In this document: in pieces, positions 1-64,000 of the stretch
Numbering within the stretch: the first letter of the stretch is position 1
Layout of the letters: every line of letters begins with the position of its first letter
Assembly: GCA_964568925.1 (NCBI GenBank)
Contig: CAZMSJ010000003.1
Span: 7,452 to 71,451 of the forward strand
Length of the DNA stretch: 64,000 nt
Source: an uncultured Gammaproteobacteria bacterium
GTDB taxonomy: Bacteria; Patescibacteriota; Microgenomatia; UBA8517
Direction: 5' to 3'
The notes under the pieces: model-generated
What the model was told of the DNA's origin: nothing
Databases searched by the model: none
The model's input: the letters and a program-made list of their open reading frames with translations, nothing else
Made by a program: the position numbers and the translations under genes

Positions 1-1
1 T

Positions 2-2113
2 GTACTGGACAAGACAACATGTCAGTACGATGCGACTACTATCGGTGCAGCAGCCCCCGGAAACCTCCCACTTATCAATACCAATTCTTGGGATATCGGA
101 GGCGGGTCTGGCGGTGGTGCATATGGCGATTCACGAATTGATATTCGCAAAGACACAAACTACGGAAGCGATCAGTATGGCTGGGATGATCCAACAAACG
201 GTTGGGTTAATGTTCCTGCTAATCTGAACGATCAAGTAAGTAGTGTTCGCGTAGATTCTGGTTATTCTCTCTGGGTTGCTAAAGACCCAAACGGGAATGG
301 AACTCGCAAATGTTTAGTGAGCAATTACCCTGATCTGTCAGGCGCTTACTACGACAATGGCGACCCAATGACGGATACGATTTCGTCTATTTGGGCATTC
401 ACCGACTCAACCTGTGGTGGAAACTATCTTGGCACACGACCAGGAGACACTGTCACTTTCTGGGAAAACGCTAACTTTGACTGGAATAACTGGGGTATAC
501 ATGATCCCTATTCTGGATCACTGATGAGTAATATGATCTCGTCAATTGGCGTTACTCCAGGGTGGTCGGCAGTCGTCTACGAAGGGCCGAATCTTACGGG
601 TGGTTTTACCTGCTTCGTTGCAAGTGATACTACTCTGACGGACAATCTTTTCAATAACGGATATCCGGTTGCTGACAACATCGAAAGTGCTGAAATCTTC
701 CACGATACCAATTGTGGTGGACGAATGCACGCACCGACAGTGACAACACTGTCCGCAGCAGTTACTAACACCAGTAATGGTGAGGTAACCATCACGTACA
801 ATATTTCAGGCGCAGCACCAGGGTACAGCATTCACACTGAATTTGGCGACAATACAAACTTTGATCTCCAAGGGCCAGCTGTTAACACGACTGCAACGCA
901 TAACTATTATCCATATGGCTCCTACGAGATTGCAGTTTCAGTGAAAGGCACAGATGGCATTCCATATGCATATCTAATACCAATTACCGTCTCAGCACCG
1001 GCAACAGTACCTGTCTATTCTCTAACAATTGATAGTGCTAATACTGCAAGTGGTCTGGTCAACTTTACACTTGATTGGAGCAATGCACTTGGTGATTGGC
1101 ATCATATTGATTTTGGTGATGGTCAGAGCTTTGATGTGAATGGGGCGAGTGGACATCAGTCTGCAAGTCACGTTTATAATCCCGGACAAAATCCGTATAT
1201 GCTTTCGTTTACGGTGAAAGGACAAGACAGTCAGAATTATGTAGCAAGCCAACAGGTGAGTATGCCACTGCCAACTGTGTCACTGACAATTAATTCAGTG
1301 GATCCAGTTACAGGTTTTACCATGTTCACGGCAGCATGGACGAATGCTCCGATTGATAGTTGGCAAAGAATCACGTTCGGCCAGGAAGATTTCTATGTGG
1401 ATTACCAAGGTGCAAGTGATACCAAGGTTGATTCTCATATATATCCGCCTGGAACATACACAATGACCTTGACGGTTAATTGCCGGAATGGTCAAACGTA
1501 TACTGCAAGTCAACAAATTGTAGTTACTGGTCCAACGGCAACACCGGTGCCACCAACAGTGACACCAGCACCACCGAGTTACTCGTTAACGATTGATTCG
1601 GTTGATCAAAATAGTGGACTTACAACGTTCACTCTGGATTGGGGTAGTGCATTGGCTGATTGGCATCACATTGATTTTGGTGATGGGCAAGCATTTGATG
1701 TTAATGGTGGAAGTGGCCATCAGCAGGCAACTCACATCTATAATCCGGGAACGTACACAATGACGTTTACGGTGAAGGGGTTGGATGGACAAAACTATCC
1801 AAGTACTCAACAGATAACTGTGATTGGGCCACCAACCGCAACACCGGTTCCACAACCAACATTGTCACTGACAATTCTGTCGGTGGACAACGCAACGGGT
1901 GTCGTTTCGTTCCAAGCAGTTTGGAATAATGCCTTAAACGATTGGCAACATATGGATTTTGGCCATGACGGCGCATATGTTGACTATCAAGGGGGATCAG
2001 GAGATCACACTGATTCCAACATCATCCCTGTCGGGACATATACTTTTACCTTAACGGTGAAGGGAATGGACGGACAGAACTATACGGCGAGTCAACAGGT
2101 GACTCGAAGCTAA
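2..2113 (+). CDS. Secreted/surface repeat protein, 5'-partial. N-terminal Greek-key (beta/gamma-crystallin-like) modules are followed by five PKD-like Ig repeats.
   Basis: The frame of the 317..2113 ORF has no stop back to nt 2, so the gene is cut by the window edge. The GTG at 317 is internal. Upstream in-frame residues (..NDQVSSVRVDSGYSLWVAKDPNGNG..) form the same SS[IV]-type module as ..SNMISSIGVTPGWSAVVYEGPNLTG.. Five repeats carry the PKD signature (W..hIDFGDG....H.Y.pGtYt.t.tVkg). Confidence 0.75.
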   Translation, partial: VLDKTTCQYDATTIGAAAPGNLPLINTNSWDIGGGSGGGAYGDSRIDIRKDTNYGSDQYGWDDPTNGWVNVPANLNDQVSSVRVDSGYSLWVAKDPNGNGTRKCLVSNYPDLSGAYYDNGDPMTDTISSIWAFTDSTCGGNYLGTRPGDTVTFWENANFDWNNWGIHDPYSGSLMSNMISSIGVTPGWSAVVYEGPNLTGGFTCFVASDTTLTDNLFNNGYPVADNIESAEIFHDTNCGGRMHAPTVTTLSAAVTNTSNGEVTITYNISGAAPGYSIHTEFGDNTNFDLQGPAVNTTATHNYYPYGSYEIAVSVKGTDGIPYAYLIPITVSAPATVPVYSLTIDSANTASGLVNFTLDWSNALGDWHHIDFGDGQSFDVNGASGHQSASHVYNPGQNPYMLSFTVKGQDSQNYVASQQVSMPLPTVSLTINSVDPVTGFTMFTAAWTNAPIDSWQRITFGQEDFYVDYQGASDTKVDSHIYPPGTYTMTLTVNCRNGQTYTASQQIVVTGPTATPVPPTVTPAPPSYSLTIDSVDQNSGLTTFTLDWGSALADWHHIDFGDGQAFDVNGGSGHQQATHIYNPGTYTMTFTVKGLDGQNYPSTQQITVIGPPTATPVPQPTLSLTILSVDNATGVVSFQAVWNNALNDWQHMDFGHDGAYVDYQGGSGDHTDSNIIPVGTYTFTLTVKGMDGQNYTASQQVTRS
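731..2104 (+). repeat. In-frame tandem PKD-like coding repeats (about 82-95 aa each). One is divergent; the other four are arranged A-B-A-B.
   Basis: Units: A1 1016-1261, B1 1277-1525, A2 1580-1822, B2 1862-2104. A1/A2 share YSLTIDS..LDW..AL.DWHHIDFGDGQ.FDVNG.SGHQ. B1/B2 share SLTI.SVD..TG...F.A.W.NA...W....FG....YVDYQG. P/T-rich linkers (TATPVP) separate the units. Confidence 0.8.
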
Positions 2114-2138
2114 TCAGTGAAGAACTGATTTAACTAAG

Positions 2139-2165
2139 CCGGACTCGAAAGGGTCCGGTTTTTCT
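2139..2165 (+). terminator. Rho-independent terminator
   Basis: CCGGACTC-GAAA-GGGTCCGG hairpin (2139-2158) followed by a T-run, 26 nt after the stop codon. Confidence 0.8.
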
Positions 2166-2279
2166 TATGTCAAATGGTGACCTATTAAACCATATTCGTA
2201 CCTGGTGGCATGATATCAACAGCTCATATGTATTCACTCTTTTGGTATACTTGTCTTTCTTTATATCTAAAAAGGGAGG

Positions 2280-2702
2280 GTGTTCTTGAAAACAGAGACA
2301 ACATATGTGATGACAAATACCAGGCAGGTATTTGAAATAAAAATAAATCCCAAGAAGGCACAAATTCAAAAAAAGTGCCTTTACTCGAAAATGATGGCAG
2401 TTGTACCACCATTACTCGGGAGACTGGTACCAGACAAAGAAATTGAGAGTGCACTCATAACTCTCTTAGTTGTGTACTTTGAAGCATATAGAGGAAGTAG
2501 GGACAACGCGCTCTATATCTTGTACTTGATTGGAAGTATTCAAATGGCAATTGCACCACCACAAGGCACAGCCACAGTACGAATGAGTGAAGCACTTGCT
2601 CACAAATTTGCAGAACTCTGGAAAACACCAGATTCTCTAGAGAAGGCTAGAAATGTTCAGGCATTGGCACGAGAAAATATCGATTTTCATCTCCCAGACT
2701 AG
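2280..2702 (+). CDS. Hypothetical protein, start uncertain
   Basis: ORF preceded by AAGGGAGGG (2271-2280). Possible starts are GTG 2280, TTG 2286 or ATG 2391. No recognisable motif. Confidence 0.3.
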   Translation: MFLKTETTYVMTNTRQVFEIKINPKKAQIQKKCLYSKMMAVVPPLLGRLVPDKEIESALITLLVVYFEAYRGSRDNALYILYLIGSIQMAIAPPQGTATVRMSEALAHKFAELWKTPDSLEKARNVQALARENIDFHLPD

Positions 2703-2748
2703 GGTATTGGCAAGAGGAAACTCTTGCCACATCTTCTTTTCCACTTGA

Positions 2749-3564
2749 ATGAAGTTTCACCTCCGTCTAGGATTAAGACAGATGATTCTGTTATTTCTTC
2801 AAACACTACTGGTTCTTCTTGGTGTAATTTTTGTATACACCCTTATCTTTTTTGCACTCTCACTCATGTTTGGAAAAACACATATAGCTGATGTGGCTTG
2901 GGGACTAGGGTTTATCGTTGTCACCGTAACGACACTTTTGCTTCATAGGCAAGGTGCGCCAGGACAACTCCTTGTTTCACTCCTTGTCTTCCTGTGGGGT
3001 GCACGACTTACTGTGTATATTTATCTTCGGAATAAAGGAAAATCTGAAGATTTTCGCTATGCAAAGTGGAAAGAGGAATGGGGACAATCCTGGAAACTTC
3101 AAAGTTATCTTCGTGTATTTCTTTTGCAAGGATTATTAATGATCTTAGTAGCTCTTCCTGTGATTGGAGTAAACACATTTGGAGTTGGCCCAATACCAGA
3201 ACTTGTTCGTGTTGGTGTCTTAGTTTGGCTTGTTGGCTTTTTCTTTGAAGTAATTGGAGACTGGCAATTGATGGACTTTAAAAATGATCCAAAAAACCAT
3301 GGGAAAATACTTGATACGGGGTTGTGGAGATACACTCGTCACCCTAATTACTTTGGTGAAGCATCTATGTGGTGGGGTATCTACCTAATTGCTCTCTCAA
3401 ACTTAGGTCTGGCGTGGACATTTATTGGACCACTTTTTATTACCTTTTCACTCCTCAAAGTCTCAGGAGTGAGCTTGCTTGAGCAGAAATACAAGGGAAA
3501 CAAAGAGTACCAAGACTACCAGAGGAAAACCTCTGCTTTTATCCCCTGGTGGCCGAAAAGTTGA
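2749..3564 (+). CDS. DUF1295 / steroid 5-alpha-reductase-like (ICMT/PEMT-type) polytopic membrane protein
   Basis: Multiple TM helices and the C-terminal family motif GLWRYTRHPNYFGE...WWG. Confidence 0.75.
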   Translation: MKFHLRLGLRQMILLFLQTLLVLLGVIFVYTLIFFALSLMFGKTHIADVAWGLGFIVVTVTTLLLHRQGAPGQLLVSLLVFLWGARLTVYIYLRNKGKSEDFRYAKWKEEWGQSWKLQSYLRVFLLQGLLMILVALPVIGVNTFGVGPIPELVRVGVLVWLVGFFFEVIGDWQLMDFKNDPKNHGKILDTGLWRYTRHPNYFGEASMWWGIYLIALSNLGLAWTFIGPLFITFSLLKVSGVSLLEQKYKGNKEYQDYQRKTSAFIPWWPKS

Positions 3565-3635
3565 TTAATGGTCTCTCCTGTCTTATAATACACGAATCGG
3601 TAACAAGTAAGTAATTTTATGTTTGGAAATTGATC

Positions 3636-3842
3636 ATGTTTTTTCAACGTAGTAATCTAAATAGTTTGTTCGCATCAATGCGCAAAGTCGGAGAACGAGA
3701 CCGCGCAATCGAAATGGGGACAATCGAGGAATACATTCAAAAGTATGGACTGAACGACGCAGAGGCAAACCTGCTTCGTAGTCAGCAAAAACAAAGCAAG
3801 CAGAAGAAAGCACCCCAAATCGATTGGGACAATGTGAAGTAA
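3636..3842 (+). CDS. Small hypothetical protein
   Basis: ORF with ATG at 3636 (the track starts at TTG 3630). A terminator hairpin follows directly. No motif recognised. Confidence 0.35.
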   Translation: MFFQRSNLNSLFASMRKVGERDRAIEMGTIEEYIQKYGLNDAEANLLRSQQKQSKQKKAPQIDWDNVK

Positions 3843-3848
3843 CACCCG

Positions 3849-3878
3849 GGGGCGACACACAAGTCGCCCTCATTTTTT
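3849..3878 (+). terminator. Rho-independent terminator
   Basis: GGCGAC-ACACAA-GTCGCC hairpin (3851-3868) followed by T6 (3873-3878). Confidence 0.65.
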
Positions 3879-3884
3879 GTTGCT

Positions 3885-3992
3885 AAAGGAAACCCCGTAC
3901 GTAAGTACGGGGATGAATTTTGCCTTCCCTTCACGTTGCGAAGCTTCGTGATTCCCAAGGAAACCACGGACGTAAGTCCGTGGAGGTTCCTT
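3885..3992 (+). repeat. Two related GTAA-tetraloop hairpins sharing the 5' flank AAGGAAACC, in an intergenic region
   Basis: Hairpin A is CCCCGTAC-GTAA-GTACGGGG (3893-3912). Hairpin B is CCACGGAC-GTAA-GTCCGTGG (3964-3983), extended by the outer pairing AAGGAA(3957-3962)/TTCCTT(3987-3992). The palindrome CGAAGCTTCG (3939-3948) lies between them. Confidence 0.6.
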
Positions 3993-4095
3993 TTGTCTTA
4001 AACAAAAACTCCCTTTGCTATTCAGAGGCTATGCTCCTATAATACAATACTGTTCAGTTTGAACATTTACATATAAAAACAAAAGGAGATCCTTT

Positions 4096-6216
4096 GTGTT
4101 CTATCAATTGAGAAAACTCAGTCTCGTCGTCTTTGCATTTTTTGCCCTTTCAGTACCACTGGCTGGGCTCAAAGCTCAAGGCAGCCCGACTGCAACTGGT
4201 CTTGAATCAAGACTTTATGGCTACTGGTCGAGTGAAAACCCGTATGACCCGTCAACCCAAATGGCAGGAAGTGAAACCTTTGCATTTTATCCAGGAAATA
4301 TCATGTACTGGGTGAATTTTGAAAGTGCCATGATTGGCACGTACACTGCAACCGAAGACTATTTTGTCTTTACCGGAACCTTGTATGCATTTGGGGAACA
4401 AACCCCGTCTACAACAACGTTTCCGTATCGAATCACTGACCAAGGGTTAGTCATTCCGATTGAAGGCAACTCAATGCCGCTCACAAAAGTTGCGGCATAC
4501 AAAGATAATGAACCCTACGCTTGTGGCACATCGCTTCCGAGTCAAATGCATACCTCATATATCGGTCGCGTAACATACACCGATGGGACACGGACACGAC
4601 TGCGTTCAAACCCTACGGTTTCGTCAGCAATTCTTCTAGAAATGGATGAGGGGACGCAATTTGTAGTCCTTGATGGGCCAGTCTGTGCTGATGGCTACGC
4701 TTGGTGGAAGATTTGGCTGGGTTCGCTTGTCGGTTGGTCAGCAGAAAGCTTAGATCATTACTACATCGAACCATCGCTTGAAATCTACAACTATCGACCA
4801 ATAACACAAGTACCAACGGAGCAAACGATCGTCGGTCAATGGGAAGGATCCTTTGAAAGTTTGAAATTCTTGCCCGACGGAACGTTGAACTTTTGGGAAC
4901 ACAATTCAACTGATGTTAAAACAGGGACCTATCAAGTTTCTGAAAACACGATCACGATGCAAGTTCAATTTTCACCTGGGAAAAAGACAACTCTTTTCTA
5001 CCCATTTGAATTAAACGGCGATTCACTCATTTTCATTGAAGACAATATTGCACTCAATCGATCATACACACGCATTGTCACAAACACCGGTAACTGTACC
5101 TATGCAAGTAATCTAGTTGTGGGATCGAATGCAAAAGTGACATTCATCTCAGGAAACACGCCACTGCTTATGCATGCGTCACCAGACGAGGGAGCAGAAC
5201 TTGTAGGAACTCTCTATGAAGGGACTGATGTCACAATTAAAGATGGCCCCATCTGTAATCAAGGTCTGTTTTGGTGGAGAGTCTTTAATTGGATGCAAGT
5301 ACATGAAGGTTGGGTACCAGAGCGCAATGCGGCAGGGGAATTTTTAACTCGTCTGACACATAACACGTTTGATACCTCCGCTACCTTTGATCCATTGAGT
5401 CTTGTACCAGATGGCCAATGGGCGATGGAACCTAACACTATTATGCGAACCTATGCCACAGCCGACACTTCCCAATTTGTTGGGTATCTGGTTCCCGGGA
5501 CGGCATATATCATTGTCGGACGAAACGCTGAATTTGGTATGTACCAAATTCTTGTGAATGGGCAGAAAACGTGGTTCTGTGGAACGGAAGGGTATAGTCG
5601 TGCAAACGATAACCTGATTCATGTACCAGTCACTGATCAAAGTACGTATAAATGCACATGGCAAGATTTCTACTTTGATCCAGCGGAATCATTGCAATCG
5701 GTTTCGGTTTCAACGAACGCGACCTACTATGCACCTGGCCAATATCCATTTGAAATGAAAATGGCATTGAGTTTGGCATCAGCCATTAGTAAAACTGGCG
5801 ACACCATTGACGTCATTAAAAGTAAGGCGAGTTCAATCTTAAGCTTACTGACCAATGCCGGTACTGTCGTAAAGATTTTGCGCAGTGGCGGAGTCGCAGT
5901 TGTTGGAACACCAACAGAAATTGCCTGTACCGTTGCAGATTTGCAAAACCTTGGTATTCCCGTTGGTGACAAGTCAGCAAGCCTTACGGCAGAACAAACC
6001 ATGGTTTGTATTGCAATTGACTCAACCAACGTCGGAATTGAGAATGGCAATTACATGGTTGGAACAAGTTATGCAGTAACACAGCTCTTCTTAAATGATG
6101 ATGCTTTGAATGAATTTGTTAACGGAATGCCCTTAACCAGAGGCTACTGTGGCCTAATGGAAAAGTTTGCAATCTTTAAACAGTTCCAATGCTTTGAAGG
6201 ACCTGGATCTAACTAG
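4096..6216 (+). CDS. Secreted protein with three SH3b-like modules
   Basis: AAGGAG (4083-4088) lies 7 nt before GTG 4096. Signal peptide MFYQLRKLSLVVFAFFALSVPLAGLKAQG. SH3b-like segments include ..TRLRSNPTVSSAILLEMDEGTQFVVLDGPVCADGYAWWKIW.. and ..LLMHASPDEGAELVGTLYEGTDVTIKDGPICNQGLFWWRVF.. Confidence 0.7.
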   Translation: MFYQLRKLSLVVFAFFALSVPLAGLKAQGSPTATGLESRLYGYWSSENPYDPSTQMAGSETFAFYPGNIMYWVNFESAMIGTYTATEDYFVFTGTLYAFGEQTPSTTTFPYRITDQGLVIPIEGNSMPLTKVAAYKDNEPYACGTSLPSQMHTSYIGRVTYTDGTRTRLRSNPTVSSAILLEMDEGTQFVVLDGPVCADGYAWWKIWLGSLVGWSAESLDHYYIEPSLEIYNYRPITQVPTEQTIVGQWEGSFESLKFLPDGTLNFWEHNSTDVKTGTYQVSENTITMQVQFSPGKKTTLFYPFELNGDSLIFIEDNIALNRSYTRIVTNTGNCTYASNLVVGSNAKVTFISGNTPLLMHASPDEGAELVGTLYEGTDVTIKDGPICNQGLFWWRVFNWMQVHEGWVPERNAAGEFLTRLTHNTFDTSATFDPLSLVPDGQWAMEPNTIMRTYATADTSQFVGYLVPGTAYIIVGRNAEFGMYQILVNGQKTWFCGTEGYSRANDNLIHVPVTDQSTYKCTWQDFYFDPAESLQSVSVSTNATYYAPGQYPFEMKMALSLASAISKTGDTIDVIKSKASSILSLLTNAGTVVKILRSGGVAVVGTPTEIACTVADLQNLGIPVGDKSASLTAEQTMVCIAIDSTNVGIENGNYMVGTSYAVTQLFLNDDALNEFVNGMPLTRGYCGLMEKFAIFKQFQCFEGPGSN

Positions 6217-6228
6217 TGATTAGCCCTT

Positions 6229-6262
6229 ACCCCCATACGTTTTTACGTGTGGGGGTATTTTT
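6229..6262 (+). terminator. Rho-independent terminator
   Basis: 12-bp stem ACCCCCATACGT/ACGTGTGGGGGT with a TTTT loop (6229-6256), followed by ATTTTT. Confidence 0.85.
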
Positions 6263-6320
6263 GTGTTAGCAAATCTCAAGTTGGATTATAAAGAACGGTT
6301 GTGGGTATACTTAATGTAGA

Positions 6321-7337
6321 GTGAAAAATAGATCAGGATTTACGCTACCATTTATCATTTTTATTAGTATTGTGGCATTGGGTGTGTTTATGTTTTTATC
6401 TTGGCACAAGTGGCAAGCAGAACACAACATAGGTCTCGAGTCAGGTAGATTCACCTCAACTGGTACAAACCAAAACACAGAGACATCTAACAACTGGAAA
6501 ACGTATAAAAACACAAAGTACGGATACTTGTTTATGCATCCAGATTCACTTCAAATAGATGAAGGCGAAACCTATTTGAGCGTCTTTCGTGAAGGAAGTG
6601 GTGGACTCATTTTTGAAATATCTATAAAAGATAATTCAACTATTCAAGAGATATTTGAATCTGACAAAAGACAGTATCAAGGCTATTTACAGAATAATGA
6701 CCCAAAACCGATATTGCAGGATATTGTTGTAGACGGTTTAGTTTCAAAGGAAACAGTATTTGCAAACGGTGTAATGGGAACTGATATGAAACGAATCTAT
6801 ATTAACAAAGGAAAGAACATTTATGTAATTAGTTTACCTAATAATGCAGAAATGGTTGGTCAACAAATTCTTTCCACTCTTAAATTGACACTCGACACTG
6901 TATTTTTAGAAAATGGGCAGTTGAATACTAAGGCACTTGAGAAAGAAAGTAATTGGAAAACGTATGTAAATAGCAATATTGGAATACAATTTAAGTATCC
7001 AATTTTAAATATTAGTAACTCTGCAGGAGCATTAAAGGAACAGGAAGGTTACCCGGGAGTTTCTCTCGGTGAAGCAAGTTTCACCGTAGAAAAGATACCA
7101 AGCATGAGCGCTCAAAGCTGGTTTGAGAGCAAAGGAAAAAGTCGAGGTAATCGTGTGAGCCAATTGAACCAAACACTTGTTAATGGACAAAGAGCTTACA
7201 ACCTAATCGTTTATTCTGATCCTGGGGATGAAACGATATTTCTCATAGAAAAAGATTCAAATTTGTACTTAATTTATTCTACGTTAAACAATGAACTCTT
7301 AACAAAGATGCTCACTACTTTTGAATTTATCAAATGA
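6321..7337 (+). CDS. Membrane-anchored hypothetical protein with a pilin/PilX-like N-terminus and two NWKTY modules
   Basis: N-terminus MKNRSGFTLPFIIFISIVALGVF (a K-x-x-G-F-T-L prepilin-like motif with no Glu at +5). Two modules start ..NNWKTYKNTKYGYLFMHP.. and ..SNWKTYVNSNIGIQFKYP.. Confidence 0.6.
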   Translation: MKNRSGFTLPFIIFISIVALGVFMFLSWHKWQAEHNIGLESGRFTSTGTNQNTETSNNWKTYKNTKYGYLFMHPDSLQIDEGETYLSVFREGSGGLIFEISIKDNSTIQEIFESDKRQYQGYLQNNDPKPILQDIVVDGLVSKETVFANGVMGTDMKRIYINKGKNIYVISLPNNAEMVGQQILSTLKLTLDTVFLENGQLNTKALEKESNWKTYVNSNIGIQFKYPILNISNSAGALKEQEGYPGVSLGEASFTVEKIPSMSAQSWFESKGKSRGNRVSQLNQTLVNGQRAYNLIVYSDPGDETIFLIEKDSNLYLIYSTLNNELLTKMLTTFEFIK

Positions 7338-7984
7338 AAAACAGAAATGGATTTGCTCATATTTTTCTTCTGGTTGTGTTAGTCATTATTGCCATTCTGT
7401 TTCTTGGAAGTTACTTATTTTTAGGTACCTTAAATCCAAAAACTGCGATTGTGGAACTTAAGGCTGCGATTGTTGCCCTTACCGCAAAACCAAACGAAGA
7501 AGATTCTTTGAAGACATATGACAACTTTAAAGTAGATCCAACGGCAGACTGGAAAACATACAACGGAATGACCGGAAGAGGAACGAGCTATACATTAAAG
7601 TACCCTCAAGATTGGACTTCCGATGAGAAATTGGGGTCAGGTGAAGGAGGGTGCAAAGGTCCGTTGTTCTTAACGCCTAATAAAAACACGTTCTTAAAAG
7701 TATGTGAGGTTGATAATATTTATGGAATTTCTAAAACACAACAGACTCTTTCGTCTAGTCCAGATGTTTATTCAAATATCACTCTCATTACGTCCCAAGG
7801 ATACAATGCTATCAAGTATGAAACACACGAGCCCTCATTTAATCAATATGAATACAACTTTGAGTCTGAAACTTCAGTAAAAAATCAAGTACTCTGGTTT
7901 CGATATGTTGTTGAGCTTCCTCAAAGAAACGAGGACAAAGAACTATTAAATTTAATACTTTCTAATTTCAAATTAAACAATTGA
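7334..7984 (+). CDS. Paralog of the preceding gene (pilin/PilX-like N-terminus, one WKTY module)
   Basis: ATGA stop/start overlap with the upstream gene. N-terminus MKNRNGFAHIFLLVVLVIIAILF. Module ..ADWKTYNGMTGRGTSYTLKYP.. Confidence 0.6.
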   Translation: MKNRNGFAHIFLLVVLVIIAILFLGSYLFLGTLNPKTAIVELKAAIVALTAKPNEEDSLKTYDNFKVDPTADWKTYNGMTGRGTSYTLKYPQDWTSDEKLGSGEGGCKGPLFLTPNKNTFLKVCEVDNIYGISKTQQTLSSSPDVYSNITLITSQGYNAIKYETHEPSFNQYEYNFESETSVKNQVLWFRYVVELPQRNEDKELLNLILSNFKLNN

Positions 7985-8009
7985 TCTAAGGAACAAGTTT
8001 GTTTTTTTA

Positions 8010-8038
8010 TTGACAAAAGAGAACCTGGTTCTCATAAT
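8010..8038 (+). promoter_or_regulatory. Sigma-70-type promoter for the thrS leader
   Basis: TTGACA (8010-8015), a 17-nt spacer, then CATAAT (8033-8038). Confidence 0.7.
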
Positions 8039-8044
8039 AAGGTT

Positions 8045-8215
8045 ACTTTTACTACAGTGAGAAGGATTAACCACCCTTTGAGTAGTAACAAGTCGATATA
8101 TCTCGTACAAGATAGAAGTCTTGAAGATTCTTCAAGAGAAGCGAAGTGGAACCACGGCATTAACCGTCTTCGCAAATGCATTTATTTTTAGGTGCGTTTG
8201 TGAAGGCGGTTTTTT
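8045..8215 (+). promoter_or_regulatory. T-box riboswitch leader (Thr specifier) with a truncated Stem I
   Basis: Antiterminator: A1 GCGAAG(8141-8146)/CTTCGC(8168-8173), 7-nt bulge TGGAACC (8147-8153, the canonical UGGNACC), A2 ACGG/CCGT. The mutually exclusive terminator is an 18-bp stem, 8162-8179/8194-8211, followed by T-run 8212-8215. Stem I: TTACTAC(8049-8055)/GTAGTAA(8082-8088), a K-turn-like AGU-GA / GA, a 5-bp helix, and a 9-nt loop AUUAACCAC containing ACC followed by A. Stem III is 8119-8125/8131-8137. The element lies directly upstream of thrS. Confidence 0.75.
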
Positions 8216-8229
8216 AGTACAATACTCAT

Positions 8230-10002
8230 ATGGACAAACAATCAACAGAATATCTCGATAATTTACGTCATTCAACGGCGCACCTTTTGGCTGCAGCCGT
8301 TATGCAATTGTGGCCACATGCCCACCGCACAATTGGTCCAGCAATTGAAAATGGCTTTTATTTTGATTTTGATATGGGGGACACGAAAATATCAGAAGAA
8401 GACTTCCCAAAAATAGAGGAAGTAATGCATAAGCTCGTTTCTGATTGGAAATCGTTTGAACGAAGTGAAAAGACTCCAGATGAGGCAAAACAAGAGTACC
8501 CAGGAAATGGATATAAACATGAATTAATTGATGAATTTGCCAAAGATGGTCAAACACTCACTTTCTACACTTCTGGCAACTATACCGATTTATGTCGAGG
8601 TGGACATGTAATGCACCCAAATAGTGAAATCAAACACTTTAAATTGCTTTCTGTTGCAGGTGCTTACTGGAAAGGGAATGAGAAAAACAAAATGCTCACA
8701 AGAATCTATGGAACAGTTTTTCCAACAAAAGTATTGCTTGATGAACACCTCTTGCGTCTTGAAGAAGCAAAGCAGAAAGATCACAAGAAACTTGGCAAAG
8801 ATCTCGATCTCTTTGTCTTCTCTGACATTGTTGGGAAAGGATTGCCTCTTTGGACATCAAAAGGTGCTACTGTTCGACGCGAGATAGAGCGATTTATTGT
8901 TGATGAAGAAATTGCCCGAGGATACCAACACGTCTACACCCCAGATATCGCTAACCTTGCCTTGTATGAAAAGAGTGGACACTACCCATACTACAAGGAT
9001 TCCATGTATGCACCAATCACGATAGATGACGAGCAATACATGCTCCGCCCAATGACATGCCCACACCACTTTGAGCTCTACCTGTCTCGACCACACAGCT
9101 ACAAAGAACTTCCTGTGAGAATTGCAGAACTCGCCAAGCTCTATCGGTATGAACAATCAGGAGAGCTTTCAGGACTTCTTCGAGTGAGAAGTTTTTGTTT
9201 GGCTGACGCACACATTATTGCAACGAAAGAACAGGCTGCAGTTGAAGTACAAAACGCTTTGAACTTAATTCAATACATAGCAGGGGTTTTTGGATTAGAA
9301 CCAGGAGTGCACTACCGATATCGATTGTCTCTCGGTGACAGAGAGGACTCAACCAAGTACTATAAAGATGATGTAGCCTGGGAGAATGCTGAAGGTGTTC
9401 TTCGAAATGTCCTGTCGTCCCAAGATGTTCCGTTCTTTGAAGCCAGTGGCGAAGCCGCTTTCTATGGACCAAAGATTGATATTCAGATGAAGAATGTAAA
9501 TGGCAAAGAAGATACCGCCTTTACCGTTCAGTATGACTTTGTCATGCCAGGTCGATTTAAGTTAACCTACACTGATGAATCAGGGGAACTAGTGGAACCA
9601 GTGGTTATTCACCGATCCTCAGTTGGAGCCATTGAGCGTGTCATGGCATTTTTAATTGAGCACTTTTCCGGTAATTTCCCTGTTTGGCTTTCACCCTCAC
9701 AGGTAACCATCCTTCCAATTGCTGATCGCCATCAGGAATACGCAAAAGTAGTCGCTGAAGCATTCAAAACAAAGCAAGTTCGGGTGCACTTAGACCTTCG
9801 ATCAGAGACTCTTGGCGCTAAAATCCGGGATGCAGCACACGAGAGAACCCCGTATGTGGTCGTCATTGGAGACAAGGAAATTGAAGCACATTCTCTCTCA
9901 ATTCGAGCTCGGGGAGGGTCAGATTTGGGTAGTATGACCCCTGAAGCTTTCCTTGAATTTGTACTTGAAAAAATTCAGTCAAAAAGTCTGCAATTGAGCT
10001 AA
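8230..10002 (+). CDS. thrS: Threonyl-tRNA synthetase (short form, begins at the editing/SAD domain)
   Basis: HSTAHLLAAAV editing-domain motif, class II core (..RPMTCPHH.., ..RVRSFCLADAHI..) and a C-terminal anticodon-binding domain. At 590 aa it has no room for an N-terminal TGS domain. Confidence 0.93.
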   Translation: MDKQSTEYLDNLRHSTAHLLAAAVMQLWPHAHRTIGPAIENGFYFDFDMGDTKISEEDFPKIEEVMHKLVSDWKSFERSEKTPDEAKQEYPGNGYKHELIDEFAKDGQTLTFYTSGNYTDLCRGGHVMHPNSEIKHFKLLSVAGAYWKGNEKNKMLTRIYGTVFPTKVLLDEHLLRLEEAKQKDHKKLGKDLDLFVFSDIVGKGLPLWTSKGATVRREIERFIVDEEIARGYQHVYTPDIANLALYEKSGHYPYYKDSMYAPITIDDEQYMLRPMTCPHHFELYLSRPHSYKELPVRIAELAKLYRYEQSGELSGLLRVRSFCLADAHIIATKEQAAVEVQNALNLIQYIAGVFGLEPGVHYRYRLSLGDREDSTKYYKDDVAWENAEGVLRNVLSSQDVPFFEASGEAAFYGPKIDIQMKNVNGKEDTAFTVQYDFVMPGRFKLTYTDESGELVEPVVIHRSSVGAIERVMAFLIEHFSGNFPVWLSPSQVTILPIADRHQEYAKVVAEAFKTKQVRVHLDLRSETLGAKIRDAAHERTPYVVVIGDKEIEAHSLSIRARGGSDLGSMTPEAFLEFVLEKIQSKSLQLS

Positions 10003-10029
10003 ATCCACAATTTTGATACAATAGTCACG

Positions 10030-10578
10030 TTGAACAAACAATTTCACCCAACTTGGAGAATAAACGAAGCGATACGCGCACGAGAAGTGCGTGTTATTGG
10101 TGAGGATAACAAACAAATAGGGGTAATGACTCGAGATGAAGCCTTGGCACGCGCAAAAGAGCTCTCAGTCGACTTAATTGAGATCGTTCCACATGCAGAG
10201 CCACCTGTTGCCAAACTGATTGATTTCGGTAAGTTTAGGTACCAAGAGGAGAAAAAAGAGCGTGAAGTCAAGAAAAAAGCCAAGGGTGGTGAGATCAAAG
10301 AGATCCGTTTTACACCATTTATTGGGGATGGAGACTTTGAGACTCGGATCAGAAGAATCGATGAGTTCTTGGGCGATAGCAATAAGGTAAGAATTGTGGT
10401 AGTATTCAACAATCGCCAAATGGCGGGACCTGCAAACGGGTTTGCCTTAGTCAAACGCATCTTTGCCCGATTTGCCGATAGAACCATCGTCGACATGGAA
10501 CCAAAGTTCTTTGGAAAGCGCTTGGTTTGTGTCATTTCACCGACAAAGAAGGTGAAAAAGCAGGAAGAAATGATATAA
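10030..10578 (+). CDS. infC: Translation initiation factor IF-3, non-AUG start
   Basis: ..RINEAIRAREVRVIGEDNKQIGVMTRDEALARAKE.. plus the IF3 C-domain. No ATG or GTG lies in frame between the thrS stop (10000-10002) and the conserved N-terminus. Candidates are TTG 10030, ATA 10021 and ATC 10003. Confidence 0.9.
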   Translation: MNKQFHPTWRINEAIRAREVRVIGEDNKQIGVMTRDEALARAKELSVDLIEIVPHAEPPVAKLIDFGKFRYQEEKKEREVKKKAKGGEIKEIRFTPFIGDGDFETRIRRIDEFLGDSNKVRIVVVFNNRQMAGPANGFALVKRIFARFADRTIVDMEPKFFGKRLVCVISPTKKVKKQEEMI

Positions 10579-10586
10579 TTACACTC

Positions 10587-10829
10587 ATGCCAAAAGTTAA
10601 ATCACGAAAATCAGCACTAAAACGATATAAAATCACATCAAGTGGCAAGATTTTGCGTGGGCAAAGTATGACAAGTCATTTGCGAGTACGAAAGTCAGCC
10701 AAGCACAAGCGACGACTTTCAGGAACAATTGAAGTAACTGGACCATATGCAAAGAAGCTTATTAAAGCTTTAGGCATTCGAGTTCGACGAAACAAGCATG
10801 TTGTAAAAACAGTTGAAGCAGCCAAATAA
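10587..10829 (+). CDS. rpmI: Ribosomal protein L35
   Basis: MPKVKSRKSALKRYKITSSGKILR is the canonical L35 N-terminus. The track ORF start at 10527 lies inside infC and is rejected. Confidence 0.88.
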   Translation: MPKVKSRKSALKRYKITSSGKILRGQSMTSHLRVRKSAKHKRRLSGTIEVTGPYAKKLIKALGIRVRRNKHVVKTVEAAK

Positions 10830-10835
10830 ACACCT

Positions 10836-11174
10836 ATGAGAGTTAAATCATTAGCATCAATCAAACACCGAAAAATTAGAAAACTGACGAAAGGTTTTCG
10901 ACATTCAGCACGACGACGCATTACCGCTGGTAAAGAAGCGTTAATGCATGCTGGACACTATGCCTACGTAGGACGACATTTGCGAAAGCGAGATATGCGA
11001 GCTTTGTGGATCGTTCGTTTGTCAGCTGCAGTTAAGCTTGCTGGAACCAGTTATTCTAAGTTTATTGGCAGTATGAAAAAGGCAAACGTAGAACTCGATC
11101 GAAAAGTATTAGCTGAAATTGCAGTTAAAGATCCGTCTTCATTTGAAAAGATTGTTAAATTCCTTTCCCAATAA
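10836..11174 (+). CDS. rplT: Ribosomal protein L20
   Basis: MRVKSLASIKHRKIRKLTKGFRHSARR... and the conserved infC-rpmI-rplT gene order. Confidence 0.92.
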   Translation: MRVKSLASIKHRKIRKLTKGFRHSARRRITAGKEALMHAGHYAYVGRHLRKRDMRALWIVRLSAAVKLAGTSYSKFIGSMKKANVELDRKVLAEIAVKDPSSFEKIVKFLSQ

Positions 11175-11235
11175 GGGAGGTAAGTTCCGGCGTTTAACAC
11201 TTCCCCGAATTTCACTTTCAGCTTAGAATATCCTC

Positions 11236-12255
11236 ATGCACGAAGACATCAACAGAATCAGAAACGAATTCATGGCTCTTGTCATGGACGCACAAACTGA
11301 ATCTGATATCGAGGCCTTACGAATTCGCTTCCTTGGTCGAAGTGGTGCTCTCTCACACATTACCAAAGACTTAATCGCTCTTCCTGTTGAAAAAAAGAAA
11401 GAAGCAGGAAAAGCTTTAAATGAAACAAAACAAATCATCGAGAACGCGCTCACCGCTCGTATTGATGAACTTCAACAGAAACAATCAAGCTCCTTTGATG
11501 ACACCGTTCCTGGTATTGAACCAGTGATCGGACACACCCACATTGTTACCCAAGCAATTGATGAAATTTCAAAAGTATTCACAGACATCGGGTTTATCAG
11601 AAGACGATACCAAGAAGTTGAATGGGATTGGTATGCCTTTACTGCGCTAAACTTCTCTGAAAATCACCCAGCACGAGACGAATGGGAAACTTTTTTAATC
11701 GATGAAAAAGGACCAAAGTCGTTGGGAGGCATGATTTTGACCCCTCACACATCAAGTGGTCAGGTCCGAGAAATGCAACGCATTGAAACTCCACCAATTC
11801 GAATGATTAACATTAGTAAAACATACCGACGACAGTCTGATGTTTCTCACGTTCCAATGTTCCATCAATTTGAAGGGTTAGTTATTGATGAAAATATAAA
11901 TATCACCCATTTAATGGGGACCCTCGACTACTTTATGAAAACATTTTATGGTCCAGAAAGAACCTATCGAATACGCCCATACAATTTTCCATTTACCGAG
12001 CCATCATTTGAAATTGATATCGCCTGTTCCGTATGCAAAGGAAAAGGATGTCGATTGTGTAAAGCTGGATGGCTTGAGTTAGGTGGAGCAGGAATGGTGC
12101 ACCCAAATGTACTCGCAGCAGGCAACATTGATCCAAATAAATACAAAGGATATGCTTTCGGTTGGGGAGTAGAGCGTGCTTTTATGATGAAGGCAAACCT
12201 GTGGGATATTCGTATGGTCTATTCAACTGATTCTCGATTCTTAAAACAATTCTAA
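11236..12255 (+). CDS. pheS: Phenylalanyl-tRNA synthetase alpha subunit
   Basis: Class II motifs (..FEGLVID.., ..GGAGMVHPNVL.., ..GWGVERAFM..) and the pheS-pheT pairing. Confidence 0.93.
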   Translation: MHEDINRIRNEFMALVMDAQTESDIEALRIRFLGRSGALSHITKDLIALPVEKKKEAGKALNETKQIIENALTARIDELQQKQSSSFDDTVPGIEPVIGHTHIVTQAIDEISKVFTDIGFIRRRYQEVEWDWYAFTALNFSENHPARDEWETFLIDEKGPKSLGGMILTPHTSSGQVREMQRIETPPIRMINISKTYRRQSDVSHVPMFHQFEGLVIDENINITHLMGTLDYFMKTFYGPERTYRIRPYNFPFTEPSFEIDIACSVCKGKGCRLCKAGWLELGGAGMVHPNVLAAGNIDPNKYKGYAFGWGVERAFMMKANLWDIRMVYSTDSRFLKQF

Positions 12256-12259
12256 TTCT

Positions 12260-14122
12260 ATGGATATAAAAATCACCCAAGATTGGTTAAATGATTTCAT
12301 TGAAGCCAACGTATCACCACAAAAAATATCAGAACTCTTAAACCTCTATGGTCCCTCTGTTGAGAGACGAGAACAGGTAGGGGATGATACGGTCTATTCA
12401 ATTGAAGTTACCACAAACCGAGTTGATGCAGCTTCAGTCATGGGAATTGCACGAGAGTTAACGGCGATCCTTCCTCGTGATGGATATGAAATTAAAACAA
12501 AAACACCACCAGAAGTAGATCTTCCATTTAAGCAAAAGGCGAGTGTCATGGTGATTAACGATCCACTTCTAGCGAGCCGATTAATGGTCGTTGAATGCAA
12601 AAATGTGACCATTAAACCTTCACCAGAATTTATTCAAAAGAGACTAACTGCCATTGGCGTAAAACCAAAAAACAATGTGGTCGACATCACAAACTACGTA
12701 ATGTATGAACGTGGTATTCCTCTTCATGCCTTTGATATGCAAAAGCTTACTGAAAAACATTTGCTCCTGAGACTTGCACAAAAGGGAGAGACGATTGTGA
12801 CCCTTGATAACAAGAAACATGTTTTAAAAGGCACTGAAGTTGTTTTTGAAGATGGTGAAGGAGTAATTCAAGATTTACCAGGAATCATGGGGACAGCAAA
12901 CACGGCAATTGATGAGAACACCACAGAAGTTCTCTTAATTGCTGAACACATTGATCCAGTGCGTATTCGAAAAGCATCACTTTCACTTGAAATTCGAACA
13001 CATGCCGCAATCTTAAATGAGAAGAGTGTAGATGAAGAAATGATTCCATCAACTCTTGCTCGAGCAAGCTACCTATTAAAAGAATATGCAAACGCTAAAA
13101 TTATTGCCGTTCGAGATGTAAAAGAAAATAAATTCAAATCAACCTTTGTCAAAGTAAAACTTTCTCAAATTGAAGCCCTGATGGGAGTACCAATGACCGA
13201 GTCTGAAATAAGTAACATCTTACATTCCTTGGGATTCAAGACAATTTGGAGAAACAAAAAATGTACAGTAAGGATCCCATCATGGAGAAAAGAAGATGTG
13301 ACAATTGCGGAAGATGTTATAGAAGAAATTGTACGTATCTATGGATATCATGCTCTTCCACGCATTGGTCTATCTGCTCACGCACCACTTGTTCCAACAG
13401 ACCCAGAAATTGCGTTTGAACAACAAGTTAAAACTGCATTAGTTAAAACCGGTGCATGTGAAGTTGTGACCTTGTCACTTGTTCCACAAGAGTGGGTAAC
13501 TGATGGGGTTAAAATCGCCAACCCATTAGGTGCTGATGGAGCATATTTGCGAACTGCAATTTTGCCGTCACTTATTGCTGCAGCAGAAGGCAATAGACAT
13601 GAGAAAGAGCCATTCCATATGTTTGAAATTGGACACGTCTTCAAACGAAAAAACAATTCGTTGCCAGATGAGGTAACTCATGTTGCAGGAATATTCATGA
13701 ATACAAATTACCGTGCAGCAAAGGGAACTCTTGCTTCGCTGTTAAAACAAATTGGTTCAACTGCAGAAGTAGAGCTATCAGCCAAAGGCAATTATTTTGT
13801 ATATGAAGTTCCACTACATACATTAAAAGATACCCAAGTGTCAGAGCGTACCTTTATGCCAATTCCTAAGTACCCACCACAGGTTGAAGATATGACATTT
13901 GTACTTCCTAAAAAGGTGCCGGTAGGATCTGTCATTACATCTATTCAAAAAATATCAGAGCTGATTGTGTCCGTTGATCTAGTGGACATCTATAACGATG
14001 CATACACAGTAAGAATTACCTACCAACATCCAGAAAAGACATTAACTGATAGGGAAATCACCCCAATTCGAAAGGAAATTACTCACTTTGTTGAAAAGGA
14101 ACTCAAAGGAGAAATTAAGTAA
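12260..14122 (+). CDS. pheT: Phenylalanyl-tRNA synthetase beta subunit (short form lacking the N-terminal OB tRNA-binding domain)
   Basis: The B1-like start MDIKITQDWLNDFIE runs almost directly into ..YSIEVTTNRVDAASVMGIAREL.. A C-terminal FDX-ACB-like tail is present. Length is 620 aa. Confidence 0.88.
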   Translation: MDIKITQDWLNDFIEANVSPQKISELLNLYGPSVERREQVGDDTVYSIEVTTNRVDAASVMGIARELTAILPRDGYEIKTKTPPEVDLPFKQKASVMVINDPLLASRLMVVECKNVTIKPSPEFIQKRLTAIGVKPKNNVVDITNYVMYERGIPLHAFDMQKLTEKHLLLRLAQKGETIVTLDNKKHVLKGTEVVFEDGEGVIQDLPGIMGTANTAIDENTTEVLLIAEHIDPVRIRKASLSLEIRTHAAILNEKSVDEEMIPSTLARASYLLKEYANAKIIAVRDVKENKFKSTFVKVKLSQIEALMGVPMTESEISNILHSLGFKTIWRNKKCTVRIPSWRKEDVTIAEDVIEEIVRIYGYHALPRIGLSAHAPLVPTDPEIAFEQQVKTALVKTGACEVVTLSLVPQEWVTDGVKIANPLGADGAYLRTAILPSLIAAAEGNRHEKEPFHMFEIGHVFKRKNNSLPDEVTHVAGIFMNTNYRAAKGTLASLLKQIGSTAEVELSAKGNYFVYEVPLHTLKDTQVSERTFMPIPKYPPQVEDMTFVLPKKVPVGSVITSIQKISELIVSVDLVDIYNDAYTVRITYQHPEKTLTDREITPIRKEITHFVEKELKGEIK

Positions 14123-14160
14123 AAAACCTCAAAACTCTTCACGAGTGATATAATCCTATA

Positions 14161-14763
14161 TTGCCCAAATGGTATTTCAATATGAATACTTTCTTTTTGG
14201 GCCAAAAAAAATACATAACAATTCCTCTTGCAATAGCGATAGGATTCTACTTTTTGCCTCTTACGATACTTGCTGCAATTGCATATTTTACGAAGCAGAA
14301 AGTCACTAACCAAGGAATAAGGCGTATCTGCTACATAATTCTTGTGATCTTTGCCTTCCCACTCGTACTCGCATATGCAACTCCAACCGACAATGCACCC
14401 AAAAGTACTGTGTCCGTACAAGAAACGACAAAAGTATCACCTGCTACAAATACACCAACAGTACAACCAAGTACTGAGAAGCCAAAAATGATTGATTCTA
14501 TTTCAACTGAAACAATGAAGACAAAGGCAGTATTGGCAACGACAATGGCAAAAGCTACTCCTCGGCCAACAACAACTCCAGTTCAACCTGTAAACACACC
14601 AGCAGTAGCCCCGCGATACTCATGTAATTGTTCAAAAACCTGTACAGAAATTAGTAGCTGTGACGAAGCTCAGTATTTACTAAATGTATGTGGCTGCGGA
14701 GCGAGAGACAATGACAAAGATGGAATAGCGTGTGACAGTGCACCACTGCATTGTCAGAATTAA
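14161..14763 (+). CDS. Membrane protein with a P/T-rich linker and a C-terminal Excalibur calcium-binding domain
   Basis: Two TM helices. C-terminus ..CSKTCTEISSCDEAQYLLNVCGCGARDNDKDGIACD.. carries the DxDxDGxxC loop. The start is TTG 14161 or ATG 14182. Confidence 0.7.
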   Translation: MPKWYFNMNTFFLGQKKYITIPLAIAIGFYFLPLTILAAIAYFTKQKVTNQGIRRICYIILVIFAFPLVLAYATPTDNAPKSTVSVQETTKVSPATNTPTVQPSTEKPKMIDSISTETMKTKAVLATTMAKATPRPTTTPVQPVNTPAVAPRYSCNCSKTCTEISSCDEAQYLLNVCGCGARDNDKDGIACDSAPLHCQN

Positions 14764-14765
14764 GG

Positions 14766-17330
14766 TTATTGAGAATCCCAAGAAGTACCAACTCCAATTT
14801 GAATCTTTCTGTCTGATTGATTTCCTTTGTCATCTTTAACTACTGCTCGAAGTGTGTGAACTCCATTTGTTAACTCTGTTTCAAACTCATACGGAGCCCC
14901 TGTAAAACTGCGTACCGTTGTTCCATCTACCTCTAACCATACATTTGACAGGTTATTGAGTGATGACACCTTAAAACTGATTTTCAAAGCTTTGTCGAGG
15001 TTTGAGGAACGGTCTGTTGGGCTTACAAAGTCAATATTTAAGGGAGCACTCGTTACACCAGAACAATATTCAGTTGGAACTTTGTATTTTCCATTGTCAG
15101 GCTGGCTATTGATCCACTCAATAATTCCTTTTTGCCATTTGTTCTCTCCACCAGCTGGTGCTGTTGGATCTTCTTCCTTCAAGATAATAAATTCCTTGTT
15201 TTCATAATTGTTTGCAGCCACATCAGATGGTGTTGCAAGTTTTCCTTCACCTTTACACACTTTCAAATTGACATGCATGGTGTCATCTCCAGGTTCTGTC
15301 CCCTTTACGAAGTATTCTGTTCTGTCAGGGAAACCATCATGAGACTTTAATCCTGAAATTCGATCTACGGTCTGAGTGGTTACTTCACTTGGGGTATCAA
15401 ATGGAACAACAGGTTTGTTGGCAACAGCAGCTTTTACAATTCTGTTCCAGATTGGAGAGGCTCCTGAGACACCAGAGGCCACCTGTTTCATTGCAGAATT
15501 ATCGTTGTTACCTACCCAGGTACCAACAATTACTTGTGGTGTTCCTCCAATTGCCCAGTTATCACGTCGATCATTTGTTGTACCAGTTTTAACAGCAACC
15601 GCTCGGCCAGGAATATTTAATAGAGAATTTAAGCCAAAGGTATCTTTTCGCGCATCATTATCTGAGAGGATATTTGAAATGATGTATGCAACGTCAGTTG
15701 GAATAACTTGATTTCCTTTCTTTGGACTATTTTTTTCAAGAACCTTTCCATCTTGATCTTGGACTTCAAGAATTGCGACCGGATCAACACGATATCCTTG
15801 GTTTAAGAATGCAGAGTAGGCTGAAGTAATTTCAACTAACTTAACTTCACCACCACCTAAGGCAAGTGACAAACCGACCCGTGACATCGTTGCTGCCGTT
15901 GGCTGAAGACTTGAAATACCCATGTCGTTAGCTAGTGTCAACACATCTTTAATACCAACTAATGCAATTAACTTAACAGCAGGAATGTTAAGGGAGTTTG
16001 CCAATGCATAGCGCAACTGAACAGGACCTCTGAATTTTCCATCATAGTTAACTGGAGTGTAATCAGGTTGATTTGCTCCTCCCGGGAAGTTTGTCGGTGC
16101 ATCAACAAGAACACTTGCTGCGGTGTACCCCTTTTCAAGAGCCTTGGTATAGACAATTGGTTTAATTGCAGAGCCTGGCTGTCGAAGTGATGTCGTTACG
16201 TTTACCTGTCCATCATAATCTTTGGCGTTAAAGTCTTTTGAACCTACCATTGCCAAAATTTCCCCAGTTTGTGGGTCAATGGCAACCGCTGCACCATTTC
16301 CAATATGAAGTGACTGAACTTTCTCAATTTCTTCTGAAACAATTGATTGTGCTTTCTCCTGCAAATCAAGATCAAGGGTGGTGGTCACTTTAAGTCCTCC
16401 ACGAGCAACCGTTTCTTCACCATATCTGTCATTTAAAATGTTTTGTACATACTGTACAAAGTGAGGAGCTTTAAAGTCAGCTCCCTTTGGTTGGAATTCA
16501 AGGTTATCTAGTGCAGTACGAGCTTCTTGTTCCTGCTCTTTGGTGATATAGGAATCCTCTCGCATACGACGTAATACTTCTTGAGTTCGACCGATATATG
16601 CTTTGTTAGGGTTTAAGTATGGTGAATAGTAGGGAGGTCTTTGAGGAAGTCCTGCCAAGAAGGCACACTCAACTAAATTTAAATCTTTTACACTTTTGCC
16701 AAAATAAATTTCAGCAGCTGTCCCAGCACCGTATGCTGAGCCACCATATGGTGCTTCATTTAGGTAAAGCGTTAAGATTTCGTCTTTTGAATACTTCTTT
16801 TCAATCTGCAAGGTCAAAATAAGTTCCTTTACTTTACGAATTGCAGTTCGCTCAGGAGTTAAGAGCACATTTTTAACTAACTGCTGGGTTAATGTTGAAC
16901 CTCCAATAAGTCGCTGCTTCGTTATTAAGTTTTGTAAAATACGTAAATACCCTAATGGATCAAACCCTTGATGGGTATAGAAATTCTTGTCTTCAATCGC
17001 AATCGTTCCTTTCTTTAAGTATTCAGGGATGTCAGACAAGGTAACAGGGCTTCGTCGTTGATCAACATAGACGTCATACAAGAGCTTTCCATTTCTGTCT
17101 AAAATCTTTGTTGAAAATCCATCATGACGTACGATGTTTTCTGGAGCAGGAAGAAGGAAAGTCATTACTTGAAACCCAACAAAAGCAACAACAACTGAAA
17201 CTAGAAAGACAATAAAACCAATTTTGACAAACGTGGCAATTCTCTGAGATCGAGAAGCTGGGGGACGACCAGACGGAGTAAGTGGTCTTCTTGCTTGGCG
17301 ACTATTCATACGTGCTCGTTCTTTCCACAT
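14766..17330 (-). CDS. Class A penicillin-binding protein (GT51 transglycosylase plus transpeptidase) with a C-terminal Ig-like domain
   Basis: GT51 motifs EDKNFYTHQGFD and GGSTLTQQL. Transpeptidase motifs SAIKP, SLN and KTGTT. N-terminal TM anchor. Confidence 0.92.
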   Translation of the reverse strand: MWKERARMNSRQARRPLTPSGRPPASRSQRIATFVKIGFIVFLVSVVVAFVGFQVMTFLLPAPENIVRHDGFSTKILDRNGKLLYDVYVDQRRSPVTLSDIPEYLKKGTIAIEDKNFYTHQGFDPLGYLRILQNLITKQRLIGGSTLTQQLVKNVLLTPERTAIRKVKELILTLQIEKKYSKDEILTLYLNEAPYGGSAYGAGTAAEIYFGKSVKDLNLVECAFLAGLPQRPPYYSPYLNPNKAYIGRTQEVLRRMREDSYITKEQEQEARTALDNLEFQPKGADFKAPHFVQYVQNILNDRYGEETVARGGLKVTTTLDLDLQEKAQSIVSEEIEKVQSLHIGNGAAVAIDPQTGEILAMVGSKDFNAKDYDGQVNVTTSLRQPGSAIKPIVYTKALEKGYTAASVLVDAPTNFPGGANQPDYTPVNYDGKFRGPVQLRYALANSLNIPAVKLIALVGIKDVLTLANDMGISSLQPTAATMSRVGLSLALGGGEVKLVEITSAYSAFLNQGYRVDPVAILEVQDQDGKVLEKNSPKKGNQVIPTDVAYIISNILSDNDARKDTFGLNSLLNIPGRAVAVKTGTTNDRRDNWAIGGTPQVIVGTWVGNNDNSAMKQVASGVSGASPIWNRIVKAAVANKPVVPFDTPSEVTTQTVDRISGLKSHDGFPDRTEYFVKGTEPGDDTMHVNLKVCKGEGKLATPSDVAANNYENKEFIILKEEDPTAPAGGENKWQKGIIEWINSQPDNGKYKVPTEYCSGVTSAPLNIDFVSPTDRSSNLDKALKISFKVSSLNNLSNVWLEVDGTTVRSFTGAPYEFETELTNGVHTLRAVVKDDKGNQSDRKIQIGVGTSWDSQ

Positions 17331-17373
17331 GTTCTTATTCTATCAAATTTCGATGCGGTATACTTGAAAATCT

Positions 17374-17826
17374 ATGTGGTACAACCTAAACAAGCGAATA
17401 ATCTTAACCTTTGGCCCACCTCTCATTAAACTTTTGGGTCTTTCTCTTCCAACAATTGGCTCTGCGGTAACCATTATTGAGAAGGACGGAAAAATATTAG
17501 CAGTTAACTTAGCCTACAAAAATGGTTACTCACTACCTGGTGGTGGTGTAAACAAAGGAGAGACACTTGAAGAGGCAGTAATTCGAGAAGTAAAAGAGGA
17601 AACAAACTTAACCCTTGAGAATCCAGTCTACTTTGGCAGTGAGGCAGCTGACATGAAAACGTATGGAGTTGTTTCAGCTCTCTTTATTGGAACAGTTACA
17701 GACTTAACCGCGTTATCTTCCTCAACTGAAGGGGAAGTGACCTGGGAAGACCCACGGTTTGTATGGGAGCATGCAGCATATAAAGATGTAAAAAAGCACC
17801 TTGGAAATTACTTCGGCTTCAAATAA
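17374..17826 (+). CDS. NUDIX hydrolase
   Basis: Nudix box GGGVNKGETLEEAVIREVKEETNL. Confidence 0.8.
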   Translation: MWYNLNKRIILTFGPPLIKLLGLSLPTIGSAVTIIEKDGKILAVNLAYKNGYSLPGGGVNKGETLEEAVIREVKEETNLTLENPVYFGSEAADMKTYGVVSALFIGTVTDLTALSSSTEGEVTWEDPRFVWEHAAYKDVKKHLGNYFGFK

Positions 17827-17852
17827 CCTTCCGTTCGTACTACAATCAAGAC

Positions 17853-19007
17853 ATGCAAGATCTCTTTACTCGTTCAGTATCAAATGTTCTTCCAACGAAG
17901 GATGCATTAGTTAAGCTTTCAACTGAAAAAAAGTTGCGTGTGTACTTAGGAATTGACCCAACAGCAACAAGAATTCATTTAGGGCACGCTGTTGCACTTC
18001 GAAAAATTGCACAGTTTGCAAAGGAAGGGCATCACGTTACTTTTTTAATCGGAGACTTTACCGCCCTTATTGGAGATACATCAGACAAGGAAAGTGAGCG
18101 ACCAATCTTAACTCAAGAAGAAATTAAAGAAAACTTTAAAACATACAAAGAACAAGCTGAGAAGATTCTTGATTTTTCTAAAATAACAGTTCGACACAAT
18201 AGTGAATGGCTTTCCAAGTTAACCTTTGCAGATATTGTGAAATTAACTCAACACTTTGCTGTTGGTGACTTTGTTGGACGAGAACTAATAAAAAAACGAC
18301 TTGAAACCGGTAAAAAGGTTGGACTTCATGAAACGCTCTACCCAGTTATGCAAGGATATGACAGTTATTTCCTTGAAACTGATGTGCAAGTTGGTGGAGC
18401 TGATCAAACATTTAACATGCTTGCAGGACGCACCCTAATTAAAGAGATTGATAAACGTGAGTCGTATGTCTTAACCGTTGGCTACCTTGAAGGAACTGAT
18501 GGCAGAAAAATGAGTAAAACATGGGGAAACGCAATTTGGCTCACGGACACTCCAGACGATATGTATGGCAAAGTAATGAGTTTGAAAGATGAATTGATGC
18601 CAAGTTACTTTGAACATGCAACAAATATGGATAGCCAAACCCTTCTTCAAATGAAAAAGAGAATTGAGGATGGGGAACACCCAATGGAGTTAAAACACAT
18701 TTTGGCAAAACAAATTGTCACAGAACTCCACTCACGGGAACTTGCTGAGGAAGCACAGGAGAATTGGCAGAAAACATTTCAAGAGAAAAAACCTGAATTT
18801 ACTGAAGTGATGAAAGTAACCAGTGGGGAAACCCTTGCAAATCTTGTTGGTCAACGAGTCGGAAGTGTTTCACAAGCAAAACGACTGCTTGCTGACAATG
18901 CGATACATGTAAATGGTGAAACAGTGACAGATGGAAAGCAAAACGTTGCAGAAGGTGATAAAATTCAAATCGGTAAGAAAATATTTATAACTGTTACCCT
19001 TGTATGA
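17853..19007 (+). CDS. tyrS: Tyrosyl-tRNA synthetase
   Basis: HIGH-type motif (..TRIHLGHAV..), KMSKT, and a C-terminal S4-like domain (..AKRLLADNAIHVNGETV..). Confidence 0.9.
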   Translation: MQDLFTRSVSNVLPTKDALVKLSTEKKLRVYLGIDPTATRIHLGHAVALRKIAQFAKEGHHVTFLIGDFTALIGDTSDKESERPILTQEEIKENFKTYKEQAEKILDFSKITVRHNSEWLSKLTFADIVKLTQHFAVGDFVGRELIKKRLETGKKVGLHETLYPVMQGYDSYFLETDVQVGGADQTFNMLAGRTLIKEIDKRESYVLTVGYLEGTDGRKMSKTWGNAIWLTDTPDDMYGKVMSLKDELMPSYFEHATNMDSQTLLQMKKRIEDGEHPMELKHILAKQIVTELHSRELAEEAQENWQKTFQEKKPEFTEVMKVTSGETLANLVGQRVGSVSQAKRLLADNAIHVNGETVTDGKQNVAEGDKIQIGKKIFITVTLV

Positions 19008-19111
19008 AACAAAAGAAAAAACTTATTGTAAAAATTTTAGTAGTCCTTGCAGGAGTTGGACTCGTTTTAACTTCGTTCCTGCCATATTTGCCATACATTC
19101 TGTCTCGATAA
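19004..19111 (+). CDS. 35-aa single-TM micro-protein, translationally coupled to tyrS
   Basis: ATGA overlap with the tyrS stop. Translation is MKQKKKLIVKILVVLAGVGLVLTSFLPYLPYILSR. It is below the ORF-track length cutoff. Confidence 0.35.
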   Translation: MKQKKKLIVKILVVLAGVGLVLTSFLPYLPYILSR

Positions 19112-19127
19112 TAAACAGATACAACAC

Positions 19128-21128
19128 ATGACTCTGAACGATTCTGTTACCGCAGTTACCCATGTTGGTCCTGAGTATGCAAAAAAATTAGTAAAACTTG
19201 GTATCTACTCCGTTCGTGATTTACTTACCCACATTCCGTCTCGCTACACTGATTTGTCCCAAGAATCCTCAATCGCACACCTTACCGTCAATGAAACAGT
19301 AACGGTTAAAGGAACGATTGTTGTTATAAAGAATGTATTTACAAAAACAGGAAAGACATTTCAGGAGGCAACCTTGTCTGACGGTGACTACTCAGTAAAG
19401 ATCGTTTGGTTTAATCAACCATTTTTAGTCAGAAGCTTCCCAACAAACACTCTGGTGTCTCTCTCTGGCAAAGTGTCCCTCTGGAAAGGAAAGCCAGCTT
19501 TAATTGCACCATCATGGGAGAAAATTCAAGCAACAGGGGAGACAATTCATACCGGGAGAATTGTTCCGGTTTATGCTGAAACTGCCGGTATTACTTCAAA
19601 ATGGTTACGTGCAACGATTAAACGCGCAATGGATTCAGTGACAATCACGGACTATTCACTACAAACGGATTTACTTGATCTTAAAACGGCTTACCATGAC
19701 ATTCATTTTCCCGTTTCAATGGATGACGCAGTAAACGCCCGAAAACGATTGGCTTTTGATGAGCTCTTAGGGCATCAAATCGTTTCAAAACTAGAAAAAA
19801 TTAAATGGAGAAAGTTTCACAAGTCCCCGGTAATTCCATTAAACGAGAACACTCTTGAGAAATTTGTTTCCAGTTTGCCATTCACACTAACAAACAGTCA
19901 ACAAAGATCGATTGACGAAATACTTGCTGATTTGACGCAAAAAATACCAATGAACAGACTTCTTGAAGGAGATGTTGGAAGTGGAAAGACCGTCGTTGCC
20001 GCCGCCAGTGCCTTTATGGTCTATGCAGCAGGTTTTCAAACAATTGTTATGGCACCAACACAAATATTGGCAGAACAACATGCCAGTACCTTAAAAAGAA
20101 TTCTTGAACCATTTAGTGTTCGAGTTGCATTAATCACCGGGGGAGTGAAAGAAGATATTGTAGGCAGAGCCGATGTTGTTGTTGGAACACACGCGCTTCT
20201 GCATCACCCGGAACTCTATAAAGAAGTGGGGCTTGTCGTTATTGATGAACAACACCGGTTTGGTGTAAGGCAAAGAGCATTAATTACTGAGCTCTCTGAG
20301 AAAAGACGACTTACCCCTCACATTTTGACAATGACCGCGACCCCAATTCCAAGAACAATTGCATTAACCTTGTATGGAGAACTTTCCCTCTCAACTCTTG
20401 ATGAATTACCGTCTGGTCGTATTCCTATTAAAACATGGGTGATAACTGACCAAAAACGGGAGAGCGCTTATCAATGGATTGAAACAGAAATCGCCACACA
20501 TAAGTCACAAGTCTTTGTGGTATGTCCATTAATTGATGAAAGTGAGGTTGCCACTATGAAAGAAGTAAAGGCAGCCAAAGCTGAGTATGAAAAGCTTAAG
20601 GAACTGTTTCCCAACCGAAAAGTGGTACTTCTTCATGGAAAAATGAAGAAACAGGAAAAAAGCCAAATCTTAAGTGACTACAAAGATGGTTTGTATGACA
20701 TTTTAGTCACAACTCCAGTCGTTGAGGTTGGTATCGACATCCCGAACGCCAGTATTATGATGATTGAAGCTTCTGAGCGTTTTGGCTTGGCACAGCTTCA
20801 TCAGCTCCGTGGACGTGTCGGTCGAGGGACACTCGCCTCATATTGTCTCTTAATGACAACTGCCTCAGGCGCCAGTAAAGAGCGTTTACAGGCTATGACC
20901 AAGACATTGTCTGGGCGAGAATTGGCAGAGTTTGACTTGTCACTGCGTGGACCAGGAGAGATCTTTGGTACCAGACAATCAGGTATAACTGAGCTCAAAA
21001 TTGCCAGTTGGCAGGACACAGATCTCATCTCAAAAGCAAGCAGTACCGCACAACTGGTGGTCGAAAATCAGGAAAAACACGAAGATATCATTACCTTCTT
21101 TGCCTCACAACAAATTACGGCTAACTAG
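19128..21128 (+). CDS. recG: ATP-dependent DNA helicase RecG
   Basis: N-terminal OB wedge, Walker A GDVGSGKT, DEQHRFG, TATPIPRT, and motif VI QLRGRVGRG. Confidence 0.92.
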   Translation: MTLNDSVTAVTHVGPEYAKKLVKLGIYSVRDLLTHIPSRYTDLSQESSIAHLTVNETVTVKGTIVVIKNVFTKTGKTFQEATLSDGDYSVKIVWFNQPFLVRSFPTNTLVSLSGKVSLWKGKPALIAPSWEKIQATGETIHTGRIVPVYAETAGITSKWLRATIKRAMDSVTITDYSLQTDLLDLKTAYHDIHFPVSMDDAVNARKRLAFDELLGHQIVSKLEKIKWRKFHKSPVIPLNENTLEKFVSSLPFTLTNSQQRSIDEILADLTQKIPMNRLLEGDVGSGKTVVAAASAFMVYAAGFQTIVMAPTQILAEQHASTLKRILEPFSVRVALITGGVKEDIVGRADVVVGTHALLHHPELYKEVGLVVIDEQHRFGVRQRALITELSEKRRLTPHILTMTATPIPRTIALTLYGELSLSTLDELPSGRIPIKTWVITDQKRESAYQWIETEIATHKSQVFVVCPLIDESEVATMKEVKAAKAEYEKLKELFPNRKVVLLHGKMKKQEKSQILSDYKDGLYDILVTTPVVEVGIDIPNASIMMIEASERFGLAQLHQLRGRVGRGTLASYCLLMTTASGASKERLQAMTKTLSGRELAEFDLSLRGPGEIFGTRQSGITELKIASWQDTDLISKASSTAQLVVENQEKHEDIITFFASQQITAN

Positions 21129-21181
21129 GCTCACCTTGGTGGTAATTTACAAACAAGCAATTTCGAGATACAATTGCCTCT

Positions 21182-21334
21182 ATGGCACCAGTACCAAAGA
21201 AGAAACACAGTCACCAAAGAAGCGCACAGCGACGAGGAGCAATCAGTATGACTCTTCCAACTTTGTCTATCTGCAAAAACTGTGGCAAGAAAAAACTTCC
21301 ACACACAGCTTGTGCTGCATGTGGAGCAAAGTAA
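21182..21334 (+). CDS. rpmF: Ribosomal protein L32
   Basis: My own translation is MAPVPKKKHSHQRSAQRRGAISMTLPTLSICKNCGKKKLPHTACAACGAK, which has the L32 N-terminus and a CxxC...CxxC zinc ribbon. At 50 aa it is absent from the ORF track. The overlapping 21001..21357 track ORF is spurious. Confidence 0.85.
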   Translation: MAPVPKKKHSHQRSAQRRGAISMTLPTLSICKNCGKKKLPHTACAACGAK

Positions 21335-21360
21335 TTCTTCGTGTTTCGCTATACTAACTT

Positions 21361-21747
21361 ATGAAATCCCGTTCTGACCCACGGCATAGAAGGCGACAAA
21401 TGATTGTCCAGCAATTATTTGCCAATGAATTTCACTCTCAAGAGCGAGATCCTCAGGTTGATGCAATTTTTGATCAAAAAGTAAAAATTGATGGGATGAT
21501 TGCAAAATCAGCACCCGCATGGCCAATTGAGAAGATTAACAAAATAGATCTATCCATTTTGAGGCTAGCCACGTTTGAGATGATCGCCAATGAGATTCCA
21601 TCAAAAGTGGTCATTGACGAAGCAGTGGAGCTCGCGAAAGAATATGGAGGAGAAAGCTCACCTTCATTTATTAATGGAGTACTTGGAAGCATTGTAAAAT
21701 TACAAGAAACAGATCATGACGATTCAACAAATAAAAGCACAATTTAA
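21361..21747 (+). CDS. nusB: Transcription antitermination factor NusB
   Basis: [13 protein letters not shown]... and ..[26 protein letters not shown].. Confidence 0.85.
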
Positions 21748-22390
21748 CGACGAGAAGCTCTTCCTTCTTGCCCTCACACACCGCTCCTGGATAAACGAAA
21801 ACCCTGGTATTCGTGAAAGTAATGAACGACTTGAGTTTTTGGGTGACGCCGTTCTAGAACTTGTGGTAAGTCACGCAATCTATCTCCAGTTTCCTGACCA
21901 AGAAGAAGGCTTTTTGACCTCAATTCGGGCAAACATCGTTAACACCATCAATTTGGCTAAAGTTGCTCGAGCCTTAAACTTAGGGGAAGACTTACTTTTG
22001 TCACGAGGAGAAGAGCAAGGTGGGGGAAGAGACAACCAGTCACTACTGGCTGATACTGTTGAGGCAATTATTGGGGCTGTCTACCTTGATCAGGGATTTG
22101 ACGCAGCAAAGGCCTTTATTGAGTCAAATATCCTCTTTGACATCCAATCTCACCTCGAGAAGCCTTTAAAAGACGCAAAAAGTCGCCTCCAGGAGTTTGT
22201 ACAGGCAAATGGCTCAAATGCACCAAAGTACCGAGTCGTAGATGAACATGGCCCAGACCACGCAAAAGAGTTTATAATCGAGGTCTCAGTGGACGGCAAT
22301 GCACTTGGTAAGGGAGAAGGAAAAAGCAAATCTGCAGCAGAACAAGACGCAGCAGAGCACGCTCTTGAAACTCTCACAAAAAAAGCGTAA
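21716..22390 (+). CDS. rnc: Ribonuclease III
   Basis: Signature [12 protein letters not shown] and a C-terminal dsRBD (..GPDHAKEF...[14 protein letters not shown]..). Confidence 0.93.
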
Positions 22391-22399
22391 AATACCCAA

Positions 22400-22618
22400 A
22401 TGGTTAAAATCAGACTCGCTAAACTCGGAAAAAGAAATGATCACTTCTACCGAATTGTCGCGATTGAATCACAAAACAAGAATCAAGGTGAAGCCCTCGA
22501 AATATTAGGGTTCTATCATCCGCGCGAAAAAAAGCAACAAATTGATAAAAAAGCACTTGCAGCTTGGGTAGCTAAAGGAGCTATCGTTTCTGATGCAGTT
22601 AAAGTGTTACTCGCATAA
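22400..22618 (+). CDS. rpsP: Ribosomal protein S16
   Basis: MVKIRLAKLGKRNDHFYRIVA... Confidence 0.9.
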   Translation: MVKIRLAKLGKRNDHFYRIVAIESQNKNQGEALEILGFYHPREKKQQIDKKALAAWVAKGAIVSDAVKVLLA

Positions 22619-22624
22619 CCACAT

Positions 22625-22855
22625 ATGAAAGATCTTTCTTTGTTCCTTATCTCAAACATCACCGGAAGTAACGATATTTCTGTTGCTGAAACACAAGAAG
22701 AAGGACGAACAATTATTGATGTTACAGCTGAGAAGTCAGTTGTAGGATTAATTATTGGAAAAGAAGGAAAGACAATTAAAAATCTCCGACGAATTCTCGC
22801 AATTCGAGCAGCTAAAGAAGACACAATGGTGTCAGTTAACGTTCACGAAGCATAA
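22625..22855 (+). CDS. KH-domain RNA-binding protein (YlqC/UPF0109 family)
   Basis: ..VVGLIIGKEGKTIKNLRRIL.. and its conserved position after rpsP. Confidence 0.8.
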   Translation: MKDLSLFLISNITGSNDISVAETQEEGRTIIDVTAEKSVVGLIIGKEGKTIKNLRRILAIRAAKEDTMVSVNVHEA

Positions 22856-22928
22856 CGCTTCACTCTTCACTTTTTCCCCATATACTTACTTTTTTTGAAG
22901 TTTTTTTGTGCTTAAAAGAAGACGACCA

Positions 22929-23612
22929 TTATTCAAATGGATTGGCACGTCCCGTACCACCACTTCCTGTTGCAACTGATTCTGTTGTAAACGGATATCG
23001 GTAAGAAGCAAGTTCAGAAGACAATTCTGTTTCCTGTGGTGACAAACTTACAATTGCTTCACTTAAAGCTGGGAGTTTCGTTGGAACAGCTGCCCATGGT
23101 GAACGTACTGTAACAATTGCACTTGAGCCAGTACTTCCTGATGAGGACACGAGACTTAGGGTATCAATAGACATGATAGGTGCAACCTTTCGTAACTCAT
23201 AAATAAATTTCATGATTCCATCTGAACTTCCATCTACATCAAAGTTTAAAGTGCTTTGAGCAAGACTTGGTCCACTTGCAGGCTGGGCAACTAAATCTAG
23301 GTTTTTAATAACAAGGCCAAGCTCAGTTGCAACTGTTCTGATTTGAGAAAGAAGGGTCAATGAATTATTTTCCGTTGGCAGAGCCAGTTGTGCTCTACTT
23401 GTGTTGTCAGATGTAACATTGTTCACACTCTCCAATACAGTTTTTCTCTCAGTTAACACAGTAATTTCATCAGCCAGTTTTGTCTTTGACTCTGAGAGTG
23501 TTGTAAATTGATTGAAAAAATAGGCACCCATCACGATTCCACTCACGATAAAACCGACAAATATAAATCCATACAAAAGGACTGGCTGATATGAGGTAAA
23601 AGAATTTTTCAT
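22929..23612 (-). CDS. PilO-like type IV pilus assembly protein
   Basis: N-terminal TM followed by a coiled coil. It is the last gene of the pil operon, with a 4-nt overlap with pilN. Confidence 0.45.
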   Translation of the reverse strand: MKNSFTSYQPVLLYGFIFVGFIVSGIVMGAYFFNQFTTLSESKTKLADEITVLTERKTVLESVNNVTSDNTSRAQLALPTENNSLTLLSQIRTVATELGLVIKNLDLVAQPASGPSLAQSTLNFDVDGSSDGIMKFIYELRKVAPIMSIDTLSLVSSSGSTGSSAIVTVRSPWAAVPTKLPALSEAIVSLSPQETELSSELASYRYPFTTESVATGSGGTGRANPFE

Positions 23613-24139
23613 TTATTAAAATCAATATAAACTTGATATCCACCTACTGGGTTATATGCAACGTTACTTAAGGCTAATTGGGAAACGAGTTTCTCTGAAA
23701 CTAAACGCTGAATAACTAAGGTTAACGGAGGAAGTGTTGCTGAACTTAAGCCAATTTTTGCTTCCCCTCCATCAATTCTTGCACCAATAATCGTAACTTC
23801 TTCAGGCAATACATCAATAACTTTCTTTTGATTCTCAAGCTGTGGGCGAGACACATCAGCATTTCTAAAATCAATAATTTTTGTTAATCGATCTTTTAGA
23901 AGTACAAGTCTCCGCTCTGAAGCTTCAAGCGTAAGAACTTCTGCCTTTACCTTGTCTCGTGTGACAACCATTTCATCTACAGCCTTTTTGGTTAAAACGA
24001 CATAGGCAAGCCCAGCCATTGAGGTAAGCAGAAGAATAGTACAAACAATAATCGAAGCCACTTTCAATTTAGACAAAAGAGCATTTACTTCTTTTCCGCG
24101 AGAAAGTTCAACTGGCAGGAGGTTGATGTTTTGGGCCAT
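23609..24139 (-). CDS. pilN: Type IV pilus assembly protein PilN
   Basis: N-terminal NINLLP motif, a single TM helix, and a position directly after pilM. Confidence 0.7.
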   Translation of the reverse strand: MAQNINLLPVELSRGKEVNALLSKLKVASIIVCTILLLTSMAGLAYVVLTKKAVDEMVVTRDKVKAEVLTLEASERRLVLLKDRLTKIIDFRNADVSRPQLENQKKVIDVLPEEVTIIGARIDGGEAKIGLSSATLPPLTLVIQRLVSEKLVSQLALSNVAYNPVGGYQVYIDFNK

Positions 24140-24142
24140 AGG

Positions 24143-25150
24143 TTAACGCATAGCAAGACCGACAGCGACTGAGTAGAGCGGTGCATAATTTGATAATGTT
24201 GCAGCAGCCTGTGGATCAATGATTACGTTCTGGAAAGGATTGGCGACAATTACCTCAAGCCCGAGTAGCTTAGCAAGTTCTCCAGAGACTCCAGGAAGCC
24301 CTGCACTTCCACCGGAGACAACGATTACGTTAGGAGATTCACCATGCATATCCATTTGGTAGAAATGAACTGACTTCTTCATTTCATCTACAACACCTTT
24401 CAAAATTGGACGCAAAGACATTGAAACTTTGTCTTCCAATTGATTCGGGGTAAAGCCATACGTCTTTTTGTACTCTTCAGCTTGCTGTGGAGTGATCCCT
24501 AAGCCTTGTGCAACGGCACGAGTGAAAGCCTCACCGGCAGTAGGAATTGATCGACTGAAAAACAATTGACCTTCTTTCGTAATTGCGATATCTGTTGATA
24601 GTGCACCAAAATCCAAAAGCATAACTGTTTTCCCAATTCCACCAAGACTTCGAGCAAGAGAGAGAAGTTCCGTTTCAACACCGACAACTCGGAGACCTGC
24701 ATTTGTGACTACACTCACATACTTTTCAACCATCGTCTTTATTGCTGCTACAACTAAGACTAATACTTGAGGAGGATTTCCAATTTCTCGTCGCTCTAAT
24801 ATTTGGTACTGTAAGACTGCTTCTTTTAAAGGAATTGGAATATATTCTTCTGACTCCCACTTAACAGCAGATGCAATTTCTTCATCAGTCAAAAGGGGAA
24901 GCTTAATCACACGAGAGAAGACTGAGGTTTCTGAAAGGGAGATGTTCACGTCTTTACTACTAATACGAGCTTCAGCACAGAGCTTTTTTATAGCTTCACT
25001 GGCATCAGCTAATCCTTTTTCATCATCAACACGAGTTAAATCAAAAGGAAATGGGGCAGCACCAGCTGCACGAAGAGAGAACTTGTCTCCTTCACGAGCA
25101 AGCTCAACTACTTTCACTGTTTTTGAACCGATATCAAGACCTACACTCAT
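24143..25150 (-). CDS. pilM: Type IV pilus assembly ATPase-fold protein PilM
   Basis: Actin-like fold motifs (GLDIGSKTVKVVEL, ..DFGALSTDI.., ..VVSGGSAGLPG..). Confidence 0.85.
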   Translation of the reverse strand: MSVGLDIGSKTVKVVELAREGDKFSLRAAGAAPFPFDLTRVDDEKGLADASEAIKKLCAEARISSKDVNISLSETSVFSRVIKLPLLTDEEIASAVKWESEEYIPIPLKEAVLQYQILERREIGNPPQVLVLVVAAIKTMVEKYVSVVTNAGLRVVGVETELLSLARSLGGIGKTVMLLDFGALSTDIAITKEGQLFFSRSIPTAGEAFTRAVAQGLGITPQQAEEYKKTYGFTPNQLEDKVSMSLRPILKGVVDEMKKSVHFYQMDMHGESPNVIVVSGGSAGLPGVSGELAKLLGLEVIVANPFQNVIIDPQAAATLSNYAPLYSVAVGLAMR

Positions 25151-25151
25151 A

Positions 25152-26069
25152 TTATTTAGAAATTGCGCCTACTGAGAACAAAGCAGAACAAAACATTGAT
25201 GGTACTTCAGGATAGAGATTAACGACTTCAACTTTGCGTGAAGCGTTTCCAGCAGTTCCGGTTGATTGAACAAGCTTACCCTGTGAAGGTAAATCACGAT
25301 TGCCTTGAGTAATTACACCAAAATATTCATTCGTTGAGTTATACCAAAAACGGACCTGCATAAATTTCATTCTACCAGATGTGTTGTATACGTTTGCCGC
25401 CATATTTGAGGACAACGCACTAAACGTAACGGTCGTTCTGTAGGCAAAACTACGACCATTAACCGTACAAGCTCCAGTGTTTCCGGTTGGTGCGGTGAAC
25501 TTGTTTGTTGTTCTTCGAGTTCCATTTGGATCAAATACGCGTCTCCCTATTTCCATTACATTTGCGGGGGTTTCATACACAACTGATACTTCAATTGCAG
25601 GTTGAGGTGAAGCGCCTGAGCTTCCCCAACAAATATCAATTGAACTTCCTTTAAAACAATTGTTACCAGGACAAGTATCATCAAGTCTATTTTGGTCATC
25701 ATGGTTCACAAACCAAATTGTTCCCGTTTCACCAGAAGGCAAACCAACTGGGTATACATACTCAGTACCAGTACTAATGTAGTTTGAGGTGTTTGTGTTG
25801 TATGCAGCGTTTCCTGATGACACATTTCCAGATGTTCCACCATTTGTTGGAGTTAAGAGAACCTTTTCAACCCCTGCTTCAGCAGCAGAGAATGCTCGAA
25901 GTGAATCTTCATCTTTTGTTGTAACAGAGACATCAGTAATTGTTCTTGAGGCCACAGACAAGACAATAGTAAGGACAGCTCCCATGGAAAGAAGAAGAAG
26001 AATTAATGCCTGGCCACGAACGCGATTTTTCATCACTTTCAGTGTATGGTTTGTCACACCATGGGTCAA
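25152..26069 (-). CDS. PilX-N-like pilus assembly/minor pilin protein
   Basis: ..MKNRVRGQALILLLLSMGAVLTIVL... then AAEAGVE. ATGA overlap with the upstream minor pilin gene. Confidence 0.55.
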   Translation of the reverse strand: MTHGVTNHTLKVMKNRVRGQALILLLLSMGAVLTIVLSVASRTITDVSVTTKDEDSLRAFSAAEAGVEKVLLTPTNGGTSGNVSSGNAAYNTNTSNYISTGTEYVYPVGLPSGETGTIWFVNHDDQNRLDDTCPGNNCFKGSSIDICWGSSGASPQPAIEVSVVYETPANVMEIGRRVFDPNGTRRTTNKFTAPTGNTGACTVNGRSFAYRTTVTFSALSSNMAANVYNTSGRMKFMQVRFWYNSTNEYFGVITQGNRDLPSQGKLVQSTGTAGNASRKVEVVNLYPEVPSMFCSALFSVGAISK

Positions 26070-26578
26070 TACGATCTCAAGAGAATAGACGATGAAATAG
26101 TCACAATTGACTGCGAGAGCGAGTCTGTAGACATACTTTTTCCTGCTAAATTGACGGTTACCTGTGGCGGCTTACTGGCACCTGATGGATAGCTACAAAC
26201 AAAAGAACAGGTAGTCAAGGTAATACTTGATGAGGTTAATCGAACAGTTGCTGAGTTAGATGCAAGGTATGTTCCAGATGCATCAGTTAAACACTGAAAC
26301 GAAGCTTGTCTTCCTTTCTCGTTCAAATAGGTAAGGGTTTGAACAGAAGATCCATTACAGGCAGAGACTATTGAACTTGCGTTTCTAACATGACGTTCAA
26401 GAACAGAGAGTGCATACTCCATATTCTCACGAACTTGCGTACCGGCATCACTGACACGGGACCCTTGAAGGGAAGAAACTGTCGTTTGTGTTGCAACAAT
26501 AGCCAAGAGCGTAAACATAACAATTGCAACTAAGACTTCGATAAGTGAAAAACCTTTTTCTTTCATGATTTTTTCCAA
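26066..26578 (-). CDS. Minor (pseudo)pilin with a prepilin-type N-terminal methylation motif
   Basis: ..KEKGFSLIEVLVAIVMFTLLAIV.. Confidence 0.8.
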   Translation of the reverse strand: MEKIMKEKGFSLIEVLVAIVMFTLLAIVATQTTVSSLQGSRVSDAGTQVRENMEYALSVLERHVRNASSIVSACNGSSVQTLTYLNEKGRQASFQCLTDASGTYLASNSATVRLTSSSITLTTCSFVCSYPSGASKPPQVTVNLAGKSMSTDSLSQSIVTISSSILLRSY

Positions 26579-27024
26579 TTGGTGAGTGTTGTCGATGCAC
26601 GGCTTTCATGCGTTCCTGAACCATCTACCCATGAAGTGACGACCGTTACTTCAATCGTATTTGCAGCAGAGGTTCTCAGTGTCAAATTACGTAAAAATGG
26701 AACGGTAGAGTTTGGAATAGAACTACCAGATCCACAGGCACCAGATGTTGCCCAGGATAGGGTTGAGACGCACCAATTGGTACCACCAGCACTTGATCGA
26801 CCTACAAATGAATTCCATCCCTTGTCACGCTCTCCACGCACCCATTCAAGAGCTTCTTGGCTATGCCGATTAGCAAGTGTTTTATTTCGAGAAAAAGCAG
26901 TTAAGGAAAGGTTTTTCGTTGAAAGTGATACAAGAGCAATCATAACTAAACTGACAATTAACACAGCAACAATCATTTCAAACAACGATTGTCCTTTGAT
27001 TCGTTGAAATCTATTTGTATTCAT
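26563..27024 (-). CDS. Minor pilin (PilV-like)
   Basis: ..RIKGQSLFEMIVAVLIVSLVMIAL.. Confidence 0.7.
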   Translation of the reverse strand: MNTNRFQRIKGQSLFEMIVAVLIVSLVMIALVSLSTKNLSLTAFSRNKTLANRHSQEALEWVRGERDKGWNSFVGRSSAGGTNWCVSTLSWATSGACGSGSSIPNSTVPFLRNLTLRTSAANTIEVTVVTSWVDGSGTHESRASTTLTNWKKS

Positions 27025-27030
27025 ACATAT

Positions 27031-27537
27031 TTACTTTATCTCACCAGAGGACGTTACGGTAACGACAAAAGATCTGGTTGCACCTGCGACACTCCGAGAC
27101 ACAGTAATTGTTGCGGGAGAAGCAGGAGAGATATCAGTACCGAGACCAAGAGGTTTGAAGGTAAAAAAGCTTGGTGTTGTACCACTTAATGTATAAGTCA
27201 CGTTTGTAGGAAGAGCTGTTGTTGTTCCTGTCAATTCAGTTCCGCTACAAATAGGTCTCATTTCAAAACTGGTGATGTTTCCACCTGAAGACAAAAATCT
27301 AAAACGATATCCATCAAATGAACCGGCACAACTTGCTGGTTTTTCACCGGACGTTGCTTTTGACTGTGCTAGACGCAAGCCAGAGTACAAAACACGAGTA
27401 GCAGAATCAACTGCCTGTCTTGATGCAAAATCTCCATAGCCTGCAACAGTTACCCCAATTAAGGCAGAGGAGATTGCAAGCGTAATTAAAATCTCGATAA
27501 GGGTAAAACCACTAGAGTTACGGGTTCGTGATCGCAT
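27031..27537 (-). CDS. Minor pilin (FimT/GspH-like)
   Basis: MRSRTRNSSGFTLIEILITLAISSALIG. The start is moved to ATG 27537; the longer track ORF runs into the upstream pilin gene. Confidence 0.75.
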   Translation of the reverse strand: MRSRTRNSSGFTLIEILITLAISSALIGVTVAGYGDFASRQAVDSATRVLYSGLRLAQSKATSGEKPASCAGSFDGYRFRFLSSGGNITSFEMRPICSGTELTGTTTALPTNVTYTLSGTTPSFFTFKPLGLGTDISPASPATITVSRSVAGATRSFVVTVTSSGEIK

Positions 27538-27961
27538 AGGTACAAGAAGCGCCACAGGATGAGGCTGCGGCTCCACCACAAGCAACGGCTGTTGAGTTTC
27601 GTTCAAGAGCAGCACACAAGGTGTAAGTCTGTGTTGTTTGTCGAGAATAACTGTAGTTGCGACCTGCAGTAGGGTCTGCCGGCATTGCCTTTATATACCG
27701 GTTAGATGTAGAGCACGCTGCACCTGCAGCTGCACTTGTTCCCGTAAGAGCTGAACCAACAGAGGGAAGGGAAGCTGGGTACTGACCACAATCAGACTTG
27801 TAGAGTTCAAGACCTGAACGAATTGTTTCTATATCACTTTTTCTTTTTCCATCACGTGCACTTTTTTGAGGACCAGTAAGCATCATTAAGACAAACGTTG
27901 CCATCACACCAATGATTGCGATAACAACAAGAAGTTCAATAAGTGTAAATCCTTTTTTCAT
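27518..27961 (-). CDS. Type IV pilin / GspG-like pseudopilin
   Basis: MKKGFTLIELLVVIAIIGVMA... then ARDGKRKSDIETIRSGLELY. Confidence 0.85.
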   Translation of the reverse strand: MKKGFTLIELLVVIAIIGVMATFVLMMLTGPQKSARDGKRKSDIETIRSGLELYKSDCGQYPASLPSVGSALTGTSAAAGAACSTSNRYIKAMPADPTAGRNYSYSRQTTQTYTLCAALERNSTAVACGGAAASSCGASCTYAITNP

Positions 27962-28482
27962 TTTTTGCCTTTTAAGCTTTCTATTAATTCATTCTCGTAT
28001 TGTGACAATGTTTTATCAAGGGGAGTCTTGCCACTGGCTCTACCAAAATTACAAATACGGTTTCCACAACTTAAAGATAAATCAATAACACGCTCATTAA
28101 ATTCTGGCTCAGAACTACTTTCAAGCGAAGCATATAACTGGAAGCGATTTCCATCTGAGACATAGCGATATGAAGCGCCATCTTTAAACTGTGGATCTCG
28201 CGGGAGGTTACGTAAATATTCTTCATGGAAAACCTCACCCCATTCACAGGTTGTGAGTGCTTTAAAAGAACCACAGCCAACAATCTTGCCATTGTCTGAA
28301 GCAGGGTACTCACCCATGTCTTTGAAGTAAACTTCAAGAGCATTCGCTACTGTTTGAACATCCCCAAGTCGTTGTGCATCTCTACTTTTTCTAAATGAGT
28401 TCTGCAAATTAACATAGGTTGCAAACATAATTAATGCTAAAAAGAAAAAAACTGCGATGGCTTCTCTTTTTTTAATATTCAT
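27958..28482 (-). CDS. Pilin-domain paralog with a non-prepilin (uncleavable-looking) N-terminal anchor
   Basis: MNIKKREAIAVFFFLALIMFATYVN has no G-F-T-L-I-E. It is followed by the pilin alpha1-C region ..SRDAQRLGDVQTVANALEVYFKDMGEYPAS.., which is homologous to the neighbouring pilin. ATGA overlaps on both sides. Confidence 0.6.
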   Translation of the reverse strand: MNIKKREAIAVFFFLALIMFATYVNLQNSFRKSRDAQRLGDVQTVANALEVYFKDMGEYPASDNGKIVGCGSFKALTTCEWGEVFHEEYLRNLPRDPQFKDGASYRYVSDGNRFQLYASLESSSEPEFNERVIDLSLSCGNRICNFGRASGKTPLDKTLSQYENELIESLKGKK

Positions 28483-29252
28483 ATAAAAAATGATAACAGG
28501 TACTGTCCCCAAACAAGAGTGATAATTGCTCCAAAAATAAGAAATGGTCCAAAGGCGAGTTTTGTTTTCATACCCGCACTTCCAACAAGCATCATAAGTA
28601 ACCCAACTGCAGCACCACTTACAAACGAACTAAACATCCACACCAGGGTAAGTGGGTACCCAAACAAGAGACCTAATGGCAGAGCCAGTTTCACGTCCCC
28701 TAATCCCATGCCACGACCTCTGGTAACGAGATGCAAGGTAAGAAGAAACATAGCAGCACTTAAACCTGATGCAACTGAAGCAAAAAACGTTTGAGTAGAG
28801 GAGAGCAGTATCGCAAACATAACAATCCCTAAGAGAGAAAAAACAAATTCATCGGGAATAATCTGAAATTCAAAATCAGTAACGATAATTGCAAGAAACA
28901 AAAGGAGAAGTGCAAAGACAAAGAAGGTTACAGGTAAGCCAATTACGTTTAGCCAGGGAACGTTTTTTACTGCTGCCTCTGAAACAAATGGAGTAACAAG
29001 ACCAACAACGAGTCCCAAAAACTCAATTACTGGGTATCGCTTTGAAATAGTCTTTTTGCAACTTCGACATTTACCTTGTAAAAAAAGAAATGAAAAAAGA
29101 GGAATATTATCAAACCATGCTATTTTGTGTTTACAATTCGGACAAAAAGATCGCCCAGTTGAGATTGAAATGTTACGAGGTAATCGATAGGTGAGAGCCG
29201 CGATAAAAGAACCAAGTGCTAATCCCCATACTGCAAAAAGAAGTGACCACAT
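28479..29252 (-). CDS. pilD: Prepilin peptidase (A24 family)
   Basis: CPNCKHKIAWFDNIPLFSFLFLQGKCRSCKKTISKRYPVIE zinc-finger region, the GLGDVKL aspartyl motif, and a polytopic membrane profile. Confidence 0.9.
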   Translation of the reverse strand: MWSLLFAVWGLALGSFIAALTYRLPRNISISTGRSFCPNCKHKIAWFDNIPLFSFLFLQGKCRSCKKTISKRYPVIEFLGLVVGLVTPFVSEAAVKNVPWLNVIGLPVTFFVFALLLLFLAIIVTDFEFQIIPDEFVFSLLGIVMFAILLSSTQTFFASVASGLSAAMFLLTLHLVTRGRGMGLGDVKLALPLGLLFGYPLTLVWMFSSFVSGAAVGLLMMLVGSAGMKTKLAFGPFLIFGAIITLVWGQYLLSFFI

Positions 29253-29286
29253 ATACCTACTATAAAGGAGATTTTCCCCTCATACA

Positions 29287-29314
29287 ACAAACGCCCCGGT
29301 AAAGGGGCGTTTGT
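29287..29314 (-). terminator. Hairpin terminator/attenuator after the major pilin gene
   Basis: 11-bp stem ACAAACGCCCC/GGGGCGTTTGT with a 6-nt loop. On the minus strand the 3' arm runs into a U-rich GUUUGUUGUAUG. Confidence 0.6.
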
Positions 29315-29333
29315 TTTCGCTTATCAACAAAGA

Positions 29334-29858
29334 TTAGAACGTAAACGTTTGAACTCCAGCGGTAGGGTATGTTGTCGCGTTTGCGGTACAAACTCCTCCA
29401 CCTCGACCATTAGCGGTTGAGTAAACAACCCATGCTGCTTCTCCAGTACCACACTTGCTAATGTTTGCCTTTGATTCAAGACGAGCAAAAACAACTGCGC
29501 CTGTTCCAGCGGTAAACGCGTAACACCATCCGTTTTGACGGTTGGTTGCACCACATTCTGCGGTACCTGTTACGTTGTATGTAATCGGACCTGGTGCAGC
29601 GGTAATTTCACCAGAGGTAACCAGTGTGTTTATCCAAGTTGTACTTGCAGTTGGGTATACACCGTTATTTCCGGTTGCATACGCTTCAATCGCATGGCCT
29701 AACTGAGTGACAGATGAATAACGACCAGAGTCACGAGTTCGAGCAAGCTGTTGGACTGGGTCCAAGGCGAGAAGGACGACCACTGCGAGTGTACCTAGGA
29801 TCGCAATAACGATCAAAAGTTCGATTAAAGTAAAACCTTTTTTAATTTGAGTAGTCAT
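29334..29858 (-). CDS. Major type IV pilin
   Basis: GGAGGTG lies 5-6 nt upstream of ATG 29858. N-terminus MTTQIKKGFTLIELLIVIAILGTLAVVVL. The gene is bracketed by its own promoter and terminator. Confidence 0.85.
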   Translation of the reverse strand: MTTQIKKGFTLIELLIVIAILGTLAVVVLLALDPVQQLARTRDSGRYSSVTQLGHAIEAYATGNNGVYPTASTTWINTLVTSGEITAAPGPITYNVTGTAECGATNRQNGWCYAFTAGTGAVVFARLESKANISKCGTGEAAWVVYSTANGRGGGVCTANATTYPTAGVQTFTF

Positions 29859-29890
29859 ATTCTCACCTCCTTTCAGCATTCCTTATAAAC

Positions 29891-29920
29891 AGTATCATTC
29901 ATTTTTTGCACTACTGTCAA
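29891..29920 (-). promoter_or_regulatory. Internal promoter for the major pilin gene
   Basis: On the minus strand, TTGACA (29920-29915), an 18-nt spacer, then GATACT (29896-29891). The -35 element lies 5 nt after the pilC stop. Confidence 0.5.
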
Positions 29921-29924
29921 GCGA

Positions 29925-31130
29925 TCAAATTGCCGTAGTTAGCTTATAAATTGGAAGAACAACAGCGATAACAAGGAAGGCAACACCAAGACCGAGGAAG
30001 ATCATAATGACTGGTTCAATGGCGCTAGTTAATGCTTTTACTTTTTGTTCACTTTCAACTTCAAACACATGTGAAATTTTTGATAATACTTCATCCATTT
30101 TTCCGGTCTCTTCACCAACAGCTACCATTTGAGACAAGATATAGGGAAACGCATCAGGGTGCTTGGCAAATGAAAATGCAATTGGAAATCCTTTTTCAAT
30201 TTGATGTGAAACATCTTTAATTGCATCACTCACAATAACGTTTGTTACAACATCAGATGAGACGGCAAGACCTTCAAGAATTGGTACACCAGAGGCAACC
30301 ATTAAAGAGAGGGTACGAGTTAGTTCCGTTAAAATGATTTGTTTTTGAAGGTCTCCAATAATTGGAATCTTAAAAATAAATTCAGCAATTTTTCGTTTAC
30401 CAACTACCGTTTTGCTCCACATATAGTAGCCCCATCCAGAGATACCCAGTACTGCAATAATAAAATACCAATAACCAATAACGATGTCAGAGATTGACGT
30501 TAAAATTCTGGTAGAGAGTGGAAGCTCTGCACCAAACTGAGTATAGAGAGCGGTTAACTTTGGAATCACAAACACAATCATGATGATGGAAACACCAACC
30601 ATACCAACAACGATGATTGCTGGATAAATTAAGGCTCCTTTTACTTTCCCTTGAAACTCCTGTGTGCGTTCCAAATTGTCTGCCAAACGGGCAAGTACTT
30701 TATCTAATACACCTCCGGTTTCACCAGCTTTGACTAATGCGATGTAACTTGGGGTAAAAACACGAGGATGACGTTTAATGGCACTTGAGAGACTTTGCCC
30801 ACCTTCAATGTCAGCTAAAATTTGCTGAATGATTGGCTGGAATGAAGGCTTTGCCTGAAGTCTCAAAATTGAGAAGCTTTCTGTAATTGGAAGACCAGCG
30901 TTAACCATGGTGGCAAGCTGTCTGGTAAACCCTACTAAGTCAGCATAGGAAACTCTGTTTGAAAAGATCGCGGTGAAACTTCGCAAGCTATTCATTGCCG
31001 GACGAATTGAAACAACGATATATCCACGATCACGCAAAAGTTTTGCTGCAGCTGATTCGTTTGAAGCCTCTACGTCTCCTGTTACTAAATTGCCTGATTT
31101 ATCTCGGGCGCGGTATACGTACTTTTTCAT
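29925..31130 (-). CDS. pilC: Type IV pilus platform protein PilC (GspF family)
   Basis: Duplicated GspF domains, three TM segments, and a position after pilB/pilT. Confidence 0.9.
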   Translation of the reverse strand: MKKYVYRARDKSGNLVTGDVEASNESAAAKLLRDRGYIVVSIRPAMNSLRSFTAIFSNRVSYADLVGFTRQLATMVNAGLPITESFSILRLQAKPSFQPIIQQILADIEGGQSLSSAIKRHPRVFTPSYIALVKAGETGGVLDKVLARLADNLERTQEFQGKVKGALIYPAIIVVGMVGVSIIMIVFVIPKLTALYTQFGAELPLSTRILTSISDIVIGYWYFIIAVLGISGWGYYMWSKTVVGKRKIAEFIFKIPIIGDLQKQIILTELTRTLSLMVASGVPILEGLAVSSDVVTNVIVSDAIKDVSHQIEKGFPIAFSFAKHPDAFPYILSQMVAVGEETGKMDEVLSKISHVFEVESEQKVKALTSAIEPVIMIFLGLGVAFLVIAVVLPIYKLTTAI

Positions 31131-31133
31131 AGA

Positions 31134-32189
31134 TTAACGCTTTAGAAGTCGTGCAAGTTCAGTTGGTCTCAATGCATAGCTTTGTGCATCCTCAATGGTG
31201 ATTTTTCCATTTGCAACAAGAGAGGCTAGACTTGATTCAAGGGTATACATACCAGCTTCACTCGATGTTTGGATGATCGAATCAATTTGGTGAGTCTTTC
31301 CATCACGGATCGCAGTTTTAACAGCAGTAGTTGCAAGCATTAGTTCACTGGCAACAACTCGCCCCATACTTGCTGACGGAATCAAGCGTTGTGAGAAAAC
31401 TGCCTCAAGAACGTTAGACAATTGAAGTCTGACCTGTGACTGTTGTTCGTCTGGAAAAACGTCAACGATACGATCAATCGTTTGGGCGGCTGAGTTTGTG
31501 TGTAGCGTTGCAAAAACTAAATGACCAGTTTCAGCAATGGTTAAGGCTGCAGCAATTGTTTCGTAATCTCGCATTTCACCAACCAAAACAACATCCGGGT
31601 CTTCACGAAGAACAGAACGCAAGGCAACTGACCAGGAGTGGGTATCATTTCCCATTTCTCGTTGTGACACAATTGATCGCTCAGACTTGAAGATAAATTC
31701 AACTGGATCTTCAATACTCACAATGTGACAGGCTCTGGTTATATTAATTTCATTTAAAATTGCAGCCAAAGTGGTGGACTTTCCTTGCCCCGTTGGTCCA
31801 GTCACTAATACAAAGCCTTGGCGAAGAGTAGGGAAATTATGAATAAATTGTGGCAACCACAACTCATCAATTGTAGGGATCTTTGAAGGGATAACACGGA
31901 AAGCGGCTGACCAAGTGTCTTTCTGGGTATAAGCGTTTACACGGAACCGAGCTTTTTCACTAAAGGCGATTGAGAAATCAATTTCTTTGTTAACCGTAAG
32001 GCGCTCAATTTGCTCAGCACTCATTACTTCCTTCAGAAGTGTTGCAATTATTTCATGGGTTAAATTTTGGTCAAAGGGAACAGGGGACAACTCTCCATGA
32101 ATACGAAGCATCGGGGCAACTCCAGCCACCAAATGAAGATCAGAGGCATTCTGATCAACAGCTAACTGCAATAAATCTTTAATCGTCAT
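31134..32189 (-). CDS. pilT: Twitching-motility retraction ATPase PilT
   Basis: Walker A GPTGQGKSTT, Asp box DPDVVLVGEMRD, His box TGHLVFATLHT. Length is 351 aa. Confidence 0.88.
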   Translation of the reverse strand: MTIKDLLQLAVDQNASDLHLVAGVAPMLRIHGELSPVPFDQNLTHEIIATLLKEVMSAEQIERLTVNKEIDFSIAFSEKARFRVNAYTQKDTWSAAFRVIPSKIPTIDELWLPQFIHNFPTLRQGFVLVTGPTGQGKSTTLAAILNEINITRACHIVSIEDPVEFIFKSERSIVSQREMGNDTHSWSVALRSVLREDPDVVLVGEMRDYETIAAALTIAETGHLVFATLHTNSAAQTIDRIVDVFPDEQQSQVRLQLSNVLEAVFSQRLIPSASMGRVVASELMLATTAVKTAIRDGKTHQIDSIIQTSSEAGMYTLESSLASLVANGKITIEDAQSYALRPTELARLLKR

Positions 32190-32198
32190 GGGCAGGGA

Positions 32199-33923
32199 TT
32201 ATTCTTGAGCGACACGCAATACTTCTTCAATAGTAGTGATCCCTTCAAGTGCTTTCAAGTAGCCATCCTGTTTTAAGGAAACCATTCCTTCAACCTTGGC
32301 TTCCTTTTCAATTTCACTGGCAGGGGCTCTCTCCAAAATAAGACGAGCAATCTTTTCAGTTACTGGCAAAATTTCAAAGACAGCAACACGACCTTTGTAC
32401 CCTGAATTATTGTTCTCTGGTGTTGGTTTTCCATGATAGAGCTTGATTGGTTTGTCAGCAGGAAGAAGTGGCCCCAAGACTTGGCGAATGTCAGCTGAGA
32501 TCTTTTCGTCAGGGATATATTCTTCTTTTGCGTTCTCATCAATTTTTCTTAACACACGTTGTGCAACGATAGCGGTGATTGAAGAAGCCAAGAGAAATGG
32601 CTCAGCACCCATATCAAGCAAACGAGGAAGTGCACCTGCGGCGTCATTTGTGTGAAGGGTTGCAAAAACTAAATGCCCCGTGAGTGCAGCCTGCACAGCC
32701 AAATCACTGGTTTCATGATCACGAACCTCTCCAACGAGAATGATGTTTGGATCTTGTCGCAAAAATGCGCGGAGTCCTGAGGCGAAGGTCAAACCAACTG
32801 CTGCATTGATTTGCACTTGGTTAACACCAGCAATTTTATATTCAATTGGATCCTCCAACGTCATAATGTTTACCTTTGGAGTATTCAGTTTCTGAATAAT
32901 TGAATAGAGTGTTGTTGTTTTACCTGATCCTGTTGGTCCACAAATCACAATAATTCCGTGTGGACGTAGAATTGAATCCTCAAGGTTTTTAAGAGCGCGT
33001 CCTCGAAGCCCAAGTTCAGTTAAGGATGGAATTCCACCACTCTTTTTAAGGAGTCGAATAACGATCTTTTCTCCCCAGGTAGTTGGAAGAGTGGAGACAC
33101 GAAGATCAACTTCCTGATCACTGTTTTTAAAGTTAAAACGACCATCTTGAGGAATACGCTTTTCATCAATCTTCATTGAAGACAAAATTTTGATACGAGA
33201 GACCAAGGCATCATGTAATTCTCGAGGTATTGTTAGCTTTTCTTGCAAAATACCATCGATACGGTAGCGAACACGTGTTTGCTTCTCGAGTGGCTCGATA
33301 TGAATATCAGATGCACGAGCGCGTACTGCGTAATCCATAATGTGAGTTACAACTTCACTAATACGCTCTTGACGAACGAGACCAGTGTTTTGAGTTACAT
33401 CGAGTGTTTTAACAGAGGTTCCATCAGATGAAACTTCTTTAAGTGCTGCAGTAACTTCTTGAGAGAGGGTGGTTGAGTATCGTTTTGCAATGTATTCATC
33501 AATTGCCTCTGGTACTGCAGCTGATGGGCGAACACGATACCCAGTTCTTTGCTCAATAAATTCAATAGACGCAAGATCAAGTGGCTCTGCCATCGCAAGC
33601 ACTAACTCTTGTGCCGCAGTATCAACTGAAATTGGGAAGACTCTAAATTTACGAGCAAGCTCTTGAGGAATTAAGGAAAGCGCGACAGGGGAGACAGGGC
33701 TTGTTGAAAGATCAATAAAGGGAATGTTATAGAGCTCTGCCTTTGCTCGAACTAACATTTCAGGTGTTGCAAGGTTTTGACTTACGATAATATCTTCCTG
33801 ACTTCGACCACTTTGGATCTCAGCGAGTTTTACAGAATCAGCACGCTCTCTGGTCATTGCACCTAAATTAGCCAATATATCGGCCAAAGAGGTGACATCG
33901 AGTTGTGAAGCTTGGGCAGCCAT
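32199..33923 (-). CDS. pilB: Type IV pilus assembly ATPase PilB (GspE family)
   Basis: N-terminal MshEN/GspII-like domain, GPTGSGKTTT, DPNIILVGEVRD, TGHLVFATLHTN. Confidence 0.9.
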   Translation of the reverse strand: MAAQASQLDVTSLADILANLGAMTRERADSVKLAEIQSGRSQEDIIVSQNLATPEMLVRAKAELYNIPFIDLSTSPVSPVALSLIPQELARKFRVFPISVDTAAQELVLAMAEPLDLASIEFIEQRTGYRVRPSAAVPEAIDEYIAKRYSTTLSQEVTAALKEVSSDGTSVKTLDVTQNTGLVRQERISEVVTHIMDYAVRARASDIHIEPLEKQTRVRYRIDGILQEKLTIPRELHDALVSRIKILSSMKIDEKRIPQDGRFNFKNSDQEVDLRVSTLPTTWGEKIVIRLLKKSGGIPSLTELGLRGRALKNLEDSILRPHGIIVICGPTGSGKTTTLYSIIQKLNTPKVNIMTLEDPIEYKIAGVNQVQINAAVGLTFASGLRAFLRQDPNIILVGEVRDHETSDLAVQAALTGHLVFATLHTNDAAGALPRLLDMGAEPFLLASSITAIVAQRVLRKIDENAKEEYIPDEKISADIRQVLGPLLPADKPIKLYHGKPTPENNNSGYKGRVAVFEILPVTEKIARLILERAPASEIEKEAKVEGMVSLKQDGYLKALEGITTIEEVLRVAQE

Positions 33924-33936
33924 ATTTCATTATATA

Positions 33937-34494
33937 ATGAGATTTAGTCATATGCATACCTACCTATTTGTTGGAGATGATGTAGAAGCACATATCAAGG
34001 CCTTTGTGAAAGAACATGGAGAGTCGATGGTCTTTCCTGTGGAAAAAATTGCGGAGGCTCGTGATCTGATTGCCTTCACTCAATATGGCTTTACAAAAGA
34101 GACTACCATTATCATTCCTCACTTTGATCTTGCATCAGTTGAAGCACAAAATTCACTTCTCAAACTTTTTGAAGATGGAAAACAAAACATAACATTTCTC
34201 TTAACGGCACGTAACACGGGCGCAATTACCGAGACAATTCTTTCTCGCGCTGATGTTACCTACTTTACTTCAGAGGCAAAAAAGATTGAATCATTTTTAA
34301 GCCTTACAAAGGGGGAACAACTGGCCATCACCTCAAAGTTACGTGACCGAGACAAAGCAAAGGAATTTTTGCAAACACTTCTGCAAACTGAAAAGACGCA
34401 ATACCTTGAAACAATTTTGGCTGCAAATGAGGCGATTGAGCGAAATGGAGTCATTCAACTTCACTTAACACACATGGTAATGCACCTCTCGTAA
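33937..34494 (+). CDS. DNA polymerase III delta'-like clamp-loader subunit (short, no P-loop)
   Basis: ..HTYLFVG.. and ..EAQNSLLKLFEDGKQNITFLLTARNTGAITETILSRADV.. match the delta' sensor/SRC region. The start is ATG 33937 or 33952. Confidence 0.5.
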   Translation: MRFSHMHTYLFVGDDVEAHIKAFVKEHGESMVFPVEKIAEARDLIAFTQYGFTKETTIIIPHFDLASVEAQNSLLKLFEDGKQNITFLLTARNTGAITETILSRADVTYFTSEAKKIESFLSLTKGEQLAITSKLRDRDKAKEFLQTLLQTEKTQYLETILAANEAIERNGVIQLHLTHMVMHLS

Positions 34495-34524
34495 ACAAGA
34501 AAAAAAGACGGTATAACCTCCTTT

Positions 34525-34553
34525 TTGACTCTGGGAGGCGAGTAAACTACACT
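34525..34553 (+). promoter_or_regulatory. hisS promoter positioned for a leaderless transcript
   Basis: TTGACT (34525-34530), a 17-nt spacer, then TACACT (34548-34553). Only 7 nt (TAAGCCT, no SD) remain before ATG 34561. Confidence 0.6.
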
Positions 34554-34560
34554 TAAGCCT

Positions 34561-35790
34561 ATGAGTTTCCAAACATTAAAAGGATTTCGAGATTTTTTCC
34601 CAGAAGAAATGGCGGTGCGAAAAGAAGTTATGCGTCGCCTTGCTGTTGTGTTTGAAAAATATGGATTTGAGGAGCTTGCCACACCAGCACTTGAATACAA
34701 GGAGGTCCTCATGGGCAAATATGGAGAAGAGGCAGAGAAACTCATGTATTTGTTTACCGATCCAGGTGAACGGGGAGTGGGACTTAAATATGACTTGACC
34801 GTTCCACTTGCACGAGCTGTCGCAAACAAGGGAGATGTGGCGCTTCCTTTTAAACGGTATCAAATGCAACCGGTATGGAGAGCAGAGAATACTCAACGGG
34901 GCCGATACCGCGAATTCTATCAATGTGATATCGATATAGTAGGCAGCTCCTCACCACTTGCTGATGGTGAGATTTTGGCTGTTATTTCAGATTCACTTTC
35001 AGCGTTAGGATTTGAAAACTTTAGTATTTGTGTAAACTCTCGTACGGTACTCTTTGCCATCATGGACAAAGCAAATGTCCCGACAGACAAGAGACTTACT
35101 GCTATTCAGTCGCTTGATAAATTAGATAAAAAGTCAAAAGAAGAAGTTCAAGAAGAACTTTCAAAGAAGGGATTTGATTCAGACCAGATAACAGACATGT
35201 TCCAAGAATTAGGTCGTGCAACTCCTGATGAATACTTAACAAAAACAATTGAAACAGCTGAAAAGCTTGGTGCAAAAAATATTGTCTTTAGTCCAGCAAT
35301 TTCACGAGGACTTGATTACTACACCGGTCCTATCTTTGAAACAATCGTTACAGAGCCAAAAATTGGATCTCTCACTGGGGGTGGAAGATATGACAATTTG
35401 CTAAAAACCCTTGGAGGTCCAGATCTTCCTGCAGTAGGGACAACCATTGGTCTCGAAAGAATTATTGATGTCATCACAGAACTTAACTTGTGGCCAGAGA
35501 TTTCGAAAACAACAACACAAGCACTGGTAACTATCTTTAACGAATCACTTGAAGAAGTAAGTATTGAAACAGCAAAGAAACTTCGTGCACGAGGAATTAA
35601 CACTGAACTCTATCCAACCAACGCAAAGCTTGAAAAACAATTAAAATATGCAGATCGCAAAAAGCTTCAATTTGTAATTATCATTGGGGAAGAAGAAGTA
35701 GCAAACGGAAAAGTAGTTGTTAAAAATCTCGTTTCAGGTGAACAGTCAACCGTTTCTTTGGAAGAGGCAGTTTCCATCATTTCAAAATAA
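34561..35790 (+). CDS. hisS: Histidyl-tRNA synthetase
   Basis: MSFQTLKGFRDFFPEE, motif 2 RYREFYQCDIDIVG, motif 3 GGGRYDNL, and a C-terminal anticodon-binding domain. Confidence 0.92.
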   Translation: MSFQTLKGFRDFFPEEMAVRKEVMRRLAVVFEKYGFEELATPALEYKEVLMGKYGEEAEKLMYLFTDPGERGVGLKYDLTVPLARAVANKGDVALPFKRYQMQPVWRAENTQRGRYREFYQCDIDIVGSSSPLADGEILAVISDSLSALGFENFSICVNSRTVLFAIMDKANVPTDKRLTAIQSLDKLDKKSKEEVQEELSKKGFDSDQITDMFQELGRATPDEYLTKTIETAEKLGAKNIVFSPAISRGLDYYTGPIFETIVTEPKIGSLTGGGRYDNLLKTLGGPDLPAVGTTIGLERIIDVITELNLWPEISKTTTQALVTIFNESLEEVSIETAKKLRARGINTELYPTNAKLEKQLKYADRKKLQFVIIIGEEEVANGKVVVKNLVSGEQSTVSLEEAVSIISK

Positions 35791-35817
35791 GCCCCCAGAA
35801 ACCTGGAGGCCATAGGG

Positions 35818-36480
35818 TTAGAACAAATAGTTTGCAAGTTGAACGTTCTCTGTTGGCTTCGATATGAACATATCTTCAACGAAAGTATAAATTGGTAACC
35901 GTTTCTTCGGTTGTTCACCCTTGGGACGTGCATCTGTCAGTATTTCGCCAGAATTACTTATGACAAAGAGCAAATCTAGCTTAAGCACATTTTGGGTTAT
36001 CGTACTTACGTAGAGATTTATATGTTCGACATCCAAATCACTGGTAAGAATAAACTCAACTACAAAGCCGATACCATTTACGTATTTACTCACAAGAACC
36101 TTATTTTGTTCTTCAGATTTCTTGTTCCAAGGCTCTGCAAGGTAAAAAACTTCAAGACCAAGATAATTCCGTTTATCATCCGGTTCATTTCCAAAATCTT
36201 TTGCAATTGCAGTAACTCGTCCGATTCGACACATCGACGTTTTCTCAATTCGCTTCTTCAATTTCTTTTTGAATGTCACTCGACAGACTCTCATTACAAT
36301 ATGACTAAAGAAATCAGAACCACTCGCTGAGAGTTTTCCAAGCGGTGTGTGTTGTCGAATATATCCTCTCGTCTGATCTGTAAAAGCTGCATAAGAGTTA
36401 AAAACTTCACGAAAAAGCCCGCCATACAGTACATCTATATTAGACACAAGAAACTCCTTTTGTTCCGTAAGTAAGGTCAT
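35818..36480 (-). CDS. Hypothetical protein (no recognisable motif)
   Basis: 220-aa ORF that does not overlap its neighbours. Confidence 0.5.
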   Translation of the reverse strand: MTLLTEQKEFLVSNIDVLYGGLFREVFNSYAAFTDQTRGYIRQHTPLGKLSASGSDFFSHIVMRVCRVTFKKKLKKRIEKTSMCRIGRVTAIAKDFGNEPDDKRNYLGLEVFYLAEPWNKKSEEQNKVLVSKYVNGIGFVVEFILTSDLDVEHINLYVSTITQNVLKLDLLFVISNSGEILTDARPKGEQPKKRLPIYTFVEDMFISKPTENVQLANYLF

Positions 36481-36505
36481 ATTGTATCAGAAGGAGATGT
36501 TTTGG

Positions 36506-36925
36506 CTATGAAGTGAGTAAAAGGACCCCGCTTACCATCAGAATAATTCCACCAATTGCCTTCACACTCAAAGCTTCTGAAAGGAAAATTGAGGCTAAAA
36601 TGGCAATGAACACTAAGCTTAATCGATCAAGTGCCGCAACCCGAGTGGCAGGGCCAACTTTTAAGGCAGTGAAATAAAAGATCCAGGAAAGAGCGCCCGC
36701 TACACCCGCACCAACTAAAACGAGCCAATCTCGTGAGGAGAGCGAGGCAATACCTCCCTTTGGTATTTTTCCAAGAACGAGTGTAAGGCCAATCAAAAAG
36801 AGTGCCATTACACTACTGCGAACCATCGTTGCAAAGGTAGGGTCAACCTTCTTTAATCCAAGTTTTCCAATGATCGTAACGAGTGAAGCAAAGAAGGCGG
36901 AGAGCAGTCCATAAAAAATGTACAT
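36506..36925 (-). CDS. EamA-like (DMT superfamily) half-size transporter
   Basis: 139 aa, 4-5 TM helices, typical EamA-repeat composition. Confidence 0.65.
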   Translation of the reverse strand: MYIFYGLLSAFFASLVTIIGKLGLKKVDPTFATMVRSSVMALFLIGLTLVLGKIPKGGIASLSSRDWLVLVGAGVAGALSWIFYFTALKVGPATRVAALDRLSLVFIAILASIFLSEALSVKAIGGIILMVSGVLLLTS

Positions 36926-36964
36926 AGCGTTTTCTGAATTGATTGTGTTATAAAGAATGGCAAG

Positions 36965-37999
36965 ATGTCAAACAAACGAGGAAAAGTTAAATTTAACGTC
37001 GATAAAGATGCTTTGAAGAAAGTAAATCTGGTTGCTGTCGCGTATTCATATATCGAACGTGATTGGTTCCCAACACAGGAAGCATATGACGCAGAGATCG
37101 AAGTCGAAGATCGTGCAGCAGAAGTTGTGCAAAAATTAATGGACTTAGGAATCCCAGCAAAAGGATATCCAGGAGATCAGTACTTTTTAACCCATCTTCT
37201 GGTTGATAAACCAACACTCGTTTTAAATTTAGTTGATACATTACGTGGTCGTGACAAATTGCAAACCTCAGTCCCAGCTGCTCTTGAGTTAACCAACATT
37301 CCATACACAGGAGCTGGAATGGAAGGTATGGTAATCGGCAACAACCGAAACCTTACCAAGAGACTTTTAATTTCTCACGACATTCCAACTCCACCATTCC
37401 AATTTATTCGACGTGTTGGTACACAAGTTGATCAGTCATTAGGACTACCACTCATTGTGAAACTCAATGAAAGTGGAGGAAGTGTTGGAATCGACAACAA
37501 GGCAGTTAAAGAAACATTTGAAGAAGCACAAGCTAAGGTTGATGAAATGATTTCAACATACAAGATTCCAGTCATTGTTGAAAAATTCATTGATGGTCCA
37601 GAAATTACCGTGTGTGTCTTTGATGATGGACTAAAAAACCACGTCTTTATGGCAGAGAAAGTATTCCGAATCATGCCAGATGGAAAACATTTCTTCACTT
37701 CCCTTGAGTCTTATGAAGATGCAAAGGCATATACCTTTAAACCTGTGGACGAGCCATTGCAGAGTAAAATCGCAACACTTGCAGTACGTGCGTTTAACGC
37801 ATTAAGTCACAAAGACTATGCAAAGTTTGATATCCGAGTGGACAAGGAGACACAAGTACCATACTTTACTGACTCAAACCCAAACACAGCATTTGGTCCT
37901 GATATGGGCCTTCCATTCACAGAAGTACTTGCAATGCACGGCATAAATTTTGATGATGTACTACTAAGTATGGTAAGTACCTATGCAAAAACAATCTAA
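36965..37999 (+). CDS. ATP-grasp amide ligase, D-Ala-D-Ala-ligase-like (cassette gene 1)
   Basis: ..LPLIVKLNESGGSVGI.., ..VIVEKFIDGPEITVCVF.., ..DIRVDKETQVPYFTDSNPNTAFG.. The N-terminus is unlike a canonical Ddl. Confidence 0.75.
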   Translation: MSNKRGKVKFNVDKDALKKVNLVAVAYSYIERDWFPTQEAYDAEIEVEDRAAEVVQKLMDLGIPAKGYPGDQYFLTHLLVDKPTLVLNLVDTLRGRDKLQTSVPAALELTNIPYTGAGMEGMVIGNNRNLTKRLLISHDIPTPPFQFIRRVGTQVDQSLGLPLIVKLNESGGSVGIDNKAVKETFEEAQAKVDEMISTYKIPVIVEKFIDGPEITVCVFDDGLKNHVFMAEKVFRIMPDGKHFFTSLESYEDAKAYTFKPVDEPLQSKIATLAVRAFNALSHKDYAKFDIRVDKETQVPYFTDSNPNTAFGPDMGLPFTEVLAMHGINFDDVLLSMVSTYAKTI

Positions 38000-38597
38000 C
38001 TACTTCCCGGAGTTAACGCGCGTGAGACAATTAACAAATGCCTACTGCGGACCTGCAGTACTTCAAATGCTTCTTTCCTTCTACAGTTTCTGGACAGCAC
38101 AGGGACACATTATTGATGCAGCACAAGTTTCACGAAGAATTGATGAACATGGTACAACCATCCCTGACCTTGCTCGAGCAATGACAATCCTTGCACCTCA
38201 TTTTTCATTCTGGTATAAAGACCATTCAATCATTGATGATTTGTATACGATCGTTGAAAAACATCATGTACCAGTTGGGGTCGAGTGGCAAGGAATATTT
38301 GGAGACGATTACAGTGTTGACTATGACGGCCATTATAGTATTGTGACTCATGTGGACTTGGAAGAAGGGTCACTGATGATTGCAGATCCATATCCAGATT
38401 TTGCAGGTCGCGACAGACGGTTTTCTATCGTTGAATTCAACAAGCGATGGTGGGACTACAACGAAATTGAAGATCATCAAACCGGTAAAACGGAATCAAT
38501 TCGAGATGAACGAATGATGTTTATCGTCGCAGAGCCTTCAGCCACATTTCCAGCAGAGCTGGGTATGAAATTGTGGGACAGCGCCCTCACGAGATAA
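37983..38597 (+). CDS. Papain-fold cysteine peptidase/transferase, C39-like/BtrH-like (cassette gene 2)
   Basis: ..QLTNAYCGPAVLQMLLSFY.. supplies a candidate Cys nucleophile and ..DYDGHYSIVTHVD.. a candidate His. The gene overlaps gene 1 by 17 nt. Confidence 0.6.
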   Translation: MQKQSNYFPELTRVRQLTNAYCGPAVLQMLLSFYSFWTAQGHIIDAAQVSRRIDEHGTTIPDLARAMTILAPHFSFWYKDHSIIDDLYTIVEKHHVPVGVEWQGIFGDDYSVDYDGHYSIVTHVDLEEGSLMIADPYPDFAGRDRRFSIVEFNKRWWDYNEIEDHQTGKTESIRDERMMFIVAEPSATFPAELGMKLWDSALTR

Positions 38598-38605
38598 TTT
38601 TTTTT

Positions 38606-39628
38606 ATGAAAGTTGCATATACATATAACGTACGAAGAACAACTCCTGAACTTGGAAAAGGTCACCAACCTGATCTTGAGTTTGATGATCCTGCAGTCAT
38701 TGATACGATTGCAAAGGCGATAGAGAAGTGTGGCCACACGGTCCTTCGAATTGAAGCTGATGATGAGGCGTTTACTAAACTTCAGAAACACAAAGACGAG
38801 ATTGATATTGTGTTTAACACCGCTGAGGGAATTCGTGGAGATGCTCGTGAATCACAAATTCCACTCTTTTGTGAAATGCTTGGTATTCCATACAGTCACT
38901 CAAACCCAACAACACACGCCATTACCTTAAACAAGCAATTTACCAAACAAATTTTGGCTCAAGCCGGAATTAACGTTCCACAATCAATCGTCATTAGAAG
39001 TAAAACTGATGTAGTACCTGAAACAATTGCGTTCCCTGTAATTGTGAAACCAAACAATGAAGGATCAAGTAAAGGAATCCTTGATAAGAGTGTTGTTGAA
39101 GACAAAAAGGATTTGGCAGAGAGAATTGTAGAGATATCAGAGAACTATTCAAAAGAAGTTTTAGTTGAAGAGTTTATTGATGGGCGAGAGTTTACCGTTG
39201 CAATTTTAGGAAACAAAAATCCACGAGTTCTCCCAATCATTGAACAAAAGTTTGACTTTCTCCCTCAAGGGATGCACCACATCGCAAGTTTTGAATTAAA
39301 GTGGGTCTATGAAGATGCACTTAAAAATCTTGAGGAGGCATATACCTGTCCAGCAAATCTAACTGAAGAGGAGAAAAGAATGATTGAAGACACAACCGTT
39401 GCTGTTTTTGGAGCATTAAACTGTGTTGACTGTTCACGGGTTGATTATCGAATGAACAGAGATGGTAAACTCTACTTTATTGAGATTAACTCTCTTCCGG
39501 GCTTAAACCCGGACCCAAAAATTATTAGTTATTTTAGACTTGCGGCATCAGCTGCTGGCATGTCATTTGATGAACTGATTGCTCAAATTTTGTCTGAAGC
39601 AATCTCACGATATCCTCATCTTTCATGA
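38606..39628 (+). CDS. ATP-grasp amide ligase, Ddl-like family (cassette gene 3)
   Basis: MKVAYTYN..., ..DIVFNTAEGIRGDARESQIPLFCEMLGIPYSHS.., ..FPVIVKPNNEGSSKGI.., ..VLVEEFIDGREFTVAILG.., ..YFIEINSLPGL.. The start is moved to ATG 38606. Confidence 0.8.
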   Translation: MKVAYTYNVRRTTPELGKGHQPDLEFDDPAVIDTIAKAIEKCGHTVLRIEADDEAFTKLQKHKDEIDIVFNTAEGIRGDARESQIPLFCEMLGIPYSHSNPTTHAITLNKQFTKQILAQAGINVPQSIVIRSKTDVVPETIAFPVIVKPNNEGSSKGILDKSVVEDKKDLAERIVEISENYSKEVLVEEFIDGREFTVAILGNKNPRVLPIIEQKFDFLPQGMHHIASFELKWVYEDALKNLEEAYTCPANLTEEEKRMIEDTTVAVFGALNCVDCSRVDYRMNRDGKLYFIEINSLPGLNPDPKIISYFRLAASAAGMSFDELIAQILSEAISRYPHLS

Positions 39629-40128
39629 AAACAAAAGTAATTGTTCATGACCTCATGCAAAACGGGTATGAGTATGTGCGAACAGAAGCCCCTGGAAAAA
39701 ATTTTGCACCTCACTTTAAACCGGACCTTACTCCAAAGGAAATGCTTGAACTTGGAGTATTTGGAGGAAAGTATATGACTGATTGTAAAAAGGAATTCCC
39801 AGATTGGTACAGCAAGGCTAAGCTCTGTCATGAGTTTCATGATGCAAACCTTAATTTTTTCAAAGTGAATGCAAGCCAACCACTCTCTGTGTGGAGAAAA
39901 AAAGGGTGGATATATAAAGACGACCCAAGAGGGTGGTTCCAATGGTATTGTCGGTACTACTCTGGCAGACGAATTCCGGGTGAAGATGAGAGACAAATTG
40001 CACGCTGGTCAGCTATGAAGAGACATATTATTCAGCTGAAAAACAATTGTAAAAAACATGACTTCACCTGTCGTCCAAGACAGAGACAAGCTCTTCTTCA
40101 CTGGGCATATGACTCAAGAAAGTACTAG
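39625..40128 (+). CDS. Conserved-looking protein of unknown function (cassette gene 4)
   Basis: ATGA overlap with gene 3. Distinctive Trp-rich segment ..KGWIYKDDPRGWFQWYCRYYSGRRIPGEDERQIARW.. I cannot assign a family. Confidence 0.6.
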   Translation: MKTKVIVHDLMQNGYEYVRTEAPGKNFAPHFKPDLTPKEMLELGVFGGKYMTDCKKEFPDWYSKAKLCHEFHDANLNFFKVNASQPLSVWRKKGWIYKDDPRGWFQWYCRYYSGRRIPGEDERQIARWSAMKRHIIQLKNNCKKHDFTCRPRQRQALLHWAYDSRKY

Positions 40129-40147
40129 TTGTGATATTCTGTAGGTA

Positions 40148-40282
40148 ATGAAAAAAATAACAACACTTCGAATCAAAAAGTATAAAAAATCTAATCCTAC
40201 AAAGGCAAAAATGATCTCAAGTGCAATTAAAAGAGGTATGAAGCAATATGCCGAAACCTTCAGACGACTCGCAAGTGCTTGA
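40148..40282 (+). CDS. Possible 44-aa highly basic micro-protein
   Basis: My own translation is MKKITTLRIKKYKKSNPTKAKMISSAIKRGMKQYAETFRRLASA. No clear SD. Its stop abuts the convergent helicase stop. Confidence 0.25.
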   Translation: MKKITTLRIKKYKKSNPTKAKMISSAIKRGMKQYAETFRRLASA

Positions 40283-41614
40283 TTACTTCTTCCCTCTAAT
40301 TGAACGAATATATTTTAATTGACGATCTTCCTTCTCACTATCAACAAGCTTATAGAGCTCTCCTTGGGCATCATCTGAGAGGGAATGGAATTCTTTATCC
40401 ATTTCAGAAACATCAGGGTTAACCATTAAGGCCATATTATTAATTCCTGTTAACTTCATTCCCTCAAGCGTTCGTACTCGAGAAAGGGCAACATATCCCA
40501 TCCCTGGAACAAATGACTTTGAAAGGTCAATAACTGCGGCATCTAAACTCATACCTTGGCTTTTGTGAATAGTAATTGCCCAAGCCAAGCGCAAAGGTAC
40601 TTGTTTCACTTCAGCTTTAATAACTCCTTCATCTTCAACTGCCCATGCTTCAGGTTTAGCTTGAATTTCACGACCATCAAGGGTGCGAACGATCGGGTAG
40701 TTTTCCAATCCAAAATCAATTACTTCACCAAGTGTGCCATTCACATACCCTTTGTCATAATTATTTTTAACAAACATAACAATGGCACCTTTTTTTAGTA
40801 CTAACTCTTCAGGGGCTAAACACGCTTTCTTCATGACATCAATCAGTTCCTTTTTCCCAGTTCCACTCATACGAAAGACATAAGAGTGTGTATCAATGTG
40901 AGTAAGCTCAGTTGCATTAATCGTGTCTACATCCACGTTATGTGTAAACAGTTTGGTAGGAACGGTCGTGTTATCAATATCTTTGTTGAGTCTACTCGTT
41001 AGGAGATCAATCGTATCCTCGGTTACTCGAGAATTTCGTATGTCATTTAAAACGGACAAGAAACTTCCATCAGCTTGTCTATATTGCTCATCTAAGTAGC
41101 AAACCTTTAAGTTCATATTGTTCCAAACCTCTGCCTCATAGGCAAACCCTCCTTTTTCCCCTGGACGGGTGATAGGGGGAAGCTGAAAAAAGTCACCACA
41201 CATAATGACCTGCAATCCTCCAAAAGGCTCATCTTTGAAGGTAAAGGCACGGCATACTTTATCAACCATATCGAGCCGATACCCATGAAGCATCGATATT
41301 TCATCGATAATTAAAACCTTGGCATAAATAAAGCGCATACGGAGGTGAACCTTCTCGAGAAGTGCTTTCAAATCCTTCTCATGTAAAACGTCTTTAATAC
41401 CAATGCCACTCCAGGAGTGAATGGTCATTCCATTTATGTGTGTAGCAGCGATCCCCGTTGATGCAGTTATACCGATCGCCACATTATGTTCCTTTAGGTA
41501 GGAGATGTACTGGTTTAAGACATATGTTTTTCCACTCCCAGCCGGTCCTGTCAAAAAGACATTGTTTCCCATCTTCAATATATCCAATGCTTGCTTTTGA
41601 TTCATGGTCTTCAT
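40283..41614 (-). CDS. Pif1/RecD-family SF1 DNA helicase
   Basis: Walker A LTGPAGSGKTYVL, ..VLIIDEISM.., ..GDFFQLPP.., ..ITIHKSQGMSLD.. The start is ATG 41614 or ATG 41605. Confidence 0.85.
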   Translation of the reverse strand: MKTMNQKQALDILKMGNNVFLTGPAGSGKTYVLNQYISYLKEHNVAIGITASTGIAATHINGMTIHSWSGIGIKDVLHEKDLKALLEKVHLRMRFIYAKVLIIDEISMLHGYRLDMVDKVCRAFTFKDEPFGGLQVIMCGDFFQLPPITRPGEKGGFAYEAEVWNNMNLKVCYLDEQYRQADGSFLSVLNDIRNSRVTEDTIDLLTSRLNKDIDNTTVPTKLFTHNVDVDTINATELTHIDTHSYVFRMSGTGKKELIDVMKKACLAPEELVLKKGAIVMFVKNNYDKGYVNGTLGEVIDFGLENYPIVRTLDGREIQAKPEAWAVEDEGVIKAEVKQVPLRLAWAITIHKSQGMSLDAAVIDLSKSFVPGMGYVALSRVRTLEGMKLTGINNMALMVNPDVSEMDKEFHSLSDDAQGELYKLVDSEKEDRQLKYIRSIRGKK

Positions 41615-41653
41615 TATACGGGGAGCAGGGCAAGAAAGTTTGAGCGAAATACA

Positions 41654-41788
41654 TTGACATTTTTTAGAAAAAATATACAGTAAAGGTATGTGTCATGGCG
41701 CTCAGAGAAAGCTTGAGCCCTTCATAACCAACAAGGGCAAGGTGGTTTTCGCCCCCTTTTTCACCTCAGCAACAGCTGGGCTTTTTTT
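41654..41788 (+). ncRNA. Candidate small structured transcript or leader (speculative)
   Basis: TTGACA (41654-41659) with a weak -10 (TACAGT, 41676-41681). Hairpins GCCCTT(41717-41722)/AAGGGC(41733-41738) and CTCAGC-AACA-GCTGGG (41765-41780), the latter followed by C and T7 (41782-41788). A separate promoter follows for the next gene. Confidence 0.25.
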
Positions 41789-41826
41789 ACACCAAATGGA
41801 TTTTTCTACGTTTGTGACTTGTAGTA

Positions 41827-41855
41827 TTGACAAACTGATTTATTAGGTATAAGAT
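41827..41855 (+). promoter_or_regulatory. Promoter for the 41886 gene
   Basis: TTGACA (41827-41832), a 17-nt spacer, then TAAGAT (41850-41855). Confidence 0.5.
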
Positions 41856-41885
41856 AAGTACCCATAGGTTATTATTATATGGTTT

Positions 41886-43763
41886 TTGCGAATCTTGCCC
41901 ACAGCAAGACTCACCAAAACCACATATATGTCTATGGAAAGAACTACATTATTTGAAGCAGCAGTTGTAGGAGGAGCAATCCTTCTCTCTTCTGCCCCAG
42001 AAGCTACTCCTCTCCGAGCGGCAGACTCATTACCCTCTGAAATTCCTGCTACAACCATTGTTACACCGCTTCCTGAAAGCTATCGTGACTTTACCCCAAG
42101 TATTAATTCTGCTGTAAACAGTCCAGAATTCCAAACTTCAGACCAAGACCCAGGATTTATCCTCTTTAATACCTATGACCAGAATGACCCAACGGCACAA
42201 GACAGACTCATTGCAGATTTAGGTGTTCAAAAAACATGGATCATTACTCATGGAATTCCAGCAGATGTTTTTGAACAGGGAATCATGAATCTTCCACTTG
42301 AATCACAAAAAACTAACTTTAACGTTCCAGTCAACCGTTTAGCAAAGGACTTTGGTGATGCAAAGGAAGGTAGCTTGTTAATTCCATATACCAGTACATC
42401 AGGGGAGAGTAAACTTGCTATTTTTGCTGATCCAGATGGACTTGGAGAAGATACCAAAATTGACATGCTTGGACTTGTTCCAAATGAAGGATCAGTAATA
42501 ACTGAACCAAAAGGACTCCCAGCACTCTTTAAGAGAGGTATCGATGGCCAGTACGTAGCCGTGAGTATATTTGCAGTTCCACAAGAGAGTGAAACAGGAA
42601 AAGAACTTGTTCCAACAGTGACAGGGACACCAGTGTATCAAGCTGAAGTTGCAACTGACAGCTTAAACCTTCGAGATGTACAAAACCCTACAACTGTCGT
42701 GAGACAGATTCCACGAAACTCAAAAATTATGGTTATTAGTGACAGAAAAATAACTGTTCCAGGCAAAAACGCAATCTTCCGCCAAGTATTCACCCAAGGT
42801 GGAATAGGATTAGCTGCGGAGAACCTTCTTAACATCAGCCCAATCATGGGATCTGCTGAATACAATAATCCAGTGAATCTCTATGCATCTGTGATTACTT
42901 CTGCAGAGACCATCACAACAAATGAAGGTATCCGCGTACAAAGTTCAGACATTATAGCTGAACAAATTTTGCCAGATGTACCGGTACGACCAATTGTTTT
43001 TGTACAAAGCACGGAAATGCAAAACCAACCTGACCAATTTAGAACGGGGAAAATGACGGTTAACAATGTACAAAACTTTTTACCTTTAAATGATGGTGAA
43101 AACCCGAAAAAGCCCAACTTTACGTTAGATGGTGTTGAGACAGTGCTCGATTCAAATCAAGCAATTGCGATATCCGTCGAACAATCATTTATGCGCATTG
43201 CAAAAGCAAATGGTCTTATACCAAAAGACACTACTTTTGAAGATTTTATGCGAAATTACCAGGACCTTCAAATACCAATCTTCGGAAAAGATGGTGTGAC
43301 AAATTCTTTTCAAGTAAATGCTCCAATTATCTTTAGATTCAGAGGTTTTGAAAGCACTAAGCCTCAAAAAGGGTTAGTAAATACAAGTAATGGCAGCTTT
43401 GAAAGAAGCCTCGGACCTAATGGAGAGCTTATTGTCGATATGTATTACACAAATGCGAAAAATAACACCCAATATATGAAATTTAATATTGAAGATACGC
43501 CAAATAGTGATGAGTGGTATTCAAATATGCTATTTGTGAACGCAATATTCTCCCTTGGAGATGGGGATTCATATGCAGATTTCATCTCTATGTTTGGCCA
43601 TTATTATGAAGGATATAGTAATATTTCAACGGCACCTGACTTAACTGAAATTTATAATCCTAACATTCAAGTGTATCCTAGCTTCCCATTAGGTGCGTGG
43701 GATTCGGACAGAAGCATGGAAGTGTATACCAACAAATACACACCTTTTTCCTTCAAGAGATAA
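41886..43763 (+). CDS. Large secreted hypothetical protein with an SH3b-like module
   Basis: Hydrophobic N-terminal segment (..TTLFEAAVVGGAILLSSAPEA..). SH3b-like segment ..AEVATDSLNLRDVQNPTTVVRQIPRNSKIMVISD.. The start is TTG 41886 or ATG 41926. Confidence 0.6.
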   Translation: MRILPTARLTKTTYMSMERTTLFEAAVVGGAILLSSAPEATPLRAADSLPSEIPATTIVTPLPESYRDFTPSINSAVNSPEFQTSDQDPGFILFNTYDQNDPTAQDRLIADLGVQKTWIITHGIPADVFEQGIMNLPLESQKTNFNVPVNRLAKDFGDAKEGSLLIPYTSTSGESKLAIFADPDGLGEDTKIDMLGLVPNEGSVITEPKGLPALFKRGIDGQYVAVSIFAVPQESETGKELVPTVTGTPVYQAEVATDSLNLRDVQNPTTVVRQIPRNSKIMVISDRKITVPGKNAIFRQVFTQGGIGLAAENLLNISPIMGSAEYNNPVNLYASVITSAETITTNEGIRVQSSDIIAEQILPDVPVRPIVFVQSTEMQNQPDQFRTGKMTVNNVQNFLPLNDGENPKKPNFTLDGVETVLDSNQAIAISVEQSFMRIAKANGLIPKDTTFEDFMRNYQDLQIPIFGKDGVTNSFQVNAPIIFRFRGFESTKPQKGLVNTSNGSFERSLGPNGELIVDMYYTNAKNNTQYMKFNIEDTPNSDEWYSNMLFVNAIFSLGDGDSYADFISMFGHYYEGYSNISTAPDLTEIYNPNIQVYPSFPLGAWDSDRSMEVYTNKYTPFSFKR

Positions 43764-43819
43764 TTTTTAGTAACTACGATCTTTACAATCTCATCTCAAA
43801 AGATTAACTTAGTAGTAGT

Positions 43820-46800
43820 ATGATTCAAAATATTGGAAGAAAGCTACTTGTTGTGCTTTTTGCTTTTATCATCATTGGACTAATAATTTTTTTAAGGGTA
43901 AGAACTACTACCACTCCAACACAGTATTTCTCAACGAAGGATAATCAGACCGTTGAAGTTGTAGGAACTACTTCAAATCATGTAATTGAACTTTCAAGTT
44001 CAGGTAACAGTCTTTTACAAGAGTTTCTTGATACTCAAGGATTTTGGAAAGAAGGGGCAATAAATTCACAAGTTTACTACGCACAATCGGGTCGTTTCCA
44101 AATAAAACACCTTCAAATAAACTTTGTAGATCAACCACAATCAAGTCTACTTTTTAAAGGAATCGAGGATTTAGGTTCTGTTGGTATCCAAATCGAGCCA
44201 GAGACTTTCACGGTGACTATAAACGTATATGCAACACAATACCTCTTAAGTACGGTAAAAGAACCTGGTCGCAGCACCCAAATATCATCTATGATCCTAA
44301 CTGGTATTTTTAGAACTATTCATCCTTTAGTAGGAGATTTGAAAAGTTCAAATGGCTTTGATATTGATACCTACATTCGTGATTTTGAAAAAGAGAACAA
44401 AACAATTGTTTCAGTTAAAAAGAAGACAGGTTTTTCATTCGTGAAATCGGTATATGCGGATGCTTGTAGTAATTACCACTACGACCTTGGTGCCGCACAA
44501 AGTGTGAAATCATGTACAGGAGGTGGAACTCCAGGAGCTTCATGCAATGTTGCTTCGGAATGTTCCGGCGGAACTTGTGACGCACGTTGGAAATGTGTTA
44601 CGACAAACCCAGGGGGAGGAAATTGTGTAATGGTTAGTGGAGGTCCAGGATTTCAAGCGTGTGCTCCAGGAAGTTTAGGAAACTGTGATAATGGCAATTG
44701 CCCTGCACAAGTAAGTACTGGAGGTGGAGCAACAAGAGTTTGTGGAAATGGAATTTGTGAAAGTGGAGAAACTACTGCTTCATGCCCAGCTGACTGTACT
44801 TCAACGGGTGGAAGTAGTGGTGGAGGAGGAAACACCTGTTCTGGCGCCTGTTTTGGCGGGATAAATAACTGTGGGGAGGTGGGCAGACAGCTAGCATCAG
44901 GTTCTTGCTCAAACGGGGAATTGTGTTGTGGATTCGGTCCCCCTGTAGGCGTTCCGTGCCGCATCTGGGATCATGTACCAGTAGATGTTGCAGTGGGACA
45001 GACAGTAATGGTTGGTTTTACTGGATTTGTTTACGGCGACATTTGGACGATGTCTACCGCAACTTTGACGAATCCTATTGTTGCAAATGTTTTTCCACTT
45101 TCTGAGAATCATTGTTGTAGCCCTATCTTTGGAGGAGCATCACAAAGGTTTTACATAACAGGATTAGTGCCAGGAAGTACCTGGATAACAAACAAATGGG
45201 ATATCAGTTCACCAGGGTCATGTCAAAATTCATTTTTAGTGAATGTCACAGCGAACACAGTTATTCCAACAATCACTTTAACCGCAAATGGCTCGTCTGG
45301 ACAGGTTACAGTTAATTCAGGTAGTAATGTAACGCTTAACTGGAGAGCTACAAATGTTGATAGCTGTACTGCATCAAATGACTGGTCTGGCGACAAGTTG
45401 GTTAACGGGACAGAAGTCCAAAACAATGTAACAACAAACAAACGATATACATTGACTTGTATAGGAGCGACTGGAACTGTTACTGCATCTGTAAACGTCA
45501 ACATAAACGGAGGACCGGCACTTCCATTAATTAACCTTAACATCAACAATTCACCCGCACAAATTGTCTATGTACCACAAAGCCCTAATACATGGCCATA
45601 TCTCTTTAACACTTGGTTTACTTGGACAACACAAAATGCAACGTCATGTGTTGGTGTTTCTCGACCACACAATTACCCATATCCACAACCAATTACATTA
45701 GGACCATGGCCAGGTTGGTATCTTTGGGATTGGACAAAGCCAATCAATCAGGCGTATTCGGCTGGAGCAGCAGTTGCGACATTAGCAACATCATTTTATG
45801 ACCTCACATGTACTGGTCCAGGGGGAACATCCACTGATACGATTCAAGTAGTTCCAGGTGGGATACCTGATGTCGTTGGTGATTGCCAAGTACCTCAACC
45901 TCAAGATCCACCAACTTCTGTTTGTGCACCAAGTCCAACAACAAATGGATCAATTACGTGGGAGTGGGCTCCTGTTGTTGGTGCCAACCAATATTCAGTT
46001 GTTATTCAAAACGTACCTGGATTTACGAATGTTCTTGGAACAGCAACAGGAGATAGACCAGCCGCATTTTTCAACTGCAATGCGACAACATGTAGATATA
46101 CAACAAGTTTGCCAGCTGGCACATACCGAAGTTCAATCATTGCAAGTAATACAGCCGACATTTGTTTGCCATCAAATGCAGGAACTTCAGCCCCATACAC
46201 TCTTGACCTTTGTCCAGTTGCTGCATGGTGGCAAGGGGGAGCAGGGAATATCTTGTCTGAAGGGTTAATTACATCTCAAGTCCCATACAGTACATTAAAC
46301 TTCATTGAAGATGGAACGAGTGGAATACCAGGTCTTGTATCAGGAACTGCTATTAACACAGGGAGTGGAGCAATTTCATCAACAGGATGGTCAACAAATA
46401 GTACCTTTGGCGGAACAATCCCAACGTACGATGACTTCTATGCACAAGTACCAGCAGGTACAACCTTTATTGATCCTGGAGCAAACATTGCACCGGCAAC
46501 ACTGCAATCAGGAGGAACAGCTGATGCGGCTGGATACCATTGGTACCGACATACTGGAGACGTAACAATTACTGGCGACGTTTTAATTCCATCTGCACGA
46601 AAAGATATCCTTTTTGTTGATGGGGGAGATGTAAACATTAATGGAAAAATTCAGTTTGCAAATCGAGCTAATAGTTTCTTTATGGTGATTACCAAACCGA
46701 CAGCAGGTGGACTTAAGGGTGACATTAAAGTTCGATCAACGGTAACAGCAGCTACAGGGACACCAGCACTTGAAGGAATGTTCTGTGGATCACACATGAC

Positions 46801-46996
46801 AACTGGAGCAGGCAACACCCCACTCGTTGTTCGAGGTTCAGTTGTCCTAACCGGAGGAATAACCCTTGAGCGTGACCTGGCTGGTGGAAACAACACGGAG
46901 GCTGCTGAAAAGTTTGTGCAAAGTCCAGAACTGATGTACAACTATCCACCAGCATTAACATTCAAGAGACTCTCCTGGCAAGAAGTTGCACCGTAA
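43820..46996 (+). CDS. Giant (1058 aa) cell-surface protein: TM anchor, Cys-rich module, Ig-like and FN3-like domains
   Basis: N-terminal TM helix. Cys-rich stretch including VCGNGICESGETTASCPADC. Ig-like segment ..TLTANGSSGQVTVNSGSNVTLNWRATNVDSCTASNDWSGDK...YTLTC.. FN3-like segment ..NGSITWEWAPVVGANQYSVVIQ.. Confidence 0.7.
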   Translation: MIQNIGRKLLVVLFAFIIIGLIIFLRVRTTTTPTQYFSTKDNQTVEVVGTTSNHVIELSSSGNSLLQEFLDTQGFWKEGAINSQVYYAQSGRFQIKHLQINFVDQPQSSLLFKGIEDLGSVGIQIEPETFTVTINVYATQYLLSTVKEPGRSTQISSMILTGIFRTIHPLVGDLKSSNGFDIDTYIRDFEKENKTIVSVKKKTGFSFVKSVYADACSNYHYDLGAAQSVKSCTGGGTPGASCNVASECSGGTCDARWKCVTTNPGGGNCVMVSGGPGFQACAPGSLGNCDNGNCPAQVSTGGGATRVCGNGICESGETTASCPADCTSTGGSSGGGGNTCSGACFGGINNCGEVGRQLASGSCSNGELCCGFGPPVGVPCRIWDHVPVDVAVGQTVMVGFTGFVYGDIWTMSTATLTNPIVANVFPLSENHCCSPIFGGASQRFYITGLVPGSTWITNKWDISSPGSCQNSFLVNVTANTVIPTITLTANGSSGQVTVNSGSNVTLNWRATNVDSCTASNDWSGDKLVNGTEVQNNVTTNKRYTLTCIGATGTVTASVNVNINGGPALPLINLNINNSPAQIVYVPQSPNTWPYLFNTWFTWTTQNATSCVGVSRPHNYPYPQPITLGPWPGWYLWDWTKPINQAYSAGAAVATLATSFYDLTCTGPGGTSTDTIQVVPGGIPDVVGDCQVPQPQDPPTSVCAPSPTTNGSITWEWAPVVGANQYSVVIQNVPGFTNVLGTATGDRPAAFFNCNATTCRYTTSLPAGTYRSSIIASNTADICLPSNAGTSAPYTLDLCPVAAWWQGGAGNILSEGLITSQVPYSTLNFIEDGTSGIPGLVSGTAINTGSGAISSTGWSTNSTFGGTIPTYDDFYAQVPAGTTFIDPGANIAPATLQSGGTADAAGYHWYRHTGDVTITGDVLIPSARKDILFVDGGDVNINGKIQFANRANSFFMVITKPTAGGLKGDIKVRSTVTAATGTPALEGMFCGSHMTTGAGNTPLVVRGSVVLTGGITLERDLAGGNNTEAAEKFVQSPELMYNYPPALTFKRLSWQEVAP

Positions 46997-47074
46997 AAAG
47001 ATCCTCGTCAAAATTAATAGCGGCGACCGAAACAAGGAATATTAAAAAGAATTGCTTTTAGTCGTTTAACTCTG

Positions 47075-47740
47075 TTATACCTGTGGAGCTTCCAAGGGGT
47101 GGGCAACGGGGATATTGTATTCAATTCTATTTTCTGACACTTCTTCAAATTGGGTAGCAGAAGCTATATCTTTGTTTTGAGTATGAAAGGTCTTTACTCC
47201 GTTATTTAAATAACTCCCTTCAAGATACTTCAAATAGACAACCAGCATATGGCTATCAAAATGAGAGCCAAGGGGAAGGTATGGCCTGCCTTGAACAATT
47301 TCTGTCTCAATAGCTGAATGCAGGTTCCCAACGATGCAGAGGATAATGCTGTCGTTTGGCAAAAATTGACGAGCGGTGGTTACCATTTCAAACATTGCTC
47401 GATCTCGATAATCCCACTTTTTATCTAAACAATCGATAAAGAGAAGTTTTACTTTTTTGTTGTATATATCAAGAATGAGATCAAAATGGCCTTTTGAGAA
47501 TCTGCCATCAAGGAGAAGCTGCTTCACGTCTTTATTTGCGATAAGAGACACAAAATCATTCTCTCGTAATGCTTTTTCAAAAACAGGAAGAAGTTCTCGA
47601 GGGTACTCAAATGCTACACAACTTATTTTTTTGTGAGGAGAAATAAGTGCAATAGTGTCTTTAATTGCTTTGACGTTTTCAACTACTCCATGAACTTCAC
47701 CAATGATAACAGTATCTATTGATGAAAAGTTTTGTTTCAC
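47075..47740 (-). CDS. Probable Tiki/ChaN/erythromycin-esterase-superfamily protein
   Basis: Ordered motif set IGEVHG (GxxH) ... AFEYP (Glu) ... WDYRDRAMFE (RD..M) ... VGNLH (GxxH). GTG start. Confidence 0.45.
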   Translation of the reverse strand: MKQNFSSIDTVIIGEVHGVVENVKAIKDTIALISPHKKISCVAFEYPRELLPVFEKALRENDFVSLIANKDVKQLLLDGRFSKGHFDLILDIYNKKVKLLFIDCLDKKWDYRDRAMFEMVTTARQFLPNDSIILCIVGNLHSAIETEIVQGRPYLPLGSHFDSHMLVVYLKYLEGSYLNNGVKTFHTQNKDIASATQFEEVSENRIEYNIPVAHPLEAPQV

Positions 47741-47781
47741 AGTAGCTCACTATAACACTAACGACATACCACCATTGAAGC

Positions 47782-47818
47782 AAAAAAAATCTCTGAAGGA
47801 AAGTAACTCCTTCAGAGA
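47782..47818 (-). terminator. Rho-independent terminator after the 96-aa gene
   Basis: 11-bp stem TCTCTGAAGGA/TCCTTCAGAGA with a 7-nt loop (47790-47818). On the minus strand it is followed by U8 (47789-47782). Confidence 0.85.
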
Positions 47819-47824
47819 AAAAAC

Positions 47825-48115
47825 TTACGGTGCTTTCTCGACAATTTCAATTACAAGGATTTCACCCAAAATATCAATGTGAACGAGTCCATTGTAAAGT
47901 TCAAACTCTCTTGACCACTCGGCTGCAGTAATCTGCAATGGTGTTTCGGCATTAATCCAACATCGTCGTGGTGCAAATTTAGTACTTGGATAACTGTGAG
48001 ACATACGAATTACACCTTTACCCGTATGTTGAATAGAGATATTGTACGCAATAAACAAGACTGAACCTGGGGGAAAGTCACGGCTTTTCCCTTGCCAAGT
48101 AAGTACTAAGGCCAT
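47825..48115 (-). CDS. Small hypothetical protein (96 aa), monocistronic
   Basis: GGAGGTG SD upstream of ATG 48115, TGgTATAAT further upstream, and its own terminator. Confidence 0.55.
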   Translation of the reverse strand: MALVLTWQGKSRDFPPGSVLFIAYNISIQHTGKGVIRMSHSYPSTKFAPRRCWINAETPLQITAAEWSREFELYNGLVHIDILGEILVIEIVEKAP

Positions 48116-48238
48116 TTTCACCTCCAGCAAAGAACTATAGTCATATTATACCATACACACGCCTCTTTTTGCACTTATAATGTATCTATTTGTAGTCAAA
48201 AGTGACAAACCTCACCCTAGATATGATTGAGTGTTTGA

Positions 48239-50212
<1,974 letters not shown>

Positions 50213-50230
50213 CAAAACACCCCATAGAAA

Positions 50231-50259
50231 TTGACGTTTAAGCTCAAGAATGCTATTAT
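50231..50259 (+). promoter_or_regulatory. Promoter for the 121-aa orphan gene
   Basis: TTGACG (50231-50236), a 17-nt spacer, then TATTAT (50254-50259). Confidence 0.6.
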
Positions 50260-50317
50260 ACTGAGCCAAACAAATAACCTGGATCAATTTTCGTGAAAAA
50301 CGAAAGGGAGAATTAAC

Positions 50318-50683
50318 GTGGCAGGAAATGGGCAATTCGAAGCTACCGCGGTTAGTGCCGCAAACGTCGCCATGTCCGCAGCCTATGGAGTAACGGAGTA
50401 CGCAGCTGGTACGTGGCAAAGAGGTGACCCCGTGCTCGTAGCCCAAATAAATGTTGATGTACAAACTAAAACATATAATGTTTGGTATGACGTCAACCAT
50501 GATCCCCAAAAAGGTCGTATGGTGAGCGTTAAGCTCAAACAGCACCACACAGGAGCTTTGTATGCCGATGTCATTGTGTGTTACCAGGGAGCAAATAAAA
50601 TTTTTGCTGGTAGCCTTTCCGTTGACGGACAGATACAAAGCTGGCAGTTTGATATTAAAGCAAGAGACATCTATAACAAGTAG
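50318..50683 (+). CDS. Orphan 121-aa protein, no signal peptide, unknown function
   Basis: AAAGGGAG SD before GTG 50318, with its own promoter and terminator. The 49889..50638 minus-strand ORF that overlaps it is rejected. Confidence 0.6.
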   Translation: MAGNGQFEATAVSAANVAMSAAYGVTEYAAGTWQRGDPVLVAQINVDVQTKTYNVWYDVNHDPQKGRMVSVKLKQHHTGALYADVIVCYQGANKIFAGSLSVDGQIQSWQFDIKARDIYNK

Positions 50684-50689
50684 ATTTCT

Positions 50690-50714
50690 GGGCGCACTCG
50701 GTGCGCCCTTTGTT
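50690..50714. terminator. Bidirectional hairpin terminator between convergent genes
   Basis: GGGCGCAC-TCG-GTGCGCCC (50690-50708) followed by TTTGTT. Confidence 0.7.
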
Positions 50715-50731
50715 ATGCCTGAAAAACAACG

Positions 50732-51535
50732 TTACTTCTCAACAGCAAAGAACCCAGTCGAGCGGAATGATTGGATCTCCTGATCAGTAAAACCAAAATC
50801 TTGTTTCCAGGTCTCTTCAAAATAAGGCAATAGCTTTGAATCACGATACAGAACCTTCATGCCAAGCAATGTAAAAATTTGCTCATACTGATCAAAGGTA
50901 ACTGGCACGTAATTTTCGTGTCCCTCACGATCCCAATTATCAGTGTACTTATACTTTAAGAGAAAATGGTTAATGGTATAGATATCGTTTAACTTCCCGA
51001 AATGTGTTTCAAAATCAGAAATAAGAGTGGCAAGCTCTTTCTTTGCCTGTATTTTTAGAAGGACTGTTTTCATACCAAAATCAGTTTTTTGTTTGTAGCC
51101 AGAGAAAATCATATCTCGTATTACAATTCTTCCATGCTTTTTTAGGAGCTCATGAGCATCTGCAAGTGCCTTAACAACAGAGGTGAGCCCTTCACCGTAG
51201 CTAGCAAATTCATGTAACACTGAACAGAAGGTAACTGCATCAAACTTTTGCTCTCGAGCAAGGAGATTGCGAAGATAAATGGTTTCAAACGTTACGTTGT
51301 GGAGTCCAGCAGAGAGGTCACGGGCTCGAGAAATAAACTCAGGGTTTATATCAATGCCATGAAAGTGTGTTTCAGGAAACATCCTGGCCATTTCAATGGT
51401 TACCGCTCCATCAGCGCATCCAACATCAAGCACCTCAAGTGGTTTCTCTGGTAAATAATGAACAATTTTTAGCTTCTCAGCTAACGGTTTACTCATGCGA
51501 GCAAGATATACTTCTGGGTTAACGATCTGATGCAT
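50732..51535 (-). CDS. Class I SAM-dependent methyltransferase
   Basis: Motif I VLDVGCADGAVT and post-I ..HGIDINPE.. Confidence 0.8.
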   Translation of the reverse strand: MHQIVNPEVYLARMSKPLAEKLKIVHYLPEKPLEVLDVGCADGAVTIEMARMFPETHFHGIDINPEFISRARDLSAGLHNVTFETIYLRNLLAREQKFDAVTFCSVLHEFASYGEGLTSVVKALADAHELLKKHGRIVIRDMIFSGYKQKTDFGMKTVLLKIQAKKELATLISDFETHFGKLNDIYTINHFLLKYKYTDNWDREGHENYVPVTFDQYEQIFTLLGMKVLYRDSKLLPYFEETWKQDFGFTDQEIQSFRSTGFFAVEK

Positions 51536-51634
51536 AGATATTTGTAACCTTCAGTATATAACGGAAGGGGAGGAACAAACCAGATAGTTTTGTGACTTGA
51601 AAACGACCACTTTCCACGCCATAATAGCCTCACT

Positions 51635-52567
51635 ATGGCAAGTATTAAAGTAATGGGACACTGTCCTCCAGACACAGACTCAACCTGTTCTCCAATCAGT
51701 TACGCTTGGTTTTTGAAAACGATAAAAGGCATGGATGTTGAAGCAGTTATTGGTGGGGGACTTAATAAAGAAGCACAATTTGTGTTGTCTCATTTTGGAA
51801 TCGAAACTCCCAAGATGATCGAGTCTGTAACTGAAGGTGACAAATTAGTCATCATTGATACCAATAACCCTGAAGAACTTATAACTGGTTGGGAGAAAGC
51901 AGAGATTATTGAAATTGTAGATCATCACAAGTTGTATGGATTGAAAACTGCAAACATTCCAACTGTCACCATTAAGCCATATGGTTGTGTAGCAACCGTT
52001 TTGTGGGAAATCATGACTGAAGCTCATGACAAGCTTCCAAAAGAAATTGCAGGGCTCATGGCCTCATGTATCATCTCAGATACCTTAAACTTAACCAGTC
52101 CAACAACAACAGAGAAAGACAAACAAGCATTAGCTCATCTCGTTTCTGTTGCAGGAATAAATGTCCAATCATTTTCTCAAGAAATGTTTGCGGCAAAATC
52201 AAACCTTGATGGGTTAACCGATGAGCAGATCCTGTTAACTGACGCAAAGGATTTTGAATTTGGTGGAGCCATCTACAAGATTGGAGTTCTTGAGACAACC
52301 GCACCGAATCAAGCGTTAGCCAAAAAGGATTCCCTGGTTGTGGCAATGAATGCACTCAAACAAAAGGAAAACTTGGCAGGTATGATGTTTTTTGTTGTAG
52401 ATATCATCCAGTCTTCAGCAGTTCTTTTAACCAGTAGTGATGAGGATTTGAAATTAGGAGAGAAAGCGTTTTCAGTGACCGCTGAAAATGGTGTACTTAC
52501 CCTTCCAGGAATTGTTTCACGAAAAAAGCAAATTGTTCCTGCTTTTGAAAAAATTTTTAACTCCTAA
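51635..52567 (+). CDS. ppaC: Family II (DHH) manganese-dependent inorganic pyrophosphatase
   Basis: ..GHCPPDTDSTCS.., ..IIDTNNP.., ..VDHHK.., and a DHHA2 tail. The 310-aa length is typical of the family. Confidence 0.8.
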   Translation: MASIKVMGHCPPDTDSTCSPISYAWFLKTIKGMDVEAVIGGGLNKEAQFVLSHFGIETPKMIESVTEGDKLVIIDTNNPEELITGWEKAEIIEIVDHHKLYGLKTANIPTVTIKPYGCVATVLWEIMTEAHDKLPKEIAGLMASCIISDTLNLTSPTTTEKDKQALAHLVSVAGINVQSFSQEMFAAKSNLDGLTDEQILLTDAKDFEFGGAIYKIGVLETTAPNQALAKKDSLVVAMNALKQKENLAGMMFFVVDIIQSSAVLLTSSDEDLKLGEKAFSVTAENGVLTLPGIVSRKKQIVPAFEKIFNS

Positions 52568-52572
52568 CTATA

Positions 52573-53199
52573 TTGTTTAATTCTCGAGTCATCACGCTTC
52601 CTGTTGGGCAACTTCAGTCAAATTGTTATATCTACAAAATCGATAGCACCAAAGCGATTATTGTGGACCCTGGGGACGACGCTGACTACATTAATCAAAA
52701 GCTTCTTGAATTATCCCTTACTCCAGTTGCAATTCTTTTAACCCATGGGCACTTTGACCATGTACTCGGTGGCTTTGCCGTACAACTTGCCTTCGGGTGC
52801 CCGGTCTATATTCATAAAAAAGATTCGTTTTTACTTGAGAGAATGCGAGACACAACGATTCACTTTACACAAACTGATCCTGGACCTGCCCCTGTTATTA
52901 CACATTTTTTCACAACAGAAACGACCATTGAATTTGAAGATACAAAATTCTTTGTGTTACATACACCAGGGCACACACCAGGAAGTTTATGTTTCCATGA
53001 CAAAAAACATGGAATCGTTTTTACAGGAGACTTGATATTTGCAGATGGAACCCGCGGGGGGGTAGACCACAGTTATTCAGACAAACAAGAACTTTTGCGA
53101 TCAATTCATATGCTTTCAAAACTGCCTGAAGACACCACAATATACCCCGGACATGGTGAAACTTTCACGGTTAAGGAGTTAGTAAGTGGGGTGCACTAG
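52573..53199 (+). CDS. MBL-fold metallo-hydrolase (glyoxalase II-like)
   Basis: LLTHGHFDHVLG, ..HTPGHTPGS.., ..GDLIF... TTG start. Confidence 0.85.
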   Translation: MFNSRVITLPVGQLQSNCYIYKIDSTKAIIVDPGDDADYINQKLLELSLTPVAILLTHGHFDHVLGGFAVQLAFGCPVYIHKKDSFLLERMRDTTIHFTQTDPGPAPVITHFFTTETTIEFEDTKFFVLHTPGHTPGSLCFHDKKHGIVFTGDLIFADGTRGGVDHSYSDKQELLRSIHMLSKLPEDTTIYPGHGETFTVKELVSGVH

Positions 53200-53212
53200 C
53201 ACCCCACTATTT

Positions 53213-53797
53213 TTATCGTTTCCCTGGCACATCGTGATGAAACAAACAGCGTGCTTCATATGATTCTTTGGCTCCAATAACAATCAATGGATCCAAATAA
53301 TGTGCAGCCTTTCCATTTACAATCCGCTGTGTACGCACTGCATTTGGAATATCCTGATGTACACAAGACTTACAAATCGCTTTGAGCATTCGCGCATCAT
53401 CAGCAAGAGCGATGAGCGTGTGCATTTGTCCAAAAGGTTCACCGCGAAAGTCGAGGTTTAACCCATCAACAATTACCCGTTTTCCCCTTGAAACAAGCTC
53501 CTCACACACAGGAACAATCTCCCGATCCAGAAACTGTGCTTCGTCAATTCCAACGACCTTTGTCCCTGGAACAAGCAAAGACAGGATATCACTAGCACAC
53601 TCAATCGGTTGAGCGTCTCGGGACAGACCGGAGTGAGAATTCACCTTGTGAATACCCTCATACCGATCATCAATCTTTGGCTTAAAGAGCTGATATGAAA
53701 CATCAGCAATCTCAACCCTGATAATTCGCTGCAACAGCTCTTCTGACTTACCAGAGAACATGCAGCCATATATCAACTCTAGTTGCCCAAATGGCAT
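53213..53797 (-). CDS. tdk: Thymidine kinase
   Basis: GGAG SD before ATG 53797. P-loop YGCMFSGKSEELL, ..VVGIDEAQF.., and a C-terminal zinc lasso (C..C...C.H). Confidence 0.9.
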   Translation of the reverse strand: MPFGQLELIYGCMFSGKSEELLQRIIRVEIADVSYQLFKPKIDDRYEGIHKVNSHSGLSRDAQPIECASDILSLLVPGTKVVGIDEAQFLDREIVPVCEELVSRGKRVIVDGLNLDFRGEPFGQMHTLIALADDARMLKAICKSCVHQDIPNAVRTQRIVNGKAAHYLDPLIVIGAKESYEARCLFHHDVPGKR

Positions 53798-53883
53798 GAT
53801 AGACTCCTTTTTTTTAAGTGAACAAACAAACACTCATTTCTACCCCTTTTTGTTTTCTCTTGCTAGTATGAAAACATTAAAAG

Positions 53884-53912
53884 TTGAATATAGGATAGAT
53901 TTCATTTATACT
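53884..53912 (+). promoter_or_regulatory. Promoter for the 107-aa gene
   Basis: TTGAAT (53884-53889), a 17-nt spacer, then TATACT (53907-53912). Confidence 0.6.
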
Positions 53913-53946
53913 TGGCGAACGAAAATGTTGTAATAGGGAGGGCACA

Positions 53947-54270
53947 ATGGCCGTAGAAGATATTGCCAAAATCGATTTTGGCAACCCTGGACTTGAAGAC
54001 CCAGTGCATTGGGAACACAACAAAGCAATCACGAGAAAGCTCTGTGAGCTTGGGGCTGTGACCGAATGGATCGAGAATCCAACAAAAGGATATCCTTCGG
54101 TACCTTATCATTTTTTAATTGAAGAGGTACATGTGGAGTTTCTTCCTCACTGGGGCTTTATGAAATTGAACGGTATTCAGATTGAGATACCAGAAAACAT
54201 TGATGGAATCATGCAGCAAATTAAGGCTGTGAAAATGGTTAACACCATTATCAAAAAACTAAAGTATTAA
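53947..54270 (+). CDS. Hypothetical 107-aa protein
   Basis: GGGAGGG SD, with its own promoter and terminator. No motif recognised. Confidence 0.55.
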   Translation: MAVEDIAKIDFGNPGLEDPVHWEHNKAITRKLCELGAVTEWIENPTKGYPSVPYHFLIEEVHVEFLPHWGFMKLNGIQIEIPENIDGIMQQIKAVKMVNTIIKKLKY

Positions 54271-54280
54271 CCGTTGTAAT

Positions 54281-54315
54281 CGGGCTCTTGAAAGAAAAGA
54301 GCCCGTTATTTTTTT
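54281..54315 (+). terminator. Rho-independent terminator
   Basis: CGGGCTCTT-GAAAGAA-AAGAGCCCG (54281-54305) followed by TTATTTTTTT. Confidence 0.85.
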
Positions 54316-54376
54316 GTAAAAAAGTGAAGCATCAATTACAATCGTCATGCTATCTATCTGTGAAAGGAGCTACAAA

Positions 54377-54577
54377 GTGGCGATAGAAGAGTTTGATAAG
54401 CAAGATCTTATTGGCCTAACGGAAGAAGCGGCAAAGATACTCTTGGAGAAAAATAAAATCCGGGTGAGGATCGCACGACGGGATCTCATTGAATATGCTC
54501 ATCCATTCGATTGGGCACCAGAACGAGTAAACCTTGAGATTGAAAACGGGGTTGTTGTGAAAGCCAGTTTTGGATAA
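54377..54577 (+). CDS. Small protein resembling peptidase-inhibitor I78 family
   Basis: AAGGAG (54363-54368) before GTG 54377. Pattern ..GLTEEAAKILLEKNKIRVRIARRD......PERVNLEIENGVVVKASFG. Confidence 0.45.
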   Translation: MAIEEFDKQDLIGLTEEAAKILLEKNKIRVRIARRDLIEYAHPFDWAPERVNLEIENGVVVKASFG

Positions 54578-54587
54578 CTGAAGGTAA

Positions 54588-54613
54588 GGGGCACAGACTG
54601 TGTCCCTTTTTTT
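54588..54613. terminator. Hairpin terminator shared by convergent genes
   Basis: GGGGCAC-AGACT-GTGTCCC followed by T7. The T-run overlaps the stop codon of the convergent M16 gene. Confidence 0.7.
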
Positions 54614-55865
54614 ATTCAAGAGGATTGCGTGCCATGATAGAGACGATTGGGTCCTTGCCACGAAGAGAGGTGAATGAATCGTTAATCTCTTTAAGGGTTA
54701 TGCTATTTGCCATTTTGATGTATTCCTTTGGCATTTTAATTTCTTTGTCCCAAAACAAATCAGATGCCATTTCTCGTGCAATTGAATATGGTGAATCATA
54801 GGCCATGAGCATACGCATATTGATGTAGTTTCGTGCACGAGTAAACTCTTCCTTGGTTGCCCCTTTATCAAGAAAAACTTGAAAAATACTGTGTATTTCC
54901 TGTTCAGCTTTGAGTGCATTCTCTGGTGAAACAGACATTCCCATATAAAAATTACTGACTGTATTTCGATACACAAGGGAAGAACCGGCAGAGTAGACGA
55001 GTCCTAATTCATTTCGCAATCTTTTGTAAATTCGAGAACGGCCACCACGACCTAAAATGTAGTTAGCAATGTGCTGAATCACTCGTTCACGTTCAGTTGT
55101 TTCATCTCGACCTTTCATAAAGTAGTTAATATCAATTGAGACTCGATCAACATCTTCTGAATGAAATGATCTCATGCTTTTTGTTTTTGGTTCACCTGGA
55201 GTATATGTATGAGACTCCCCATGAGGAGCATCAGTTAACATTTTAGTAATCAGTTTTTTGGTCTTCTCAACATCAAAATTACCAGACAACCCCAATACCA
55301 TGTTGTTTGTTACAAAAAATTCTTTTTGAAGTTTAACCAAATCTTCCCGTGTAACGGTGTTCACAAATCCAATTTCACCCATGCCATCACGAATATAGAT
55401 GTGATGGTCCCCAAATAAATTCATGTCATACACTCGAGCATACCGTGAATTTGGATTACTCCACTTGTCACGATATTCCTGAGCAATCACTTGCTTTTCA
55501 TGTTCAAGTCTGTCCGCGGGCAATGTGGCATGGAAGGCAAGTTCTTGAAAGAGGTTAAGACCTGCTTCAAATGAAACAGTAGGGAAGTTTAATTCAAAGC
55601 CAAGGGTAGCGCCGCTTGTATAGGCATTTTGATAAATACCATGATCTTCTTTGTAGAGCTCTTTTGCATACACATCAGGGAGCGTTTCTGTCCCTTGATG
55701 AACCAAATGCTCCATTAAGTGCATTGCACCCCAATCATTTCCTTTCTCATACCAAGCACCGGCTCTAAATTGTACTTCAAGTGCAACAGCTTGCACGGTT
55801 TCCATTGGGTAGAGAGCAACAAGCGCTCCATTTACTTCAAAGACGATAGGTGGCCTCATATCCAT
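54612..55865 (-). CDS. M16-family (pitrilysin/insulinase-like) zinc peptidase
   Basis: Inverted zinc motif HLMEH...E and two M16 half-domains. The start is ambiguous (ATG 55865, 55859 or 55898); the track start at 55976 is unlikely. Confidence 0.8.
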   Translation of the reverse strand: MDMRPPIVFEVNGALVALYPMETVQAVALEVQFRAGAWYEKGNDWGAMHLMEHLVHQGTETLPDVYAKELYKEDHGIYQNAYTSGATLGFELNFPTVSFEAGLNLFQELAFHATLPADRLEHEKQVIAQEYRDKWSNPNSRYARVYDMNLFGDHHIYIRDGMGEIGFVNTVTREDLVKLQKEFFVTNNMVLGLSGNFDVEKTKKLITKMLTDAPHGESHTYTPGEPKTKSMRSFHSEDVDRVSIDINYFMKGRDETTERERVIQHIANYILGRGGRSRIYKRLRNELGLVYSAGSSLVYRNTVSNFYMGMSVSPENALKAEQEIHSIFQVFLDKGATKEEFTRARNYINMRMLMAYDSPYSIAREMASDLFWDKEIKMPKEYIKMANSITLKEINDSFTSLRGKDPIVSIMARNPLE

Positions 55866-55940
55866 GCAGTATACCACTAGAAAAATGGCAGAAAACATGC
55901 TATAGTATTTATGCGCGTCATTACACGAGGAGAACAGGGT

Positions 55941-56384
55941 ATGACCACTCTTGAACGAACGTTTTTGAATCAGCATCTAGAAATTCTAGAATTAGTTGTT
56001 TACAGCCAACGAATCCAAGATTCTGCGCTTGTTCCCCAAAAACAAGGCCTTTATCAGTACTTTGAAGAACGTTCAAAGAAGAGGCTTTTTCCTCAACCGA
56101 GGAGACCTATTGGACAACTCATAGAAATCTTTTGGCGTGAACTAGCACCTGACGAAGAATATGCGGTGTGTTTTACGTCAAACGCACGCGTTGTTGATTC
56201 GATAGTTTTTTGGTCAGATTACAAAAAAACTGCCGAATCTTTGTATGCCCTTCAGGGGGCACCAATTCACAATTTGAGCAATGCATTGTCAAACCTGAAC
56301 TGGGGAGTATCTTGGGAATTTGAGGGATATAACAAAACTATAACGGTTGTTTGCCCGCTTCGTATTCCCTTTCCAGTTTGTTAG
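55941..56384 (+). CDS. Hypothetical protein
   Basis: GAGGAG SD before ATG 55941. No motif recognised. Confidence 0.45.
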   Translation: MTTLERTFLNQHLEILELVVYSQRIQDSALVPQKQGLYQYFEERSKKRLFPQPRRPIGQLIEIFWRELAPDEEYAVCFTSNARVVDSIVFWSDYKKTAESLYALQGAPIHNLSNALSNLNWGVSWEFEGYNKTITVVCPLRIPFPVC

Positions 56385-56434
56385 GTGTCACCACACATGG
56401 GGTGCAGGAAATTTCCTGTACCCTTATTTTTGTG

Positions 56435-57184
56435 TCATTTTTGTATACACAAGAAGCTTCCAACAGGGGAGAGTTCTGTTAAATATTTTTCTTCATTTTT
56501 AAATGTTGAAGCAGAACCTCCATCAAGGTTAATTGCATCAGCAATGGCCACTCCAGTTTTCTCTTCAAGTTCTGAAACAAAGATTGGGAGATCAACAAGT
56601 TTCGGACCACGGAACGAGGAACGTGGATCAAAGACAACTGCAATAAAGAGTTTGTTGTCTCCGGTTACTGCAGCAAATACCCTACGTGCATTTTTATCGT
56701 TTGTAATGCGTAACACAGAGTTTTTCCCATTCTCACGAAGAACTGGGCCAGTCTGGAGTCCCCAGACAAGTGGATCACGAGGAAGAATACTGGTTATCCG
56801 AATAATGCCCATTTTGTTTGCCGTTATATATCCATTAAATAAAGCACTTTCATGCCCTGTCCGATATTCTTTCTCTTGAGCATAAAAGTAGCCAACTGGT
56901 TTGTTTTCTTTGGTATAAAAACCTGCACTTGAGAGGAATGCACAGGTGTTCTCTTCTAAAACATCACTCGAGAGCTTGAATGATTCAAAATTAGGCAGCA
57001 AAGAAACGGCATCAGCTTCAAATGGTCCAGCCCACAAAAGAGTGGTCGTGGCCGCCACTGGGGTAACGTCTTCTTCTTGTATTTCACTTAACACCCGAGG
57101 CAACTCCGTTGCCTTTCTCATTGAAAGAGAGAAGACAAGAGCACTTAACAAAACGACTACAATGACGATTCCTATTTTTCGCAT
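56435..57184 (-). CDS. Phosphodiester glycosidase (NAGPA/DUF2233) family protein, membrane-anchored
   Basis: N-terminal TM helix. C-terminal ..AINLDGGSASTF.. signature. Confidence 0.7.
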   Translation of the reverse strand: MRKIGIVIVVVLLSALVFSLSMRKATELPRVLSEIQEEDVTPVAATTTLLWAGPFEADAVSLLPNFESFKLSSDVLEENTCAFLSSAGFYTKENKPVGYFYAQEKEYRTGHESALFNGYITANKMGIIRITSILPRDPLVWGLQTGPVLRENGKNSVLRITNDKNARRVFAAVTGDNKLFIAVVFDPRSSFRGPKLVDLPIFVSELEEKTGVAIADAINLDGGSASTFKNEEKYLTELSPVGSFLCIQK

Positions 57185-57209
57185 ACCCTGATTATACTAG
57201 AATGAAGGA

Positions 57210-58019
57210 ATGAAGTTAGTTATCTCCACTGATTCAGTAGGAATTGCAACAAATCCAGCTCATTTTAAAGACGTATGGGGCTTTGTCATGAAACACAAAC
57301 AGTTTGCTGGAGTTGAAATGCTTGCCTGGAGAAACCTTGAAGCAAAAGTTAAAGCCTTTGAGAAAGCTCATATCCCCATCTGTGGAATGCATGGAAAAAC
57401 CGGAGGAATGCGAGAAGCAACACAGGTGAGCCAGTACCCCATCTACTTCCTTATGCAAGAGGTTTTTGCCCCAATCCGAGTGGAGGCCCAGGTTGCGACA
57501 AAATACAATCTTCACTACCTTCTGGTTCATGTAGAGTACGCTCGAGAGCTCTTGGAAACCAAAAATGAACAAATAGTGTCGTCCATTCCGCTTCTGGTTG
57601 AAAACGACATCGAGAGATCAAGCCATACAAAGACTCTGGCAGCGATTAAAACGCTGCGAGAAAAGAAGATACAGGCCAACATGGTGTTCGACATCGTTCA
57701 CGCGATTCGAAGCACTCGTGAGCCATTTGACAAGGCCTTCGACTATGCCTTAACACTCTTAACACACGTTAGCCCAATGGCTATTCATCTTCCCGTCGGA
57801 ACATACCTCTCAGACTCACTTCCATGGGAGCAGATGACCCAACACCAGTTTGAAGCACTTGCTCGAGCAATTAGTCATGTTTCACCAACCTACCTTATTA
57901 TCGAAAACCAACAACAGAGAATCTATTCATACCTCGCTCCAAAAGGAGTGAGAGAAAAACAGAGAGCTCGAAATGAGCGTATCATTGAAAAGATGGTGAA
58001 GATCGGTATACTGCAATAA
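57210..58019 (+). CDS. Hypothetical protein, possibly a xylose-isomerase-like TIM barrel
   Basis: Weak pattern only (..LLVHVEY.., ..LLVENDIE.., ..DIVHA..). Its stop overlaps the next start (TAATG). Confidence 0.35.
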   Translation: MKLVISTDSVGIATNPAHFKDVWGFVMKHKQFAGVEMLAWRNLEAKVKAFEKAHIPICGMHGKTGGMREATQVSQYPIYFLMQEVFAPIRVEAQVATKYNLHYLLVHVEYARELLETKNEQIVSSIPLLVENDIERSSHTKTLAAIKTLREKKIQANMVFDIVHAIRSTREPFDKAFDYALTLLTHVSPMAIHLPVGTYLSDSLPWEQMTQHQFEALARAISHVSPTYLIIENQQQRIYSYLAPKGVREKQRARNERIIEKMVKIGILQ

Positions 58020-59113
58020 TGCAAACGATTACCTGCGCGTCTTGTGGCAAAGAAATAGAAATTTCTGAAGCCTTAAGTCACCAAGTGACAGAAGAGGTTA
58101 TTAAAAAAACAAGGAGAGAAGCCCAGCAGGCAGCAGAGGCTCTTGCTAAAAAACAATTTGATTTTGAAAAAGAAAAACTTCTGAGAGAAGTAGCGGATTC
58201 ACACGCACAAGCAACTAAACTTCAACAAGAGATTTTGTCCCTCACTCATGAGATCCGTGCATCCAGGCGGGAAAGTGAACAAAAAGAACTAGAAATGCAA
58301 AAACGACTGGCTTCTGAGGAAGAAAAGATCCGTTTTCTTGCAATGAAAGAGGCTCAAGAGCGAGAAGATTTGAAACTTAAGGCAAAAGAGAAAACCATTG
58401 AAGATCTGCAAAAAGCCCTTACCGTTGCACAACAGAAAGCAGCACAAGGTTCCCAACAAACACAAGGTGAAGTCCTTGAATTAAATCTCGAAGAGTCATT
58501 AAAGAAAAGCTTTCCACAAGACGAGATTCGAGAAGTACCCAAGGGTATTCGCGGTGCTGACTTAATTCATGTGGTGAGAGACCGCAATGGAGTTGTTATT
58601 GGAACAATGATCTGGGAAACAAAAAATGCCAAATGGAGCCCTGGGTGGATTGAAAAGCTCAAAGAAGATCAACGTGCAGCAAAAGCTGATATCGCAATCC
58701 TTGCAACGGTTAACTTGCCAGAGGACATTGAACATTTTTCCTTGAGAAGCAATGTGTGGGTAACAAGCACGAAGTCAATGCTAGAGCTAGCTCAAGCTCT
58801 TCGTTTTCAACTCTATCAAGTTGCCACAACAAAGGCATCAGTTGAGAAAAAGAGTGAACAGGTAGAGCTCTTGTATTCATATTTTACCTCTCCAGAGTTT
58901 GTGCATCGCATTGAGTCAATCATGGAATCATTTGAATCAATGAGAGGTGAGATTGAAAAGGAAAGAAAATGGTTTACCGCAAAGTGGGAGAGACAAGAGA
59001 AGATTATTCAAAAGGCACTGACACAAACAACAGGAATGTATGGGTCCCTCTCAGGAGTTGTTGAAATGCCAACATCCCGGCTTCTTACCGGAGACTTAGA
59101 AGATGTTTCTTAA
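58019..59113 (+). CDS. DUF2130-family protein (N-terminal zinc ribbon, coiled coil, C-terminal nuclease-like domain)
   Basis: MQTITCASCGKEIE.., a long E/K/Q coiled coil, then ..KGIRGADLIHVV....GTMIWETKNAKWSPGWIEKLKEDQ.. Confidence 0.65.
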   Translation: MQTITCASCGKEIEISEALSHQVTEEVIKKTRREAQQAAEALAKKQFDFEKEKLLREVADSHAQATKLQQEILSLTHEIRASRRESEQKELEMQKRLASEEEKIRFLAMKEAQEREDLKLKAKEKTIEDLQKALTVAQQKAAQGSQQTQGEVLELNLEESLKKSFPQDEIREVPKGIRGADLIHVVRDRNGVVIGTMIWETKNAKWSPGWIEKLKEDQRAAKADIAILATVNLPEDIEHFSLRSNVWVTSTKSMLELAQALRFQLYQVATTKASVEKKSEQVELLYSYFTSPEFVHRIESIMESFESMRGEIEKERKWFTAKWERQEKIIQKALTQTTGMYGSLSGVVEMPTSRLLTGDLEDVS

Positions 59114-60062
59114 GAGCTGCGATTGATTCTGGGTCATAGATTGAAGCAGTTAACACTTCTTTTCCACTCTTTTTAAAGAGCTTCACGATTTCAGCAACCT
59201 GCTTTTCATCAACTAAATCAACTTTGGTGATAACAATCACTTCTTTCTTTTGTACTAAATCTTTTTTATATGAAGCAAGTTCAGTGCGAATGGTTTCATA
59301 GCTTTCCCATGCATTTTCATTTTCAGCAGAAATACAGTGCAAAATGACATTTACTTTTTCAATGTGTTTTAAGAACTTAAATCCTAAGCCTCGACCTGTG
59401 TGTGCGCCTTCAATAAGTCCAGGAATATCAGCCAAGATACTTTTTTCCATGACTCCAAGGTTCGGGGAAAGGGTTGTAAAGGCATAATTACCTACCTTTG
59501 CTTTGGCGTTGGTTAATTCGTTTAAGAGACTACTTTTTCCAGCATTTGGAAGACCAACAAAGCCAAAATCAGCAATAAGTTTTAAGTTAATATGGAATAA
59601 TCGCTTTTCTCCCGGAAGACCATTTTGTGCAAATTTAGGGGTTGTTCTTCGAGGGGATCGGAACTCAAAGTTTCCACGTCCACCACGTCCACCTTTTGAA
59701 ATCATGACTCGTTGACCAACTTCTACTAAATCAATCGTCTCACCACTTGTCACAAGTCCTGGTTCACGAACGGTTTCAATTTCAGTCAAGGTTGTGCCTA
59801 CTGGAAGGAGAATGGTTAAGTCTTTCCCATCACGGCCAGTTGCTTTCTTTTTTCCACCAGGGATACCATTTTCAGCTTCAAATTCCGTTTGGGTTAAAAA
59901 TTGAGCCAAAAGAGTCAAATCACTGGCTGCTTCCACAAAAACATCCCCTCCACGGCCTCCATTTCCACCGTCAGGTCCACTTCCTGTCATTTTTCCAAAC
60001 GACACAATACCGGTTCCTCCATGGCCACCGGTAAAGGTAATTGTTGCTTCGTCGATCATCAT
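59085..60062 (-). CDS. obg: GTPase Obg/CgtA
   Basis: Obg fold (..GGHGGTGIVSF.., ..GGRGGDV..) and G domain (GLPNAGKSSLL, DIPGLIEGA, TKVD). The start is moved to ATG 60062. Confidence 0.92.
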   Translation of the reverse strand: MMIDEATITFTGGHGGTGIVSFGKMTGSGPDGGNGGRGGDVFVEAASDLTLLAQFLTQTEFEAENGIPGGKKKATGRDGKDLTILLPVGTTLTEIETVREPGLVTSGETIDLVEVGQRVMISKGGRGGRGNFEFRSPRRTTPKFAQNGLPGEKRLFHINLKLIADFGFVGLPNAGKSSLLNELTNAKAKVGNYAFTTLSPNLGVMEKSILADIPGLIEGAHTGRGLGFKFLKHIEKVNVILHCISAENENAWESYETIRTELASYKKDLVQKKEVIVITKVDLVDEKQVAEIVKLFKKSGKEVLTASIYDPESIAALKKHLLSLR

Positions 60063-60138
60063 ACTAGGTGACAGTATACCTGAATATGGTATATTAAACA
60101 AAAGTTATGGGGCGATTGCCTCAAAGGAGCAGGTATTT

Positions 60139-60408
60139 TTGGCAACAAATGATGCACTGACCAATGGTATTGTTCTTCTTGTGCTGATTGGTTCATACGT
60201 TGTTTACACTCGAATCAGAGTCTCACTCCTCTTTGCAGCCGTCGTAACTATCGTTGAGTTTGCTCAGTTTTTGAAGGTGAGTACTGAAATTTCTGATCCA
60301 CCACTGGGGCTCACCTTAATGAGTGCTCTGTGCTTTGGTTTGTGGTTTGCAAAGATAATTAAGGAAGTAGATCAGCGGGTGCAGGAGAAAGTAAAAGAAA
60401 GCGAATGA
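60139..60408 (+). CDS. Small two-TM membrane protein
   Basis: AAGGAG (60123-60128) before TTG 60139, followed by a terminator at 60440. Confidence 0.5.
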   Translation: MATNDALTNGIVLLVLIGSYVVYTRIRVSLLFAAVVTIVEFAQFLKVSTEISDPPLGLTLMSALCFGLWFAKIIKEVDQRVQEKVKESE

Positions 60409-61065
60409 GTAGTTAACAGAGATATATATTACAAAATATGCCCCTTTTTTTAAAAGGGGCTTTCTTTTAAGATATCGAATTTTGTATTGCCTCCAGATTT
60501 TCAAATACTTTCGGGATAATGTGATCATTTCTGCAAAAATTGTCCTCCTATCTGCGTAACTCAAGCCATAATTAACTTCTTTGGTTTGGAAGTCACGGAG
60601 AAATTCAGTGAGCTCACTGTTTGTCATTTCACGAATGTCTTGAATTACAATCTGACTTTTATGCACCTCGATTAAATTTTGAATCCTTTTTGGCAGCATC
60701 CTAGAATAGATTTCTGGAGGCACTAACATGAGTATTGGCTTGTTGCACGATAGAGCATACGCCGTCTCAATACCGGTACTTTCACCGATATATCCGTCAA
60801 GATCATCATAAATATCAAATGTGATCTGAATATGGTTTTGTCTGATTTCTCTAAAAAACTCAATCTGTGTCTTGTAAAATGGCACCTCCGCCTCCTCTGG
60901 TATTGTAATCGCAAACTTGTACGGATAATCAATAATTGTGTCACCACGGGGGAACTGAACAATTATTCCAGCATCGACTAATCTTCTACGAAGAAGGAAA
61001 AGGCCTTGATTATCCGGGCTATATTTACCACTAATTTGAACTCTTGGACATTGCAACTTATTCAT
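60316..61065 (-). CDS. Nucleoside 2-deoxyribosyltransferase-like (NDT/SLOG-type Rossmannoid) protein with a suspect 3' extension
   Basis: GAGG SD. ..RVQISGKYS.. and ..DGYIGESTGIETAYALSCNKPILML.. The last roughly 50 codons run through the 60440 terminator hairpin and antisense to the 60139 gene. Confidence 0.5.
   Translation of the reverse strand: MNKLQCPRVQISGKYSPDNQGLFLLRRRLVDAGIIVQFPRGDTIIDYPYKFAITIPEEAEVPFYKTQIEFFREIRQNHIQITFDIYDDLDGYIGESTGIETAYALSCNKPILMLVPPEIYSRMLPKRIQNLIEVHKSQIVIQDIREMTNSELTEFLRDFQTKEVNYGLSYADRRTIFAEMITLSRKYLKIWRQYKIRYLKRKPLLKKGAYFVIYISVNYSFAFFYFLLHPLIYFLNYLCKPQTKAQSTH
60440..60469 (+). terminator. Rho-independent terminator
   Basis: GCCCCTTTT-TTTT-AAAAGGGGC (60440-60461) followed by TTTCTTTT. 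Confidence 0.8.
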
Positions 61066-61161
61066 GTCTACCTCACATAACTAAATCATGGTTACTGTGC
61101 GTATTATAGGTGAGATCTGGTTAATTTTCAAGGAATACTTAAAGATGTAAGATAAGATCTA

Positions 61162-61926
61162 ATGAAAATAACCAGACATAAAAGAAATGAAATAATGAAT
61201 GTGTGCAGAAAGCTTATCTCAGCACACAAGAACAGATTGATTAGCAGCTACCCTTTGCCTGAAGATAATTGTCCGAATTTCGGGAGAACTAATGAAGATC
61301 TAGAAAGAAAATTATTTTATTTTACACTTCCTATGTGTATGAACTATCGAAGGAATAGTGTGCAACTATGGAAAGCTACTTTAGAAACATTTAACGATCC
61401 AACAACTAGTGAGATTTTTTCCATTAGTTATTCTTCAAAGATACTGATTTCTGACTTAAAGGAAAAACTTTTAAAGTATAAAATGGCAATGCAGCCGGTT
61501 AGGCACGCAGATAATTGGTATAGGATATCAAATACAATTTATAACAACTGGGGGTCTATTTCAGAGATGCTTGAAGCAGTTGATTATGATTTTTTAAAAT
61601 TAAAGCAGACGGTACAAAGAGAATTTAAATCAGGGTTCCCATATTTATCTGGACCGAAACTATTTAATTATTGGAGTTATATTCTCACAACTAAATGTGA
61701 TGTTCCTCTTCAACATAAGGATATGATTGATATTGCAGTAGACACACATGTGATACAGTCTTCAATTAAACTCGGTATCATCAGTCAAAGTGAAGGTGAA
61801 AATTCTAATAGAGAGGATATCGCGAAAGTATGGAGTTCTTTTCTGAAAGGCTCAGATATTGCCCCTGTAGAACTGAATGTACCATTTTGGTTTTGGAGTA
61901 GAGACGGGTTTACCTTCAAAGTTTAG
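61162..61926 (+). CDS. HhH-GPD-superfamily DNA glycosylase-like protein
   Basis: ..FPYLSGPKLFNYWSYIL...IDIAVDTHVIQSSIKLGI.. parallels the EndoIII segment LPGVGRKTANVVL...IAVDTHIFRV, giving candidate Lys and Asp residues. Confidence 0.5.
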   Translation: MKITRHKRNEIMNVCRKLISAHKNRLISSYPLPEDNCPNFGRTNEDLERKLFYFTLPMCMNYRRNSVQLWKATLETFNDPTTSEIFSISYSSKILISDLKEKLLKYKMAMQPVRHADNWYRISNTIYNNWGSISEMLEAVDYDFLKLKQTVQREFKSGFPYLSGPKLFNYWSYILTTKCDVPLQHKDMIDIAVDTHVIQSSIKLGIISQSEGENSNREDIAKVWSSFLKGSDIAPVELNVPFWFWSRDGFTFKV

Positions 61927-62458
61927 AAACGGCCTCTAAAAGTTCGTCATACTTTTTAGTTTCAATGTCCTCTTGTTTTAAACCAAACTTACTTGCTTGA
62001 TCAAAAATTTGCCTCTCTGAATCAGAAATTTTGTCTTCACTTGTTAATATTTCTATTTCTAAATAACTTCCAAGGCCATCCACTTCGTCCAAAGCAATAC
62101 TTATTTCGCCTTCCTTATATTCAATTCGCCTTTTATTAACTAAACTAACCTGATTAAAATTACATTCCTTAAGAATGTCTTGCATTATATTAGCTGAGCT
62201 AATAACTAGCTCATGCTCAACAGCGTCTCCAGAAGTATTTATCACTCGCTTGCAAGTCATCTTGGTTTCCTCTCCAACAGTACGAATCCTCACGACGGGC
62301 ATTCCACGTTTGAATTGTCTAAAAGATTTGATTTTCTGAAGGAAAATAATGTCTGATTGAAACACTGATTGAGCATGGCCATGTTTGTTCTCGAGAAGAC
62401 TTAGTATCTTACTCTTTTGATCTTTATTTATTTTAAATTTACGTTCAACTTCAATCAT
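61916..62458 (-). CDS. CYTH-domain protein (CyaB-type class IV adenylyl cyclase / triphosphatase fold)
   Basis: N-terminal MIEVERKF (the ExExK motif). Length is about 180 aa. The start is moved to ATG 62458. Confidence 0.65.
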   Translation of the reverse strand: MIEVERKFKINKDQKSKILSLLENKHGHAQSVFQSDIIFLQKIKSFRQFKRGMPVVRIRTVGEETKMTCKRVINTSGDAVEHELVISSANIMQDILKECNFNQVSLVNKRRIEYKEGEISIALDEVDGLGSYLEIEILTSEDKISDSERQIFDQASKFGLKQEDIETKKYDELLEAVSKL

Positions 62459-62486
62459 ATACGCAGTATAAACCCAAAAGCTTTTT

Positions 62487-63890
62487 TTAAAACGAGGAGC
62501 CCGCTTGAAATGTTTCAAGGGGAACTGTTTTTAGTTTAACTCTCCACTTTTTTGGAAAAAGGAGTGCTTTTCTCAATATTTTGTACATATCCCAATCAAA
62601 GGACAGGGGGACTAGTTCACTTCTTTCAGATTGAACAAACCCCATATAGCACCAATTAAAGATGAGGTGATTAACTGGCTCTTCAGAAGCATTTTTCTCT
62701 GAAAGAATAACAACCTGATCTGGGTATGGCCAAGCGGGCACCCGAATGCTTTTTAAGGCCTCAATCACCCGTGCGTTATACACTTCTTGATCTTCCTCAC
62801 CAGCACATACTCCATTACAAAAACCAATTTGTGAATGGAAACAGGCCCCTTTCTCATGGGTTAACCCTAAGTACTTGGGGCAGAGCATATGTTCTTTCGA
62901 CAATTCCCAGAGTCGCTCCTTGGCTTGAACAACTGAACGAAAGACACCAACAATGGAAGAAACATCAGAGAGCAAAATGTTCGGAACCTTTTCAATGTAG
63001 ACCACACCATCTTTAAACAAAATTGCATACATATGTGAGTTTCTTCTCAATTGTTTGTTGTGAAGTGGCATGAGCGCCTTCACCAGTTGAGATTCCTTGA
63101 GAAGCGCTGAGATTTCTCCATCTGTTTCTTCAAAGGTAACTGATGCAATTTCTTTCCACACAGTGGCATCAGTTCCGGTTAAGACTCCAGTAAAGTGAGA
63201 GCGAACACGAGAACGAATGTTGTTTGCTTTGCCAACATACAGGACCGTGTTTTCTTTATTTAAAAAAACGTAAACACCTGGTCTTGTCGGAAGAGTTGCA
63301 ATGTCAGTTTCTGTAAGTCCTGGAGGGCAACTTAACCGACCATTAATCAGTCGTTCAACGGTTTCAGGAAACGTGGAAAGAGGGGAAAGAGCCTTGCAGA
63401 CATCAAAGACTGCCTCTGCATCAGGCAGAGCTCTGTGTCGATCAACTGAGGGTATGGAAAGAGCTGACAAAACAGCATCAAGATTGGCTCTCGTCAAGTT
63501 TGGAATAAGTGCACGAGAAAGTGCTACCGTACACAATTGTTTTGGACGAAAGGAAAATCCTTCTCGTGCAAATGATTCAGTTAAAAAGCCGACATCAAAT
63601 CGAGCGTTGTGTGCAACGATCGTTGCTCCTTCAAGTAACTCATACAACTCGTCGGCTATGGTTGAAAAGTGTGGAGCTCCTTCAATGTCGGCTGGGGTAA
63701 TACCAGTAAAACGAACAATCTCCGGTGGTAACTCGGTGCCAGGATCGACAAACCATTGGTGTTTGGTTACCTCACCATCTTTCACATACACAATACCAAT
63801 CTCAATAATACGATTACGTCGAGGATCAAGTCCTGTTGTTTCAAGGTCAAGATATGCGACAGGTCCGGAGAGAATGGAAGGAGGGTTCAC
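62487..63890 (-). CDS. DEDDh 3'-5' exonuclease (DnaQ-like) fused to a GIY-YIG (UvrC/Cho-like) nuclease domain
   Basis: Exo I ..YLDLETTGLD.., Exo III ..HRALPDAEA.. GIY-YIG segment ..GVYVFLNKENTVLYVGKANNIRSRVRSHF.. GTG start overlapping the upstream stop (GTGA). Confidence 0.85.
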   Translation of the reverse strand: MNPPSILSGPVAYLDLETTGLDPRRNRIIEIGIVYVKDGEVTKHQWFVDPGTELPPEIVRFTGITPADIEGAPHFSTIADELYELLEGATIVAHNARFDVGFLTESFAREGFSFRPKQLCTVALSRALIPNLTRANLDAVLSALSIPSVDRHRALPDAEAVFDVCKALSPLSTFPETVERLINGRLSCPPGLTETDIATLPTRPGVYVFLNKENTVLYVGKANNIRSRVRSHFTGVLTGTDATVWKEIASVTFEETDGEISALLKESQLVKALMPLHNKQLRRNSHMYAILFKDGVVYIEKVPNILLSDVSSIVGVFRSVVQAKERLWELSKEHMLCPKYLGLTHEKGACFHSQIGFCNGVCAGEEDQEVYNARVIEALKSIRVPAWPYPDQVVILSEKNASEEPVNHLIFNWCYMGFVQSERSELVPLSFDWDMYKILRKALLFPKKWRVKLKTVPLETFQAGSSF

Positions 63891-64000
63891 TTGGCGAGTG
63901 CTGTGTCAATTAATGATTTGAATTCTGCGTAACTTGGAATACCAACTTGTTTTACCCCATTCATAAAGAATGTTGGAGTTGAGTTTACCCCTGCGGCATT
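63887..64000 (-). CDS. DsbA/thioredoxin-fold protein, C-terminal fragment (the gene continues beyond the window)
   Basis: My own translation of the reverse strand is NAAGVNSTPTFFMNGVKQVGIPSYAEFKSLIDTALAK*. This matches the GV.gTPTFf.NG DsbA C-terminal motif. Confidence 0.6.
   Translation of the reverse strand, partial: NAAGVNSTPTFFMNGVKQVGIPSYAEFKSLIDTALAK

Follow-up and report, generated by a model that had tools for sequence, protein, structure and literature searches.

In the 64,000-nt stretch of DNA analysed here (hereafter called the window), the threonine-tRNA ligase gene thrS is separated from an unannotated ORF (7334-7984) by an intergenic region (7985-8229) and is followed by infC, rpmI, rplT, pheS and pheT. 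Our analysis confirms that positions 8045-8216 of this intergenic region are a T-box leader of thrS in a CPR-like bacterium. The initial annotation had proposed a thrS T-box with a complete switch, and all the elements that it listed were located in the sequence (Table 1). Its starting point has to be moved: position 8010 belongs to the -35 hexamer of a promoter (P1), and the predicted transcription start of the leader lies near 8045. The nearest relatives of the ThrS protein are found in metagenome-assembled genomes (MAGs) of Patescibacteria/CPR. The host therefore looks like a member of this group, judged from its ThrS neighbours, in line with the CPR-type genome suggested initially.

Table 1. 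Features of the thrS leader and of its surroundings (positions in the window)
Feature	Position	Strand	Remarks
Promoter P1	8010-8015 (-35); 8033-8038 (-10)	+	TTGACA, 17-nt spacer, CATAAT; 11/12 consensus matches
Stem I, ultrashort hairpin form	8045-8093	+	Rfam alignment, folding, covariation
Stem I basal helix	8049-8055/8082-8088		7 bp; extendable 4 bp by 8045-8048/8090-8093
Stem I K-turn	8056-8060/8080-8081		AGU bulge 8056-8058; GA 8059-8060 opposite GA 8080-8081
Stem I upper helix	8061-8065/8075-8079	+	5 bp
Apical specifier loop	8066-8074	+	AUUAACCAC, 9 nt; ACC (Thr) 8070-8072, purine A 8073
Small hairpin	8094-8105	+	CGA-UAUAUC-UCG, 3 bp; aligned by Rfam to Stem IIA
Stem III	8119-8137	+	8 bp, 3-nt loop
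Antiterminator (discriminator)	8141-8173	+	-9.7 kcal/mol
Antiterminator helix A1	8141-8146/8168-8173	+	GCGAAG/CUUCGC
T-box bulge	8147-8153	+	UGGAACC, 7 nt
Antiterminator helix A2	8154-8157/8164-8167	+	ACGG/CCGU
Intrinsic terminator hairpin	8163-8210	+	22 pairs; -32.3 kcal/mol; U-run 8210-8215
Putative promoter P2	8218-8229	+	-10 TACAAT 8218-8223, 6 nt before ATG 8230; genome's leaderless geometry
thrS, threonine--tRNA ligase (regulated gene)	8230-10002	+	590 aa; TIGR00418, 639 bits

The 5' half of the leader is reduced to a very short Stem I. The basal helix, K-turn-like loop, upper helix and ACC loop described initially were all found, the base being longer than described if its possible extension is counted. 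The K-turn at the base of Stem I is of the GA-motif type, as read at the sequence level. The specifier ACC-A agrees with the amino acid of the downstream gene, and its codon is followed by a purine. It had also been claimed that Stem I ends at the specifier loop, and this holds: the leader has no long Stem I whose AG bulge and distal loop would form the elbow-binding IDTM, and the alignment to the Rfam T-box model RF00230 deletes 72 distal Stem I model positions and replaces them by 5 nt. Since P1 lies directly 5' of Stem I, its -10 box ending 7 nt before it, neither a longer Stem I nor a distal platform could be accommodated. A longer Stem I or a platform located further upstream was also considered and rejected, the promoter abutting Stem I, the upstream ORF ending at 7984 and Rfam deleting the distal part. 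In relatives too, a TTGACA-17-TAnnnT promoter lies just upstream of Stem I (judged by eye). The spacer of P1 includes a perfect 15-nt palindrome (GAGAACC-T-GGTTCTC, 8019-8033) that is present in a single copy in the window. It could represent an operator or a mere coincidence; the operator reading was not retained, such a palindrome arising by chance in 15 of 100 shuffles and being imperfect (GGGAACC…) in another strain.

The region between Stem I and A1 is short, 47 nt in the window and 28-49 nt across the window-like leaders described below (type A), so that a Stem II domain cannot fit. This domain (long stem, S-turn) is missing from the leader and is deleted in the RF00230 alignment; the gap holds at most a small hairpin and Stem III. 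A 4-bp pseudoknot between UAUC (8099-8102) and GAUA (8111-8114) is possible in the window, as is a 5-bp one in the related locus L005. A conserved Stem IIA/B pseudoknot was not retained, being plausible only in these two leaders and not in the others.

The 3' half carries the hallmark of T-boxes, i.e. a 7-nt bulge with UGGN in an antiterminator helix (8141-8173), and A1, the UGGAACC bulge and A2 are all as described in the initial annotation. Strand 8163-8173 is common to the 3' side of the antiterminator and to the 5' arm of the terminator, and the two folds are mutually exclusive. This reuse and the U-run, which ends 14 nt before the thrS ATG, had been recognized previously; the 18 bp attributed to the terminator become 20-22 pairs, including G-U pairs. 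It is a terminator of the canonical kind. Folding of both conformers, as had been suggested, gave -32.3 kcal/mol for the terminator versus -9.7 kcal/mol for the antiterminator on the shared strand, which indicates that the default state is off, as in other T-boxes. The fold of the full leader has a z-score of -5.2 compared with shuffled sequences. The pair that closes A2 beside the bulge is A-U in the window versus G-U or G-C in several relatives, a difference that would weigh against the T-box reading.

A local Rfam scan matches the leader to RF00230 end to end (model positions 1-219) with 42 bits and an E-value of 4e-8, and its alignment agrees with the initial annotation on the positions of the K-turn, the specifier helix, a IIA-like hairpin, Stem III and the antiterminator. 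The covariance-model match that this annotation called for therefore exists, but only below the gathering score of RF00230 (93 bits). A score so far under this threshold counts against the T-box reading, and a scan of the whole window at the gathering threshold returned no match. Thirteen loci with related leaders also have no RF00230 match at the gathering score. Since the members found here score below the Rfam threshold, curated models miss riboswitches from CPR. No further T-box was detected in the window by Rfam, by our own covariance models or by a scan combining motif and helices.

A ThrS scan of species-representative genomes and metagenomes provided 160 loci, mostly from Patescibacteria/CPR and Dehalococcoidia, about 30 of which have a T-box with UGGA ahead of thrS. 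Among 31 CPR thrS T-boxes, at least 26 present ACC in the apical, 7-9-nt loop of a hairpin. A hairpin followed by a U-run overlaps the antiterminator in 25 of 31 related leaders. The refuting conditions set out in the initial annotation, this overlap among them, all came out in favour of its reading, the one on tRNA-Thr with the tRNAs of relatives. The TGGAACC bulge is invariant in 24 leaders. Two types can be distinguished. Type A groups leaders that resemble that of the window, with a K-turn and the specifier loop consensus N-Y-U-N-ACC-A-N. Thirteen of them (window, L005, L009, L010, L011, L014, L015, L018, L026, L086, L095, L136 and L157) were aligned (alignment A4) with a covariance model built from the window and iterated once; two others, L167 and L169, were recognized later by eye and are outside this alignment. 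All 13 have a Stem I of 43-51 nt and an invariant ACC-A, and most of them retain the K-turn pattern C-NNN-GA ... (G/A)A-G.

Covariation is strong in these 13 leaders. Paired cells amount to 91.3% versus 56.4% in shuffles and 32-45% with slid partners; these percentages are inflated towards the structure because the alignment was fitted to the model, but the contrast with slid partners is still clear. Both sides change in 30 of 31 pairs, and the observed value was reached by none of 500 shuffles. In helix 1, 10 of 11 pairs change on both sides, as do all five pairs of helix 2, and the position of the small hairpin that follows Stem I (helix 3) covaries. A1 and A2 are 100% and 96% paired, respectively, and every one of their pairs covaries.

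Some type-A leaders depart from the window in their 3' half. In L026 (9678-9830), L167 (1880-2012) and L169 (1880-2012), an alternative hairpin without a U-run buries the AUG of thrS, which makes them translational variants of type A. L167 and L169 lack Stem III and have only a 15-nt linker instead, and are the smallest T-boxes among the leaders examined. In L086 (1340-1460), L095 (167-320) and L157 (9289-9420), and possibly L136, the base of A1 is extended by a further helix of 5-7 bp, which is followed by a U-run. The bulge-bearing hairpin of these leaders therefore itself looks like the terminator, and the 5' strand of the added helix may be in competition with a mini Stem III, a switch geometry that differs from that of the window. 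L014 (5235) and L018 (9568), both labelled Saccharibacteria, have a CGGA bulge in place of UGGA, so that the base expected opposite A76 of the tRNA would be C.

The leaders of type B (14 in alignment A6: L016, L022, L024, L027, L029, L032, L033, L055, L056, L071, L097, L100, L104 and L120) have a 7-nt anticodon-like loop, (C/U)UACCA(A/G), just preceded by an invariant AUUG. All six pairs of their specifier hairpin show compensatory changes. Their basal helix (…GAUUG … CUAA…) appears to enclose this hairpin and one or two more. Furthermore, a related metagenome contig, L109, encodes on its minus strand (~3700-4150) a more canonical-looking T-box (AAAGGUGGUACCGCG), with a UGGU bulge, a long upstream region and a terminator, which precedes an unidentified gene.

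The bulge of the window would require a tRNA-Thr with U73. Related CPR loci hold four tRNA-Thr genes (anticodons GGU, UGU in two of them, and CGU), all with this base, which would pair with the A of UGGA. The comparison covers these related loci; no tRNA gene was found in the window or in the five contigs of the same species presented below.

Taken together, the leader is probably (about 80%) a T-box that would respond to tRNA-Thr(GGU) and gate transcription from P1, a strong promoter by its sequence, into thrS. The anatomy of the sequence, the covariation, the conservation, the two competing folds and the tRNA compatibility in relatives are observations, whereas tRNA binding, the sensing of its charging state and the activity of both promoters are what we infer. 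The nascent leader would first make the short Stem I hairpin, whose K-turn and 5-bp helix would offer ACC and the stacking purine of the apical loop to the anticodon of the tRNA. Past the short linker and Stem III, the UGGAACC bulge would pair with the UCCA 3' end (U73) of uncharged tRNA-Thr. This pairing would steady the weak antiterminator, and RNA polymerase would read through. With charged tRNA, or none, the terminator would form on the shared strand and transcription would stop at the U-run. The second promoter, P2, located just past the terminator, would probably supply a basal expression of thrS that is independent of the T-box.

Such a mechanism has to do without the grip on the tRNA that known T-boxes have. 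In current models, the three-base codon-anticodon contact needs reinforcing by a distal platform or by the Stem II S-turn, and for transcriptional T-boxes in particular these models call for the platform, which lets the tRNA bind in the time that the polymerase takes to get to the terminator (PMC7583486, PMC10482949). According to a 2020 review, transcriptional T-boxes cannot do without the IDTM, and a truncated Stem I hardly binds tRNA in the absence of Stem II (PMC7583486). These requirements count against the T-box reading, which has to account for the capture of enough tRNA ahead of the terminator. The leader could be a working T-box that is less minimal than it seems, in which an unrecognized element replaces the contact with the elbow or with Stem II. 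Such a role could fall to the small hairpin and pseudoknot (8094-8114) or to Stem III, but also to a protein or to a slow or paused CPR RNA polymerase. The published need of a short Stem I for Stem II, the pseudoknots that can be drawn in the window and in L005 and the covariation at the position of the small hairpin all speak for such a contact. However, the loop sequence of this hairpin is not conserved, L011, L014, L018 and L026 have only a single hairpin in the gap before A1, the gap of L167 and L169 is devoid of hairpins, and no conserved sequence was found beyond ACC-A and the T-box bulge. We therefore regard a hidden contact as a tentative and rather unlikely explanation.

The T-box is probably not the only way to express thrS in this genome. 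The initial annotation had pointed out, as an oddity, a TACAAT hexamer 2 nt after the terminator U-run and 6 nt before the ATG. The hexamer is indeed there, but its position corresponds to the usual geometry of leaderless promoters: TAnnnT is found exactly 12 nt upstream of the start codon of 10 of the 57 window ORFs, thrS included, versus 0.83 expected. Moreover, a Shine-Dalgarno-like motif precedes just seven of these 57 ORFs, and leaderless mRNAs seem to predominate in this genome. Examples are found at 11236, 14161, 14766 (-), 17853, 54612 (-), 56435 (-), 57210 and 58019, with -35 boxes that are mostly weak. The same spacing between -10 box and ATG occurs in three ThrS relatives devoid of T-box: L081 (76% identity), L166 (74%) and L003. 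Since TACAAT fits this geometry, its most likely role is that of a second promoter (P2), which probably gives a leaderless thrS mRNA bypassing the T-box and which could make the T-box partly dispensable.

Not all relatives have this bypass. The U-run abuts the AUG in L011 and L015, which lack a second promoter. This arrangement, like the AUG sequestration in L026, L167 and L169, implies that leadered mRNAs without Shine-Dalgarno are translated and that the T-box is the sole expression route of thrS in these five genomes. The T-box is missing from other loci with a close ThrS relative (68-70% identity): in L006 (~640-900), L034 (~9700-9990) and L168 (1830-1960), its place is taken by a short leader ORF that contains a run of 6-7 Thr codons (MKHFMLITTTTTTIPAGE, MTTTTTTIPAGE and MTTTTTTTNPAGE, each ending at a stop codon), then hairpins and a GC-rich terminator. 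These thrS leaders look like ribosome-mediated attenuation systems. L157 (9289-9500) has both a type-A Thr T-box and, directly after it, a leader ORF rich in Thr codons (MKNIMQKTTTTTTQRQLGGGVVV and a stop codon), about 600 nt upstream of thrS; two threonine sensors thus appear to be arranged in tandem.

The T-box of the window could then be a relic or a minor regulator, with leaderless mRNAs from P2 accounting for most of the expression of thrS. The geometry of P2 is the norm in the genome of the window, the closest ThrS relatives, L081 and L166, have only such a promoter and no T-box, and there is no Shine-Dalgarno between the terminator and the ATG. However, all helices and motifs of the leader are intact, P1 is close to the consensus and, in L011, L015, L026, L167 and L169, the expression of thrS depends on the T-box. 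Strain comparison goes in the same direction. Five contigs from independent samples, one of which is the MAG GCA_017994745.1, encode a ThrS 99% identical to that of the window; since all five share one thrS nucleotide sequence, this is effectively a comparison of two lineages. Between these lineages, 96 of 1773 sites of thrS differ (5.4%), including 85 at third codon positions (14.4%), as do 35 of 651 sites of the upstream ORF. The 185-nt leader shows a single change, T8086C in the basal helix. Under a binomial model, such conservation has a probability of about 1e-11 if the third-position rate is applied and of 4e-4 if the overall coding rate is used, values to be read with the local variation of rates in mind, since infC is also little diverged. 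The six leaders of this species are nearly identical and hence inform on conservation, not on covariation. A conserved island between divergent flanks argues against a decayed relic, and we consider a relic or a minor regulator improbable.

Finally, one could argue from the lack of any hit at the Rfam gathering score that the leader looks like a T-box only by chance and that the hairpin merely ends an upstream transcript. This idea is practically ruled out by the full-length match to RF00230, by a specifier codon that agrees with the downstream gene, by the covariation in 13 leaders, by the existence of about 30 leaders of like design and by strain conservation.

The classification published in 2023 recognizes four classes of T-boxes, in which binding is augmented by the IDTM, Stem II or both (PMC10482949). 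Two of them are transcriptional: class I, which possesses both elements, and class II (glyQS), which keeps the IDTM but lacks Stem II. The other two are translational: class III (actinobacterial ileS), whose Stem I is short, bears the specifier at its apex and needs Stem II, and class IV, whose Stem I is intermediate (PMC10482949). With neither platform nor Stem II, the leader of the window lies outside all four. No T-box from CPR/Patescibacteria and no terminator-type T-box with an apical specifier loop was found in the literature searched, whose coverage is incomplete. It is an even bet, in our opinion, that these leaders represent a fifth T-box architecture, widespread before thrS of CPR, with the specifier in an apical loop similar to an anticodon loop, no platform, no Stem II and mostly acting co-transcriptionally through intrinsic terminators. 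If this is true, codon-anticodon and NCCA pairing would suffice for the kinetic sensing of tRNA, against the rule of "IDTM or Stem II or both", and the member from the window would in addition carry a leaderless bypass promoter. A conserved family of ~130-nt T-boxes devoid of both grips but endowed with terminators would provide a direct test of minimal tRNA recognition. Such T-boxes could also serve as a compact scaffold for engineered tRNA sensors.

Ultrashort Stem I forms were reportedly described by Sherwood et al. in 2015 for the translational ileS T-boxes of Nocardia farcinica and Mycobacterium tuberculosis. Like these class III elements, the window leader has a short Stem I without IDTM, an apical specifier above a K-turn and the same discriminator core. 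However, class III ileS needs the Stem II S-turn and the IIA/B pseudoknot that clamp the anticodon, whereas the window leader has no space for Stem II. Moreover, its apical loop has 9 nt versus 5-6 nt, its output is an intrinsic terminator whereas class III sequesters the ribosome-binding site, and its gene (thrS), codon (ACC) and CPR-looking host differ from those of the actinobacterial ileS leaders. With class II glyQS of Bacillus subtilis and Geobacillus, it shares the lack of Stem II, the short linker with Stem III and transcription termination, but glyQS keeps a long Stem I and a distal IDTM on the tRNA elbow that is experimentally essential, whereas Stem I of the window stops at the specifier loop. 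With class I thrS/thrZ of B. subtilis (RF00230), it shares the gene, the ACC specifier, the UGGN bulge and the terminator/antiterminator logic, but not the AG bulge and distal loop on a long Stem I, Stem II and IIA/B. The initial annotation had noted that a reduced Stem I of the actinobacterial ileS kind appears to be joined here to a transcription terminator, a view that stands and to which we add that Stem II is missing too. As read from its sequence, the window leader unites a Stem I like that of class III with a back half like that of class II and a terminator.

Follow-up and report, generated by a model that had tools for sequence, protein, structure and literature searches.

The TANNNT hexamers that recur a few bases upstream of start codons in the window (the whole 64,000-nt stretch of DNA that was analysed) are very probably -10 boxes belonging to ordinary promoters of the sigma-70 type, and we infer leaderless or near-leaderless mRNAs at these genes. 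Where the spacer between hexamer and start codon is 6-7 nt, RNA polymerase would begin at the A of the ATG; where it is 8-10 nt, transcription would begin 1-4 nt upstream of the start codon. The resulting mRNAs would be leaderless or nearly so, with no need of a Shine-Dalgarno (SD) sequence, and ribosomes may bind the 5'-terminal AUG directly, by analogy with other bacteria. The initial annotation had listed 15 such hexamers, and all 15 read as listed in position and spacing, the spacer being 6 or 7 nt at all but nusB and pilB, where it is 5 nt (Table 1). It had also described these genes as free of SD sequences, and no match of at least 4 nt to AAGGAGGTGA was found between -20 and -3 at any of the 15. 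At least four cases can be added to that list, upstream of 57210, 58019, 55976 and GTG 47740.

Table 1. Leaderless-type boxes, SD sequences and the thrS leader in the window. Spacers run to the start codon; p is the empirical value from the promoter matrix; "added" marks features absent from the initial annotation.
Gene	Element	Coordinates	Strand	Spacer (nt)	Start	p	Remark
SH3-domain protein	SD AAGGAG	4083..4088	+	7	GTG 4096
thrS	leader	8010..8216	+				promoter, reduced T-box, terminator
thrS	TACAAT	8218..8223	+	6	ATG 8230	0.0065
infC	TTGAGC, 17 bp, TGaTACAAT	9994..10022	+	7	TTG 10030	0.0005
rpmI	GTGAAA, 16 bp, TGaTATAAT	10552..10579	+	7	ATG 10587	0.0009
pheS	TAGAAT	11224..11229	+	6	ATG 11236	0.036
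Excalibur-like	TGaTATAAT	14146..14154	+	6	TTG 14161	0.0079
PBP	TAGAAT with TGn	17337..17342	-	6	ATG 17330	0.0042
NUDIX	TATACT	17359..17364	+	9	ATG 17374		added
tyrS	TTCAAA, 17 bp, TACAAT	17818..17846	+	6	ATG 17853	0.0005
rpmF	TTTACA, 17 bp, TACAAT	21146..21174	+	7	ATG 21182	0.0018
nusB	TATACT	21350..21355	+	5	ATG 21361	0.0097
rpsP	TTGAAA, 17 bp, TAAAAT	22365..22393	+	6	ATG 22400	0.0069
major pilin	SD AAAGGAGGTGA	29863..29873	-	4	ATG 29858		leadered class
pilB	TATAAT	33929..33934	-	5	ATG 33923	0.0023
hisS	TTGACT, 17 bp, TACACT	34525..34553	+	7	ATG 34561	0.0037
Pif1 helicase	TATAAT	41613..41618	-	7	second ATG, 41605	0.074
hypothetical	TGtTATAGT	47749..47754	-	8	GTG 47740	0.013	added
orphan	SD GGAGGTGA	48118..48125	-		ATG 48115
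	SD AAGGGAG				50318
tdk	SD AAGGAG	53804..53809	-	6	ATG 53797
	SD GGGAGGG				53947
	SD AAGGAG				54377
	SD GAGGAG				55941
M16 peptidase	TAGAAT	55983..55988	-	6	ATG 55976	0.014	added
NAGPA-domain	TATAAT	57191..57196	-	6	ATG 57184	0.006
hypothetical	TAGAAT	57198..57203	+	6	ATG 57210	0.0055	added
DUF2130	TATACT	58007..58012	+	6	ATG 58019	0.0074	added
	SD AAGGAG				60139
	SD GAGGT				61065
CYTH	TATACT	62465..62470	-	6	ATG 62458	0.012

The initial annotation had tied its idea to positional enrichment over a control, and this enrichment is present in the window and replicated in related loci. Among 69 window starts, chosen blind to the motif as the first in the ORF or as anchored by Pfam, 19 carry TANNNT at a spacer of 5-7 nt, compared with 6.45 ± 2.37 when each gene's own upstream 40 nt were shuffled as a composition-matched control; none of 5000 shuffles reached 19. 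Matches to TATAAT at five or more of the six positions number 17 at this spacing and 0-6 in any other 3-nt window. A promoter matrix trained on relatives only recovered 14 of the 69 first starts at empirical p<0.01 against an expectation of 0.7 (binomial 9e-15), so that about one of the 14 would be a chance match. The spacers 6-8 nt take in 22 genes, against 1-10 genes for other spacer windows of the same regions, and the commonest spacer is 6 nt, found at 10 of 63 naive starts, compared with about 2 at flanking spacers. The same preference, for 6 and then 7 nt, is seen in 80 related loci with 1108 ORFs, all of them pheS neighbourhoods rather than whole genomes, with starts set by simple rules (the first ATG, or the start closest to where the window protein aligns) and not by a trained gene finder: 135 hexamers lie at 6 nt, 77 at 7 nt and about 30 elsewhere, with shoulders at 8-11 nt.

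The claim that these are -10 boxes gains further from the extended -10 and -35 elements that accompany them. When 215 hexamers at spacers of 6-7 nt were aligned, the consensus was TRTGnTAtAAT with a TTGaca-like -35 element exactly 17 bp upstream. The free positions of the hexamer are t/a, A (72%) and A/C; the bases before it are T (59%), R, T (60%), G (46%) and n; and the -35 element opens with T-T (55% and 51%) followed by A-rich positions, whereas none of these sites shows a preference in 612 control hexamers. Within the window, TGn is found at 5 of 19 hexamers compared with 6.8% of control hexamers (p=0.008), and a -35 element matching at four or more of six positions at 7 of 19 compared with 15% (p=0.017). 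A pyrimidine stands at -1 in 86% of the spacer-6 cases and in 65% of other genes.

The arrangement also follows operon position. A hexamer at a spacer of 6-7 nt precedes 32-36% of genes transcribed divergently from their neighbour or lying 16-60 nt after it, compared with 11% of genes no more than 15 nt behind a same-strand gene. Orthologues of operon-first genes frequently keep it (tyrS, 34/40; rpmF, 17/23; rpsP, 9/14; thrS, 13/25 at spacers of 5-8 nt; PBP, 12/23), as do 36/67 for pheS despite a modest matrix score, while among operon-internal orthologues it was found in none for pheT (0/51) or KH (0/8) and in 6/44 for rplT. Tightly packed operon-internal genes use neither a leaderless-type box nor an SD. 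In the comparison with the closest relative (L001, 77% identical), the -10 boxes of infC, rpmI, pheS, PBP and NUDIX are intact and spacers drift by 2 nt: the relative's spacer is 8 nt at PBP and 7 nt at NUDIX. At pheS the box and the start codon are fully conserved and the remaining spacer diverges, and the infC promoter block is 98% identical compared with about 77% overall.

The individual sites differ in strength. At infC, TTG is the sole canonical start available in 42 of 44 relatives. The two TTG starts among the 15, at infC and the Excalibur-like gene, count against our reading, since model bacteria initiate poorly at a 5'-terminal UUG on leaderless mRNAs; with a purine at -1 in both cases, a 1-nt leader is equally likely there. 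The Excalibur-like gene, named from a sub-threshold Pfam match (18.7 bits, cutoff 22), could instead begin at ATG 14182, with a leader of 21 nt. Two listed cases rest on a start that is not the first, Pif1 and CYTH. For CYTH, the Pfam profile starts exactly with the Met encoded at 62458, the 21st residue of the longest ORF. The Pif1 box, with a modest matrix score and neither TGn nor a -35 element found, is a weak case, and the nusB box, where again neither element was found and only 2/25 orthologues carry the hexamer, is of all the sites the most likely chance match. The rpsP promoter overlaps the rnc stop codon, and pilB heads the type IV pilus operon. The NUDIX gene would have a leader of about 2 nt. 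The box at 57198..57203 faces away from the NAGPA box, with which it shares an intergenic region of 25 nt. The DUF2130 gene, with TTGAAA 16 bp upstream of its box, overlaps the preceding stop codon (TAATG), and its box would therefore be an internal promoter; the M16 peptidase has an alternative start, 55859, with TATACT at 8 nt.

Two sites had been singled out as awkward for a promoter explanation. This holds for thrS, which follows a T-box-like leader and a strong terminator. The leader has its own promoter (TTGACA, 17 bp, CATAAT; 8010-8038), a reduced T-box at 8048-8174 whose stem I loop carries ACC-A, and a terminator hairpin with T-run at 8163-8216 (20-pair stem, z = -5.3) directly 5' of the hexamer; against RF00230 it scores 42 bits, below the Rfam cutoff of 93 (E about 3e-8 for a stretch of 251-401 nt). 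Neither TGn nor a -35 element was found at the thrS hexamer, so the promoter reading is weakest at this one site, and a constitutive promoter 3' of the T-box would bypass T-box control, a further point against it. With a small T-box leader and a terminator ahead of it, thrS probably has two routes of expression. At rpmI, which had been placed inside the infC 3' end, a complete promoter overlaps the infC stop codon; it is kept only in the closest relative, L001 (2/22 orthologues overall).

The strong SD sequences that the initial annotation had named at tdk, the major pilin (true start 29858) and the other SD genes of Table 1 are real. Since other genes of the window really do use an SD, such as AAAGGAGGTGA at the pilin, its absence at leaderless-type genes is meaningful. 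Across loci, the two arrangements are anticorrelated (Spearman -0.40, p=0.004). The orphan gene at 48115 has TGgTATAAT about 27 nt upstream of its ATG. The genes with a real 5' leader, which use a canonical SD, are for the most part specific to the lineage; the major pilin and tdk also belong to them. The proposed split by gene class holds statistically as one between core and lineage-specific genes: in the window, Pfam families are present and absent in 16 and 2 leaderless-type genes and in 3 and 9 SD genes (Fisher p=0.0012), and among the genes of the relatives, homologues occur in a median of 22 loci for the leaderless type compared with 1.5 for the SD type (p=1e-9), a difference robust to stricter SD and ORF-length cut-offs. 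As a split between secreted and cytoplasmic proteins it was rejected, since an N-terminal hydrophobic segment is about as frequent in one class (9%) as in the other (10%).

An unlikely alternative is that the hexamers are real promoters whose mRNAs have very short leaders, or whose true start codons lie further downstream. The shoulders of the spacer distribution are in its favor, as are window genes whose good -10 box stands further from the start (NUDIX, 9 nt; obg, 10 nt; gyrB, 19 nt), infC orthologues with the box 6-14 nt from the conserved TTG, the spacer drift between relatives and the downstream ATG of the Excalibur-like gene. However, the mode lies sharply at 6 and 7 nt, no SD follows these promoters, and the starts of conserved proteins are anchored by orthologue alignment and Pfam profiles, as at CYTH and at the N-termini of L35 and IF3. 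This alternative departs from our main explanation only in degree.

Less probable still is the fallback reading of the hexamer as an RNA element, an A/U-rich site on leadered transcripts at which ribosomes land or select the start independently of an SD, bound for instance by protein S1. SD-independent initiation on leadered RNA clearly exists here, since most operon-internal genes of the clade have A-rich sequence upstream but no SD, and the T-box read-through transcript, with only UUUUUUAGUACAAUACUCAU and no SD before the thrS AUG, must be translated in this way with the hexamer inside the RNA. Nevertheless, TRTGn and the -35 element at 17 bp are located 5' of where any transcript would start, beyond the proposed RNA site, and make sense for RNA polymerase alone; the free positions track TATAAT rather than general A/U richness; the spacer peak matches the distance from a -10 box to the transcription start; and the hexamer is over-represented at divergent genes and behind intergenic gaps, and lacking where an internal signal would be needed (pheT, KH, rplT). 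Least credible of all is a by-product of AT-rich intergenic sequence, upstream stop codons and free choice of start codons. TANNNT is loose, any 3-nt spacer window being matched in about 9% of shuffled upstream regions, several boxes overlap stop codons (rpmI, rpsP), and Pif1 and CYTH needed a later start; but the motif-blind starts, the matrix, the other spacer windows and replication in 80 independent loci with orthologue-by-orthologue conservation already refute it, as far as sequence statistics can.

Published definitions of leaderless genes describe the same architecture (PMC3160421; PMC6028130), and that of the window corresponds to the "TA-led" or GeneMarkS-2 "group C" type, here in a Microgenomates-like CPR genome. 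We found no published report of leaderless-type promoters in this lineage, although the mechanism itself is familiar. The host belongs to the Patescibacteria (CPR) and is of Microgenomates type; the arrangement characterises its clade. Of the genes that head transcription units, about a third, mostly conserved housekeeping genes, use the leaderless-type arrangement, and in this ultra-small CPR bacterium about a quarter of genes have a -10 box 6-7 bases before the start codon.

A -10-like hexamer, TANNNT, lies at a fixed short distance from the start codon of many genes of the window. The initial annotation had listed 15 such genes, and all 15 hexamers read as claimed in position and spacer. 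It had also described these genes as lacking a Shine-Dalgarno (SD) sequence, and no match of at least 4 nt to AAGGAGGTGA occurs in their -20 to -3 regions. The SD sites quoted for other genes exist as well; clear SDs in the window include AAAGGAGGTGA, GGAGGTGA and AAGGAG, and the true start of the major pilin gene is its second ATG. Because TANNNT is a loose pattern, starts were fixed before motif inspection, as the first start of each ORF or, for small ribosomal proteins, as a Pfam-anchored Met. With starts so fixed, the proposed positional enrichment held against shuffled controls: TANNNT stands at a spacer of 5-7 nt in 19 of 69 genes, compared with 6.45 ± 2.37 when the 40 nt upstream of every gene are shuffled separately, and 19 was not attained in any of 5000 such shuffles. 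Matches of at least 5/6 to TATAAT number 17 at this spacer and 0-6 in any other 3-nt window, and the naive profile of spacers is highest at precisely 6 nt, followed by 7 nt. A promoter matrix trained only on relatives gave 14 of the 69 first starts an empirical p below 0.01, where 0.7 would be expected, and added four further boxes. The affected share is about 18 of 69 window genes, and 19% of 1002 ORFs in relatives score above the 99th percentile. A generic promoter scan of positions 7000-23000 returned 27 matches versus 33 ± 6 in shuffles, no excess, and is thus uninformative alone; five of the 27 coincide with hexamers. The start codon is ATG in 13 of the 15 originally listed genes and TTG, behind a purine, in infC and the Excalibur-like gene.

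The same arrangement recurs in 80 pheS-centred loci of related genomes (1.37 Mb, 1108 ORFs, with the first ATG taken blindly), where TANNNT counts are 135 for spacer 6, 77 for spacer 7 and about 30 for other spacers, and GGAG-type motifs form only a weak hump. Spacers in these loci are preferred in the order 6 > 7 > 8 or 9 nt, whereas 5 nt does not rise above background, and the base at -1 is a pyrimidine in 86% of spacer-6 cases versus 65% of other genes. Both tendencies agree with the known start-site choice of bacterial RNA polymerase, and the spacing and the -1 pyrimidine indirectly support the predicted transcript 5' ends at the start codon. The spacer peak is missing from high-GC, Uhrbacteria-like relatives, and loci richer in leaderless-type genes tend to use SDs less (Spearman -0.40, p=0.004).

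These relatives, found through PheS among one-genome-per-species contigs, all belong to the Patescibacteria (CPR), the named ones being mostly Woesebacteria, Levybacteria and Microgenomates; PheS identity is 86% for the closest (L001) and at most 61% for all others. Many of the closest, L001 included, were deposited as 'uncultured Gammaproteobacteria bacterium' MAGs, a label that looks wrong since PheS and gene order place them with Patescibacteria genomes. The window itself has a GC content of about 41% and about 69 genes. Pfam supports the names given earlier to thrS, infC, rpmI, rplT, pheS, pheT, the class A PBP, tyrS and recG, and likewise to rpmF, nusB, rnc, rpsP, hisS, Pif1, gyrB, tdk, obg and the NAGPA- and CYTH-domain proteins; the "Excalibur" label corresponds to a sub-threshold Pfam match, and about 20 proteins fall into no Pfam family. 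The window also carries a type IV pilus operon (pilB, pilT, pilC, pilD, pilins, pilM, pilO) and an overlapping cluster in which a C39-like peptidase gene sits between two D-Ala-D-Ala-ligase-family (ATP-grasp) genes. A tRNA scan of the whole window found no tRNA.

What the hexamers do can be judged from the sequence around them and from where in operons they stand. The initial annotation took them for promoter -10 boxes and offered, as a fallback, an A/U-rich initiation signal acting in the RNA. We aligned 215 hexamers at spacer 6-7, with 612 hexamers farther upstream as controls. The free interior of the aligned hexamers reads t/a, A (72%), A/C (83%); directly 5' of them stand T (59%), R, T (60%), G (46%) and n, that is, a TRTGn extended -10, and exactly 17 bp upstream TT (55%, 51%) followed by A-rich sequence forms a -35 element. 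The controls are flat at all these positions. This anatomy matches that of a sigma-70 (housekeeping) promoter. Within the window's 19 boxes, TGn is present in 5 (p=0.008) and a -35 matching in at least 4 of 6 positions in 7 (p=0.017), with hisS, rpmF and rpsP as examples (table); the boxes of thrS, nusB and Pif1 individually have neither. Both TRTGn and the -35 lie upstream of any transcript beginning near the ATG and so are unable to act in that RNA.

Operon position points the same way. The hexamer precedes 32-36% of genes that diverge from a neighbour or follow it by 16-60 nt, versus 11% of those lying within 15 nt behind a same-strand gene. Orthologues frequently carry it at spacer 5-8 for tyrS (34/40), rpmF (17/23), rpsP (9/14), pheS (36/67), thrS (13/25) and PBP (12/23), and the same count is low for pheT (0/51), KH (0/8), rplT (6/44) and rnc (3/20). 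In the window it is found at 14 of 43 first genes versus 4 of 24 internal ones, and one of these four, CYTH, becomes a first gene with its likely start. A general initiation signal in RNA would be needed most at internal genes, exactly where the hexamer is rare or absent, and such a signal would not be expected in the company of a -35 and TGn; we therefore consider the fallback very improbable. Anatomy, operon position and geometry all favour promoter -10 boxes, and the promoter reading, with leaderless or nearly leaderless transcripts as its predicted outcome, is well supported by sequence evidence and in our view likely to be correct. L001, 77% identical to the window overall, has unchanged -10 boxes at infC, rpmI, pheS, PBP and NUDIX, whereas the bases beside the boxes and even the spacers differ (6 to 8 nt for PBP, 9 to 7 nt for NUDIX).

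Boxes somewhat farther from the start, at NUDIX, obg and gyrB, predict very short leaders of about 2-12 nt, so that leaderless and short-leadered genes would form a continuum. Two divergent promoter pairs are very compact: back-to-back -10 boxes separate the NAGPA gene and gene 57210, and a common palindrome, ATTATATAAT, lies between pilB and holB.

Features of the window by position; a number between hyphens is the distance in bp between -35 and -10 elements
Feature	Position	Strand	Detail
thrS leader	8010-8216	+	own near-consensus promoter: TTGACA, 17 bp, CATAAT
thrS T-box (RF00230)	8048-8174		terminator directly 5' of hexamer
infC block conserved with L001	9975-10130	+	spans infC promoter, TTG start (10030) and first ~100 coding nt
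NUDIX box	17359-17364		TATACT, 9 nt from start, no SD
Major pilin start	29858		second ATG, behind AAAGGAGGTGA
pilB/holB divergent pair	33924-33945	both	TATAAT on both strands
Hypothetical gene	35818-36480	-	36447-36486: first ATG directly adjoins TACAAT; AAAGGAG 6 nt before GTG 36447
C39-like peptidase/ATP-grasp cluster	36965-39628	+	
Box added by matrix scan	47754-47749	-	before 47740
gyrB box	48241-48246		TATACT, 19 nt from start, no SD
Box added by matrix scan	55988-55983	-	before 55976
NAGPA gene box	57191-57196	-	divergent from gene 57210, 25 nt apart
Box added by matrix scan	57198-57203	+	before 57210
Box added by matrix scan	58007-58012	+	before 58019
obg box	60073-60078		TATACT, 10 nt from start, no SD
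hisS promoter			TTGACT-17-TACACT
rpmF promoter			TTTACA-17-TACAAT
rpsP promoter			TTGAAA-17-TAAAAT

The thrS gene may combine this kind of promoter with a second control element. Its placement behind a T-box and terminator, asserted from the sequence at the outset, was borne out by a relaxed Rfam scan of the thrS leader, the only search that revealed the T-box; at gathering thresholds the whole window gave no Rfam matches. The hit scores 42 bits, under the Rfam cutoff of 93, and is therefore overlooked by standard annotation; a search restricted to 251-401 nt gives it an E value of about 3e-8. AAGUGGAACCACGG aligns with the T-box motif, and the loop of stem I reads ACC (Thr) followed by A. Stem I itself is heavily shortened: it spans about 30 nt, and 5 nt stand in for 72 positions of the model. 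The terminator, of at least 20 pairs with a U-run, overlaps the 3' strand of the antiterminator, and its T-run ends 1 nt before the thrS hexamer. In most thrS orthologues no T-box motif can be detected, but a good box is present at 6-7 nt, in several of them together with TGn. The most economical reading of these sequences is that thrS was ancestrally leaderless in the clade and that an upstream T-box unit was gained or retained in this lineage. Expression could then follow two routes: a basal leaderless transcript from the gene's own -10 box, and a T-box read-through transcript that uncharged tRNA would induce and on which the AUG would be used without an SD. A shared T-box was considered as the explanation of the arrangement 'TTTTTTAGTAnnAT-6-ATG' upstream of thrS in two relatives (L035, L015) and ruled out; tRNA genes and no T-box are found there, and the T-run probably ends the tRNA unit. 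In two other relatives, L010 (5952-6128) and L019, the T-box match stops just some 19 nt short of the thrS ATG (...GTCGTCTTC TAAGTAG TAATAT AAAACT ATG). As a separate terminator and T-run would not fit into this interval, the T-box there may act on translation, or the terminator strand may lie within the coding region.

In Escherichia coli, the thrS-infC-rpmI-rplT cluster has internal promoters, infC is autoregulated via an unusual start codon, AUU, and thrS is preceded by an operator mimicking tRNA-Thr. The window resembles this cluster in gene order and in having the infC promoter in the 3' end of thrS and the rpmI promoter in the 3' end of infC; it differs in that a T-box leader, not a tRNA-like operator, precedes thrS. 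Its infC also has a non-AUG start, TTG, which in 42 of 44 relatives is the sole canonical start to be found from the preceding stop codon up to the conserved RINE motif; unlike the E. coli AUU, this UUG lies at or a few nucleotides from the predicted mRNA 5' end. The block around the infC promoter and start is 95-98% identical to L001, compared with 50-65% for the flanking 3' end of thrS and the 77% average. Together, the conservation of the block and of the TTG suggest that IF3 could control its own synthesis through a weak start codon placed close to or directly at the 5' end of its mRNA. An in-frame ATC or ATA start 6-7 nt after the -10 box was tried as an alternative infC start in relatives and fits one locus (L049) only. 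The rpmI promoter (GTGAAA, 16 bp, TGaTATAAT) is complete and overlaps the infC stop codon; its hexamer occurs in 2 of 22 orthologues, one of them L001, and we read it as a probable young internal promoter. The nusB hexamer, present in 2 of 25 orthologues and without TGn or -35, is the likeliest false positive among the boxes.

The proposed split by gene class stood in one of its two parts. Leaderless-type genes of the window comprise 16 with and 2 without a Pfam family, versus 3 with and 9 without among SD-led genes (Fisher p=0.0012). Conservation was measured for 1002 ORFs in relatives as the number of other loci with a homologue: leaderless-type genes have a median of 22, SD genes one of 1.5 and all remaining genes one of 7 (leaderless versus SD p=1e-9), and the first two medians become 38 and 2 in a stricter set with 6-nt SDs and ORFs of at least 250 aa, 'conserved' here being partly 'syntenic core' because all loci are pheS neighbourhoods. 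Secretion, the other proposed divide, was ruled out, as an N-terminal hydrophobic segment is equally common (9-10%) in both classes. Since homologue counts differ and hydrophobic segments do not, the axis is conserved versus lineage-specific genes.

An SD precedes only about 13-17% of genes, which leaves a large third class with neither signal, and most internal genes have no SD and no hexamer. Among pheT orthologues, the hexamer occurs in 0 of 51 and an SD-like motif in 3 of 51. The 12 nt upstream of pheT, rplT, rpmI and KH orthologues (L002-L080; window 12260, 10836, 22625) are A-rich, with 40-50% A. Candidate means of recognizing internal starts are translational coupling and SD-independent initiation on unstructured A-rich RNA. 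The 16S rRNA 3' end, which holds the anti-SD, is absent from the window and all 80 loci; we infer that the host has kept its anti-SD, solely from long SDs such as AAAGGAGGTGA. The SDs of the window agree with a survey of CPR ribosomes in which one Parcubacteria subgroup had a lower rate of anti-SD detection (48%) and loss of the anti-SD was described as otherwise rare (PMC9297842).

Several known systems are close to what we describe. The 'TA-led' genes of Zheng et al. (2011) carry TANNNT some 12 bp ahead of the start, taken as a -10 and hence leaderless (PMC3160421), and in 'group C' of GeneMarkS-2 (Lomsadze et al. 2018) a Pribnow box lies 6-8 nt from operon-first starts and other genes have an RBS (PMC6028130). 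The window shares with both the box 6-8 nt before operon-first genes, RBS use at part of the other genes, and a motif reading TAtaaT at medium GC. It differs in that its lineage has SDs in so few genes and a large class with neither signal. Threshold figures for leaderless use in these surveys are >20% of genes (PMC3160421) and, for group C, 25-50% of operons (PMC6028130), and the trait is placed mainly in Actinobacteria and Deinococcus-Thermus (PMC3160421; PMC6028130). The share of genes with the box in the window and its relatives is likewise substantial. Zheng et al. (PMC3160421) saw a lower chance of being leaderless for translation genes (COG category J), whereas aminoacyl-tRNA synthetase and ribosomal protein genes are typically of the leaderless type in the clade of the window. 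Mapped leaderless transcriptomes, those of Mycobacterium tuberculosis, M. smegmatis, Deinococcus deserti and Streptomyces coelicolor (cited in PMC6028130), show the same promoter-to-ATG geometry, absence of an SD and predominance of ATG. They rest on dRNA-seq and proteogenomics, whereas the window is known from sequence alone, and their genomes are GC-rich with a bare TANNNT, whereas the window has full TRTGnTATAAT and a -35. The Bacteroidetes-type 'group B' resembles the window in that most genes lack an SD and many starts follow A-rich sequence; its single non-SD motif cannot be a promoter because it precedes first and internal genes alike, unlike the window-type motif, which is missing at internal genes and has a -35 and TGn (PMC6028130). 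The passages searched in PMC3160421 and PMC6028130 contain no mention of CPR or Patescibacteria. Our literature search, in which some papers were judged by title and abstract, found none on leaderless expression in CPR/Patescibacteria, Saccharibacteria and Parcubacteria/Microgenomates included; the co-occurrences of the two terms that were examined were reference-list entries or unrelated mentions. Given the fit to TA-led and group C genes and this search result, the kind of arrangement is known and the lineage appears new.

The mechanism is thus well known, and current understanding is not overturned; the use lies in gene calling and genetic tools for CPR bacteria and in a testable core-versus-accessory rule. 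Start calling in CPR MAGs depends on the initiation model assumed by the gene finder, and a genome with a -10 box at -12 to -7, few SDs and many short ORF extensions is mis-started by SD-centred callers. The longest-ORF rule mis-starts at least four window genes: CYTH, the major pilin gene, tdk and the gene at 36480. For the last, a hypothetical gene, that call is probably wrong given the SD AAAGGAG, and the GTG is probably the true start, with a leader of about 25-30 nt. For Patescibacteria genetic tools, a promoter could be fused straight to a core-gene ATG, with the RBS dispensable. Tentatively, we think it possible that in Microgenomates-type CPR the initiation mode marks a gene's evolutionary status. 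Core genes (aminoacyl-tRNA synthetases, ribosomal proteins, the cell-wall synthase PBP and the pilus ATPase PilB) would be leaderless. SD leaders would belong to genes that are confined to a lineage or were acquired recently, and to a small number with very high expression, the major pilin gene among them; the large class of operon-internal genes would have neither signal. On this proposal, thrS would be a side case in which an AUG without SD lies behind a reduced T-box and, in addition, has a leaderless promoter of its own. The rule is a testable statement on how new genes are integrated. The arrangement itself would let a deep-branching phylum with reduced ribosomes join the leaderless-rich lineages, which bears on whether leaderless initiation is ancestral. 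If the rule is true genome-wide and phylum-wide, leaderless initiation would be the default in such a lineage, and an SD could flag accessory or horizontally acquired genes.
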